Source: Mobula hypostoma (lineage: Eukaryota). Taken from it: a DNA stretch of 64,000 nucleotides. Of the stretch, positions 1 to 64,000 are shown piece after piece (positions within the stretch are counted from its first letter, which is position 1; every line of letters starts with the position of its first letter). The stretch covers positions 148,864,001 to 148,928,000 of the forward strand of contig NC_086097.1 in the NCBI RefSeq assembly GCF_963921235.1. The letters run 5' to 3'. A model generated the notes under the pieces. That model was not told the DNA's origin and did not search any database. It saw only the letters and a program-made list of their open reading frames with translations. The position numbers and the translations under genes are program-made.

Positions 1-1506
1 TTGGAGGGGCTGAGACGTGCAACAAGAACTGGCAGGAGTGGACTGCCAAGGTGAAACAGAAACTGGGACTGTGGGGAGGGCGCTCCCTGTCGATAACGGG
101 CAAGAACCTGGTCATCAGGTGTGAGGTGCTCTCAGGGCTGCTGTACTTGGCGCAGGTGTGGCCCGTCCCCCGTTCCTGCAGCTGGGAAATCACCCGAGCT
201 GTCTTCAGATTTGTCTGGGGATCCAAGATGGAGCGGGTGAGACGGACCGTCATGCACAAGTCCCTGGACAGCGGGGACAAGAACGTCCCCAATGTCGCCC
301 TCACCCTGATGGCCAGCTTCGTGTGTGGCTGCATCAGGCTGTGCGTGGATCCCAGATACGTGGGCACAAAGTACTACTATGTGCCCAGGTTCTACCTGTC
401 GCCCTGGCTACGAAGGATGGGTCTGGCCCCTTTCCCGCACAACACCCCTGTTAGCTGGTCGTTGCCTCCTTACCTGTCCTTCGTAGAAAAATTCTTCAAG
501 GCCAACGCCTTTGACCACAGGGCCATTAGACAGTGGTCGGCACGTACTATCCTGCAGGCACTGCAGGAGAAAGACGTGATGGACACAGTGGGATGGTTCC
601 CTGAGCAGACCGTCCAGTTCATCTGGCAGAATGCCTCATCGCCAGATCTCACCAACAGGCACAAAGACCTTGCCTAGCTGGCGGTGAGAGGGGCCCTCCC
701 AGTCAGATCCCTCCTGTACGCCTGGAATGTCGTCTCCGCACCCCACTGCCCACGGGAGGACTGTAATGGGGTGGAGTCGGTGGCTCACCTCTTTCCACAC
801 TGTGGGTTCGCATCGAAGGTGTGGAGGAGAATGGAAAGGACAGTACTAAGATTCATGCCCAGCAGCTGCGTTACCGAGGACTCCGTGATCTACGGGCTGT
901 TCCCGGGGACGCACATGGAGACAAACATCCAGTGCTGCTGGCAGATCATCAATTCGGTGAAAGATGCGCTTTGGTCTGCCCGAAACTTGATGGTTTACCA
1001 GCACATGGAGATGTTCATGACTGAATGCTGCCGACTGGCTCACTCTCGCCTGCAGGAGTACGTGCTGAGGGATGCACTCAAGCTTGGTGCGGCCACCGCG
1101 AAGGCCCGGTGGGGAAGGACCACAGTTTAAGGTTCATGACCCGTGGGAGTGTGAGGGGTTGGGTGGGGAGGAGACTAACCCTCATCAGCGGTGTGGACAG
1201 ATAATCAACATGGTGCCCCAGGAGTGGGTGGAATTGTTAATTTGGAAAAAGCATTAGAACCAACGCCTGCCTTTATTGTTGATAATTTTATTGTTAATAA
1301 GTCTTAACTCTTGACCAAGGGTTGAGAGTAAATGAACGGTTTTTTTGTAAACATCTTTCATTTGTAAATGAACAGAGAGTCAACGCATAATTTTATTGTA
1401 AATAACTTTATTGAATAAGGACTCAGAGTCAATGAATGTTTTTTCTTATATGTAAATAACTTTATTTTGTAATACTTCTGAATAAAGTATTTTTGGAGAA
1501 AAAAAA
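1..1506 (+). mobile_element. 3' part of a Tx1/L1-clade LINE (ORF2 C-terminus, 3' UTR, poly-A)
   Basis: ORFs 51..677 and 684..1130 are in one frame broken by a single TAG. LSITGKNLVIR motif and C-terminal CPREDC..ESVAHLF..C zinc knuckle. AATAAA near 1481 followed by an A-tract. Confidence 0.85.
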
Positions 1507-2320
1507 TTATTAGCAACAAAGCTGATAATAATTAATTCATAAATTTGCATGGGCCCAACTGTATAAAGAGAACTGTGTGATAGTTAATAGTCCCCCCCCC
1601 CACCCGACATAGAATAGACAAATAGGGTTTATGGTATATTGTGATGGTCAGAGTCTCCCTGATGTATACCTATTTTACATTAATATTCACTTATGATGCA
1701 GTGTGTTAAGCTTTGAATCACACAAAAGAATTTCTGTTTTTGAGATGAACAGTTATCAAAAACAGTATTTCTCAAAAATTGGTGAAAGGAATAGAAGTTT
1801 TCACCTTTTGAGGCTACCATCGATACAATGAAGTACTAAGTTAGAAGCCATATAGCTACCAGAGGAAGTGGTTGAGGCATTTACAATAACATCTTTTAAA
1901 AGGCAGACAGGCACCTGGATGGGAAAAGATTAGGTTATAGACAAAACAGTAGCATATAGGACAAGTATGGGTGGGACATCTTCATTGGCATGGGACATTT
2001 GGGCTGTAGAGCTAGTTTCTGTGCCGTATAACTGTTTGCATGAGGTCGAAGAATGATTAACAGCATTCTCTTTGAATCTGGGCATTGCAGTTGTTTTCTA
2101 TATTTATCCACAAAATGAAGCCCATTATTAAATGGTGATTACAGCAGCTCAAAATTTGATTATTTTGTCATTCTTCTCACCACCCCAGAAATTCCATCTT
2201 GGAGCTGAGCTTATCAGATATTTCAGTTGATGTGAACAGAGAAACATTTTTCTGCTTGTAGCTCAACAATTGTCTGTTCTAACAAACAAATCATTGATTA
2301 TTTTCTTACTATTTTTTTAG

Positions 2321-2381
2321 GAAGGGGAATAAATCCAAGCGGTTAAAAGCTGAGGAAGCTGAGGAGGATGAAATTCCTCAG
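2321..2381 (+). CDS. Topoisomerase I gene, putative charged N-terminal exon (xKGNKSKRLKAEEAEEDEIPQ)
   Basis: Strong pyrimidine tract ending tttttttAG at 2320 and CAG|GTATAT donor. 61 bp, phase 2 in and phase 0 out, so it joins in frame to 16356. K/E-rich like the TOP1 N-terminal domain. Confidence 0.65.
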
Positions 2382-2969
2382 GTATATTTTTTATATTTTT
2401 TAACTGATCTTGCTGCTATAATTAATGAACTAAACCAATCTTAAGGTAGATGATATCTACTGCCTTTGCAATTTTTATTCTTTAATGCGAGGGTGTCATT
2501 GGTCACAAAATGCATTGGACACCCAAGTGATTCCAGCAGTGAAAGATTGCCTCAGTGCTGAAGTCCTGCTGCATTGACTTGTGAATGATGGCAGAGAATT
2601 AAACAGCTAACAGAAGGAGCTGGTTCCAAGAGCATCTCCATCCTTAACTATAATTCACATGCCAGTCCTAAAAATGAAGACACTTTGAGCTGTAGAAGTA
2701 CTAGGCAGGTCCATTTCTGTGGCCTTTTGAAGGTCCTGCCATCACAGAAGCTGTTGTCAGCTATTTCAATCCATTACCTATGAGGCTTACAGTAAAGGCA
2801 GTGAAACAAGATTTGTACTCTGAAGCTAGCTGTGCACCTGGTTAAGTCTCTTGCTGTGCATTTGCAAGAATGGTAACTACCTGACAGTATGGGAAAATTG
2901 TCGGATATGCTCAGTTCTCAGAAAAGTAACGGCAAATATTATTGACAGTGCTCATCTCGAGCAGTTGCT

Positions 2970-3171
2970 GGCTGGTTGCGTAGTGGCATCAGCGCCAGAC
3001 TTTGGAGCAAAGGCTTCCAAGTTCGAATCCAACCGGCTCCCTTGCATGCTTTCCATCCATGCTGGGTTGAGCGTCGAGCTAGCAATTTGACCTCGTAAAA
3101 ATAAGAAAGCCTGCTTAAAAAAAAAACGCCATCATGACGTTCCACTCGGAGTTAAGGACTTTCTTCTTCTT
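2970..3171 (+). mobile_element. tRNA-derived SINE, copy 1
   Basis: A-box-like GCGTAGTGG and B-box GTTCGAATCC. Body shared with the copy at 11944. (CTT)n tail. Confidence 0.7.
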
Positions 3172-4431
3172 CATCTGGACCAGTGAGCCATTCCCAAATA
3201 TCCCCTTTATCTTTATTTTCCCCTTCAGCTCCCACTGCCCTGAGATGGTGATATTGCCCACATTGGGAACCACTGATCTGGAGCATACTTGTCAAGTTTC
3301 AGTTTTGATTTTTGTCTGGGTTATTTGGCTCAGGGCCTCATTTTAGCCTTAGTCCAAAGAGACTAAACAACTAAATTCTGAAGATGAAATTAATTTCACT
3401 TTTCTACAGCATATGACTGAATGCTGAGATGGAGGACTGGTAAAACTGACCGTTGGAATCAAGGGGAGAGCATTCCTGTGACGACAATCATATCTTAATC
3501 AAAGATATTTATGTAGATCACTCAGCCCTTGGATATTGTTACAGGGATTTCTCAAGGTAGTAGCCTTGATTCAATCACTTTCAGCTACATCATCATAAAA
3601 TCGTAACTACCCAACATTCAGTTGTATTCATAGCTTGTCTGAGATTGCAACCACACATAGTTTGAGGTCTTCCTGTAAACAACTATATTTAGGACTGAGC
3701 TGAAAGTTGCCAAATAACATTTCTGCTCCTAGCCATACGAGTGGTCAGCAAAAGACCATCTCCAGAATGAGAATCTTAATTGTCAACAATATTACCATCA
3801 CTGAATCGGTATCCTGGGAGTCACTTTTTGAAAACTTATTGGGAACAGCTAACTAAACACTTCCTTCCAAGAACAGCTCAGGGGAGAAACTAGTAACTTC
3901 AAATTTAAATTACAAAACACTTTCAGTGATTTCTTGTGATCTCAGTTTTGTTCCAAATCTCCTTTAAGTTCCTTTGTAAGTGTCCCTACACCCCTCACTT
4001 AATTTTACTTGGGATCTTGTACACTCCCAGACTGCCCTCCCTGCTGGCCACCCATCTCCCCTATGGTACCTGCAGAGTGATGCAGATAAGAGCACATTAA
4101 AGAAAGTAAAAGGAAAATTTTCTGGTTCGTGATTGCATCTGATTTTGGATAACCTTGGATTTCAGTCAGATATTGGTGAGCGCTGGTTGAAGGTTTAAAT
4201 GATGAATGAAACACGGTCAAGCTCATCAGTTATGACCATTTCCCAATAATAACAGTCTCACAGAACATGCAGGTTTGGAGAATGATGTTTTCTTTGAAAG
4301 TTTATTTAGCACCTTCAATTCCTCCCAATCTATTTGGCACCATAATTCATTTCCAGATTGGAGCCCAAACAGATCTAGTAGCTAATACTTGTATTCATGG
4401 ATTGCAGAAATTTAGCTTGTGATAATGATAT

Positions 4432-4562
4432 ACAGGTTAAGTACCCCCATCCAAAACTAGAAAACCTTCGAAATCTGAAATTTTCTTGAGAGCTGACATG
4501 ATGTCACAAATGGAAAATTCCACCTGACCTTGGGAAGGTTCCCAGGCAATGTGCAGGTCTCT
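4432..4562 (+). mobile_element. Terminal fragment of a Tigger/pogo-like DNA transposon
   Basis: TA-CAGGTTAAGTACCC terminus and GCTGACATGATGTCACAAATGGAAAATTCCAC, resembling Tigger4-type ends as recalled. A transposase fragment resumes at 8632. Confidence 0.55.
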
Positions 4563-4564
4563 GC

Positions 4565-7500
4565 ACATAAGACCATAAGACAAAGGAGCAGAAGTTAGCC
4601 ATTCGGCCCATCGAGTCTGCTCCGCCATTTTATCATGAGCTGATCCATTCTCCCATTTAGTCCCATTCCCCTGCCTTCTCACCATAACCTTTGATGCCCT
4701 GGCTACTCAAATACCTATCAATCTCTGCCTTGAATACACCCAGTGACTTGGCCTCCACTGCTGCCCGTGGCAACAAATTCCATAGATTCACCACTCTCTG
4801 ACTAAAAAAATTCCTTTGCATTTCTGTTCTGAATGGGCGCCCTTCAATCCTTAAGTCATGCCCTCTCGTACTAGACTCCCCCATCATGGGAAACAACTTT
4901 GCCACATCCACTCTGTCCATGCCTTTCAACATTCGAAATGTTTCTATGAGGTCTCCTCTCATTCTTCTAAACTCCAAGGAATACAGTGCAAGAGCGGACA
5001 AACGTTCCTCATATGTTAACCCTCTCATTCCGGGAATCATTCTAATGAATCTTCTCCGTACCCTCTCCAACGTCAGCACATCCTTTCTTAAATAAGGAGA
5101 CCAAAACTGCCCACAGTACTCCAAGTGAGGTCTCACCAGCGCCTTATACAGCCTCAACATCACATCCCTGCTCCTATACTCTATTCCTCTAGAAATGAAT
5201 GCCAACATTGCATTCGCCTTCTTCACTACTGACTCAACTTGGAGGTTAACTTTAAGGGTATCCTGTACGAGGACTCCCAAGTCCCGTTGCATCTCTGAAC
5301 TTTGAATTCTTTCCCCATTTAAATAATAGTCTGCCCGTTTATTTTTTCTGCCAAAGGGCATAACCATACACTTTCCAACATTGTACTTCATTTGCCACTT
5401 CTCTGCCCATTCTTCCAATCTATCCAAGTCTCTCTGCAGACTCTCCGTTTCCTCAGCACTACCGGCCCCTCCACCTATCTTCGTATCGTCAGCAAACTTA
5501 GCGACAAAGCCATCTATTCCATAATCCAGATCGTTGATGTACAATGTAAAAAGAAGCGGCCCCAACACGGACCCCTATGGAACACCACTGGTAACCGGCA
5601 GCCAACCAGAATAGGATCCCTTTATTCCCACTCTCTGTTTCCTGCCAATCAGCCAACGCTCTATCCACGTATGTAACTTTCCTGTAATTCCATGGGCTCT
5701 TAAGTAGCCTCATGTGTGGCAGCTTGTCAAAGGCCTTCTGAAAATCCAAATATACAACATCCACTACATCTCCCTTGTCTAGCCTACTGGTAATTTCCTC
5801 AAAAAATTGTAATAGGTTTGTCAGGCAGGATTTTCCTTTAAGGAATTTATGCTGAGTTCTACCTATCTTGTCATATGCCTCCAGGTACTCTGTAACCTCA
5901 TCCTTGACAATCGACTCCAACAACTTTCCAACCACTGATGTCAAGCTAACAGGTCTATAATTTCCTTTTTGCTTCCTTGCACCCTTCTTAAATAGCGGAG
6001 TGACATTTGCAATCTTCCAGTCCTCCAGAACCTTGCCAGAATCTATCGACTTTTGAAAGGTCATCGCTAATGCCTCCGCAAACTCCACAGCTACTTCCTT
6101 CAGAACATGCGGGTGCATTCCATCTGGTCCGGGAGATTTATCTACCTTTAGACTATTCAGCTTCCTGAGTACTTACTCTGTTGTAATTCTGACTGTGCAC
6201 ACTTCCCTTCCCTACCACCTTTGAGTGTCCGGTATACTGCTGATGTCTTCCTCAGTGAAGACTGATGCAAAACACTCGTTCAGTTCCTCTGCCATCTCCT
6301 TATCTCCCATTACAATTTCTCCAGCATCATTTTCTATCAGTCCTATATCTACTCTCACCTGTCTTTTACTCTTTATATACTTGAAAAAGCTTTTAGTATC
6401 CTCTTTGATATTGTTTGCTAGCTTCCTTTCATAGTTAATCTTTTCCTTCTTAATGACCTTCTTGGTTTGCATTTGTAAGGTTTTAAAAACTTCCCAATCC
6501 TCTGTCTTCCCACTAATTTTTGCTTCCTTGTATGCCCTCTCCTTTGCTTTAACTTTGGCTTTGACTTCTCTTGTCAACCACGGTTGCATCCTTTTTCCAC
6601 TCAAAAATTTCTTCTTTTTTGGAATATACCTGTCTTGCACCTTCCTCACTTCTCGCATAAACTCCAGCCACTGCTGCTCTGCTGTCTTTCCCGCCAGTGT
6701 CCCTTTCCAGTCAACTTTGGCCAGTTCCTCTCTCATGCCACTGTAATTTCCTTTACTCGACTGAAATACCGACACATCAGATTTCGGCTTCTCTTTTTCA
6801 AATTTCACAGTGAACTCAATCAAGTTATGAACACTGCCTCCTTAAGGGTTCCTTCACCTCAATCTCTCTAATCACCTCTGGTTCATTACACAATACCCAA
6901 TCCAGTACAGCCGACCCCTAGTGGGCTCAACAACAAGCTGTTCTAAAAAGCCATCTCGCAGACATTCTACAAATTCTCTCTTGAGATCCAGTGCCGACCT
7001 GATTTTCCCAATCCACTGGCATGTTAAGATCCCCCACAATTATCATAACACTGCCCTTCTGACAAGCCTTTTCTATTTCCTGTTGTAATCTGTAGTCCAC
7101 ATCCCTGCAGCTGTTTGGAGGCCTATAAATAACTGCCATCAGGGTCCTTTTACCCCTGCTATTTCTTAGCTCAACCCATAAAGATTCTGCACCTTCCAAT
7201 CCTATATCACCTCTTTCTAATGATTTAATATCATTTCTTACCAATAAAGCCACGCCCCCCCCCCCCCCCACCCGGCCTACCTTCCTATCCTTCCGATACA
7301 CCGTGTATTCTTGGACGTTCAGCTCCCAGAGACATGCATCCTTTAGCCAGGTCTCAGTGATGGCCACAATATCATACCTGCCAATCTGTAACTGTACGAC
7401 AAGATCGTCCACCTTATTTCTTATGCTGTGGGCATTTAAGTATAACACCTTAAGACCAGTATTTGATACTTTTCGCTTTGATTTGACTGCAACTTTATTG

Positions 7501-8630
7501 CACTGCAACTCATCCCAATGGCTACAAATTTGCCCCATCACCTGCCTGTCTTTCCTGACATCTTTACTGCTCACTATCTTAGATTTATTTCTGTTTTCCC
7601 CTTCCTCCACTCTGTCATTCCGGTTCCCATCCCCCTGCCAAATTAGTTTAAACCCTCTCTAACAGCTCTATTAAACTTTCCCACCAGGATATTGGTCCCC
7701 TTCGGGTTCAGGTGTAACCTGTCCTTTTTGAACAGGTCATACTTCCCCCAGAAGAGATCCCAATTATCCAAGAATCTGAAGCCCTGCCCCCTACACCAGT
7801 CTATCAGCCACGCATTCATCTGCCTGATCCTACTATTCTTGCCCTCGCTAGCACGTGGCACAGGTAGCAATCCCAAGATTACTGCCCTGGAGGTCCTGCT
7901 TCCTAACTCCTGGAAATCTCTCTTCAGGACTTCCTTCTTTGTCCTATCTATGTCGTTGGTACCAACATGTACCAAGACAACTGGCTGCTCACCCTCCCCC
8001 TTCAGAATATTCCGGACCCGATCCGAGACATCCCATACCCTGGCACCTGGGAGACAACACACCAGGCGGGTATCTCTATCAGGCTCACAAAATCTCCTGT
8101 CCGTTCCCCTCACTATGGAATCCCCTACGACTACCGCATTTCTCTTCTCCTTCCTTCTCTCCTGCACAACAGCGCCAGGCTCGGTGCCAGAGACCCGGTC
8201 ACCGTGGGCATCCCCTATCAGGTCATCCCCCTCAACAGCATCCGGAACAAGATATTTGTTGCTGAGGGGGACAGCCACAGGGGTGCTCTCCACTATCTGG
8301 GCATTTCCCTTCCCTCTCTTGACAGTGACCCAGTTTTCTGACCCCTGTAGCCTAGGGATGACTACCTCCCTGTAGCTCCTGTCTATCACCTCTTCACTTT
8401 CCCTAATAAGCAGTAGGTCATCAACAGCTCCAGATCCCTAACTCAGTCTCTGAGGTGCTGCATCTCTGTGCACCTGGCGCAGATGTGGCCATCAGGGAGG
8501 CTGGACCTCTCCCAGGATTCCCATATCTGACACCCTGAACAAAACACTAACCCTGCAGGCATGCCATCTAATTCTACAGGAATGAAACATCTCACAGTTC
8601 TGAGGAGTGACCTCGCATATGTAATGAACA
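4565..8630 (-). mobile_element. Near full-length degenerate CR1 LINE (ORF1 zinc finger + SGNH esterase; ORF2 APE + RT)
   Basis: ORF1 has CSGC..CARC, VVGDSIVR and HVGTND. ORF2 fragments show YLNAHSIRNK, AITETWL, NYRPVSLTS, LDFQKAFD and KFADDTK. Short tandem-repeat 3' tail at about 4565. Confidence 0.93.
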
Positions 8631-8631
8631 A

Positions 8632-8970
8632 AAGTTAATGAAAAATAGAAAAACACTGCAAAAAGCAAAAAAATAAAAAAAACTCAATCATGTATTGCAA
8701 GAATGGATCCGTGGGTATAGGAGTGAACGTGTGCTGCTTGACAGTAGGCTGGTTGTGAAACAAGCAAAGATCTATCATGAACAGAGAAGTGAAGATAATC
8801 ATGAATATTCTGCAGGCTGGTTGCAGAAATTTAAGAGAAGGCACAGCATTAAATTTATAATGATTTTAAGTTTCAAAGATAAAGCTTCTGGCTGACCATG
8901 AAACAGCAGAGAAATACATTGGGTTTGCAAAGATTGTCAGTGATGAAAATCTAACACCAGAACAAGCCTA
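8632..8970 (+). mobile_element. Tigger/pogo transposase fragment (CENP-B-type HTH)
   Basis: EWIR...KQAKIYHE...YSAGWLQKFKRRHSIKF, followed by out-of-frame FAKIVSDENLTPEQ. Confidence 0.8.
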
Positions 8971-11900
8971 CATAGAAAACCTATAGCACAGTATAGGCCC
9001 TTTGGCCCACAAAGCTGTGCTGAACATGTCCTTACCTTAGAAATTACCTAGGGTTACCCACAGCCCTCTCTTTTTCCTAAGTTCCATGTACCTATCTTAA
9101 AAGACCCTATTGTATTCACCTCCACCACCGTCGCCGGCAGCCTATTTCACGCACTCACCACTCTCTGCGTTTTAAAAAAAAACAAACTAACTGTGATATC
9201 TCCTCTGTACCTACTTCCAAACACCTTAAAACTGTGCCCTCTCATGCTAGCCATTTCAACCCTAGAAAAAAGCCTCTGACTATCCAGACAATCAATGCCT
9301 CTCATCATCATATACACCTCTATCAGGTCACATTTCATCCTCCAACACTCCAAGGAGAAAAGGCCAAGTTCATTCAACCTGTTCTTATAAGGCATGCTCC
9401 TCACTCTGGTCAACATCCTTGTATATCTCCTCTGCACCCTTTCTATGGTTTCCACATCCTTCCTGTAGTGAGGTGACCAGAACTGAGCACAGTACTGCAA
9501 GTGGGGTCTGACCAGGATCCTATATGGCTGCAACGTCACCTCTCGGCTCCTAAACTTAATCCCACGATTGATGAAGGCCAATGCACCCTATGCTTTCCTA
9601 ACCACAGAGTCAACCTGCCCAGCAGCTTTGAGTGTCCTAAGGACTCTGACCCCAAGATCCCTCTGATCTTCCACACTACCAAGAGTCTTACCATTAATAC
9701 TATATTCTGCCATCATATTTGACCTACCAAAATGAACCACCTCACACTTAGCTCTGTTGAACTCCATCTGCCACTTCTCAACCCAGTTTTGCATCCTATC
9801 AATGTCCTGCTGTAACCTCTGACAGCCCTCCACACTATCCACAACACCTCCAACCTTTGTGTCATCAGCAAATTACCAACCCATCCCTCCACTTCTTCAT
9901 CCAGGTCATTTATAAAACTCACGAAGAGTAGGGGTCCCAGAACTGATCCCTGAGGCACTCCACTGGTCACTAACCTCCATGCAGAATATGGCCTGTCTAT
10001 AACCACTCTTTGCCTTCTGTGGGCAAGCTAGTTCTGGATCCACAAACCAATGTCCCTTTGGATCCCATGCCTCCTTACTTTTTCAATAAGCCTTGCATGG
10101 GGTACCTTGTCAAATGCCTTGCTGAAATCCATATACACTACATCTACTGTTCTACCTTCATTGACGTATTTAGTCACATCCTCAGAAAATTCAATCAGGC
10201 TCATAAGGCATGACCTGCTTTTGACAAAGCCATGCTGACTATTCCTAATTATATTATGCCTCTCCAAATGTTCATAAATCCTGCTTCTCAAGATCATCTC
10301 CATCAACTTACCAACCACTGAAGTAAGACTCACTGGTCTATAATTTCCTGGGCTATTTCTACTCCCTTTCTTAAATAAGGGAACAGCATCTGCAACCCTC
10401 GAATCATCCGGAACCTCTCCCATCCCCATTGATGATGCAAAGATCATCGCCAGAGGCTCAGCAATCTCCACCCTCACCTCCTACAGTAGCCTGGGGTACA
10501 TCTCATCCGGTCCCGGTGACTTATCCAACTTGATGCTTTCCAAAAGCTCCAGCACATCCTGTTTCTTAATATCTACATGCTCAAGCTTTTCAGTCTGCTG
10601 TAAGTCATCCCGATAATCGGCAATTCCTTTTCCGTAGTGAATACTGAAGCAAAGTACTCATTAAGTACCTCTGCTATCTCCTCTGGTTCCATACACACTT
10701 TTCTGCTGTCACACTCGATTGGTCCTATTCTCTCACGTCTTATCCTCTTGCTGTTTGCATACTTGTAGAATGCCTTGGTGTTTTCCTTAATTCTGTCCAC
10801 CAAGGCCTTCTCATGGCCTCTTCTGGCTCTCCTAATTCCTTTCTTGAGCTCCTTCCTGCTAGCCTTATAATCTTCTAGCTCTCTATCATCACCTAGCTTT
10901 TGGAACCTTTCGTAGGCTCTTCTTGACTAGATTTACAACAGCTTTTGTACACCACAGTTCCTGTACCCTACCATCCTTTCCCTGTCTCGTTGGAACATAC
11001 CTATGCAGAACTCCATGCAAATATCCCCTGAACATATGCCATATTTCTTTCATATATTTCCCTGAGAATATCTGTTTCCAATTTATGCTTCCAAATTAAT
11101 ATTGCACCTTTCCAGCATCCGTTTCCCCATCTGCTCCTCTATCCCTGTTACTATTGGGCGGCCTATAAAAAACACCCAGTAAAGATATTAATCACTTCCT
11201 ATTCCTAACCTCCACCCACAGAGACTCCATAAACAATCCCTCCATGACGTCCACCTTTTCTGCAGCCGTGACACTATCTCTGATCAGCAGTGCCACGCCC
11301 CCACCTCTTTTACCTCCCCCTTGTCCTTTCCGAAACATCTAAACCCTGGTGCTTGAAGTAACCATTCCTGTCCCTGAGCCATCCAAGTCTCTGTAATGAC
11401 CACCACATCATAGCTCCAAGTACTGATCCACACTCTAAGCTCACCTGCTTTGTTCACAATACTCCTGGCGTTAAAATAGACACATCTCAAACGGCCCATC
11501 TGAGTGCGACCCTTCTCTATCACCTGCCTATCCTCCCTCACACAGCCTCCAAGCTTTCTCTATTCGTGAGCCAACCGCCTCTTCCCCAGTCTCTTCAGCT
11601 CAGTTCCCACCCCCCCCCCAAACAATTCTGGTTTAAACTCTCTTCAGTAGCCTTAGCAAACCTCCCTGCCAGTATATTGGACCCCCTCAGATTCAAGTGC
11701 AACCCATCCTTTTTGTACAGGTCACACCTGCCCCAAAAGAGATCCTAATGATCCAGAAATATGAATCCCTGCCCCCTGCTCCAATCCCTCAGCCACACAT
11801 TTACCCTCCACCTCATTCTATTCCTGTACTCACTGTCGCATGGCACAGGCAGTAATCCCGAGATTTCTACCTTTGCGGTCCTGCTCCTCAACTTCCTTTC

Positions 11901-12332
11901 TAACATCCTGTAGTCTTTTTTTCAGTACCTCTTCCCTTTTCCTTGGGGTCGGCTGGTGGTGTAGTGGCATCAGCACCGGACTTTGGAGCGAAGGCTCCCT
12001 AGTTCAAACCCAGCTGGCTGCCCAGGCACGCTTTCCATCTGTGCTGGGTTGAGCATAGAGCTAGCAACTCGACCTCTTAAAGAAATTGCCTGCTACAGAA
12101 ACATCAACAATAAAAAGCTGACGACCTATGCTCTCACGTGAGCTTAAAAGGCAATTTCCTTTTTTTTTCTCCTTCCCTTTTCCTATCTATGTCATTGGTA
12201 CCAATATGTACTACGACCTCTGGCTGTTCTCCCTCCCACTGCAGGATATCTTGGACACAATCTGAAACATCCCGGATCCTGGCACCTGGGAGGCAAACTA
12301 CCAGCCGAGTTTCTTTCCTTCGTCCACAGAAT
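8971..12332 (-). mobile_element. Degenerate 5'-truncated CR1 LINE containing a SINE insertion
   Basis: Fragmented ORF2 ([43 protein letters not shown]) and ORF1 esterase piece (HIGTNDI). Confidence 0.92.
11944..12171 (+). mobile_element. tRNA-derived SINE, copy 2, with 13-bp TSD
   Basis: GTGTAGTGG and GTTCAAACC boxes. TSD CTTCCCTTTTCCT at 11931-11943 and 12172-12184. Confidence 0.8.
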
Positions 12333-13029
12333 CCCAAACTTTTTGTTAAAATGAATACTCATGCAATATGTAGAAAATGTACTTTCAATTCCACTATACG
12401 ACGGTTACATTATGCTGCCTACTTCTCCAAAGGCTAAGCAAATGACAAGCATGCATGAGATTTTGTATGGTAAAGAACTGAAGAGACTCTCTCATAAGCT
12501 ACACAAGGAAATCGGCCACCTGCAGACTTTTTTTTTATATATGCAAGATAAGCAGTCTACTTGCCATATTTCTACATCAAGGGGCTGGGGGCCAGAAACA
12601 TTTCAGATTTTATTTGGATTTTGTAATATGAGATAGGTTGGGATTGCCATCATTTCTGACCTTTGGTTCAGAACAGATATGTACTTAATAGTAAAATGAT
12701 TACATACCATTAATATAATGGAAATATAATGTGTGCAGGGTAACAAAAGCAGAAGCAGCATCAGGAGAATACCCCAATCAGGGGAACAACAAACAATGGC
12801 AGGTAACACACTCAAAATGCTGGAGGAACTCAGAGGCCAGGCAGCATCTATGGGAAAGAGTACAGTTGACGTTTTGGGCCAAGACCCTTCAAGCAGGACT
12901 TTCAATCTCCACCAATGATGTTGTATTTGGATTACTGTAAAAAAATACACTACATTTGCATTTTTACTTTTTTCAGTTTTATGTAAGGTTTAAAAACAAA
13001 TAGCATTGTAGATTTCTAACAGTAGCATT

Positions 13030-15475
13030 GTAACAGGGTTGTCGTGGTGGGAGATTTTAATTTCCCAAATATCGATTGGCACCTCCCTACAGCAAGGGGT
13101 TTAGATGGGGTAGAGTTTGTTAGGTGTATTCAGGAAGGTTTCTTGACACAATATGTACATAAGCCTCGAAAAGGAGAGGCTGTACTTGATCTGGTATTGG
13201 GAAATGAACCTGGTCAGGTGACAGATCTCTTAGTGGGAGAGCATTTTGGAAATAATGGTCACAATTCTATTTCCTTTACCATAACGTTGAAGAGGGATAG
13301 GAACAGACAAGTTAGGAAAGCATTTAAATGGAGTATGGGGAATTGAGGCTATTAGGCAGGAAATTGGAAGCTTCAATTAGGAACAGATTTTCTCAGGGAA
13401 AAGAACAGCAGAAATGTGGGAGATGTTCAGGGGATATTTGCGTAGAGTTCTGCATAGGTACGTTCCAATGAGACGGAAGTTTTGGTAGGGTACGGGAAAT
13501 GTGATATACAAACGTACAAAGGCTGTTGTAAATCTAGTCACGAAGAAAAGAAAAGCTTACGAAAGATTCAGAGAGCTCGGCAATGTTAGAGATCTAGAAG
13601 ATTATAAGGCTAACAGGAAGGAGCTTAAGAAGGAAATTAGGAGAGCCAGAAGGGGCCATGAGAAGGCCTTGGCGGGCAGAATTAAGGAAACCCAAGGTAT
13701 TCTACAATTATGTGAAGAGCAAGAGGATAAGACGTGAAAGAATAGGACCTATCAAGTGTGACAGTGGGAAAGTGTTTATGGAACTGGAGGAAATAGCAGA
13801 GGTACTTAATGAATACTTCATTATTTACTGTGAAAAAGGATTTTGATGATTGTAGTGATGACTTGCAACGGACTGAAAAGCTTGAGCATGTAGTTATTAA
13901 GAAAGAGGATGTGCTGGAGCTTTTGGAAAGCATCAGGTCGGATAAGTCGCCAGGACCGGATGGGATGTACCCCAGGCTACTGTGGGAGGCGAGGGAGGAG
14001 ATTGCTGAGCCTCTGGTGATGATCTTTGCATCATCAAAGGGGATGGGAGAGGTTCCGGAGAATTGGAGGGTTGCAGATTTTGTTTCTTTATTCAAGAAAG
14101 GGAGTACAGATAGCGTAGGAAATTATAGTCTTAATTCAGTGGTTGGTAAGTTGATGGGGAAGATCCTGAGAGGCAGGTTTTATGAACATTTGGAGAGGCA
14201 TAATATGGTTAGGAATAGTCAGCATGGCTTTTTCAAGGGCAGGTTGTGCCTTACAAGCCTGATTGAATTTTTTGAGGATGTGACTAAACACATTGATGAA
14301 GGAAGAGCAGTAGATGTAGTGTATATGGATTTCAGCAAGGCATTTGATAAGGTACCCCAGACAAGATTTACTGAGAAAGTAAGGAGGCATGGGATCCAAG
14401 GGGACATGGTGGATCCAGAACTGGCTTGCCCACAGAAGGCAAAGAGTGGTTGTAGATGGGTCATATTCTGGATGGAGGTCGGTGACCAGTGGTGTGCCTC
14501 AGGGATCTGTTCTGGGACGCTTACTCTTTGTGATTTTTATAAATGACCAGGATGAGGAAGTGGAGGAATAGGTTAGTAAGTTTGCTAATGACACAAAGGT
14601 TGGAGCTGTTGTGGATAGTGTGGAGGGCTGTCAGAAGTTACAGTGGGACATTGATAGAATGCAAAACTGGCCTGAGAAGTGGCAGATGGAGTTCAACCCA
14701 GATAAGTGTGAGGTGGTTCATTTTGGTAGGTCAAATATGTTGGCAGAATTTAGTGTTAATGGTAAGACTTTTGGCAGTGTGCAGGATCAAAGAGATCTTG
14801 GGGTCCAAGTCTATAGGACACTCAAAGCAACTGCGCAGAATGACTCTGTGGTTAAGAAGGCATACGGTGTATTGGTGTATTGGCCTTCATTAATTGTAGA
14901 ATTGAATTTAGGAGCCGAGAGGTAATGTTGCAGCTGTATAGGACCTTGGTCAGATCCCACTTGGAGTACTGTACTGAGTCCTGGTTGCCTCACTACAGGA
15001 AAGACGTGAAAGCCATAGAAAGGGTGCAGAGGAAATTTACAGGATGTTGCCTGGATTGGGGAGCATGCTTTTTCTTGGTGAACTCGACCTTTTCTCCTTG
15101 GAGTGATGGAGGATGAGAGATGACCTGATAGAGATGTATAAGATGATGAGAGGCATTGATTGTGTGGATAGTGAGAGGCTTTTTCCCCAGGGCTGAAATG
15201 GTTGCCACTAGAGGACACAGGTTTAAGGTGCTAGGGAGTAGGTACAGAGAAGATGTCAGGGGGTAAGGTTTTTACACAGAGAGTGGTGAGTGCGTAGAAT
15301 GGGCTGCGGGCGACGATGGTGGATGCAGATACAATAGGGTCTTTTAAGATAGGTACATATGGAGCTTAGAAAAATAGAGGGCTATGGGTAAGCCTAGTAA
15401 CTTCTGAGGGAGGGACATGTTTGCCACAACTTTGTGGGCTGGAGGGTCTGTATTGTGCTGTATGTTTTCTATGTT
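13030..15475 (+). mobile_element. 5'-truncated CR1 LINE
   Basis: [39 protein letters not shown]. Tail ending ttctatgtttc. Confidence 0.92.
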
Positions 15476-16355
15476 TCTTTGTCAGTATTTGGAAGAGTTG
15501 CAGGATTAATAAATAGAATCCGACCAACTTAATATATCCAGCAATATGATTATCATTTTGAAATTATTACACAGGAAAGATGAAGTTAAGACACCTATTT
15601 TGCTTATATGAACAATGTACTGAGAGGGAAGGAACAGATATTACTTAGTGAGAAATTCCATGATATTTGCATAACTTGTGATCAAAAACTAATTCCTCCA
15701 GCATTAACTTTTTAAGACAGAGATGCTGCATATCCTGAGATCTTAACCAGGTGAAATTTTGGGCATGTCCAAGCAGTTGTCGTCCTTGAATCTTCTCAGT
15801 TAAAAAGTTCGTGTGCTACTGAGCATTCAACGTCCTGGTCATAGTATTTAAAAATATTGCTTGTTGAGTTGGAACAGATAAGAAGGTAACCTATTGTCAG
15901 CCTATGTTTAGTGATGAGGATTTAATGTTAAGTTTTATTTTGGAATTTACTCTTAAGCCTTTAATTCAGGGATTCACAACCTTTATACCTTGGATCCCTA
16001 CTATTAACAGAGGGATCTGTGAGCCTCAAGTTGGGAGCCCTTGTTTAAGTTAAAATATTACTGTGGTCCAGTTGTAAGGTATTGTTCACCAGAATATTAC
16101 TTCAAAATGAATATGAATAACTAGAAATGAAAACTATCTAAATTAATTGTCTGCTCAGTAGCATGAGAGGTTAGTGTGTTATCAAGCAGCTGGTTATCCC
16201 AACTGAATAGGATAAGTTTGGCACAATCTTTACTACTTTAGCAACCAAGAAATAGACACTATATAAAGAAAACATTAAAATAGACAGAATTAACTTTGTT
16301 TCCAAACAAATCTTGCTGCTCATTGTATTAATATCCTGTTTAAATTTCAAAACAG

Positions 16356-16516
16356 ATGTCATACAAGGCATATGGAAAAAGACCTGTAAAGCAAACGAAG
16401 AATGTGAAGAACAACATCATGTCGAAAGAGAAGAAGGAACTGAAGAAGGATGGAAAAAACAAGAAACAATTAAAAGAGAAGGAAGAGAAAAAGAAAGATA
16501 CAGAGAAGTGGAAATG
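16356..16516 (+). CDS. Topoisomerase I gene, Lys-rich N-terminal exon (MSYKAYGKRPVKQTKNVKNNIMSKEKKELKKDGKNKKQLKEKEEKKKDTEKWK-W)
   Basis: aacAG acceptor and TG|GTGAGA donor. 161 bp. Ends in KWK+TG, which with the G at 38759 gives the KWKWWEEE motif of nuclear TOP1. Confidence 0.85.
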
Positions 16517-16894
16517 GTGAGATTGAAGTTTAGGATTATCATTATACAACAGTACACAGGTACTGTGTGCTTAGCGTTTGGAATACATTCCTAGTAATAA
16601 GTGCAATAATGGAGACTGACAGTAATTATGTGCCAGCAGCTTAATATAAGCACCTGACCTCCCTGTTTCTGTGCATGAAATCCCTGCTGTCTTTGAGCAC
16701 TCCACAGCAATGAACTGCATGTGGCAAACTAATTTTTAAGGCTGCTGTTGGATATGCTGAGGAGCAGTGATGTTTTGGGGGCTGTCTTTTTGGCTGCATT
16801 ATTGACAAGCATCTGAATCCTACATTTTCTTTTGTCACCTCCTTTTGGAATTGATGTGCAGACAAGCAGTAATGATTCAAGATGTATTTAATAT

Positions 16895-19800
16895 ATGGTA
16901 CTCAAGGTGTTGTATCTAAATGTGCGTAGTATAAGAAATAAGGTGGATGATCTTGTTGCAATATTACAGATTGCCAGGTATGATGTTGTGGCCATCGCTA
17001 GATCGTGGCTGAAGGATGGTTGTAGTTGGGAGCTGAATATCCAAGGTTACACATTATATCGGAGGGATAGGAAGGTAGGCAGAGGGGATGGTGTGGCTCT
17101 ACTGGTAAAGAATGGCATCAAACCAGTAGAAAGATGTGACATAGGATCAGAAGATCTTGAATCTTTGCGGGTTGAGTTAAGAAATTGCAAAGGTAAAAGG
17201 TCTCTGGCAATTATATACAGGCCTCCCAACAGTGTCTGGGATGTGGACCACAGATTACAACAGGAAATAGAAAAGGCGAGTCAAAAGGGCATGTTATGGT
17301 AGTCATGGGACATTTTCACATGCAGGTCAATTGGGAAAATCAGGTTGGTAATGGATCTCGAGAGAGTGAGTTTGTTGAATGCCCAAGAGATAGCTTTTTA
17401 GAGCAGTTTGTCATTGAGCCTATTAGGGGATCAGCTATACTGGATTGGGTGTTATGTATGAACCAGAGATGATTAGGGAGCTTAAGGTAAAATAACCCTC
17501 AGGAACCAGTGATTAGAATATGATTGTGTTGTCCAACTTGAAATTAGATAGGGAGAAAGTAAAGTCTGATGCAGCAGTGTTTCAGTGGAGTAAGGGAAAT
17601 TACAGTGGTATGAGAAAGGAGTTGGCCAAAGGAAACTGGAAGGAGCTGCTGGCAGGGATGACAGTAGAGCAGCAATGGCGTGCATTTCTTTTTTTTTTTA
17701 ATTTTATTTTTATTTGGATAAGGAGTTCACAATTATCATGTACTTTTTTCACACATATAACCTTTTCCATTTTTTTATATGTATAAAACTACAATTATTT
17801 ATACATTCTTAAGTACACATTGAGATGATATAAAAGGAAAATAAACATTTAAATAGATAATTATGTACTTTGGTAAATCTAACCTATTAGGCTAAGTAAT
17901 GAAATTAGTTGTTAAGAAAAATGGTAATAATAGTTTCCATACAACCCTTCTGGACCATTTCCACTGGTCCAAAATGTTGCATACAAGCCTATATACCAAC
18001 CATTGTAGGTGTTTATATCCCAATTTGTTCGTGCTTGTTCCTGCCCGCAGACATAATTATCTAATCCCTATGTACTTACTTAGTTAATTTTTTCATTTTT
18101 TTTTTATCCCTTTCCCAAATCTTTCCCTTTACTTGTGTTAATTCTCTATTTTCCAAAAAAAAACAACAACAAACATTTAGACTAGGGGTGCTTACGTTAG
18201 CAATATTACTGTGTTGATGAGAAGAGCAATATAAATCATTAGGAGAGTCATCTAAAGTCTGCTCGCATTGGGGTTATATATTCAATCCATTTATTCCAGA
18301 TTTGATAAAATGTTTCTTTTTGAGTTCTCAGGGAGTAGGTCAACTTTTCCATTTTAAATATTTCCAAGATAATTTCGTACCGATCTTCTAATGTAGGTGG
18401 TATTGGATTTAGCCATTTTCTAGTGATTGATTTCTTACTTGCCGCTAAGAGGGCCTGCAGCAACTTTATATCTTCCTTCTGTTCAAGGAACAATACATGC
18501 CCCAAATAGAGCGTCTCAAAGTTCAGAGGTATCTGGGACCTAAGTACCTTAACTAATGTTCTATGAATACCTTCCCAAAATAGACTTAATTTAGGGCAAT
18601 CGCAGAAAATATGAAAATGATTTGCCTCCTTGGAGCCGCACCTTCTCCAACACATCACATTTGTATCTTTATATTTTTCCTGATATGGGGTCTTGAAGTA
18701 TCTTATAATGTTTTTCCAACAATGTTCTCTCCAAGTCAAAGAATTAGTCGAGGACCATTGAAAGCTGCAGATTTTCCCCCAAGCCTCCTCTGAAAGTACC
18801 AACCCCGCTTCTTTCTCCCACTTCTCTTTAATATACAGTGTATTTACATTTTTAGCATGGGAGAGTGCATTATATAGGCGAGAAACTGATTTACTAGGTA
18901 TTGAACTGCAAGCCGAATTCAGAATCTTGAAAACTTCTAATTCTACTGTTGATAGGTCTGTATATCTACAACTCTGGTTAACATAGTTCCGTATTTGAAG
19001 GTACCTAAAAAAGTCATTATGTTCTAGGCCATGTTTGTCCTGCAGGATTTGGAAACTTTGTAATACTCTTTTATCTATAAATGAGAGGTAGGTTGTAAGA
19101 CCTTTCTTTATCCATAGCTCAAATCTTTTATCTCCTCTGTTGGGAAGGAATTCGGTATCATATGCACACCATCTAAAGAGTTTTAACATGTTATTAATTC
19201 CACATGAATTAACCACCTTCTGCCATACTTTTAATGTAAGATTTATCCAAGCATTATTAAATTTTTCCAACTGTGCCATCAATCCTTTGTCAGCTATTGA
19301 GGCCTGAAGAGGAAAACTGTCAACTAATCCAAATTCTATTTCCTTCCATCTAGCCTTATATTCCCTATTACACCAATATAACAGAGGGGTTATCTGTGAG
19401 GCATAAAAATAATTTCTCAGGCAAGGAAGAACCATACCTCCTCTTTCCTTCCCTAACTGTAAAGTGTTATATCGAATTCTAGGTTTCCTTCCTTAATGGC
19501 GTGCATTTCTGAGAAAAATGAGGAAGGTGCAGGACATGTGTTCCAAAAATGAAGAAATACTAAAATGATAAAATAGTACAACTGTGGCTGACAAGGGAAG
19601 TCAAAGCTATTGTAAAAGCAAAAGAAAAGGCATACAACAAAGCAAAAATTAGTGGGAAGATGGAGGATTCAGAAGTTTTTAAAAACCTAGAGAGAGCAAC
19701 TAAAATAATCATTAGAAGGGAAAAGATGAAATATGAAAGCAAGCTAGATATCAATGTGGATAGTAGAAGTTTTTTCCAAGTGTGTTTAAAAATAAGAGAA

Positions 19801-21468
19801 ATGAGAGTGGATATAGGACCACTAGAAAATGAGGCAGGAAAAATAATAATGGGGGCAAGGAGAGGGCCAATGAACTAAATGAGTATTTTGTGTCAGTTTT
19901 CACTGTGGAAGACACTAGCAGTATGCCTGATACTGTAGTGTGAGAAGGAAGAGAAGTGGGTACTGTTACTGTTACAAGAGAGAAGGTGCTTAAAAAGCTG
20001 AAAGACCTAAAAGTACATAAGTTACCCAGACCAGAGGAGCTGCACTGTAGGGTTCTGAAAGAGATGACGTTAGAGATTGTGGTGGCATAAGAAATGTTCT
20101 TTCAGAAATCATTGGACTCTGGCAGAGGACTGGGAATTTGCAAATGTTACTCCACTCGAAGAAAGGAGGAAAGCAGCAGAAAGGGGATTGTAGACCAGTT
20201 AGCCTGACCTCAGTGGTTGAGAAAATGTTAGAGTTAATTGTTAAGAATGAGGTGATAGAGTACTTGGTGACACAGGACAAGATAGTACAAAGTCAGCATG
20301 GTTTCCTTCAGGGAACATCCTGCCTGATGAACCTGTTAGAATTCTTTGAGGAAATTACAAGTAGGATAGATAAAGGAGATGCAATGGATTTTGGACTTTC
20401 AGATGGCCTTTGACAAGGTGCCTCACGTGAAGCTGCTTACCAAGTTAACAACCTATGGTATTACAGGAAGGTTACTAACGTGGTTAGTGCATTGGCTGAT
20501 TGGTAGGAGGAAGTGAGTGGGAGTAAAAGGATCCTTTTCTGGTTGGCTGCCAATAACTAGTGGTGTTCCACAGGGGAATAGATGGCTTTGCTGCCAATCT
20601 TGCAGATGATACCAAGATTGGTGGAGGGGCAGGTAGTGTTGAGGAAACAGGTAGGATGCAGAAGGACTTAGACAGATTAGGAGAATGGGCAAGGAAGAGG
20701 CAAATGAAATATAATGTTGGAAAATGCGTAGTCACTTTGGTGCTAGAAATAAATATGCAGATTATTTTCTAAACGGGGAGAAATTCCAGGAACCTGAGAT
20801 GCAGAGGGACTTGGGAGTCCTTGTGCAGAACACCCTAAAGGTTAACTTGCAGGTTGAGTTGGTGGTAAGGAAGGCAAATGCCATGTTAGCATTCATTTCG
20901 AGAGGTCTAGAGTGCAAGAGCAAGGATGTGATGCTGAGGCTTTATAAGGCTCTGGTGAGGCCTCACCTTGAGTATTGTGAACAGTTTTGGACTCCTCATC
21001 TCAGAAAAGATGTACTGGCTTTGGAGAGGGTCCAGAGGAGGTTCACAAGGGTGATTGCAGGAGTGAAAGGGTTATCATACAAGTAACGTTTGATGACTTT
21101 CGGTCTGTACTCGCTAGAATTCAGAAGGATTGGGGGTGGGTGGGTACCTCATTGAAACCTTTTGCATGTTGAAAGGCCTTGACAAAATCGATGTGGATAG
21201 GATGTTTCCCATGGTGGAAAAGTCTAGAACAAGAGGGTGGAGAAATTTCTTCAGCCAAAAGTGGCGAATACATGGAATTAGTTGCACTTGCGGCTGTGGA
21301 GGCCAGGTCACTGGGTGTATTTAAGGCAGAGATTGATAGGTTCTTGATTGGACATGGCATCAAAGGTTACGGAAAGAAGGCTGGTAACTGGGGTTGAGGA
21401 GCCATGATTGAATGGCGGAGTAGACTCGATGGCCTAATCTGCTCCTATGTCATAGGACTTATGGTCTA
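16895..21468 (+). mobile_element. CR1 LINE ORF2, interrupted by an L1 3' fragment
   Basis: YLNVRSIRNK at the start; RT fragments at 20138-21400. Clearly similar to the 4565-8630 copy. Confidence 0.9.
17690..19494 (-). mobile_element. 5'-truncated young L1-clade LINE with 16-bp TSD
   Basis: Open 395-aa ORF2 C-terminus (CWRRCG..ANHFHIFCDC). Poly-T at 17690. TSD AATGGCGTGCATTTCT at 17674-17689 and 19495-19510. Confidence 0.95.
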
Positions 21469-22399
21469 ATATCAAAGAATGTATAAATTGTATACCCTTG
21501 AAATTCACTTTTCATGGGTAGCCACAAAGCAAGAAACCTGAAAGAACCCAACTAAAGAAAAAATTAATAAAGTAAAAATAAAAGACCAACATTCAATGCG
21601 CAAGAGAAAGGAAAAAAAATTAAAATTGTGCAAAGAATTGAAGCAAATAACAGCATTCCAAACCAAAATTGAGTCCTCAGATCTGAACCCCAGAGCAGCC
21701 TGGAGTAGGCCTAAAGCCTCGTCTATCAGTTCATCATGTTAGCAGGCATGGAGCACAACAGCCAGGGCAGTCTTCATAGCCTCAGTGCCATGAAGATGAC
21801 CATCATGAAGAATGAGTCAAATCCTAACCACCACCCTGTCTTTTCCGTCTATCTGAGATGGCATTTAAATTAATCTAACAATGGAATGATATGGCAGTTT
21901 CCAACTTGTAATCAGAAGATAAGGAGAGATTTTAAGATTTGGGTGACCTGTCAATGTGTGAATTGGGTACTACCATTTCCAGAAATGGCTTATATTCCCA
22001 TGGGGACAATGACATAGCCCCAATGACATCGCTCTTCACGCCATGCCCAATGTCAGCCTTTGCAGGCAGCATCTCCATGAGTGATTCCATTATTGTAAAA
22101 GTGCCAGCAAAGGACAGGGGATCTCACTAGTTTCTCCACATACAATTGCAACACATACAAATGTTTCTTAAATTGCAAGAGCGCAAGTATTTGTGAATGA
22201 TTGAAGTAGAGGATCAATACCATCATAATAAATTGTCATTCTGGGTCCCATTGTAGCATTTTAATTTGCACAAAGGCTGCCTATTTTTAATAGGCATGAT
22301 GGCACCAGTAAACCAGGGTGATGTTCTGAGCCCACTTACAATGCTTCTAAATATACCTCTTTTGAATTACTTTCACTGCAATGTGCATTACACATTGAA

Positions 22400-25300
22400 A
22401 CATAGAAAACCTACAGCACAATACAGGCCCTTCAGCCCTCAATGCTGTGCTGAACATGTATTAACTTCAGAAATTACCTAGAGTTACCCAGAGCTCTCTA
22501 TTTTACTAAGGTCCATGTACCTATCCAGGAGGCTCTTAAAAGACCCTATTGTATCTGCCTCCACAACAGTTGCCGGCAGCCCATTCCACGCACTCACTGC
22601 TCTTTGCATGGGGGGAGAAAACTTACCCCTGACATCCCCTCTGTACCTGCTTTCAATCACCTTAAAACTGTGCCCTCTTGTGTTAGCCATTTCGGCCCTG
22701 GGGAAAAAGCCTCTGACTATCCACACAATCAATGCCTCTCATCATCTTGTACACCTCTATCAGGTCACCTCTCATCCTCTGTTGCTCCAAGGAGAAAAAG
22801 CCAAGTTCACTCAGCCTGTTCTCATAAGGCATGCTCCCCAATCCAGGCAACATCCTTGTAAATCTCCTGTGCACCCTTTCGAAAGTTTCCACATCCTTCC
22901 TGTAGTGAGGTGACCAAAACTGAGCACAGTACTCCAAGCAGGGTCTGACCAGGGTCCTATATAGTTGCAAAATTACCTCTCCTCTTTTGAACTCAATCCC
23001 ACGGTTGATGAAGGCTAATGCACCGTATGCCTTTATAACCTTTTAGTAGATCTGCACAGCAGCTTTGAGTGTCCTAATGACATGGACCCTAAGATCCCTC
23101 TGATCCTTCACACTGCCAAGAGTCTTACCATTGATACCATATTCTGCCATGATATGTGACCTACCAAAATGAACTACCTCACACTTATCTGGGTTGAACT
23201 CCATCTGTCACTTCTCAGCCCAGTTTGCATCCAATCAATGTCCTATTGTAACCTCTGACAGCCCTCCACACTATCCACAACACCCCCAACTTCTGTGTCA
23301 TCTGCAGATTTAGTAACCCATCCCTCAACTTCCTTATCCAGATCATTTATAAAAATCATGAAGAGAAGAGGGTCCCAGAATAGATCCTTGAGGCACACCA
23401 CTGGTCACCAACCTCCTTGCAGAATATGACCTTTCTACAACCACGCTTTGCCTTCTGTGGGCAAGCCAATTCCAGATCCACAAAGCAACGTCCCCTTGGA
23501 TCCCATGTCTCCTTACTTTCTCACTAAGCCTTGCATCAGGTACCTTATCAAATGCCTTGCTGAAATCCTTATACGCTTCATCTACTGCTCTACCTTCATC
23601 AATGTGTTTAGTCACAGCCTCAAAAAATTCAATCTGGCTCATAAGGCGCGACCTGCCTTTGACAAAGCCATGCTGACTATTCCTAATCATATTATACCTC
23701 TCAGGATCTTCTCCACCATCTTACCAACCACTGAAGTAAGACTCACTGGTCTATAATTTCCTGGGCTATCTCTACTCCCTGTTTTGAATAAAGGAACAAT
23801 ATCTGCAACCCTCCAATCCTCCGGAACCTCTCCCGTCCCCATTGATAATGCAAAGATCATCACCAGAGGCTCAGCAATCTCCTCCCTCGCCTCCCACAGT
23901 AGCCTGCGGTATATCACGTCTGGTCCCGGCGATTTATCCAACTTGATGCTTTCCAATTTCAGCCCTTTCTGTAGTGAATACTGAAGCAAAGTATTCATTA
24001 AATACCTCCGCCATCTCCTCTGGTTCCACTACACATTTTTCCACTCTTCACATACTTGTAGAATGCCTTGGGGTTTTCCTTAATTCTGTCCGCCAAGGCC
24101 TTCTCATGGCCCCTCTGGCTCTCCAAATTTCATTCTTAAGCTCCTTCCTGCTAGCCTTATAATTTTCTAGATCTCTATCATTACTTAGCTTACGAAAGTT
24201 TCAAAAAACTTTTATTTTCTTCTTGACTAAATTTTCAACAGCCTTTGTACACCATGGTTCCTGTACCCTACCATCCTTTCCCTGTCTTGTTGGAATTTAC
24301 CTCTGCAGACCACCACGCAAACATTCCCTGTACATTTACCACATTTCTGCTGTACATTTCCCTGAGAACATCTGTTCCCACTTTATCCTTCCAAGTTCCT
24401 GCCTGATAGCTTCTTATTTCCCATTACTCCAATTGAACGCTTTCCTAACTTGTCTGTTCCTATCCCTCCAATGCTATGGTAAAGGAGATGGTGATCACAA
24501 TTCAATCTCCAAAATGCTGTCCCACTGAGAGACCTGACACTTGACCAGGTTCATTTCCAAATACCAAATCAAGTACAGCCTTTCCTCTTGTAGGCTTATC
24601 TACATAGTGTGTCAGTAAACCTCCACCCCATCTGAACCCCTTGCTCTAGGGAGATGCCAATTAATATTTGGGAAATTAAAATCTCCCACCACAACAACCC
24701 TGTCATTATTATTCCTTTCCAGAATCTGTCTCCCTATCTGCTCCTCGATGTCCCTGTTACTATTGGGTGGTCGATACTTAAAAATAAACACCCAGTAGAA
24801 TTATTGACCCCTTCCTATTCCACCCACAGAGACTCAGTAGACAATCCCTCCATGACTTCCTCCTTTTCTGCAGCAGTGACACTATCTCTGATCAGCATTG
24901 CCTTGCCCCTAACTCTTTTGCCTCCCTCCCTGTCCTTCCTGAGACATCTAAAGCCTGGCACTCGAAGTAGCCATTCCTGCCCCTGAGCCATCCAAGTCTC
25001 TCTAATGGCCACAACATCATAGCTCCAAGTACCGATCCACGCTCTTAAGCTCATCTGCTTTGTTCATGATACTGCTTGCATTAAAATAGATACATCTCAA
25101 ACCACTGGTCTGAACACGTCCCTTCTCTATCACCTGCCTATCCTCCCTCTCGCTTTCTCCAAGCTTTCTCAATTTGTGAGCCAACTGCCCCTTTCCCTGT
25201 CTCTTCAGTATGGTTCCCACCCCCTCAGCAATTCTAGTTTAAACTCTTCCCCAATAGCCTTGGCAAACCTCCCTGCCAGGATATTGGTCCCCCTCGGATT

Positions 25301-26420
25301 AAAGTTCAACCCGTCCTTTTTGTACAGGTCGCACCTGCCCCAAAAGAGGTCCCAATGATCCAAAAATCTGAATCCCTGCCCCCTGCTCCAATCCCTCAGC
25401 CACACATTTGTCTTCCAGCTCACTCTATTCCTATACTTTCGCATGGCACAGGCAGTAATCCCGAGATTACTACCTTTGAGGTCCTGCTTCTGAATTTCCT
25501 TCCTAACTCCCTGTAGTCTGTTTTCAGGACCCCCTCCCTTTTCCTGCCTATGTCATTGGTACCAATATGTACCACGACCTCTGGCTGTTCTCCTTTCCAC
25601 TTCAAGATATCATGGACGCGATCAGAAACAGCCAGACCCTGGCACCTGGGAGGCAAGCTACCATCAGTGTTTCTTTCCTGCGTCCACAGAATCGCCTGTC
25701 TGAACCCCTAACTATAGAGTCCCCTATCACTGCTGCCATCCTCTTTTATTTCCCTACCCTTCTGAGCCACAGGGTCGGACTCTGTGCCAGAGACGTGGCC
25801 ACTGTGGTTCCCCCAGGTAGGTCGTTTCCACCACCACCTCCCCCAACAGTACTCAAACAGGAGTACTTATTGTTAAGTGGGTCAGCCACAGGGGTACTCT
25901 CTAGTATCTTCCCTCTCTTGACAGTTACCCACTTATTTCTCTCCTGAGGCCCCGATGTGACCACTTGCCTGTAGTTCCTCTCTATCACTACCTCACTTTC
26001 CCTGACTAGTCGAAGGTCATCGAGCTGCATCTCCGGTTCCCTAACAGGGTCCCTAAGGAGCTGCAGCTTGACACACCTGGTGTAGATGTGGCCATCCAGG
26101 AGGCTGGGAGTCTCCCAGACATCCCACATATGACACCTGGTATAGAACACCGGCTTCACAGACATGCTTCCTATTCCTTTTCTTCACAAGTAACTTGCCT
26201 CGCATCGACCCGTTATCATCGAAGCCACATTAAGCCAAAGCCCTCCTACTCTGACTCCCTCTACTCCAACGCTCGTTCTATAATGTTGTCATCTTTTTAT
26301 ATTCTTCCCACCAGTCTAACTCACTGACATCCACTCGCCTGAGCAGTTGTGCCTCAATCAAACCGCTGAAGAAAAAATGATCTCCTTTTAAATTCTTCCC
26401 ACCAGTGTAACTCGCTGACT
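22400..26420 (-). mobile_element. Near full-length degenerate CR1 LINE with small internal deletions
   Basis: ORF1 N-terminus (25746..26165), esterase HIGTNDI, and APE and RT fragments. Confidence 0.9.
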
Positions 26421-27136
26421 TGTAAACTACAGATTTCATAATTTTCTATCGAATCCAATGGACTTGACACTCAAGCAAACAAGTACACAACTTTTAAGTG
26501 GACGAAGGTTCATCGCCACGGTCAGAAGCAAGGCAGGAGGGGGTCTGCAAGCCAGGAAACAGGAATGAGACCCCCTCTACCCAACACCTTGTTAGCAAAT
26601 GAGCATTTGTTGGAGAAGAAAGCTGAGGACTTGAGGGCAAGATTGCTTTATTCCAGGGAATGATGGATTGTTGTGTTCTATGTTTAATGGAAACGTGGCT
26701 TATTCCCAGCATGCCAGATATAGTGATCAGACCTGAAGGCTTCTTGATTCGCAGGCTGGACCGAACTGCTGATTCGGAGAAGGTAAAAGGTGGAGGTGTG
26801 TGTTTCAAGATAAATTCTCGGTGGTGCTTCAATGCGACAATTTTGTCAAAATCATGTTCTCCTGACCTTGAACACCTAATGATCAGATGCAGTCAGTTTT
26901 GTTTACCAAGGGAATTCACATCAGTGATCCCCACTGGTGTTTGCGTACCGTGAGCAGTCAACTGTAATCAAGCGCTTAAGGTACTGCATGATGCAGTCTC
27001 CAAACAAGAAACTGTCCATCCCGACGCATTTCAAATCAGTTGAGGTCTTCAACCAGGCTTATTTGAAGAAATACCTGCCCAGTTACCATCAATGTATAAT
27101 CTGTAATACCAGAGATCACACCACACTAGACCACTG

Positions 27137-27818
27137 CAAAAGGATCTAGTATATGATTAAACTCTTCTCTGGCTTCAAGCAGTGTATCAATTATAATCCT
27201 GGTGATCCTTCCAGAAACCATGGAAACATAGGGACAACAGGCATCTTTAAAGAATACCAGATTAATACCATCCACAAATCTGTAAGGAAGCTCAAGTAAC
27301 AGCTTATGTGAGACAATGATGACCTTGGACTTGGGTCAGCTGGAGTTTACAGGATTCCCTGTGAATGTGGAGCAGCGTATATCAGTCTGATAGGATGCAC
27401 AGTGGAAATACGCATCAAGGAGCACGAGGCGTATCTATTTGGGTTACCTGGAGAAATCAGTGGTAGCAGAACACTGCACTCGCAATGGCCATAGAACTGA
27501 CTTCAATGGTACAAAACTACTGTGCTGTGCCAATCACTTTTGGGACCACCTGGTAAATGAAGCCATTGAAATAAAACTAGAGGAAAAGAAGTTTAACAAA
27601 GACAAAAGTCTCGCTCTAATTAAGAACTGAACCAGGGTGGGAGAGCAGAAAATTGGGTGAGGACTAACCAACTTGGGGACTGAATACAGGGGTGTACATG
27701 TACGCCAGACTAGACATGCCCAGGCATCATCCCTGAAGAAGATAGCAGAGTTTGTCATCGTAACGTCGTTTATAATCGATACCTGTACATGACTTGAAAC
27801 CAGAGAAGAGTATATTTG
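27137..27818 (+). mobile_element. Penelope-like element fragment (GIY-YIG endonuclease) with inverted terminal piece
   Basis: GVYRIPCECGAAYI...RIKEH and KSVVAEHC...EAIEIK. Ends are mutually inverted (aaactcttctctggcttcaag / cttgaaaccagagaagagta). Near-perfect 14-bp TSD ACACTAGAC(C/T)ACTG. Confidence 0.8.
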
Positions 27819-28393
27819 ACACTAGACTACTGTTAAACTAAGATGAGGAATATCTACTGTTCCATGCCAGAACACATTTCAATAAATCTGATCACTTCTT
27901 GACAACCCTTCTCCTACCTACAAACAGGCAGAGGCTAAAGAGCAAAGCTCCAGAGATTAGGGCAACAAAGAAGTTGAGAGGAGTGGCTAAGGGATTGCTT
28001 TGAGTCAATGAACTTGTCCGTTCTCAAGGACTTATCTACAGATCTGAATGAATACACCAGAGCTGCTACGGATTTTAAAAACAGTTGTAGACAAGTGTTT
28101 CCCCACAAAATCATTCAGAGTCTACCCCAATCAAAGCCCTGGATGAGCTATGAAATCTGTACTCTGCTGAGGGCCAGATCAGAGGCTGGTGACCAAGAAA
28201 GTTACAGAGGTCCAGGGTATAATTTCTGGAAAGCCGATACATGGTTGAAATGGCAATTCTGGACTAAACTTGAATCAAGGAAAGATGCTCAATAATTGTG
28301 GCAGGGCTTGAATGCTACCACCTCGTATTAAGTAAAGTAAGTGACACAGGCAACAGCTGGGCTTCACTTGCAAATCAGCTTAATGCCTTCTGT

Positions 28394-30174
28394 CAACACA
28401 CATCAAAGTTGCTGGTGAATGCAGCAGGCCAGGCAGCATCTCTAGGAAGAGGTACAGTCGATGTTTCAGGCTGAGACCCTTCGTAGGGACTAACTGAAGG
28501 AAGAGTTAGTAAGAGATTTGAGAGGGGGAGGGGGAGATCCAAAATGATAGGAGAAGACAGGAGGGGGAGGGATGGAGCCAAGAGCTGGACAGGTGATTGG
28601 CAAAGGGGATATGAGAGGATCATGGGACAGGAGGCCCAGGGAGAAAGACAAGGGGGGGGGGGGACCACAGAGGATGAGCAAGGGGCATAGTCAGAGGGAG
28701 AGAAAGGAGAGTGAGAGAAAGAATGTGTGTATAAAAATAAATAACAGATGGGGTACAAGGGGGAGGTGGGGCATTAGCGGAAGTTAGAGAAGTCGATGTT
28801 CATGCCATCAGGTTGGAGGCTACCCAGACGGAATATAAGGTGTTGTTCCTCCAACCTGAGTATGGCTTCATCTTTACAGTAGAGGAGGCCGTGGATAGAC
28901 ATGTCAGAATGGGAATGGGATGTGGAATTAAAATGTGTGGCCACTGGGAGATCCTGCTTTCTCTGGCGGACAGAGCGTAGGTGTTCAGCAAAGCGGTCTC
29001 CCAGTCTGCGTCAGGTCTCGCCAATATATAGAAGGCCACATCGGGAGCACCGGACGCAGTATATCACCCCAGTCGACTCACAGGTGAAGTGTCGCCTCAC
29101 CTGGAAGGACTGTTTGGGGCCCTGAATGGTGGCAAGGGAGGAAGTGTAAGGGCATGTGTAGCACTTGTTCTGCTTACAAGGATAAGTGCCGGGAGGGATG
29201 GGGGGGATGAATAGACAAGGAAGTCGCGTAGGGAGCGATCCCTGCGGAAAGCGGGGCGGGGGGCGGGGAGGGAAAGATGTGCTCAGTGGTGGGATCCCGT
29301 TGGAGGTGGCGGAAGTTACGGAGAATAATATGTTGGACCCGGAGGCTGGTTGGGTGGTACGTGAGGACCGGGGAACCCTATTCCTACTGGGGTGGTGGGA
29401 GGATGGAGTGAGAGCAGATGTACGTGAAATGGGGGAGATGCATTTGAGAGCAGAGTTGATAGCGGAGGAAGGGAAGCCCCTTTCTTTAAAAAAGGAGGAC
29501 ATCTCCCTCGTCCTGGAATGAAAAGCCTCATCCTGAGAGCAGATGCGGCAGAGACGGAGGAATTGCAAGAAGGGGATGGCATTTTTGCAAGAGACCAGGT
29601 GAGAAGAGGAATAGTCCAGATAGCTGTGAGAGTCAGTAGGCTTATAGTAGACATCAGTGGATAAGCTGTCTCCAGAGACAGAGACAGAAAGATCTAGAAA
29701 GGGGAGGGAGGTGTCGGAAATGGACCAGGTAAACTTGAGGGCAGGGTGAAAGTTGGAAGCAAAGTTAATAAAGTCAACGAGCTCAGCATGCATGCAGGAA
29801 GCAGCGCCAATGCAGTCGTCGATGTAGCGAAGGAAAAGTGGGGGACAGATACCAGAATAGGCACAGAACATAGATTGTTCCACAAAGCCAACAAAAAGGC
29901 AGGCATAGCTAGGACCCATACGGGTGCCCATAGCTACACCTTTAGTTTGGAGGAAGTGGGAGGAGCCGAAGGAGAAATTATTAAGAGTAAGGACTAATTC
30001 TGCTAGACGGAGCAGAGTGGTGGTAGAGGGGAACTGATTAGGTCTGGAATCCAAAAAGAAGCGGAGAGCTTTGAGACCTTCCTGATGGGGGATGGAAGTA
30101 TAAAGGGACTGGACATCCATGGTGAAAATAAAGTGGTGGGGGCCAACTTAAAATCATCGAAAAGTTTAAGAGCG
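28394..30174 (-). mobile_element. 5'-truncated Penelope-like element (RT + Cys motif + GIY-YIG) with 10-bp TSD
   Basis: DVQSLYTSIP, GVAMGTRMGPSYA, RYIDD, GVIYCVRCSRCGLLYIGET. TSD TGCCTTCTGT at 28384-28393 and 30175-30184. Confidence 0.92.
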
Positions 30175-32327
30175 TGCCTTCTGTGCTCCTTTTGACAGTC
30201 AAAACATGGAGAAACCATCACGAACTCCCACAGCCCCCAGTGATCCTGTGATTTCAGTCTGAGGCTGACATGCTAGCAGCCTTCAGTGGGGTAAACACAC
30301 AAGAAGCAAATGGACTGAAGGAGTATCTGGCCAAGTACAAAAGATGTATGCTGATCAACTTGCTGGAGTTTTCACTGAGCTCCTTAACCTCTTGCTTTGG
30401 CATTCTGATGTACTCACCTGCTTCAAGCAGGCTTCACTTTTTCCGTAATCAGCTCAATGACCATCGTCCAATAGCACTTGCATCCACTGTGATTAAATGT
30501 TTTGAGAGGTTGGTGATTAAAACAGATCAACTCCTGCCTGAGAAGATAATTGGATTCACTTCAGTTTGCCTACTGGCACAACAGGTCCACAGCAGATGCC
30601 ATCTCATTGACTCAGCTCTGGAACATCTGGACAGCAAAGATGCATGGACCTCTTTATCGACTGCAGCTCAGCATTCAATACCATCATCCCCTCAAAACTA
30701 ATCAGTAAGCTGGAAAACCCTGGCCTCGTTACCTCCCTGTACAATTAGATCTTTGATTTACTCATTTGCAGATCCCAGTAGGTTTGGATTAGCAACAACA
30801 TCTCCACAATCTCCATCAGCACAGGTGCCCCACAAGGCTGTCTGCTTAGCCCTGCTGTACTTGCTTTATACTTGTGACTGTGTGGTAATGCCATATTCAA
30901 GTTTGTTGATGACAAAAACTGAATCAAAGGTCGTGATGGCTCAGCACATAGGAGAGAGATTGAAAATCTGGCTGAGTGGTACCACAACAAAAACCTCTAC
31001 TCAATGCCAGCAAGACCAAGGAGCTGATCATTGATTTCAGGAGGAGAAGACCAGAGATCTATGAGCCAGTCCTCATCAGAGGTGGAGACAGTCAGCAGCT
31101 TTAAATGCCTTTTGTTATTTTGGAGGACTTGTACTGGACTTGAGTAAGTGGCATTATGAAGAAAGCAAGGCAGCACCTCTTCTTCCTTAGAAGTTTGCAA
31201 AGATTTGATAAACTTCTATAGATGTGTGCTGGAAGGGTTCATTGACTGGTTGTATCATGGCCTGATATGGAAACACCAATGCCCTTGAACAGCAAATCTT
31301 TTTATATATATAAAAAAAATAGTGGATGAGGTCCAGTCCATCACAGGTAAAGCCCTCCCCACCACAGAGCACATCTTTGCAGAGCATTTTCACAGGAAAG
31401 CAGCATCCATTGTTCAGGACCCCCACCACCCAGGTCCTGCTGTCTTCTTGCTGCCATCAAGAAGCAGATACAGGAGTCTCAGGACTTGCACAAGCAGGTT
31501 CAGGAACTGTTGTTAACCTTCATCCATTGGACTCTTGAACCAGAGGGGATAATGTCACTTAACTTCACTTACTCCATCACTGAAATGTTACAACAACCTG
31601 TTGGCTCACTTTTAAGGACTCTTCCGCTCGTTCTCAAAATTGATTGCTTGTTTATTTATTAATATTTCTTTCCTATTGGCACCGTTTGTTGTCTTTTGTA
31701 CACTGGTTGGATGCTCAGGTTGCTGTGGTCTTTCATTGATTCTATTACGGTTATTCTATTATGGATTTATGGTTATGGTTTTTGGAATTATTGAGTAAGC
31801 CTGCAAGAAAATGAGTGTGTTATATATGGTGACATATATTTGCTTTGAACTTTGATATCGCTTGTGAAACTTCAAAGCTGTGCCTCATATTTAATGGCAA
31901 TGGAAGTAGAAATGTATCCCACAGAAAAATAAATTTAGGTAATTGGCATAGAATCTTGAACTTGCATCTTCATGTTTCTGAAGTAAAGGTGCTATGATTG
32001 AGGCTAGTATTAACTGCCACTTCAGGCTTTATTGCATCAGTAATTTTGGAAATTCTGTAGAAATAAGAATATACAAGATTTGAAATTCACACTTTAATGG
32101 CAGCATCTAAAAAATGTATGATGTTTTGCAAAGAAATATTCTAAAATGATTCAAAATATTGAAGCTACCAACAATAACTGAAGCTGTTCCTTCTTACCTT
32201 TCATACTCCTTGTCTGCTCATATAACAAATCTTAATAGGAACTGAAGGTGAGGGTAGTTTTTGTCTGCAGGGTCAGTTATCGTGTACACATTTTTTGTGT
32301 GGTGTGGGGAACTAAATTAGTAGAGCC

Positions 32328-32337
32328 ACAGGAAGTG
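32328..32337 (+). promoter_or_regulatory. ETS/GABP-like site about 100 bp upstream of the presequence exon
   Basis: ACAGGAAGTG motif match only. Confidence 0.25.
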
Positions 32338-32434
32338 TTTCTTAGTTGAAAGTTCAAAACAGAATGACAAGTATTTTATCAATAGTATTTCGAAGGGAGC
32401 CTAGGCATAGGGCTATCAACCCTAAGCCAGTGTT

Positions 32435-32565
32435 ATGCTCAGAGCTGTGATCTCTATGACAAAAGTTGCTTTTATTAACTTCAACATTAGGCATGCTTGC
32501 TTATCTTGGAGCACTGTAAGAAGCACAATTACTCTTGTTCGGAGTTTACATTTTGCATTGAAGAG
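32435..32565 (+). CDS. TOP1MT: Putative alternative first coding exon with mitochondrial targeting presequence (MLRAVISMTKVAFINFNIRHACLSWSTVRSTITLVRSLHFALK-R)
   Basis: ATG at 32435 with an in-frame TAA at 32423. 43 codons with no D/E, rich in R/K/S/T/L. Perfect AG|GTAAGT donor in phase 2, giving R-WEEE on joining 38759. Lies in unique, non-repeat sequence. Confidence 0.75.
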
Positions 32566-33097
32566 GTAAGTTGCAGCTTTCAGTTCTGCAGCAAGTGGGA
32601 ATTGCTTAGTAACAGATTGTTTTCAAAAACCAAGCTGTCTATCAATATTTATTAGTTCAGTCATTTCTAATTTATTTTATGCTGGTGAATGTAAAGGGAA
32701 ACTGTGCAGTTAATAACAGGACCTCTGACAGTGGTGATGTGTAGTAGGATTGTAGAGTTGAAGTTTGCAGTTCCCTGAAAGCGACTGCACGGTTTGATAG
32801 GGTAGTAAAGAGTATAGCATTCTAGCTGTGTGGGGGCTTTGGAGAGGGTGCAGAAGAGGTTTTTTAGGATGCTGCCTGGATTATTTACCCTTTCTTCCTC
32901 TCTTTCTCCCCCCCCCCCCACTATTTTTCCATTTCTCATTGTGATTACCCTCTCACCCTATCCATCACCTCCCTCTTGGCCTGAAACATCAACTTTTTAT
33001 TCCTTTCCTAGGATACTGTCCAACCTGTTGAGTGTATGTACCTCCCTCTGTTTCTCCTTCCCTTCTTTCCATGGTTCACCGCCTGTAAAGAAATTAT

Positions 33098-33724
33098 ACT
33101 GCCCATGAAAAGTATTCCCCCCCCCCCCGGAAGTGTTCATGCTTTAATGTTCTACAGCACTGAATCAGTGGATTTAATTTTTTTTTTATATACTGATCAA
33201 CAGAAAAAGACCCTTTTTGTTTCAAAGTGAAGACAGATCTCTACAAAGTGAGCTAAATTAATAACAAATACAAAACACAATAATTGCATAAGTATTCACC
33301 TCGCGCCCCCCCGCCCCAGTATGACACACCAAATCACTGGTGCAGCAGTTGGTTTTAGAAGTCATATAATTAGTTAAATTGAGATGGTTTTTAAAGACCT
33401 TTGTACAGTCCAGGTGTTTCACTGATTGCAGTAAAGCTGATTGAGACCTATCCATATAGACTCAAGACTGTAATTGCTGCCAAAGGTGCATCTACTAAAT
33501 ACTGACTTGAAGGGGTGAATGTTTTTGCAGTTTGTATTTATATTAATTTTATATTTGTAATTAATTCAGATCATTTTGTAGAGATCTGTTTTCACTTTGA
33601 CATGAAGGAGTCTTATTCTGTTGATCAGTGTCAAAAAAAGCCAAATTAAATCCACTGTAATTCAATGTTGTAAAACAATAAAGCATAAAAACTTCCAGAG
33701 GGGGAGGTGAATACTTTTTATAGG
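33098..33724. mobile_element. Non-autonomous Tc1-like DNA transposon with about 200-bp inverted repeats
   Basis: AAAAGTATTC-Cn...GTGGATTTAATT...CAGATCTCTACAAA on the left mirrors TTTGTAGAGATCTG...AATTAAATCCAC...GAATACTTTT on the right. No ORF. Confidence 0.75.
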
Positions 33725-34566
33725 TTGGGTAAATTTTTTCTTTAGCCCTTTACCTCTTCCACCTATACCCTCCCAGTTTCTCACTTCATCCCCTCCCCCA
33801 GTCATGCACCTCCCACTCATCTGGTCTCACCTATCATCTGCTGCCAGCATTTACCTTCTCCCCCCAACCCCCACACCTTATTCTGGCTTCTGCCCCCTTT
33901 CCTTTTGAGACCTGATGAAGGATCTCAGCCTGAAACATAGACTGTTTATTCCCTGCATGCTTCCTGACTTCAGTTCAACCAGCAGTTTGTGCCTGTTGCT
34001 CAAGATTTTCAGCATCTGGAGGATCTTGTGTGTATAGCATGCATGGCTTTATTAATTGAGGCAATGAGTTAAGAGTCAGGAAGTTGTGTGTTGCAGGTTT
34101 ATAAAACTGATCTACCTGCATCAAAGGGATTGCATTCAATTGTGATTGCCTCATAATAGGGGAAGAATGTGGTGGCTTTGGACAGGGTGCAGAAGAGGTT
34201 TTCCAGAATGTTGCTTAGTGGGCATGTGCTTAAAAGGAGAAGTTAGGCAAACGTGTTGGTTTTTCTGGAATGGCAGAAGCTGAGGGGAGTCTGGATGGAA
34301 GTATATAAAATTGAGAGACCTAGATAGACAGCCAGTATAATTTTTCCTGGGTTAAAATACTTACACACAGGAACACTGCTCAGCCCAAAATGAATGGGGG
34401 AAAGTTCAAAAGACAACTGTTAGCATAGAGTAATGGATTCCTGGATGTGCTATCAAGGGTTATGGTGGAGTCAGACATGATGGGGGCATTTAAGAGGATC
34501 CTAGGTATATAAATGTGCATCAAAAGGAGGGATGTGGTCCACATGCAGAAGGATTTAAAAAGAGAT

Positions 34567-37400
34567 CGTGGGAGATTTTAATTTTCCACACATTGACTGG
34601 GAAGCCGATACTGTAAAAGGGCTGGATGGTTTGGAGATTGTAAAATGTGTGCAGGATAGTTTTTTGCAGCAATACATAGAGGTACCAACTAGAGAAGGGG
34701 CAGTGTTGGATCTCCTGTTAGGGAATGAGATAGGTCAAGTGACGGAGGTTTGTGTTGGGGAGCACTTAGGGTCCAGTGATCACAATGCTATTAGTTTCAA
34801 TATAATTATGGAGAAGGATAGGTCTAGACCCAGGGTTGAGATTTTTGATTGGAGAAAGGCTAACTTTGAGGAAATGCAAAAGGATTTAGAAGGAGTGGAT
34901 TGGGACAATTTGTTTTATGGGAAGAATGTAATAGAGAAATGGAGGTCATTTAAAGGTGAAATTTTGAGGGTACAGAATGTTCCTGTTAGGTTGAAAGGAA
35001 AGGTTAAAAGTTTGAGAGAGCCATGGTTTTCAAGGGATATTGGAAACTTGGCTCAGAAAAAGAGAGATATCTACAATAAGTATAGGCAGCATGGAGTAAA
35101 TGAGGTGTTCGAGGAATATAAAGAATGTAGAAAGAATCTTAAGAAAGAAATTAGAAGAGCTAAAAGAAGGTATAAGGTTGCTTTGGCAAGTAAGCTGAAA
35201 ATAAATCCCATGGGTTTCTACAGTTATATTAATAGCAAAAGGATAGTGAGGAATAAAATTGGTCCCTTAGAGAATCAGAGTGGAGAGTTATGTGTGGAGC
35301 CAAAAGAGATGGGGGAGATTCTGAACAATTTCTTTTCTTCGCTATTCACGAAGGAGAAGGACATTGAATTGTGTAAGGTAAAGGAAACAAGAAGGGTAGT
35401 TATGGAAAGTATGACAATTAAAGAAGAGGAAGTACTGGCGCTTTTAAGGAATATAAAAGTGGATAAGTCTCCGGGTCCTGACAGGATATTCCCTAGGACC
35501 TTGAGGGAAGTTAGTGTGGAAATAGCAGGGGCTCTGACAGAAATATTTCAAATACTTTATACTTTATTGTCGCCAAACAATCGATACTAGAATATACAAT
35601 CATCACAGCGATATTTGATTCTGCACTTCCCACTCCCTGGATTACAAATATTAAATATTAAAAATAGTAAAAAAAAATAGTAAATATTAAACACTTAAAT
35701 TATAAATCATAAATAAAAAATAGAAAAATGGAAAGTAAGGTAGTGCAAAAAACTGAGAGGCAGGTCCAGGTATTTGGAGGGTCAGGATCCATTCAGCAGT
35801 CTTATCACAGTTGGAAAGAAGCTGTTCCCAAATATGGCCGTACGAGTCTTCAAGCTCCTGAGTTTTCTCCCGGAGGGAAGAGGGACGAAAAGTGTATTGG
35901 CTGGGTGGGTCGTGTCCTTGATTATCCTGGTAGCACTGCTCCAACAGCGTGCGGTATAGATGTCATTAGAAACAGGGATGGTGCCGGAGGATTGGTGTAT
36001 TTACTCATGTTGTTCCATTGTTTACAAAGGGTTCTGAGAGTAAACCTAGCAATTATCGGCCTCTGAGTTTGATGTCAGTGGTGGGTAAATTAATGGAAAG
36101 TATTCTTAGAGATGGTATATATAATTATCTGGATAGACAGGGTCTGATTAGGAACAGTCAACATGGGTTTGTGCGTGGAAGGTCATGTTTGAATTTTTTG
36201 AAGAGGTTACTGGGAAAGTTGAGGGTAAAGCGGTGGATGTTGTCTATGTGGACTTCAGTAAGGCCTTTGACAAGATTCCACATGGCAGGTTAGTTAAGAA
36301 GGTTCAATCGTTAGGTATTAATATTGAAGTAGTAAAATGGATTCAGCAGTGGCTGGATAGGAGACACCAGAGAGTATGGTGGATAACTGTTTGTCAGGTT
36401 GGAGGCCGGCGACAAGTGGTGTGCCTCAGGAATCTGTACTGGGTCCAAAGTTGTTTGTCATATACATTAATGATCTGGATAATCAGATGAATAAGTATGC
36501 AGATGATACTAAGATAGGTGGAGTTGTGGTTAATGAAGTAGGTTTTCAAAGCTTGCAGAGAGATATAGGCCAGTTGGAAGAGTGGGCTGAAAGATGGCAG
36601 ATGGAGTTTAATGCTGATAAATGTGAGGTGCTACATTTTAGTAGGACTAATCAAAATAGGACATACATGGTAAATGGTAGGGCATTGAAGAATGCAGTAG
36701 AACAGAGGGATCTAGGAATAATGGTGCATAGTTCCCTGAAGGTGGAATCTCATGTGGATAGGGTGGTGAAGAAAGCTTTTGGTATGCTGGCCTTTATTAA
36801 TCAGAGCATTGAGTATAGGAGTTGGGATGTAATGTTGAAATTGTACAAGACATTGGTGAGGCCAAATTTGGAGTATTGTGTACAGTTTTGGTCACCGAAT
36901 TATAGGAAAGATGTCAACAAAATAGAGTACAGAGAAGATTTACTAGAATGTTACCTGGGTTTCATCATCTAAGTTACAGAGAAAAGTTGAACAAGTTGGG
37001 TCTTTATTCTTTGAAACGTAGGAGGTTGAGGGGGTCTTGATAGAGGTATTTAAAATTATGAGGGGATAGATAGAGTTGACGTGAATAGGCTTTTTCCACT
37101 GAGGGGGGGAGATTCAAACAAGAGGACATGAGTTGAGAGTTAAAGGGCAAAAGTTTAGGGGTAACATGAGGAGGAACTTCTTTACTCAGAGAGTGGTAGC
37201 TGTGTGGAACGAGCTTCCAGCAGAAGTGGTTGAGGCAGGTTCGATGTTGTCAAGTAAAATTGGACAGCTATATGGATAGGAAAGGATTGGAGGGTTATGA
37301 GCTGAGTACAGGTCGGTGGGACTAGGTGAGAATAAGAGTTCGGCATGGACTAGAAGGGCCGAAATGGCCTGTTTCTGTGCTATAATTGTTAATCTGGTTA
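34567..37400 (+). mobile_element. 5'-truncated CR1 LINE interrupted by a Rex1-like fragment
   Basis: 340-aa ORF from GDFNFPHIDW to KSPGPD, resuming at about 35958 with NYRPLSL, DFSKAFD and KYADDTK. Confidence 0.92.
35551..35958 (-). mobile_element. Rex1/Babar-like 3' fragment inserted in CR1
   Basis: Minus strand encodes the ...NSFFPTVIRLLN terminus and an (ATAAAGT)n-type tail. Confidence 0.65.
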
Positions 37401-38758
37401 TATAGATTTAGGTTAATTAGGCAGCATTAGTTTAATTAGTTTGGCATAACATTGGGCTGAGCAGCTGTTCTTGTGCTATATTATTCTATGTTTTACTCCT
37501 GAAACTTTTTGTTTTCAGTCCTGAGATATATCAATTTATTGGTGAATGAATGTCATGTGAGACAAATAATTATGGGATGGAATTGTATTCACTACTAGAA
37601 TTGCAGCAGGTGTAGTCAGCTGAGAAATTACAGAAAATTAATTTAATGGACAAGCCTGAAGACTGCTTCAGAGAACCTACTTGACCAAGTGGTGCAAGGT
37701 TTTAAATAAAGTTGATACAAGCACCAAGCATTTTAAAGGCTTACTTTTGCATGAATTTCCCAAGGACAGCATAGATTACACAAATGACATTTATGAAAGT
37801 GCTGTCCAAACAAATGTTCTTTTCTTTATATCACTATGTATGTACAGGCTTCTGTCCATTGGTGTTTCAAATGCACCAAGGAGTTTGGCAATTATGTGGA
37901 TCATGCAAGTTGCAATAAGTCCCTACTTTTTTCCCCCAGTTTTCCCCAAAATCAAGGCACTATGCAATCCAATTTCTAAGTGTTATTTTTATCTTCCTCA
38001 GTGGTAGTAGAATGTGTATTTCATTTAACTCTGAATGTATCCAGTGAGCATAGCATTTGAACATATTTATAGACAGTATTTTAGCTTAGGGAACAGTTTT
38101 CACATTCAAACTAGCTAATAATCAAATGATGTATCTGAACTGCAAGTTTTTTTTTAAATGACAGTCTAACTATTCTAGGATCAAGGACTGACTTCTGAAA
38201 CATTAAAGACGCATTCCGATATAATCACAGGGGCAAACACTTGTCCAGAGATTATCTCCTTTACTGGTTAGTGCAGCAGCAGAACTGCACTGTCTCAATA
38301 AACAGGATAAATGGACAATAAAAAGGCTAAGGGCTGTAATCTCCAGCAAGTACAGTATTTCACAATTGAGAGGAGGGGTGGGAGGAAGAGTGTTTTCATG
38401 GGTTCAAGTGGTATAAATCTTGCCTCATAAATTTAATATAGTACATTTTGAAATTCTCCAAAGGCTGGGGACAGGAGTTGTATCATGGTCCAGCATTTGA
38501 AAAGGATAAAGTAAGTAATGTACCTGGATCCTTCACATCGTAACTTTTTAAACAAAAGGAGATTGTTCCTTGTGATCTTTCCAGATAAGTATTAGTGAAA
38601 GTTGTGAGTGCCCTCAGTAATGTATGGAAAATGATTTGGGTGTATTGAGAAATACTGATTGGTTGATAGTCTTTTCCTTCACTTAAACATTTGTTATTGG
38701 GGGGTAAAATAGTCTAACCTAACCTGCTCCCTGTGGAATTTGTACATTCTGTCATCAG

Positions 38759-38874
38759 GTGGGAAGAGGAAATCTATGGAGATGGTGTAAAATGGATGTT
38801 TCTGGAACATAAAGGTCCGTTATTTGCACCTGAATATGAGAACCTTCCCTCGGGCATCAATTTCTATTATGATG
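38759..38874 (+). CDS. TOP1MT: Topoisomerase IB core exon (WEEEIYGDGVKWMFLEHKGPLFAPEYENLPSGINFYYDG)
   Basis: cAG acceptor and G|GTGAGT donor. 116 bp. Conserved KW.FLEHKGP.FAP.YE.LP motif. Confidence 0.95.
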
Positions 38875-39062
38875 GTGAGTAGTATTGTGCTGCCAGTTTT
38901 TAATACACCAGTGGTCTGGGTTGGTTTGTAACAATATTCTAGAATTTGTCATTAAATAGAATAGTTGTAACAATTTAAGGTGAGGGGGAAAGTTAAATGG
39001 GATCTGAGGGGTAACTTTTTCATGCAGAGGGTTGGTGGTGAACATCGGGAATGAACTGTCAG

Positions 39063-39679
39063 TCATAGTCATACTTTATTGATTCCGGAGGAAATTGGTT
39101 TTCGTTACAGTTGCACCATAAATAATAAACAGTAATAGAACCATAAATAGTTAAATAGTAATATGTAATTTATGCCAGTAAATTATGAAATAAGTCCAGG
39201 ACCAGCCTATTGGCTCAGGGTGTCTGGCCCGCCAAGGGAGGAATTGTAAAGTTTGATGGCCACAGGCAGGAATGACTTCCTATGACGTTCTGTGCTGCAT
39301 CTCGGTGGAATGAGTCTCGGGTTGAATGTACTCCTGTGCCCACCCAGTACATTACGTAGTGGATGGGAGACATTGTCCAAGATGGCATGCAACTTAGACA
39401 ACATACTCTTTTGAGACACCACCGTGAGAGAGTCCAGTTCCATCCCCACAACATCACTGGCCTTATGAATGAGTTTGTTGATCCTGTTGGTGTCTGCTAC
39501 CCTCAGCCTGCTGCCCCAGCATACAACAGCAAACATGATAGCACTGGCCACTACAGACTCATAGAACATCCTCAGCATGGTCCGGCAGATGTTAAAGGAC
39601 CTCAGTCTCCTCAGGAAATAGAGATGGCTCTGACCCTTCTTGTAGACAGCCTCAGTGTTCTTAGACCAGTCCAGTTTAT
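39063..39679 (-). mobile_element. Rex1/Babar-like 3' fragment nested in a CR1 3' remnant
   Basis: LYFLRRLRSFNI..FYESVVAS..VCWGS..SFLPVAIKLYN. Short TGTCAG duplication at both junctions. Confidence 0.8.
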
Positions 39680-42107
39680 TGTCAGAGGAACTGGTTAAGG
39701 CAGATTCAATAATATCACCTAAGAAACACTTGGGTAGGTACATGGAGGGCATAGCTTAGGGGGATATGGGCCAAATGCAGGAGATTGGGGCTAACTGGTG
39801 GGCACCAAGCTCAAGTTTAATTGTCATTCAACCATATACATGAATTTGGACTCCAGTACGCCCACTGTGCCTCTGCTCTCAACCTCACTGCCTCCAGTGT
39901 CTCCTCCCCTGAATGGCTACAACAGGCAACCTTGTGGCATGAGGGCATGGTTTGCGTAACAACCAAGGCTGCCCAGTTCCCATGCTGCCGGTTTCATCAA
40001 AGAACCAGTGAACTGAATTTGCTGTGTTCTACGCTACCATTGTCCAACAGGATCTAGTGATCACAAGAAAAACATCCAGAACAATCATTTGCAATGTTTA
40101 GTTAGACCACGCACGACCTCAGACGCCTTCCGATAGCAGGCAACAACACAGCACGCAACAAGTCCAGCTCCACTGCTATCAAGCAACTCATTAGTGGAGT
40201 ACACCTGCAGTACTTGACGCTCTTAATATCCAGCAGTGTTTGGTGATCTTTAAAAAAAAAATGTAAAGGATGAACAATTGCACCTTTGTTTGGACCCAGA
40301 GAGGCTACTGTGCCTGAGCAAGTCGTCATGATACCAGAAGTTCGAAGGTGATCAATCCTTGGAACTATGTTTGGTATGGACTTGGGCAGAAGGTTCTGCA
40401 TATTTATCATGTATTGCTCAATGATTCCAGAGTGTCAAATGAAATCATTTGTGAGGAAGGTGCTTTTCTCTAGGCTTGTGGAATCTAAAAATGAAAATCC
40501 TCCTCCAAATTTTCTCAAGTACTTAAATTAGATAAATGATTAAATTGACATATTTGCAAATTCAGATTGCAAGTGGTTACAATTCAAATAATTTGTATGC
40601 AGTGTAGTTATTTTGCATGATGCAAAATGGCTCTCAAAGAAATATTTGATCACCTGTTGCTTTCAATGTTGTCCCTGTGACTATGTGAGTTTCCTTTGAG
40701 TACTCTGATTCCCCCCCCCCATATTCTAAAGTCCTACGGGTTAGTTGATCAGATAGGTGTAAGTGGGCAGTGCAGTTCATTGAGCATGTGCTTGAATATT
40801 TTCCTCAGTCTGTTGCAGTCAAAATGTCTGTTTTGGATTGGGGAACTGGGACATGTGAATGATATGACCTGCACCTCTTTTAGGCCAACATTCCCAGCTT
40901 TGGGATTTGAACCACAAGACCCAAAGCTTCAGATTTATCTCTGAATTAACCAGTGAGAGTGGCACAATTGACCCAAATGCTTCTGGCCAGGAAGAATGGG
41001 AATCCCAACGTTAGTGGAGAGTTATTCCCGGTGATACCTGTCTGCTACCACTTGACCTTTTGGTAACTTTGCCATGAACTTACCAGTACACTTCTAAGAT
41101 GCAAAAGGAAGCCAGAACACCTGGCAAAGAAAAACTTTGCTGTCACCGTAAATGTGTAAATGAATAGTCATCATCTGAGGTCAAGACTGAATACCACACT
41201 AGCCTTTCAGGAATAGAAGGTTGAATAATATAAAAGGTTGACCAAAATCTGCCATTTTCTGTGGAACTATTGGTTCTCCTTTCATTGTCTAAGTTTCTCA
41301 TTGGAAATATCTAGCTGTATCCCCTTTTTTATTTAAAGATTTTGTATTTTCATGTTCTCTGTGTTTTTTTTTGAAGTGTTGCTATTCAGGATAAAGTGAA
41401 TAATTGACTTTGTCATACTTCAGTTAAAGTAATTCAACAGATCATCAGCAGTACGGACACAAGAAATATATTGTTTTCAAAGATTTCCACTAGATAGAAT
41501 GTATCCATCACACCAGATAGGTGATATCTCCCTTATTGCAGTGTACTCTTAAATGCACTTGTACATTCGAGTCACCTTTTGCTTTATTTACATGGACCAG
41601 ATTCCACTATCTGAAGGAGGCTTTTCTCATTTTTGTAATTTGTACTTACTTGAATTGATTAGCACATTGTGCATAGGCATAACTTCGGTATCTGAAAAGA
41701 AAAGGCAGACAGTTTGTGAATAGCTAGGTGATTGGGCATCAGATCTGCAACAAAAATTTAAAAAGAACTAAAGTACTAGAAATACTCAGCAGGTCAGGAT
41801 TGTATGTGGAAAGGGAAAATTGTCATGTTTCAGAATAAATATAGGCTTATTGCCCTGAAAAGATAAATCTTGTCTCTTCACAGTTGCTGCCTGATCTGCT
41901 GTGTCCTTTACATTTTTGTTTGCATTTCAATTTCCAGCATCTGTAATTACTTGCTTTTCAATTTTAGTTCTGCAAAAAAAAATACAAGGTAGTCAGCTAT
42001 TTCCTTAATTTTATTCCAGTTTAAATTTAGTTTCACCACTTCAATTTGCAATAGCTGTTATTTGCCTCTCTAATTTTGATAGTTTGCTTTGTAAATAATT
42101 TTAAAAG

Positions 42108-42229
42108 GCAATCAAATGAAGTTGACTCCTGCAGCAGAAGAAATGGCCACCTTCTTTGCGAAGATGCTGGATCACGAGTACACCACAAAGGCAATTTTCA
42201 GACAAAACTTTTTTGAGGACTGGCGGCAG
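42108..42229 (+). CDS. TOP1MT: Topoisomerase IB core exon (NQMKLTPAAEEMATFFAKMLDHEYTTKAIFRQNFFEDWRQ)
   Basis: aaaAG acceptor and CAG|GTGTGT donor. 122 bp. Conserved AEE.ATFFAKMLDHEYTTK motif; in frame with both neighbours. Confidence 0.95.
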
Positions 42230-42663
42230 GTGTGTGTCCTTTTTATTTGATAAACCTATTGATTTTTGTTGCGGGGGGGTGCCTTGCTTGTAGATTGTGG
42301 CTTCTGGCCATGTAATTATTTAATCATTTAACCATGATGCCTCAGGCATCATCATTACGGCAGGCCTGATGCTTTCCCTTTTTTTTTCATGTGCTCGTGT
42401 CCCATTTGAAATCTCTTTTTGAAGTTAATTGTATGTTATTTAGTTGCTGAATTTGCTGTGAATTAGTCACTGAATTTCAAATACAAGGTGATGTGCAATG
42501 CCACTGCTCCATGACTTTATTTAACACAAAAACAATTTGTGCCTGGATACTAAGGTTTTTGCACAAGTCTGAAAAGCAATAAAATTACATCTTTGACGTG
42601 ATCTGAGTTACAGATCCTATTATAAATGTACCTCATTTACTTTTGGATTTGCTTTGGTTACAG

Positions 42664-42786
42664 GAAATGAGTAGCTCAGAGAGGATGATAATCAGAGACC
42701 TAAATAAATGCGATTTCACAGAACTTCATCGATACTTTACTGAAAAAGCAGAGGCCAGAAAAGGATTGCCCAAAGAGGAAAAACAG
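42664..42786 (+). CDS. TOP1MT: Topoisomerase IB core exon (EMSSSERMIIRDLNKCDFTELHRYFTEKAEARKGLPKEEKQ)
   Basis: tacAG acceptor and CAG|GTACAA donor. 123 bp. Contained in ORF 42643..42837. Confidence 0.95.
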
Positions 42787-43217
42787 GTACAAGCATGTTT
42801 GCCAAGTAGAAAAGTATTTCAGTTATCCAATCACTAAAATAATTTATGCTGAGGTACAGCCTAATTCTATTAGCAGCATCCCTGAAAAGCCATTTCAGTG
42901 AGTCTATACAGTCTCAGTTAAGTTCAAACATTTGACTTTTAAATGAAAATTGTTGTACAAGGTTAGAAGATAATAAATAAATATTCTGCTTGCTCAAGAA
43001 GGATGAGGAAAAAAACATAATTTTAAAAAACAGCTAGAGCCTATGGTGGATGATTGTGGAAAAACTTAAGGCTGGTTAATTAGGTGTGCTGTTTGCTGAA
43101 TAAAAGAACTCCATTTCTCAGTCATCAGTTTAGGAGATATGTTCTCAAGTTGAAGGTCTTTAATGCTTTTACCCAACTCACTTTAAATGGAAGAATGTGG
43201 GGTGACTTTATTCGAAC

Positions 43218-43685
43218 ATAAATGATTCCTTAGGGAAGACACATCAAAGTTGCTGGTGAACGCAGCAGGCCAGGCAGCATCTCTAGGAAGAGGTACAGTC
43301 GACGTTTCGGGCCGAGACCCTTCGTCAGGACTAACTGAAAGAATAAGAGAATTGGGAGGGGGAGGGGGAGATCCAAAATGATAGGAGAAGACAGGAGGGG
43401 GAGGGATGGAGCCAAGAGCTGGACAGGTGATTGGCAAAACACTGCCATGTTCATGCAGCGTACCTGATGGCATGAACATTGACTTCTGTAACTTCTGCTA
43501 ATGCCTCACCTCCCCCTTGTACCCCATCCGTTATTTATTTATATACACACATTCTTTCTCTATCTCTACTTTTTCTCCCTCTGTCCCTCTCACTATAGCC
43601 CTTCCCATCCTCTGGGTTCCCCCCCCCCCTTTTCCTTCTCCCTGGGCCTCCTGTCCCATGATCCTGTCATACCCCTTTTGCCAGT
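43218..43685. mobile_element. Penelope 3'-end relic with two oppositely oriented halves
   Basis: 43218-43438 matches the tail of the 28394 element on the minus strand; about 43460-43685 is the plus-strand 3' region. Confidence 0.8.
43297..43332 (-). ncRNA. Minimal type I hammerhead ribozyme motif in a Penelope tail
   Basis: Minus strand reads AGTC-CTGACGA-A-GGGTC-TC-GGCCC-GAAAC-GTC-GACT: catalytic core, stem II, GUC cleavage triplet and stem I AGTC/GACT. Confidence 0.75.
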
Positions 43686-43699
43686 TGGTGTTGATATAA

Positions 43700-44240
43700 G
43701 ACATAGGAGCAGAATTAAGCCATTTGCCTCATCAAGTCTACTCTGCCATTCAATCATAGCTAATTTATTATCTCTCTCAATGCCATTCTCCTGGCCTTCT
43801 CCCTATATCCTTTGATGCCCTTTATTAATCAAGAACCTCTGCTTTAAATATACTCAATGACTTGGCCTCCACAGTTGTTTGTAGCAATTAATTCCACAGA
43901 TTCACCACCCTCTGGAAAAAGTTCCTCCTCATCTCTTCTAAATGGACGTCCATCTATTCTGAGGCTATACTCTCTTGTCCTAGACTCTCCCACTAATGGA
44001 AACATCTTCACATCAGCTCTATTTAGGTCTTTCAATATTCAATGGGTTTCAACTTGTTCTTCTAAACTCCAGTAAGTACAGGCCTTACGCCATCAAATGT
44101 CCTGTTCATTCCTGTAGGCTTCCTCTGGATCCTCTTCAATGCAACCATATCTTTTAGATTTAGGGCCCAGAGCTGCTTGCAATAGTCCAAACGTGGCCTG
44201 ACAATGTCTTATAAAGGCTTTGTATTACATCCTTGCTTTT
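43700..44240 (-). mobile_element. Old CR1 3' remnant
   Basis: MFPLVGESRTREYSLRIDGRPF, resembling the other CR1 3' ends in the window. Confidence 0.75.
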
Positions 44241-44242
44241 AT

Positions 44243-44607
44243 AGGAGAGGTGATTGATAAGTTTGTCGCCTAAGGTAGAAGGAGTCAGTTTTAGAAAACC
44301 TAGCACATTTATTTTTCAACATAGTCCCCCCCTACATTTACACAGTCCAGCGGTCGTGGAGCATTTGGATCCCTTCTTTGCAGAAGTCGGCGTCTTGGAT
44401 CTCCAGAAAGTGGTCCTCAGCAGAGGTGATAGATAAGTTTATGGCCTAAGATAGAAGGAGATGTGTTATTAACTTCAAACTTTCTGCTTAATCACTCAGA
44501 GTTGAACTGCACGTGCATGTAACCAGAGCTTTATAACTCATCTTCTACCTTAGGCCACGAACTTATCAATTACCCCTGCTGTGGACCACTTTCTGGAGGT
44601 CCAAGAC
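44243..44607 (-). mobile_element. Mariner-derived non-autonomous element with internal palindrome
   Basis: The TIR-like motif GGTGATTGATAAGTT..GCCTAAGGTAGAAG occurs three times. Minus strand encodes a degenerate mariner C-terminus (MLHDRWT..VNVGGDYVEK*). Confidence 0.7.
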
Positions 44608-44957
44608 TACTTGTATCTTTTATTGGCCAATATAATTTCTGCTGCCTCAGTTGGTAAAGAACCCCTATTAGCTTTAGCTACTCCTTTCCTTTTTACACAT
44701 CTCGAACATTTATTGCCTAGTCGACGTTTGTTTCCTGCTACCATAATCTCATTGTTTTGTTTATCAATGCCTTGGACAATGTCCACTGAATTGTGAAAAA
44801 CCAAAAGCTTATGGTTCAAGTGTTTTATTATGGAAAGGCTGTCTTTTCCTTTGTTTAAAAAAATGTACTATAATTAACTTATTTTGATGGCGACAACTGA
44901 GCCACTTTTCCTGCAGGATATTTTTGGCTTTGTTTGCTGATATCTCTGATATATTTT

Positions 44958-45132
44958 GGGCACCACTGTAGCGTAACAGCACGACACTATTACAGCTTGG
45001 GCTTTCCAGATTGCAGAGTTCAATTCTGGCACCGTTCTGTAAGGAATTTCTGTACATCCTCACCATAGAATGAGTAGGTTTTCACTAGGTGATCCAGTTT
45101 CCTCCCACAGTCCAAAGATGTACAGGGTAGGT
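44958..45132 (+). mobile_element. V-SINE-like element remnant
   Basis: tRNA-like head (GAGTTCAATTC) followed by the V-core-like GTTTCCTCCCACAGTCCAAAGA. Confidence 0.6.
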
Positions 45133-45314
45133 CATCTTAAAATTCTAAGAAGGTTTTGCTAAATTGTGGTAGGAGTTGTGTGTAAAATTAAAGATTATGG
45201 CCACATAAATACAGCAATCACTAAAGCTAGAATATACAGTAAATACCTAAAATAATGAAAATGGCAGCCATTTTCTTATGGTATCGAAATAGAAATGGGT
45301 GGATAAATTTTTTT

Positions 45315-48300
45315 TGATTTTATTTTTATTTGGATAAGGAATTCACAATTATCATGTACTTTTTTCACACATATAACCTTTTCCATTTTTTTATATGTAT
45401 AAAACTACAATTATTTATACATTCTTAAGTACACATTGAGATGATATAAAAGGAAAATAAACATTTAAATAGATAATTATGTACTTTGGTAAATCTAACC
45501 TATTAGGCTAAGTAATGAAATTAGTTGTTAAGAAAAATGGTAATAATAGTTTCCATACAACCCTTCTGGACCATTTCCACTGGTCCAAAATGTTGCATAC
45601 AAGCCTATATACCAACCATTGTAGGTGTTTATATCCCAATTTGTTCGTGCTTGTTCCTGCCCGCAGACATAATTATCTAATCCCTATGTACTTACTTAGT
45701 TAATTTTTTCATTTTTTTTTTATCCCTTTCCCAAATCTTTCCCTTTACTTGTGTTAATTCTCTATTTTCCAAAAAAAAACAACAACAAACATTTAGACTA
45801 GGGGTGCTTACGTTAGCAATATTACTGTGTTGATGAGAAGAGCAATATAAATCATTAGGAGAGTCATCTAAACTCTGCTCGCATTGGGGTTATATATTCA
45901 ATCCATTTATTCCAGATTTGATAAAATGTTTCTTTTTGAGTTCTCAGGGAGTAGGTCAACTTTTCCATTTTAAATATTTCCAAGATAATTTCGTACCGAT
46001 CTTCTAATGTAGGTGGTATTGGATTTAGCCATTTTCTAGTGATTGATTTCTTACTTGCCGCTAAGAGGGCCTGCAGCAACTTTATATCTTCCTTCTGTTC
46101 AAGGAACAATACATGCCCCAAATAGAGCGTCTCAAAGTTCAGAGGTATCTGGGACCTAAGTACCTTAACTAATGTTCTATGAATACCTTCCCAAAATAGA
46201 CTTAATTTAGGGCAATCGCAGAAAATATGAAAATGATTTGCCTCCTTGGAGCCGCACCTTCTCCAACACATCACATTTGTATCTTTATATTTTTCCTGAT
46301 ATGGGGTCTTGAAGTATCTTATAATGTTTTTCCAACAATGTTCTCTCCAAGTCAAAGAATTAGTCGAGGACCATTGAAAGCTGCAGATTGTCCCCCAAGC
46401 CTCCTCTGAAAGTACCAACCCCGCTTCTTTCTCCCACTTCTCTTTAATATACAGTGTATTTACATTTTTAGCATGGGAGAGTGCATTATATAGGCGAGAA
46501 ACTGATTTACTAGGTATTGAACTGCAAGCCGAATTCAGAATCTTGAAAAATTCTAATTCTACTGTTGATAGGTCTGTATATCTACAACTCTGGTTAACAT
46601 AGTTCCGTATTTGAAGGTACCTAAAAAAGTCATTATGTTCTAGGCCATGTTTGTCCTGCAGGATTTGGAAACTTTGTAATACTCTTTTATCTATAAATGA
46701 GAGGTAGGTTGTAAGACCTTTCTTTATCCATAGCTCAAATCTTTTATCTCCTCTGTTGGGAAGGAATTCGGTATCATATGCACACCATCTAAAGAGTTTT
46801 AACATGTTATTAATTCCACATGAATTAACCACCTTCTGCCATACTTTTAATGTAAGATTTATCCAAGCATTATTAAATTTTTCCAACTGGGCCATCAATC
46901 CTTTGTCAGCTATTGAGGCCTGAAGAGGAAAACTGTCAACTAATCCAAATTCTATTTCCTTCCATCTAGCCTTATATTCCCTATTACACCAATATAACAG
47001 AGGGGTTATCTGTGAGGCATAAAAATAATTTCTCAGGCAAGGAAGACCATACCTCCTCCTTCCTTCCCGAACTGTAAGGAATCGAATATCGAACTATATC
47101 GAATTCTAGGTTTCCTTCCTTGCCAAATGAACCGGGAAATCCATTTGTCCCATTCCCTGAATTGATTATCATCCACCTCCACTGATAAAGTACGGAAAAG
47201 ATATAATAACCGAGGAAGAATATTCATTTTTATAGTATTTATCCTTGAATTTAAACTTAAAAAGGGGATAAGATTCCATCTATGCATATCTGCTTTTATC
47301 TCTGAGATTAATGGCCCATAATTTACCTGTGACAGTGTTGAAAGATCCTTCGGCAGGGTTATTCCTAAATATTTTAATGATTTAGCTTCCCACTTAAGAT
47401 CGTATGTATCCTGCAATTTTTTGGATGGTGTATAATTTAGGGACATAACCTGCGTTTTCTTTACATTTATTTTATAACCTGATATTTTCCCAAAGTCATC
47501 CAACAGTGTAAACAATCCTATAAATGATTTTTCTGGTTCACTCAGATAGACCAAAACATCATCTGCGAATAACGCCACTTTCTGTTCAATCCCTGCCACC
47601 TTGATACCTTTTACGATTTCGCTCTGTCTTATTAGTTGGGCAAGTGGTTCAATATATAGCGCAAAAAGGAGAGGAGAAATTGGGCATCCCTGTCTAGTGC
47701 CTGTCTCTAAAATGAAGGAGTCAGAGAGGTCCCCATTTATCTTAATTCGGGCTGTAGGGCTGTCATATAGAGTCTGAATTACTTTAATAAACCTTTCTTG
47801 AAAGCCGAATCTTCCTAACACTCTGTATAGGAATGCCCAACTAACCGAATCAAAAGCTTTCTCAGCGTCCAATCCTACTACCATTGTCTCTGTCTCGTTC
47901 TTATTAACCTGTTCTAATATGTGCAGAGTTCTCCTTATGTTGTCCTGTGTTTGTCTTTGTTGAATAAATCCAGTCTGGTCTAAATGGATTAGGCCAGGTA
48001 AAAGCTTTTCCAATCTGCGCGCTAATATAGATGTAAATAGTTTGTAATCTAAATTAAGAACACTAATTGGCCGATAATTGCCACATTCTAGTTTATCTTT
48101 ACCCTCTTTAGGAATAACTGAAATAATCGCTTCTCTCCAGGAAGGTGGAGTTTCTCCTCTCTGCAAGATCCAATTAGAGGTGTTAAGTAGTAATGGGGCT
48201 AACTGTGTCTTCAGGGACTTGTACCACTCTGAGGTAAACCCATCAGAACCTGGGGACTTTCCAGCCTTTAACCTAGAGATGGCCACGTTCAGTTCTTTGA

Positions 48301-51150
48301 CAGTTACTGGTTCAAATAAACTTTCATTTTGTAAATCTGTAAGTTTAGGTAGATCTAAAAAATTCAATACACTGTCTATATAGGGCTCATTGGGGGCCCG
48401 GGGTTGGGAGTACAGCTCTCGATAATATGTTTCAAAACTCTCTTGAATTTTCCCTATTGTACTCTCCACAAGCTTTGTCTTTGGATTCTTTATTTTATGA
48501 ATTGTATTGTCTGCTTGTTGTTTTCGTAATTTATATGCTAATAATCTAGCTGATTTACCTCCTACTTCATAATTCTTTTGTCTCAGGTAAAGAAAATTTC
48601 TTTGAGTTTCCAACGTATAAATATCATCAATTTCACTTTGCAATTTCCTAATTTCCTGTTTTCGATTTGAATTACTTTTGTTGCTATCTACAACTTGAAG
48701 TTGTTTTAATTTTCCTTGAAGGCCTGCTAATTTTTGTGCATTGATTTTTTTCATGTGAGTAGTAATGGAAATAATTTTCCCTCTCAGTACAGCTTTCAAT
48801 GTATCCCATAAAATCACTGGTGATGTTTCTCCCGTGTCATTAAGGTCTAGATATTCTTTGATTTCTCCCCTTAATCTCTCCATTACTTTTGGGTTATTGA
48901 GTATATGTGAGTTTAGCCTCCATAGTGTTTTCCTCATTTTCCTTTCCAGGATTAGAGACATAGAGACTGGGCTATGATCCGACAGATCAATTGTTGCAAT
49001 ATTACAGTTTTTTATCCTGAGTCTATCTGTATTAAAGATAAAGAAATAGTCTATCCTTGAATAGGCTGAATGAGGGAAAGAGTAATATGTATAATCTTTA
49101 CTAGTAGGGTGTAATTCCCTCCAGACATCTATAATTCCCAACTCCTCCATCAATGAATTCACTTTCCGAGTCAGAGGTTTATTCTGAGTAACTATTCTTG
49201 AAGAATCTAATATAGGATTTAATCTAATATTAAAATTCCCTCCACAAATTACTACCCCTCGAGAACTGACCATTAAGTCAAAAATGTGTCTATAAAATGA
49301 CCATTCACTACCTGGAGGAGCATAAACATTCAGCAATGTTATTTCTGTACCTTCTATTCTTCCTGTGATTTTTACAAACCGTCCTTCTTTGTCTCTAGTC
49401 TCTGAAATATGTTCATAATTAAGAGTACTTGATATTAAAGTAGCTACCCCTCTTTTGTGACTCAATTTATATGATGAATAAAATATATGCTTAAAGCCCA
49501 TTCTTTTTTATTTTCCATGTTCAGATTGGCTCATATGTGTTTCCTGGAGGAAAGCTATTTGTGCCCTCTCTTTTTTCAATTTAGACATAATCTTATTTCT
49601 TTTAATTGGATTCAAAACCCCATTAACATTATAGGAAATTATTTTTACCAATTCAGTTTGCATTTTTCTCTAGTAGAAAAAAAGCACTCTCCTTTTCTAA
49701 CCAAACAGTAAGCAATCCCTTCTCAACAGTAAACCAAGACATATAACCACACCCTAGACATTTCTGAACGTATAACATTTGAAAATTTTTCCCGACTTCC
49801 CACAGTGAGGCCTGAGCACCGACCCACCTCAGTTCAGAGGGATAACCTCTATCTTCACCCTGTGTTAGAGGGCCCTCAGCAGTTTGAATAATCATAGAGA
49901 ATTTTCTCCTATTTATGTCTCGACCATATTGCTATCATTCAAGTTATTCTGCCTAGTTTATTTTCAGTTACCAGTTTTCATTTTACTTTTAAGTCCGATT
50001 TACTCTTTTCAGTCATTTCTCTTAATTAATCTGTATTCTCTGTACATTCGGGTCTGAATATTTGCAGCTTTTCCTTGTAATTTGACACTCTGGTTCGAGT
50101 GGAGCGTCCTCGCCCTACTAACTGCCACAACTTCTGCCGAATCCTCTCCAGTAGCGACTCCGGTTGGGTGATAACTTTAATAGGTAGTCCCCGGTCCGCC
50201 AGGTCCAACGTTGCCTCCTCCACCGTAGCGTAAGTTTTTGTCCCTTCATTGTAAAAGACTCTCAGCCGAGCTGGATACAGGGTCTGGAATCTGATGTTGT
50301 TTTCCTTCAGGACTCTCCGTGTTTCCGTATATTCCTTCCGTCTGGCAAGAATCCCCGGTGCATAGTCGTGGTCTAAACTGATTTTGCAGTTGTTCCACAT
50401 GAAACCTTTCTTTTGCCATGCTCTTTTAAGCACCTCTTCCTTCGTTCTGTAACTGAGAAATCTGATCAGAATCGATCTGGGCTGGGCGCCTGCCGGAGGC
50501 TATGGTGCCAACGTGCGGTGAGCCCTTTCTATCTGTAGGTCTTTTGCGGCCGGTATATCAAGGTTCTCTCTAAGCAGCTTCTCCACGAAGGGAATCATCA
50601 ATCCGGGTTTACCTTCGGTTCCTTCGGGAACTCCGTAGATCCTCACATTTTCCCTTCTCGAGCGGCCTTCTTGATCTATTAGTTTCCACTGGAGCTGGTT
50701 TTGTAGCTTCAGCATTTCTGCTATCACTTCCTCGGCGTTTTGTAGCTTCTCTTCAATTCCAACAATCCTCGCTTCGGCTTCATCTATCCGCGAGTTAGTT
50801 TTTACTATTTCTCCTTTAATATCTTCCAGCTGTTTGCTGTTATCTTGTCGGAACTCGCGAATCTCTCCGAGAATCAAAGACAGAGTCACCGATTCCCCCT
50901 CATTATCTCCGTCCTGGCTTGCCGTGGGAGAGCTAGGCCCTTCGCCTTGCTGTATCTCTTTATGTTTATCAGCCTTCAAAGCGGACTTTTTATTCTTGTT
51001 CTTAGACATCATCCTTGCCCCTTTTATTAATATAGTTATGCAATATTAAGTATTTGTCTAAATTCGATTTTGGGGCAGCTTACCTTCTTTTTTGTCGAGA
51101 GACCTTTTCCTTACGCCGCCATTCCCTTGATGACCCGGAAGTCGAGCATA
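45315..51150 (-). mobile_element. Full-length young L1-clade LINE (ORF1 + APE/RT ORF2) with 13-bp TSD
   Basis: ORF1 51012-50026 (EGRSRRENVRIYGVPE) has one in-frame TAG at 50500. ORF2 has NVYAP, YSRIDYF, SDHSP, DAEKAFDSV, GTRQGCPISP and FADD, with lesions near 49510 and 47040-47100. TSD GATAAATTTTTTT at 45302-45314 and 51151-51163. Confidence 0.96.
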
Positions 51151-51241
51151 GATAAATTTTTTTATGGGAACAGCACAAGAAGTTATTAAAACGAGTGTAA
51201 ACCAATGAGTTATCGTGTAAAAATTCAGCTTTTCCTTGCAG

Positions 51242-51429
51242 AAATTAAAGATGGAGCAAGATGCAATCATTGAGGAGTACGGCTATTGTATAATGGATGG
51301 GCATCGGGAAAGAATCGCAAACTTCAAAATTGAGCCACCAGGGCTTTTTCGTGGCCGTGGTGATCATCCGAAGATGGGAAAACTGAAGAGAAGGATCATG
51401 CCTGAAGATGTCATCATCAATTGTAGTAG
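51242..51429 (+). CDS. TOP1MT: Topoisomerase IB core exon ([62 protein letters not shown])
   Basis: ttgcAG acceptor and AG|GTAAAT donor. 188 bp. Hallmark [17 protein letters not shown] motif. Confidence 0.97.
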
Positions 51430-53299
51430 GTAAATGGATTATATGATAAATCCAAAAATAAGTTTTTTTTTATAGAGAAACTGCCATATAATTTATACCT
51501 TCCTTGTTTCTTTTTCATCTTTCTACCTTGCTTTTTTCAGCCATGAGTCCATGCATTTTTCCTTATGAGCACATATTCTCTTTGTGGTTTAACAATATTT
51601 TCAGTATGTTTGGAGTTGAACATTTCTTTCTTATGTTTACAAAGGGAAACATTCAAGTGTACCTTAAATGAAGAAAAATGTAATTATTTTTGCATTCTTT
51701 TGGGTTGCAAAGAAAATTTGGATTGGGTGATAAACTGGTTGTTTTGGGTTCGGTAACTTTTTAGGTAGTCAGTGTTTATCAGGAATGGCTTGGTTCCATT
51801 TTGGTTTTGTGGCTACTGAGGCCGTGTGAGAACTATAGATAAAGGGAAGTATTGTGATGTTCCTGGTAACAATCCTCAAGAATAATGATCATTTAGGCAA
51901 AGAGAATCTACCTTTATTGGTTGATCTAACAACAAGCACATAAATAATACAAAACTAGTTGTCTGTATGCGCACACACACCAGGTGTCTCTGACCCTGAA
52001 TAATCAAAGAATAGAAAAGGTAATACCTGGGAGTAGGAGTCTGTGCTGTTCCTCTGGGACCAAAGTGCAAAACACACTACATACAATGCATAGTTACAAT
52101 CCAGTAGTCACAAGATAGCATAAGTCTCTTTGTGGCATTGCCTGAAGATTGACATGAAGTGTGAAGTGCTTGTTTATGTAAGACAATATAATGTTACTCA
52201 CACTATTAGAATAAAACAATGGGTGGTAGAAATACGCAAAACAGCAGCAATAAAAGATTAAAAGTGACCAGTGCACGAGTAGAGTGTTTCTGAGTTGGAA
52301 GTTGAGGAGGTGGCAGGGCATTCAGGCAGTGTACGTTGTGCTAAGTGGCAACAGAGCGTTAAGAAGTCTACCAACCTGGGAGGAGAAGCTTGATCCTGAC
52401 ATAATCTCCACATTTCCAACATGGGGTCATCCATTTTCCCCCAGTGGTTGGTCTCCAGCTTTCACTGATTCTACTCCCACAATCCTCCATCCTCTTCCTA
52501 TCAGATCACACTGATGTGTTTTGATTTCATTGGCTCAGGCTTGCCTGACTGACCTGTGCCAGCTTTTTACTAGGTCGAACCCATGGCCACAAGCAATATT
52601 ATGCTCATCCCCAGATATGTGCCTCAGATAACTTTGTTTTCTGAATCAAACCATTTCAAAGCAAGTTAACCAGGTCAGCCAATTACTAGGCTCAAGATAC
52701 TTCAGGTCACAGATTGGTCCTTCCACAGTACATAACTGAACAGTTTCTTTGGAAATGATCTCAAGTTTAGCAGATTATTAACAGGAAATTCATTGTGTCC
52801 ACATCTAGCTGCTCTAATCAAGCCAGTACTGTACAGGAATCCATTTACAAAATGGCAACTGCAAGAACAGACTTACAATGTGGCTGTCTCCATTCCTTTG
52901 AAAGAATGGCAAGAGCAAAGACATTTAGTTTACCAACTTCCACACTCCTTAACTCATTCATTCAATTTTGCTGATTTGAAGATTGTGATTCTTCCTGGCC
53001 AACACTGAAATGCTTCTGTTTCAGTTGTGCTCCAACTGCATAGCCTCAATATTCTTCAGACCTTCCTGATGTTCCTTCTCCATTTGTGTGGGAAAATACC
53101 AAGAAGTTGATGGGAATGTCAAGTTTCTTCTTTTGAGCACATCCTTGAATCTCTTCCCGTGCCTGCTTGATAATCCTTCCCAATGATAGCTCAAAATAGT
53201 TAGTTACAATAATATAAGCACTGAGCAAGCAAGCAACATGGTCTAACCAGTGTAGCCAACTGAGTGCAACTAGGGCCTAGATGTACTTTGATAATAATT

Positions 53300-54760
53300 T
53301 CAAAGTTAATTATTATCAAAGTGCATATATGTCACCATGTACAACCCTGAGATTTACTTTCTGTGACACACTCAGTAAGTCTACAGAATAATGACCGTAA
53401 CGGAATCAATGAAAGACCATCCAACGTGGTCATTCAACCAGAGTGCAGAAGACAAACTGTGCAAATACAAAAAGAAAGAAATAATAAATAAATAACGTCA
53501 AGAACTTGTGTCCTTGAAAGTGAGTCCATTTATTGTGGGAACATTTCAATGATTGGGCGAGTGAAGTTACCCGCTTTGGTTTAAGAGACTAAAGGTTGAA
53601 GGGTGGAAACGGGGCTCCATGAGTTGAATGGGAGTGTGACAAACATTACACTGAAGTTGCTGAACCTGGTGGTGAAAGTCCTGGGGCTCCTGTACCACCT
53701 TCCTGATGGCAGCAATGAGCAGGAAGCATGTCCTTGGAAATGGGGGTCCCTGATGATAGATGCTGCTTTCTGACAACAGCATTTCATGTAGATGTGCTCA
53801 GTGGCTGGGAGGGCTTTACCTGTGATGGGCTAGGCCATATCCACTACTTTGCGTGGGATTTGCTGTTCAAGGGCATTGGTGTTTCCATACCAGATAGTGA
53901 TGCAGCCAGTTGATATACCCTTCACTATATATCTATAGAAGTTTATCAAAATCATTATGAATCTCTGCAGACTCCTAGGGAAGCAGAGGTGCTGATGTAT
54001 TTTTTCCTGTAATTGTTTATGTGCTGGCCCTAGGGCAGGTCCTCTGAAATAATAATACCAAGGAATTCAAAGTTGCTGACCCTTTCCACCTCTGTTCCTC
54101 CAATGAGAACTGGCTCATGGACCTCTGGTTTTCTTCTTCTGAAGTTAATAACCAGCTCTTTGGTCTTGCTGACATTGAATAAGGTTTTGTTATGCACCAC
54201 TCAGCCAGATTTTCAATCTCCCTCTTGTATGCTAATGCATCACCACCCTTTGATTCGGCCTATGACAGTGATGTATCGGTAAACTTGAATATGGTTTGGA
54301 GCTGAGCTTAGCCACACAAATAGTGAGCAGAGCAGGGGGCTGAACACAAGCGTTGTGGTGCACATGTGCTGATGGAGATAGTGGAGAGATGTTGTTGCCA
54401 ATCTGAACTGACTAAGGTTACAAGTGAGGAACTAGAGGATCCAATTACAAATGAGGTATTGAGTCCAAGGTCTTAAAGTTTATTTAAACGCAAACAACAG
54501 GAATTCTGCAGACGCTGGAAATTCAAGCAACACACATAAAAGTTGCTGGTGAATGCAGCAGGCCAGGCAGCATCTCTAGGAAGGGTCTCGGCCTGAAACG
54601 TCGACTGCACCTCTTCCTAGAGATGCTGCCTGGCCTGCTGCATTCACCAGCAACTTTTATGTGTGTTTCTTAAAGTTTATTGATTAGCTTTTGGGGGTTG
54701 ATGCTGTGCTGTAGCTGATAAAGGGCATCCTGATGTATGTATGCATCTTTGTTGTCCAAC
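53300..54760 (-). mobile_element. Old Rex1/Babar-like LINE remnant
   Basis: CCQKAASIIRDPH..LLPSGRWYRS..TTRF; homologous to 30700-31560. Confidence 0.7.
54485..54667. repeat. 183-bp Penelope-derived fold-back insertion with perfect 55-bp inverted arms
   Basis: Arms at 54529-54583 and 54613-54667. TSD TCTTAAAGTTTATT at 54471-54484 and 54668-54681. Confidence 0.88.
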
Positions 54761-55323
54761 ACGCTCAGGACCGTGATGCCAAACCAACAGGTATTCTGGA
54801 CTATTGGATGGTATTTCCTATTGCTACCCAACACAAAATTCCAATAATTTAATTTATTTTTGAATGCCTCATTGAATTATGATAAATTTTCCAATGAATT
54901 AGCAATGTGGGAAAGAAGTGCAGGAACCAGGACCCTGATGAGTTGAAAGGGGTGTGACAAAACATCACCATTGAACTAGTCGCCAGGCCCTCAAATTTCC
55001 AAATAATCAATCCGTGGATTAATTTTAATGTACCAGGAATGAGGCCTCGTAGTGAAAACTGTTACTGATTTTATTATCCAAACCTGGAATTTGGGGGATT
55101 TTTCAGACAGCATTTTTTCAATGTCTTTCTCACTGTCTTCTGCAGATTTTCCAGGTCTCTGAAAAGTAACTGATAGCAGGCATCATTGGTGTCAAATAGG
55201 CCATGATTTCTCTGCCCTGTATGAGGTCCTGAACTTTAAATCCCCTCCTTAATCAATTAAAGAGCACAAAGCACTTTGTAGGCAGTTGTGACTTTCATCA
55301 TCTGTTGTGACTTTCATGGGTCT

Positions 55324-56276
55324 TGTGACGAGAATACACATAAATTAAGATGTTTGCTGGCCTGGGCTAGCAACAGTGGCATCAGTAGTTGGTCTGCCAC
55401 CTGTCCTCAGGGGAAGGAGAGATAAGGAACAATGAAGCAGCATCTGGAGATGTGTAATGAAGGGACGGGAGAGAAAGCTGTCTAGAGCGGCTCCCCCTTT
55501 GAACCCTGAACTGTTTGAAGTGACGGACAGGCGATCTGGAGATGTGTAATGAAGGGACGGGAGAGAGAGCTGTCTGGAGCGGCTCCCCCTTTGAACCCTG
55601 AACTGTTTGAAGTGATGGACAGGCGATACCCCAGCAGGGGGATAAAAAGGGACAGGTTCGCTAAGGCAGGACACATGACACCCGAGGTAACGAGACCCTG
55701 GAAGCGGTGCGCCTCTCACGAGTCGGTGGGAAGTATCGGACCTTAAACGCACAGCGTGGAAAGGTACGATCAGCGGGAACCCGGTGTGTGTCCACCCTCG
55801 CTTGGGTGCCGGGTTCACTGCAGAGGATCAACCGCATCTGGAGGAGGGGTCACAGTCGGTGACCTCGGGTGACATCACAAAGGACCCGCCCAAAAGCTGC
55901 TTGTGAGCAATATCGCCGGTCTGTGAGTGGAAGCCGTTTCTGAATGATCAGTCGTTCTCGTTCTCTCTCTCTCTCTCTCCCCCCACGTTGTCCATCGCCA
56001 TGGCAACGATTACTGCGAACTGAACTAAATTGGACTGAACTTTTGTGTCACTTTGAAATTGGTCATTTACCCCGAGACAACGATAGAGCTTGATTGATGT
56101 TGTTATCTTAATTCTGTGCACGTGTGTTTATTATTGCTGAACTGTTGCATTTATTATCCTTTCGATTACTGTGTTGCTTGTTTCTTTAATAAAACTTTCT
56201 TGGTTCTAGTAATCCAGACTCCAACTGAGTGATCCATTTCTGCTGGTTTGGCAACCCAGTTACGGGGTACGTAACA
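55324..56276 (+). mobile_element. Solo LTR (Gypsy/ERV type), 953 bp
   Basis: TGTGACG...CGTAACA termini with 4-bp TSD GTCT. TATA-like GATAAAA near 55641, AATAAA at 56188, and an internal tandem duplication of about 92 bp. Confidence 0.88.
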
Positions 56277-57083
56277 GTCTGTAGAAATGTGAAATGGTTC
56301 CCTCCACTTGCCCTGCATTTCTAGGGTCTTGATTTTAAGGATTTGATGCTGAAGTTTTATAAGTCTGTCTGGAGTTAGCGTATTGTCAGCAGTTTTTGGC
56401 CCCTTATCTAAGAAACAATGTGCTACCATTGGAGAGGATACAAAGATGGTTCATAAAAATTATTTTGGGAATGAAAGAGTTAACTTAGTGTTTGGCTCTG
56501 GACCTGTATTCTCTGGAATTTAGAAGAATGAGGGGTGGATCTTATTGAAACATCTTGAATATTGAAAGCCACTGGTTAGCTTAACCTGGATTGTTCCTTT
56601 AATTTCTTTTCTTTTCCTCCTTTGTATTTACTTTTCAATATCAGCTAGCACACACAATTAGGCAGTTTTGATTGTTTATTTGAAGCACAAAATAATTTAG
56701 TACAAGTATGGCCCTTAAGGCATTAGTGAAATAGGCTGGATACATGGAGAAGCAAAGGCACAGATCTGTAATGATTAATTTCCCTAACCTGTTTTCAGTA
56801 GGGAAATAAAGTCTGATATGGGCAACTCAGTTAGTATTATTGAATTGGCACTTTAGTATACTATTGTTTTAAAGGAAAGTGTAGTTAAATTGCTTGTTGT
56901 TCTGAAGGAAGTGAGGCTAAATTTTGCAGTGGATATTCAGTTTGAAGTGATTAAGTCATTAAATTAAAGCTTTCCTACCACAATTTCATCATTTATGATT
57001 CGTATTTAATTTGGAGTAATCTATTTTGTCAAGACATATTACCTATGTTAATTTTATTTTTCTAAATTAAACATTTTACCCAG

Positions 57084-57228
57084 TGATTCAAAGATCCCAA
57101 CACCTCCACAAGGTCATCGTTGGAAGGAAGTGCGTTTCGATAATAGAGTAACTTGGCTGGCGTCATGGGTGGAAAATGTCCAGAATCTTAATAAATATAT
57201 CATGCTCAACCCAAGTTCCAAGCTTAAG
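57084..57228 (+). CDS. TOP1MT: Topoisomerase IB core exon ([48 protein letters not shown])
   Basis: cccAG acceptor and AAG|GTATGT donor. 145 bp. Conserved GH.WKEVR.DN.VTWL and KYIMLNPSS motifs. The gene continues beyond the window. Confidence 0.97.
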
Positions 57229-59049
57229 GTATGTATTTCCTGGCAATTCCTTTACAAAATTTATTCCATTATCCTTTATTTTAACTTGTTCCTTCTCAAC
57301 ACCAGATTTTTTCTTTCCCAGGAATGATTTGGTACAGACTTTAGGCTTTTGTAACAAACAGTAACATTGACAGTATAAACTAGCCTTAAAATGTCCATTA
57401 AAAATATGCAAGTCAAAATGCAAATTCAGCAGTAGTGTTGAAATTCAGACCCCCCCCACTCCGATATCCATTCATCTACCAATCCCACTAAATACTGCGG
57501 AGTATTTTGCTGAGACCCCACTGCCCAAAGTACAATTTTGTAGGAAAACTTGTCCCTAAAGTTGATGATATCCTGCATTTTCCCCATACTTGTGCTCCCT
57601 CTACCAAGCCCCTAGACCCCATTGCACCACAACTGCACCCACCAGGTCTGTCCTGATGCCTTCTCCAACTTAGTCATAAGTGAATAACATTAACTTTTAT
57701 AGAATAGACTAGCCAAGATTTATAGTAACCAATTGTCTGTCTTTTATTAAAACTCAAGCTAATCCAAGATTACGTGACTATAAGGTGAATTAGTTTAGTT
57801 GTTTCCTTCTTGAGACAGCACCTCCTGTAAATGCCTTGACTCTACCCCCATCCAATTAGATAGTCTTAAATATTGATTTGGGATTCCTACACTTAATTGC
57901 CTTTTATTGATCCTTTGTATAAAAATGAGTATTTAGAGATATGCAACACACAAATAATGCTGGTGAACGCAGCAATCCAGGCAGCATCTATAGGAAGAGG
58001 TACAGTCGACATTTCGCACCAAGACCCTTCGTCAGGACTAACTGAAAGAAGAGATAGGAAGAGATTTGGGAGGGGGAGAGGGAGATCTGAAATGATAGGA
58101 GAAGACAGGATGGGAGGGGTGGATCTAAGAGCTGGAAAGTTGATTGGCAAAAAGGATACCAGGCTGGAGAAGGGAGAGGATCATGGGACAGGAAGGCTGG
58201 GGAGAAAGAGAAGGGGGGAGGGAAGTCCGGAGGGTGGACAGCAGGCAAGGAGTTATAGTGAGAGGGACAGAGGGAGAAAAAAGAGGGGGGGAATAAATAA
58301 AAAATGTATTTAAAATATATTAAATAAATAAATAAGGGATAGCGTGTGAAGAGGAGGAGGGGCATTAACAGAAGTTAGAGGTCAATATTCATGCCATCAG
58401 GTTGGAGGCTACCCAGACGGAATATAAGGTGTTGTTTCTCCAATCTGAGTGTGGCTTCATCTTGACAGTAGAGGCCGTGGATAGACATATCAGAATGAGA
58501 ATGGGACATGGAATTAAAATGTCTGGCCACTGGGAGATCTTACTTTCTCTGACAGACAGAGCGTAGGTGTTCAGTGAAACAGTCTCCCAGCCTGTGTCAA
58601 GTCTCGCAAATATATAGAAGGCCACATCGGGAGCACCGGACGCAGTATATCACCCCAGCTGACTCACAGGTGAAGTGTCGCCTCACCTGGAAGGACTGTC
58701 TGGGGCCCTGAATGGTGGTGAGGGGGGAGGTGTAAGGGCGTGTGTAGCACTTGTTCTGCTTACAAGGATAAGGACTGGGAGGGAGATCGGTGGGAAGGGG
58801 TGAGGGGGACGAATGGACAAGGGAGTTGCGTAGGGAGCGATCCCTGCAGAAAGGGGGGGGGGAGGAAAGATGTGCTAAGTGGTCGGTTCATTAACTTAGT
58901 GACTTCATTAACTTTGCCTCCAACTTTCACCCTGCCCTCAAGTTTACCTGGTCCATTTCTGACACCTCCCTCCCCTTTCTTGATCTTTCTGTCTTTACCC
59001 CTGGAGACAGCTTATCTACTGATGTCTACTATAAGCCTACGGACTCTCA

Positions 59050-61440
59050 AAAGACAATAGATGCAGGAGTAGGCCATTCGGCCCTTCGAGCCAGCACTGC
59101 CATTCGCTGTGATCATGGCTGATCATCCACAATCAGTATCCAGTTCCTGCCTTATCCCCATAACCTTTGATTCTGCTATCTTTAAGAGCTCTATCCATCT
59201 CTTTTTTTGAAAGCATCCAGGACAGAGCATTCCATATGTCCACCACTCTCTGGGTGAAAAAGTTTTTCCTCAACTCCAGTCTAAATGGCCTACCCCCAAT
59301 TCTTAAACTGTGGCCTCTGGTTCTGGACTCACCCATCAGCAGGAACGTGCTTCCTGCCTCCAGCGTGTCCAAACCCTTAATTATCTTATCTGTTCAAATA
59401 AGATCCCCTCCCAGCCTTCTAAATTCCAGAGTATATAAGCCCAGTCTCTCCAATCTTTCAACATATGACATCCCAGGAATTAACCTTGTGAACCTACGCT
59501 GCACTCCCTCAATAGCAAGAATGTCCTTCCTCAAATTTGGAGACCAAAACTGCACATAGTACTCCAGGTGTGGTCTCACCAGGGCCCTGTACAGCTGCAG
59601 AAGGACCCCTTTGCTCTTATACTCAATTCCCCTTGTTATGAAGGCCAGCATGCCATTAGCTTTCTTCACTGCCTGCTGTACTTGCATGCTTGCTTTCAGT
59701 GACTGATGTACAAGAACACGTAGATCTCGTTGTACTTCCCCTTTTCCTAACGACTCCATTTAGATAATAATCTGTCTTCCCGTTCTTACCACCAACGTGG
59801 ATAACCTCACATTTATCCACATTAAACTGCTTCTGCCATGCATCTGCCCACTCACCCAGCCTGTCCAAGTCACCCTGCATTCTCATAACATCCTCCTCAC
59901 ATTTCACACTGCCACCCAGCTTTGTCATCGGCAAATTTGCTAATGTTACTTTTAAATCCCTCATCTAAATCATTAATATATATTGTAAACAGCTGCGGTC
60001 CCAGCACTGAACCCTGCGATACCCCACTGGTCACCGCCTGCCATTCCGAAAGGGACCCGTTAATTGCTACTCTTTGTTTTCTGTCAGCCAGCCAATTTTC
60101 AATCCATGTCAGTACTCTGCCCCCAATACTATGTGCCCTAATTTTGCCCACTAATCTCCTATGTGGGACTTTATCAAAGGCTTTCTGAAAGTCCAGGTAC
60201 CCTACATCCACTGGCTCTCCCTTGTCCATTTTCATAGTTAAATCCTCAAAAACTTCCAGCGGGTTAGTCAAGCACGACTTCCCCTTCGTAAATTCATGCT
60301 GACTCAGACCAATCCTGTTACTACTATCCAGATGTGTCGTAATTTCATCTTTTATAATTGACTCCAGCATCTTTTCCACGACCGACGTCACGCTAACCGG
60401 TCTGTAATTCCCTGTTTTCTCTCTTCCTTCCTTCTTGAAGAGAGGGACAACATTAGCCACCCTCCAATCCACAGGAACTGATCCTGAATCTATAGAACAT
60501 TTGAAAATGATTACCAATGCGTCCACGATTTCTAAAGCCACCTCCTTAAGTACCCTGGGATGCAGATCATCAGGTCCCGGGGACTTATCAGCCTTCAGAC
60601 CTAACAGCCTATCTAATACCATTTCCTGCCTAATATAAATTTCCTTCAATTCATCCATTACCCTAGGTCCTTTGACCACTATTACATCTGGGAGATTGTT
60701 TGTGTCTTCCCTAGTGAAGACAGATCCAAAGTACCTGTTCAACTCGACTGCCATTTCCTTGTTCCCCATAATAAATTCACCCGCTTCTGTCTTCAGGGGC
60801 CCAATTTTGGTCTTAACTATTTTTTTTCCTTTTCACGTACCTAAAGAAGCTTTTACTATCCTCTTTTATATTCTTGGCTAGTTTACCTTCGTACATCATT
60901 TTTTCTCCACGTATTGCCTTTTTAGTTACCTTCTGTTCTTTAAAAGTTTCCCAATCCTCCGGCTTCCCACTCGTCTTTGCTATGTTATACTTCTTCTCTT
61001 TTATTTTTATACTATCCATTACTTCCCTTGTCAACCACAGCCTCCCCTTACTCCCCTTAGGATCATTCTTCCTCTTTGGAATGAATTGATCCTGCACCTT
61101 CCGCATTATTCCCAGAAACACTTGCCATTGCTGTTCCACTGTCATTCCTGCTAGGGTATTGTTCCATTGAACCTTGGCCAGCTCCTCCCTCATAGTACCA
61201 TAGTTCCCTTTGTTCAACTGTAATACTGACACTTCTGAGTTTCCCTTCTCCCTCTCAAATTGTAGATTAAAACTTATCATATTATGGTCACTACCTCCTA
61301 ATGGCTCCTTTACCCCGAGGTCCCTGATCAAATCCGGTTCATTGCACAACACTAAATCTAGAATTGCGTTCTCTCTGGTAAGCTCCAGTATAAGCTGTTC
61401 TAAGAATTCATCTCAGAGGGACTCCACAAACTCCCTTTCC
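59050..61440 (-). mobile_element. 5'-truncated CR1 LINE nested in Penelope
   Basis: GGSDHNMI, KSPGPDD, LDFQKAFDKVPH, KFADD. The Penelope sequence GACTCTCACAGCTA is split at a CTCA duplication. Confidence 0.92.
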
Positions 61441-62629
61441 CTCACAGCTACCTGGACTATTCCTCTTCCCACCCTGTCTCTTGCAAAAATGCCATCCCCT
61501 TCTCACAATTCCTCCGTCTCTGCTGCATCTGCTCTCAGGATGAGGCTTTTCATTCCAGGACGAAGGAGATGTCCTTTTTTGAAGAAAGGGGCTTCCCTTC
61601 CTCCACCATCAACTCTGCTGTCAAACGCATCTCTCCCATTTCAGGCACATCTGCTCTCACCACATCCTCCTGCCACCCCACTAGGAATAGGGTTCCCTTT
61701 GTCCTCACCTACCACCCCACCAGCCTCCCAGTCCGACATATAATTCTCCATAACTTCCGCCACCTCCAACGGGATCCCACCACTAAGCACATCTTTTCCT
61801 CCTCCTCCCCCCACCCCCCCCCCGGCTTTCCGCAGGGATTGCTCCCTACACGACTTCCTTGTCCATTCGTCCGCCCCCATCCCTTCCCACCAATCTCCCT
61901 CCCGGCACTTATCCTTGTAAGCGGAACAAGTGCTACACATGCCCTTACACTTCCTCCATCACCACCATTCAGGGCCCCAGACAGTCCTTCCAGGTGAGGC
62001 GACACTTCATCTGTGAGTCGGCTGGGGTGATATACTGCGTCCGGCGCTCCCAGTGCGGCCTTCTGTATATTGGCGAGACCCGACAAAGGCTGGGAGACCG
62101 TTTCGCTGAACACCTACACTCTGTCTGCCAGAGAAAGCAAGATCACCCAGCAGCCACACATTTTAATTCCACGTCCCACTCCCATTCTGATATGTCTGTC
62201 CACGGCCTCCTCTACTATCAAGATGAAGCCACACTCAGGTTGGAGGAACAACACCTTATATTCTGTCTGGGTAGCCTCCAACCTGATGGTACGAATATCG
62301 ACTTCTCTAACTTCCATTAATGCCCCTCCTCCCCTTCACACCCCATCCCTTATTTATTTAATATATTCCCCTCCCCGCCTTTTTTTCTCTTTTTTTCTCC
62401 CTCTGTCCCTCTCATTATAACTCCTTGCCTGCTGTCCACCCTCCAGGCACCCTTCTCTTTCTCCCCAGGCTTCCTGTCCCATGATCCTCTCCCTTCTCCA
62501 GCCTGGTATCCTTCTTACCAATCAACTTTCCAGCTCTTAGATCCACCCCTCCCATCCTGTCTTCTCCTATCATGTCATCTCCCCCTCCCCTTCCCTCTTT
62601 CAAATCTCTTACTTTCTCTTCTTTCAGTT

Positions 62630-62665
62630 AGTCCTGAAGAAGGGTCCCAGCCCGAAACGTCGACT
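62630..62665 (+). ncRNA. Minimal hammerhead ribozyme motif, sense to the host pre-mRNA
   Basis: AGTC-CTGAAGA-A-GGGTCCCAGCCC-GAAAC-GTC-GACT. Confidence 0.65.
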
Positions 62666-64000
62666 GTACCTCTTCCTAGAGATGCTGCCTGGCCTGCTGC
62701 GTTCACCAGCACTTTTTGTGTGTGTTGCTTGAATTTCCAGCATCTGCAGATTTCCTCGTGTCTGTGTATTTAGAGATATGGATGGGTTAGTCAGGGTTAG
62801 CTGGTACAGTATCTGCAGGAGGTGCTGTCTCAAAAAGGTGGCATTAATCATCAAGGATCCTACCATTGGTGTTAGGCCCTGTTATTGTAGCTAGCATCAG
62901 TCAATGCATATGGAAGCCTGAAGTCCCATACCACCAAGCTGGGGAACCATCAAGTTCTTGAACTGCCTTGCACAGCCCTAACTAACCAATGTAGCACTGT
63001 GGACCAACTCTAACACAACAGTGGACCAGTCTCTGATTGTGTCTTTGTTTTTTTTTGGGTTAGGATGCTGTTTTTGCATAACTTTCTCCTCTCTTCATTG
63101 TCTTATATAATTTGTTCAGTGTTATCTGTAGTTTACATACCAGTAATGCTGCTGCATGCAAGTTTTCCATTGTATCTACTCGTGCATTTAACAATAAACT
63201 TGACTGGAATTGACTTGATGTAATGTATTATGAACAATCAGTTAAGACCATTAAAGAATTCTGTAGTCATTAAGCGCTATTTTACCTATCAATTTCTTTG
63301 TGGGGGGGGGAAAGAAAATTGCTGGCACTATAATGAATTTGTTAGACATATTGTGAAAGTTGATATGATCAGTATCGGCAATAGAATTGTTGACGTTTGT
63401 TTCTGCTGCTGTGAGAATATAATGTGTCAAATGTTGCCTAGCTCCTGGACAAAATGATCCTTGTGTACAATATTCAATAATGACAATCTTGGGCACTGTC
63501 TTTTTCTCCGGGTTTGGAAAGTCAAGAATTGGAGGGCATAAGTTATAGTTAGCAGAATGAGATGTAATAGGAACCTGAGGGGCAACTTTTACACCCAGAG
63601 GATGGGTCAGTGTATGGAATGAGCTGCCAGAGGAAGTGGTTGAAGCAGGTACACTAACAGCATGTTAAAGACACCTGGACGAGTTGCATGGACAGGAAAG
63701 GGTTTGGAGGTAAACAGCCCAAACTCGGGCAAATGAGACTAGCTTAGATAAGCATCTTGATTGAGGTTGACTATCCAGGCAGAACGGGTTGTTTCAATGC
63801 TCTGTGTCTCTAACCTTTGTATAGAGCACATTTCCCTGTCATCAGGAAAGCTGATTTTCCCCAACATCTTTCTGCCCCCACACATTTTTTTCTCCTTCAA
63901 TTTCATAGCTCTTCTTGACACCAGTTTTGAGTGTCTGGAAGGTTGAAAGAATAGTTGACAGCAGCTGTTTCATTCAAGTAGTTTCTCTGGACAAGACTAA

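Follow-up and report, generated by a model that had tools for sequence, protein, structure and literature searches.

Gene organization of the locus

Exon mapping of the window (the whole stretch of Mobula hypostoma DNA analysed, 64,000 nucleotides) revealed part of a TOP1MT gene, comprising the end of a charged N-terminal module, a presequence exon, and the first five exons of the catalytic core (Table 1). Ten further module exons lie upstream of the window (C1:148827977-148859371), and core exons 6–13 lie downstream of it, as far as about C1:148948898; the core gave 13 matches on C1, with boundaries fixed for the first five exons. A single open frame with GT-AG junctions runs across 17 mapped exons (the ten upstream and the long-form exons in the window), and the window exons translate identically to M. 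hypostoma RefSeq proteins. Whichever donor is used, 16516 or 32565, the G at 38759 supplies the last base of the split codon and the frame is kept; the exon coordinates and the two phase-2 donors into 38759 given by an earlier sequence-only reading were all correct by sequence and frame.

The KWK-TG/GT end of exon 12 occurs once on the plus strand of the 64 kb, and reading on past donor 16516 gives a Trp-stop, which is the end of the split RefSeq model. An in-frame stop lies four codons upstream of the presequence ATG. The predicted presequence has 44 aa including the junction codon, a net charge of +7, no Asp or Glu, and a hydrophobic moment of 0.53, a composition that fits mitochondrial targeting, and the exon product is identical to the N-terminus of XP_062913773.1. 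CpG observed/expected ratios were 0.81–0.88 at the first exons of the long form and 0.08–0.32 around the presequence exon. The predicted long form has 906–944 aa (106–110 kDa) with an N-terminus of 346–384 aa, and the short form has 604 aa (71 kDa).

Table 1. Coding features of the TOP1MT locus within the window
Feature	Position	Strand	Remarks
Charged N-terminal module, exon 11 of 12	2321..2381	+	AG/GT, phase 2 to 0; contigs X1, X2, X3 join to 16356
Exon 12 (exon B), Lys-rich, end KWK-TG/GT	16356..16516	+	AG/GT, phase 0 to 2; contigs join to 38759
Presequence exon, coding part	32435..32565	+	ATG 32435; donor 32565 GTAAGT, phase 2
Core exon 1	38759..38874	+	Acceptor common to both N-termini
Core exon 2	42108..42229	+	Exon mapping
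Core exon 3	42664..42786	+	Exon mapping
Core exon 4	51242..51429	+	Exon mapping
Core exon 5	57084..57228	+	Exon mapping

Splicing of the long form

Contigs from runs X1, X2, and X3, which represent three organisms and three studies, contained exon 12 together with the end of the preceding exon (exon A) and the first bases of core exon 1. The junctions 2381>16356 and 16516>38759, named in the sequence-only reading among those to look for, were thus seen spliced in three of the four runs compared (all guessed to be RNA or of no recorded kind), with a core-side overlap at 16516>38759 of 29 letters against a bridge rule of 31. Such a length, 29 letters plus one shared G, would be expected where a contig stops at a branch of the graph. 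Exon 12 had no cover in the fourth run, X5 (same study and organism as X1), and positions 16544–16873 had none in any of the four; these blanks carry no evidential weight. A retrocopy as the origin of the spliced contigs was rejected, all 10 matches of P0001 being at this locus (32 candidates scored). The presequence junction, 32565>38759, is based on RefSeq models and conservation.

Orthology and relation to TOP1

In a core tree of 39 rows, rooted on the TOP1 rows with no invertebrate outgroup, the window locus grouped with TOP1MT and a locus on another chromosome (C2), the separate conventional TOP1 of the ray, grouped with TOP1 (split 100/99). The window locus is therefore the TOP1MT orthologue of the ray, with its core outside the TOP1 clade. 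The Topoisom_I_N, Topoisom_I, and Topo_C_assoc domains of P0004 all scored over the cut-off, and its catalytic residues R327, K371, R429, H471, and Y562 equal the human TOP1MT positions plus three (PMC10081982, Table 3); judged by these domains and residues, the product is a eukaryotic type IB topoisomerase. The 13 core matches on C1 represent the terminal 13 exons common to TOP1. A large-Maf gene neighbours each of the two loci, at distances of 0.7 Mb and 0.9 Mb, which fits a duplicated block.

Module exons 11 and 12 match the two final N-terminal exons of the C2 TOP1 in phase, and exon 12 also shares its KWK-TG/GT end with the second of them. Because motif searches of the module upstream of its last exon gave no likeness to TOP1 N-termini or tetrapod long forms, we argue for homology with TOP1 in the last exon or two only. 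The ray long form resembles nuclear TOP1 in its charged N-terminus and in a last exon ending KWK-TG/GT in phase 2, but its tail is longer (346–384 aa versus about 200 in gar TOP1) and contains a conserved block not found in TOP1 tails, and its core belongs to the other clade in an animal that has a separate TOP1. Human TOP1MT has 14 exons and 601 aa and is described as exclusively mitochondrial (PMC10081982, PMC8455175). The ray gene is orthologous to it by the core tree and likewise has 13 core exons and a putative presequence exon before the core; however, instead of the single N-terminal exon that replaces the charged exons in the human gene, it retains 12 more upstream coding exons, spliced to the core past the presequence.

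Both forms in other vertebrates

Long and short models with an identical 560-aa core were found in all 10 species pairs evaluated, and the short N-terminus was 40–55 aa long, basic, and acid-poor in nine of them. Paired long and presequence models came from chimaera, sharks, rays, frog, and anteater (9 species), the support in these relatives being mostly automated gene models. Other shark, ray, and chimaera loci, which the sequence-only reading had singled out for comparison, contained both exon types as paired models. Because long and presequence forms with identical cores occur in nine species from chimaera to anteater, the two-form architecture looks ancestral for jawed vertebrates. The same reading had held that mammalian TOP1MT carries the presequence exon only, which agrees with the human description but not with the horse, anteater, marsupial, and echidna models.

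Some models departed from this pattern. The gar short model has a 12-aa N-terminus that is not a presequence, and the gar row lies on a long, unresolved branch of the tree. In horse, the curated protein NP_001420475.1 (607 aa) begins in a Trp-rich exon and is not a presequence form, and the clusters for X. laevis and Sarcophilus listed no short form. Two catfish proteins named mitochondrial (P0114 and P0116) were left out of the range, with a long branch, an unresolved position, and a tail end like that of Xenopus top1.2.

Module identity ranged from 36 to 87% across 12 other chondrichthyans, with a near-invariant block common to chimaera through rays. A search of this block against 1.84 billion representatives returned four matches, all chondrichthyan relatives, and an ESM Atlas search with it gave nothing at or above 0.9. 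The module tail is of low complexity (Atlas model pLDDT 0.44), and no Pfam domain was found in the charged tail. A short pattern from the block occurred in 6 of 44 tails, including two from Xenopus and one from a caecilian; a pan-vertebrate tail motif was rejected, as the profile from those six scored none of the 33 others above shuffled controls.

Localization of the Xenopus product

In the supplements of PMC9537182, top1mt-like.L, identified by name and elimination, had an oocyte nuclear fraction of 0.714, the frog values being per gene and not per isoform. The fraction was 0.665–0.749 for top2a, top2b, and topbp1, 0.079 for top1.1.L, 0.108 for top1.2.S, and 0.003–0.008 for the seven mtDNA-protein rows with a value. 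In embryos from 13 h on, the nuclear fraction of top1mt-like.L was 0.75–1.0. The frog product was highest in the oocyte (relative abundance 2.38, versus 0.65 in the egg), and the Xenopus long models have calculated masses of 128–130 kDa. An oocyte partitioning study included a 132-kDa TOP1MT-mapped contig, flagged MT, which was absent from the examined part of the same study's nucleus/cytoplasm table; the phosphoproteome supplements of PMC5688136 gave no match.

The ray long N-terminus contains five monopartite and no bipartite NLS patterns, and chance alone would be expected to produce basic motifs in a tail so rich in Lys. Speaking against a nuclear function, human Top1mt forced into nuclei binds poorly to mitotic chromosomes (PMC2770673). 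Since the long form has basic NLS-like clusters and no presequence, it is most likely a nuclear enzyme working alongside TOP1. The contigs, the core tree, the C2 TOP1, and the paired models likewise favour the additional, probably nuclear, isoform that the sequence-only reading had predicted.

A probable two-enzyme gene and its alternatives

We consider it highly probable that the ray TOP1MT orthologue gives rise to two enzymes that share a catalytic core, a nuclear long form and a mitochondrial short form. The original proposal, a single TOP1MT gene whose core can take either of two N-termini, agrees with the contigs (for the long form), the paired models, and the core tree. The start of the long transcript would lie outside the window, about 36 kb upstream; its 12 N-terminal exons would encode a charged, probably disordered stretch of 346–384 aa, and exon 12 would be spliced past the presequence exon to the core acceptor at 38759. 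The short transcript, presumably from a separate promoter, would begin with the presequence exon, which sits in the intron between exon 12 and core exon 1, and its 604-aa product would be imported into mitochondria. Following the duplication in early vertebrates, TOP1MT may have retained the ancestral N-terminal exons and acquired a second, alternative start in the presequence exon, and the mitochondria-only gene described for human would then be the derived state.

Gene fission in stingrays and devil rays, with read-through at 16516 making the module its own gene of 346–384 aa and TOP1MT being mitochondria-only, would account for the separate models with a KWKW end in Mobula, Hemitrygon, and Hypanus, for the Trp-stop past the donor, and for the polyadenylation-signal hexamers at 17840 and 19256. 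It is nevertheless very improbable: the contigs from three organisms exit exon 12 exactly at the donor and enter core exon 1, and core-less N-terminal models also exist in a skate and Sarcophilus, despite joined models in the same or close species. RefSeq makes the module a separate gene in all three stingray/devil-ray species where it was found, and because the contigs show 2381>16356 and 16516>38759 spliced, this division is very likely an artefact.

The long transcript could also be real yet vestigial or leaky, without a selected function; its tail is fast-evolving and has no Pfam domain, and we know of no knockout. Twelve exons kept open, a block near-invariant from chimaera to rays, and a frog product that is mostly nuclear and at its maximum in oocytes make this very unlikely. 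There is similarly little probability that the ray long form acts outside the nucleoplasm, for example in a cytoplasmic store or RNP granules. A table in PMC8861640 places Top1mt among Xenopus vg1 transport complex proteins, and 29% of the frog gene product is outside the oocyte nucleus, but this share could be the mitochondrial form, and embryo values are near 1.0. The sequence-only reading had suggested that the locus could be an intermediate or ancestral state in the origin of TOP1MT, and both modules are indeed retained in cartilaginous fishes. As an intermediate peculiar to this lineage, the idea has to be given up almost entirely: the locus is a full orthologue, frog and anteater models also have both modules, so that the two forms extend from chimaera to anteater, the TOP1/TOP1MT split has been dated to early vertebrates (PMC10081982), and no presequence-like (relic) exon was found in the 4-kb intron of ray TOP1 matching the presequence intron.

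Comparison with known systems and implications

A 165-kDa oocyte-specific topoisomerase I of Xenopus laevis was reportedly described by Richard and Bogenhagen, and in 1996 by Pandit and by Gebauer. This nuclear type IB enzyme is large and enriched in oocytes and differs from somatic TOP1, and to our knowledge its gene has never been identified. The frog top1mt product may be this enzyme: it too is large, with an abundance of 2.38 in the oocyte and 0.65 in the egg and a nuclear fraction of 0.714, but its calculated mass is 130 kDa and slow gel migration must be assumed.

UNG1/UNG2 serve the nucleus and mitochondria from one locus by alternative first exons. TOP3A does so by alternative start codons (PMC2770673). 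The ray gene resembles both in that a single catalytic core can carry either of two N-termini, one being a presequence whose junction is taken from models, but it differs in being a gene held to have ceded nuclear duty to its paralogue and in that its putative nuclear branch spans 12 exons.

TOP1MT has been stated to be mitochondria-only, and its duplication has been explained as an N-terminus swap (PMC10081982, PMC8455175, PMC2790464). We lean slightly toward a broader view, in which TOP1MT would be ancestrally dual in jawed vertebrates, the long form would be the main oocyte nuclear type IB enzyme and the 165-kDa Xenopus enzyme and would survive in horse and anteater, with human and mouse as the exceptions behind the mitochondria-only view. 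If most jawed vertebrates make nuclear TOP1MT, the presequence was added, not swapped in, and non-mammalian models would have a second nuclear camptothecin target and possibly a buffer against TOP1 loss. None of the papers found by the literature searches made here describes a TOP1MT long form; RefSeq, however, already contains the isoforms as automated models, and the way in which they would be targeted is of a familiar type. The analysis also puts forward a gene that may encode the frog oocyte enzyme, and the MT flag on the 132-kDa contig of the oocyte study illustrates how a mitochondrial label has hidden the long form.

Gene structure and phylogenetic placement

Core exon 1 accepts two phase-2 donors, as the sequence-only reading had proposed: exon B, the last exon of a 12-exon charged N-terminal module, and the presequence exon each complete a codon with its first base, and all of the exons and phases named in that reading are present in the window. 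The core comprises 13 exons, core exon 1 and four others inside the window and eight downstream, and joining it to the 12 module exons gives a single open frame across 17 mapped exons, every junction being GT-AG. An in-frame stop lies four codons 5' of the presequence ATG, which must therefore be a translation start; XP_062913773.1 (604 aa) is the model that matches the presequence exon and the core. The module corresponds to XP_062904148.1, a 384-aa Mobula hypostoma model of 12 exons running from C1:148827977 (C1 being the chromosome with the window) to window position 16516. This model is labelled 'DNA ligase 1-like' and contains no Pfam domain; its end is identical to exon B, where it stops only because read-through of the donor gives Trp-stop.

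Only two type IB loci were found in the ray genome, and the second, the separate TOP1 on chromosome C2, has charged N-terminal exons of its own. In a core tree of 39 rows (41 less two identical, picked by us from the matches, with no invertebrate outgroup), the window fell on the TOP1MT side together with the ray, shark, and chimaera rows, and C2 fell with TOP1 (support 100/99). The large-Maf genes on C1 and C2 are presumably of the MafA-like and MafB-like kinds that neighbour human TOP1MT and TOP1. The introns hold several retroelement-like frames, and the LINE in pieces listed below carries a reverse-transcriptase frame of 824 codons (Pfam RVT_1, E 7e-45).

Exons, large-Maf frames, and repeats (window positions unless a chromosome is named)
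Feature	Position	Strand	Remarks
Exon B	16356-16516	+	ends in phase 2
Presequence exon, coding part	ATG 32435, donor 32565	+	ends in phase 2
Core exon 1	starts 38759	+	first base completes the codon of either donor
Large-Maf frame L040	C1:148.12 Mb		intact; <1 Mb from the window's topoisomerase locus
Large-Maf frame L039	C2:178.47 Mb		intact; <1 Mb from the C2 topoisomerase locus
Large-Maf frame L041	C55		intact; third of 3 genome matches
LINE in pieces	45864-51045	-	intron flanked by core exons 3 and 4; upstream frames present
Related partial LINE copy	18251-19492	-	between exon B and presequence exon
Retroelement-like frame	29014-30147	-	intronic
Retroelement-like frame	34559-35587	+	intronic
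Retroelement-like frame	36361-36969	+	intronic
Retroelement-like frame	59897-60832	-	intronic; matches RVT_1
Retroelement-like frame	1-1130	+	intronic
Tandem duplication, 92-base unit	55442-55627		96% matches

Splicing of the module to the core

RefSeq separates the module from the core in Mobula, Hemitrygon, and Hypanus, and this split in three genera makes gene fission the main rival to a single locus with two N-termini. Splicing was checked with contigs of four of the eight listed runs (presumed RNA or of unspecified type) against window positions 15950-16930. In each of X1, X2, and X3, sequencing runs from three organisms and three studies, a single contig extended across 16353-16519. The contig letters preceding this stretch (at least 235) matched exon A's 3' end, without change in X1 and with a few changes in X2 and X3, and the 26 letters following the stretch were identical to 38762-38787 in all three. 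Both predicted junctions of the long form are thus present in these contigs, 2381>16356 as a splice and 16516>38759 with a core-side overlap of 29 letters, which is below the 31-letter bridge rule. The stop at 29 letters could be the contig end expected where a second path, either the presequence exon or unspliced intron, joins the core exon. A Scyliorhinus torazame model (P0032) links the Trp-rich exon to a point midway through the presequence exon and continues from there to the core; the contigs of X1, X2, and X3 reach the core directly.

Distribution and origin of the two forms

With the junction of the long form from basking shark and its surroundings as query, 120 of 965 matches were listed, the rows being clusters, not species. 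The W-K/R-W-W junction occurred in 104 of these 120, 18 of them TOP1-type, and the non-TOP1-type junction rows listed were mostly named mitochondrial. Among the matches listed, these non-TOP1-type rows covered sharks, rays, chimaera, gar, coelacanth, lungfish, amphibians, turtles, crocodilians, lizards, birds, echidna, marsupials, anteater, and horse; 29 non-TOP1 rows and one catfish row entered the tree. In automated models, long and short forms shared an identical 560-aa core in all ten species pairs (gar pair left out). The short N-terminus had 40-55 aa, net +5 to +10, and at most one acidic residue in nine of these modelled pairs (Carcharodon, Cetorhinus, Heterodontus, Pristis, Narcine, Leucoraja, Callorhinchus, X. 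tropicalis, and Tamandua); that of Przewalski's horse was 27 aa and of ambiguous character. Identity to the ray module, also in automated models, was 86-87% in stingrays, 49-71% in other rays and sharks, and 36% in chimaera.

The two-form TOP1MT locus is real and conserved, its presequence junction being taken from models. It is neither ray-specific nor an intermediate, since paired models reach frog and anteater, and a reading as an intermediate in TOP1MT origin confined to this lineage is not supported. Because no primate or rodent row appeared among the 120 of 965 matches listed, the presumed loss in human and mouse follows the description in published papers.

The TOP1/TOP1MT split has been dated to early vertebrates, and the TOP1MT N-terminus termed short, in a paper whose main text does not contain the word 'isoform' (PMC10081982). 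TOP1MT is presented as mitochondria-only in PMC8455175 and PMC2790464. No description of a long or nuclear TOP1MT form was found in the searchable literature, which does not reach most subscription papers; the two-form gene is already in automated annotation, seemingly unrecognised.

Exons 11-12 have the phases of the last two N-terminal exons of ray TOP1, and exon 12 also shares its ending with its TOP1 counterpart. From this, the duplicate most likely retained the ancestral tail, which would then have lengthened, with the presequence exon most likely arising in the last tail intron; no presequence-like exon was found in the matching intron of ray TOP1. CpG o/e is 0.81-0.88 at the distal start of the long form, and the DNA at the presequence start is CpG-poor. 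The long form would be produced from the distal start in this CpG-retaining patch and the presequence form from the internal start.

Evidence on the site of action of the long form

The ray tail contains 22% Lys/Arg, 18% Asp/Glu, and five monopartite NLS-like motifs, a composition that hints only weakly at a nuclear destination. Within this fast-evolving tail, a block near-invariant from chimaera to rays (about residues 155-190 of protein row P0001; C1:148836945-148839792, locus L006) was not found outside chondrichthyans and is a candidate binding motif.

Frog partition data are stronger nuclear evidence. In the supplement rows of PMC9537182, where values are per gene and top1mt-like.L was assigned by name and elimination, its oocyte nuclear fraction was 0.714, with top2a at 0.665, top2b at 0.749, topbp1 at 0.722, top3a at 0.351, top1.1.L at 0.079, and top1.2.S at 0.108. 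The corresponding values for polrmt, twinkle, ssbp1.S, tfam.L, tfam.S, polg, and polg2 were 0.003-0.008, ssbp1.L having no value. Relative abundance of top1mt-like.L in these rows was 2.38 in the oocyte, 0.65 in the egg, and 1.38 at genome activation, and oocyte abundance was low for top1.1 (0.46) and top1.2 (0.085). The main text of PMC9537182 does not mention topoisomerase. In a partitioning study (PMC4764573), a TOP1MT-mapped contig of 132 kDa, flagged MT, matches a long X. tropicalis cluster entry and was not found in the partitioning-table rows examined; TOP1 was cytosolic there, on one spectrum.

Human Top1mt directed into nuclei bound mitotic chromosomes poorly (PMC2770673), which counts against a nuclear role. 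Such poor binding would also be compatible with a long-form role on uncondensed chromatin, for example in oocytes, or with divergence of the human core once the long form had been lost. The boldest reading, in which the long form is the nuclear topoisomerase I of vertebrate oocytes, is slightly more likely than not.

Additional N-termini

Several batoid models (P0009, P0194-P0197, P0198, P0052, P0204, and P0206) show further alternative starts. Hypanus has a third N-terminus, skate and Narcine have short forms that begin one or two exons upstream of the Trp-rich exon, and the skate cluster has a 12-aa N-terminus on 45 Logan contigs. The curated horse TOP1MT NP_001420475.1 (P0147) starts in the Trp-rich exon, without a presequence. 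An electric-eel TOP1-type model (P0101) begins with a presequence-like stretch, which may be a model artefact. Two catfish rows named mitochondrial (P0114 and P0116) have a tail end like that of Xenopus top1.2, on a long branch whose position the tree does not resolve; with Xenopus top1.2.S, they possibly represent a third vertebrate TOP1 paralogue.

Follow-up and report, generated by a model that had tools for sequence, protein, structure and literature searches.

An ATG-initiated frame of 43 codons lies within a long intron of a topoisomerase gene in the window (the whole 64,000-nucleotide stretch of Mobula hypostoma DNA that was analyzed). The question raised by this locus is whether the frame, here called exon M, is a functional first exon that supplies a mitochondrial presequence, as an earlier note on this DNA had proposed, and what the exons around it encode.

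The gene was identified through its catalytic core, an exon of which matches topoisomerase IB structures. The best database match, P0001 (RefSeq XP_062913773.1), is a 604-aa protein of Mobula hypostoma that aligns exactly with 14 exons, namely exon M, the peptide of which forms its first 44 residues, and 13 core exons; it keeps all five catalytic residues (R327, K371, R429, H471, and Y562; human positions for comparison in PMC10081982, Table 3). Five of the core exons lie in the window:

38759..38874, + strand, core exon 1, shared and the target of both 5′ ends (contigs, P0001 map)
42108..42229, + strand, core exon 2 (contigs, P0001 map)
42664..42786, + strand, core exon 3 (contigs, P0001 map)
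51242..51429, + strand, core exon 4 (topoisomerase IB match, P0001 map)
57084..57228, + strand, core exon 5 (P0001 map)

The remaining eight were located beyond the window, at window-relative 64335-84901. The core exon has two loci in the genome: the window gene lies on C1 and its paralogue on C2. A tree was built from 33 core sequences picked from 300 proteins, with no mammalian TOP1MT row among them; TOP1MT models of birds, turtles, and gar formed a cluster that included the window gene (95/91), and proteins like the C2 paralogue clustered with TOP1 (100/99); two rows of lamprey long models fell outside both the TOP1MT and TOP1 clades (83/64), and for this reason the lamprey long models are not counted here as TOP1MT. 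The assignment of the window gene as a TOP1MT orthologue is supported by these core comparisons. Upstream of it on C1, a Maf_N match at 0.74 Mb and BRO1 matches at about 1.1 Mb, identified by domain only, are in line with the neighborhood of human 8q24.3, where we take MAFA and RHPN1 to be the neighbors of TOP1MT; a Maf gene also lies about 0.94 Mb from the C2 paralogue, with no BRO1 match there. A Chiloscyllium protein from this locus (P0162, XP_043543828.1) is given as _MT in the supplement of PMC10081982.

The short isoform was found to carry the following features at its 5′ end:

32329..32337, + strand, ETS-type motif just 5′ of the longest contig; one of four matches in the window
32341..32434, + strand, transcribed 5′ leader of the short isoform (from contig 5′ ends; not a mapped start site)
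32364..32450, + strand, upstream ORF of 28 codons, out of frame and overlapping the main ATG
32435..32565, + strand, coding part of exon M, an alternative first exon and predicted mitochondrial presequence; 44/44 residues as in P0001
32566..38758, + strand, short-isoform intron, 6,193 bp, GT-AG; joint in 4/4 runs

Exon M runs from the ATG at 32435 through 43 whole codons plus 2 nt (131 nt, phase 2) to a GAG/GTAAGT donor after 32565, and the acceptor CAG/G at 38758/38759 finishes Arg44 and continues with WEE. Its 43 residues include 4 R and 2 K, 9 S/T, and no D/E; over all 44 the net charge is +7 with 9 S/T and no D/E, a basic, acid-poor, and S/T-rich composition. The frame was therefore correctly described in the earlier note (a 43-codon ATG frame, no acids, six R/K, and a GTAAGT donor in the required phase), and the acceptor at 38759 fits. 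Contigs overlapping the stretch were available from eight runs of two studies, all presumed to be RNA and none recorded as such; seven runs were compared with the window (X7 was left out), and the short joint was scored in four. The 32565>38759 joint was seen in contigs of all four runs, representing both studies, as were the next two core joints, so that the spliced transcripts anticipated by the same note were recovered. The contig 5′ ends (32341, 32353, 32361, and 32389) begin within the locus, which fits exon M as the first exon without mapping a start site. The motif at 32329..32337, found with a pattern that we presume to be ETS-type, is a candidate element of a putative internal promoter of the non-CpG-island kind; no CpG island was detected at exon M (CpG o/e 0.08-0.25) or near the first mapped exons of the long form described below. 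As P0001 begins with this peptide, exon M is already known to RefSeq (XP_062913773.1) and the novelty of the exon alone is low; it had been called hidden, which holds as regards ORF finders only. Separately, 38311-38358, in the unique island just before the shared acceptor, matches the start of Hypanus isoform X1 (P0122) at 15 of 16 N-terminal residues, and runs X1 and X5 show low contig depth over 37756-38537; this region is possibly a minor third 5′ end or a retained intron.

A second, longer 5′ end was found to reach the same core. Within the window it comprises:

2321..2381, + strand, second-last unique exon of the long isoform, 61 nt (long models; loose contig end)
16356..16516, + strand, last unique exon of the long isoform, 161 nt, K/E-rich, ending KWKW, phase 2
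16517..38758, + strand, long-isoform intron enclosing exon M, 22,242 bp

When long models of other species are aligned to the locus, 10 exons are recovered, the first about 28.9 kb upstream of the window and the last ending at 16516. All have AG/GT ends, and together they form one open frame without a stop that encodes at least 317 residues, 44% of them charged, with 224/326 identity to the Pristis long N-terminus; the RefSeq model P0301 adds further exons about 36 kb upstream of the window. Decay of the long exons in rays was considered and ruled out, with 10/10 mapped exons open and bearing AG/GT ends. The K(K/R)X(K/R) pattern occurs five times in the long N-terminus, which also contains an RKRK run; these NLS-like matches are of low specificity in this K-rich region. 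In run X2, a 997-nt contig covers 16356-16516, preceded by the letters of 2321-2381 and followed by those of 38762-38787, giving the joints 2381>16356 and 16516>38759; its core side consists of 26 loose letters (29 with the 3 that fit both sides). These flanks show exon M bypassed in the long form, whose upstream exons are joined directly to the core; support for the long junction amounts to this one contig in one of four runs. Runs X3, X4, and X8 have no cover of 16150-16640, which is not evidence of absence, and in X2 contigs support both the short and the long junctions. Two 5′ ends are thus attached to a single catalytic core of 13 exons, and because exon M is a first exon that lies inside an intron of the long form, a transcript can carry only one of the two N-termini.

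Taken together, we consider it highly probable that 32435-32565 is a spliced alternative first exon of TOP1MT, likely encoding the mitochondrial presequence of a 604-residue topoisomerase IB, and that a longer isoform, likely nuclear, skips it. The short transcript would start at an internal promoter near 32.3 kb, with its first exon splicing to 38759 as seen in the contigs; the basic, acid-free peptide would direct import through TOM/TIM, with MPP then removing it, and the core left after clipping would relax mtDNA supercoils, as human TOP1MT does. A second promoter, predicted 36 kb or more before the window starts, would drive at least 10 other exons that splice 16516>38759 in the one contig, giving the same core the charged domain of at least 317 residues with its NLS-like motifs and probably a nuclear location. 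Exclusive mitochondrial localization is doubtful for the window gene, since the long isoform is without the exon M peptide. Nuclear entry of the long form is the weakest step, and a TOP1-like nuclear job for it is open to question, because binding to mitotic chromosomes is poor when human TOP1MT is forced into nuclei (PMC2770673). This weak binding would also suit an alternative that we judge unlikely, in which exon M is real and the long isoform either persists as a minor relic or serves outside the nucleus (cytosolic or germ-line storage). The same alternative is favored by the depths in X2 (5.8 for the long contig vs 30.3 for exon M, contig depth being a poor measure) and by blastp, in which neither TOP1 nor the long N-termini of gar, turtle, quail, and lamprey were matched significantly by the ray long N-terminus (best E 1.5). 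However, frames and splice sites are intact across the 10 exons, and identity of the long N-terminus (Hemitrygon 295/342 and Heptranchias 188/340) is as high as or above that of exon M, for which identity to the window falls from 34/44 in stingrays to 8/44 in chimaera; this level of identity suggests selection on the long N-terminus. Within the long N-terminus, conservation is highest in the exon at L005 5684-5792, at 70-88% relative to other sharks and rays; its SSCQESFED motif is a candidate interaction motif.

The current annotation divides this gene. RefSeq presents the upstream exons in Mobula as a stand-alone gene, P0301 (XP_062904148.1, 384 aa, 'DNA ligase 1-like'), and holds stand-alone upstream models for the stingrays Hemitrygon (P0302) and Hypanus (P0303). 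Such models would be expected from gene fission in this ray group, with an upstream gene that ends at the donor and a TOP1MT that is purely mitochondrial as in mammals, and several observations agree with it: (i) P0301 and P0302 end at the donor with KWKW, past which read-through meets an immediate TGA; (ii) no long model of Mobula, Hemitrygon, or Hypanus is present among the clusters compared; and (iii) 16356-16516 is uncovered in three of the four runs, which is not proof of absence. Fission is nonetheless very unlikely in our estimate, as the sole contig over 16356-16516 splices to 38759 without reading into the intron, the first AATAAA/ATTAAA lies 1.3 kb beyond the donor, and the exon is in phase 2, the phase of the acceptor. 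The separate naming of the upstream exons in Mobula and the two stingrays looks like an annotation error; XP_062904148.1 is a mis-split front end of TOP1MT, and XP_072924754.1 and XP_059843678.1 are likely mis-split front ends too.

The peptide of exon M was also compared among cartilaginous fishes. A basic, nearly acid-free first peptide of 43-44 residues with the same joint was found in 16 of the 22 species met in database models (clusters of four other species lay outside the comparison, and two species had partial pieces only). The conservation looked for by the earlier note is thus present and, with contig splicing and the RefSeq models in these 16 species, its claim of a functional first coding exon is borne out. 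In 14 chondrichthyan N-termini, of which three from skates were shortened by 11 residues so as to begin at the matching Met, net charge ranged from +5 to +10, nine had no acid and five had one, and R3 was present throughout; the only invariant columns among 12 aligned exon M sequences were M1, R3, and A41. Presequences typically hold their composition while their sequence drifts. The hydrophobic moment of exon M was not above that of shuffles (best 11-residue value 0.66 at residue 34, p 0.38, 1000 shuffles; residues 1-18 gave 0.28 in the amphipathicity test), nor was it in any of the 14 chondrichthyans (p 0.23-0.71). Candidate MPP sites with Arg at -2/-3 occur at R29 and R36, neither of which is invariant, and the cleavage that had been expected near RSLH is unsupported, the motif not being conserved and its Arg being missing in Narcine and Rhinoraja. 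The lack of an amphipathicity signal and of an invariant cleavage motif would be explained if exon M, while transcribed and conserved as a first exon, encoded a peptide other than a presequence. We find this highly improbable, because the position and junction are those of the MTS-bearing N-terminal exon described for human TOP1MT (PMC10081982) and because the basic, acid-poor composition is retained in 14/14 species despite low identity. As predicted from composition, position, and orthology, exon M is very likely the TOP1MT presequence exon. In two models, P0014 (catshark) and P0149 (whale shark), part of an exon-M-like peptide is spliced after long exons, which reflects either cassette use or modeling error.

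About 70% of the host intron, 16517-38758, has matches elsewhere in the 264 kb compared, and exon M sits in a unique island of 1,070 bp (31759-32828), one of nine islands of at least 300 bp in this intron, as had been claimed of its repeat-free setting. Four ATG frames of at least 30 codons in the host intron reach a phase-2 GTRAG donor, one of them acid-free with at least four R/K, and the background rate of acid-free, basic, donor-linked frames is 0.13 per 22 kb (3 in 526,000 bases); on such frame counts exon M is only suggestive from sequence alone, and it is splicing and orthologues that settle the question. That exon M is a chance intronic ORF, comparable frames being expected at this background rate, is next to impossible and already refuted by its splicing in 4/4 runs and conservation in 16 species. 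The introns also contain two very similar retrotransposon 3′ ends, presumably L1/Tx1-like, at 18248-19492 and at 45864-49507 (-) and 50026-51045 (-), the second copy being almost complete, with pieces that resemble ORF1 and ORF2. Many broken reverse-transcriptase pieces (4.6-15, 19.5-25.9, 34.5-37, and 59-62 kb) and GIY-YIG pieces (29011-30147 and 61404-62320) are present as well, which we take to be CR1/L2-like and Penelope-like, respectively, and a 92-bp tandem repeat of two copies, 96% matched, lies in a CpG-rich patch at 55442-55627.

Both kinds of model were found in other vertebrates, in each case as database predictions. Joined long models exist alongside exon M in nine of the 16 species, and long TOP1MT-type models occur in sharks, gar (911 aa), turtles, and birds (846-1013 aa); the turtle Carettochelys has models of both 610 and 1237 aa, and other birds have short basic models. 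A large oocyte form of amphibian topoisomerase I has been reported; it was not found in our literature search, and could be the long TOP1MT isoform. The same search returned no paper describing a long TOP1MT isoform, with the key 2001-2007 papers and Pommier 2022, which may mention non-mammalian 5′ exons, outside its coverage. In PMC10081982, TOP1MT is exclusively mitochondrial with a short N-terminus and no long isoform is mentioned; its sequence list uses an 814-aa long Chiloscyllium model as TOP1MT. The same picture is given in PMC2790464 and bioRxiv 10.1101/2025.03.27.645657, and PMC8455175 describes TOP1MT as exclusively mitochondrial and the human enzyme as relaxing mtDNA; vertebrate TOP1 and TOP1MT are treated as organelle-restricted in PMC2770673. 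The long form is not described for the human gene, and the nested two-ended gene is visible in databases and was not found in print.

As a counterpart of human TOP1MT exon 1, exon M is expected; the surrounding gene matters more, as an intact, spliced, nuclear-type long form in ray TOP1MT contrasts with the organelle-restricted picture of PMC10081982 and PMC2770673. The locus contributes a run in which contigs support both junctions, together with a gene split that can be corrected. We lean toward the view that in most jawed vertebrates TOP1MT has at no time been confined to mitochondria: once duplicated, it would have kept a nuclear-type long isoform and gained a nested presequence exon with its own promoter, and sharks, rays, gar, turtles, and birds would have a second topoisomerase I in the nucleus, perhaps restricted to certain tissues or to oocytes. 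The suggested origin of the mitochondrial enzyme is then a presequence exon arising in an intron, with the old 5′ exons later lost in mammals, and the prediction is a second nuclear topoisomerase I outside mammals.

Compared with known systems, the ray short isoform (604 aa; 14 exons, as a short basic first exon plus 13 core exons) resembles human TOP1MT (601 aa, 14 exons, MTS 1-40; PMC10081982) in exon count, which was compared without the human boundaries, and the ray gene shares with mammalian TOP1MT the five catalytic residues and the clade. Unlike the mammalian gene, it keeps at least 10 upstream exons on the same core and has its exon 1 nested in an intron. The long isoform is like vertebrate nuclear TOP1 (21 exons, with an NLS in its charged N-terminus) in that a charged N-terminus ends with KWKW at the same junction; however, TOP1 is a different paralogue (the C2 locus), and its N-terminus is of about 210 residues vs at least 317 in the ray long isoform, with no significant sequence match between them. 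In vertebrates, UNG1 and UNG2 are produced through alternative first exons from one gene serving nucleus and mitochondria. Yeast TOP1 is likewise a single gene for both compartments (PMC2770673). Ray TOP1MT is similar to these systems in placing alternative N-termini on one catalytic core and differs from them in that the ray also has a dedicated nuclear paralogue and the dual localization of its TOP1MT is predicted.
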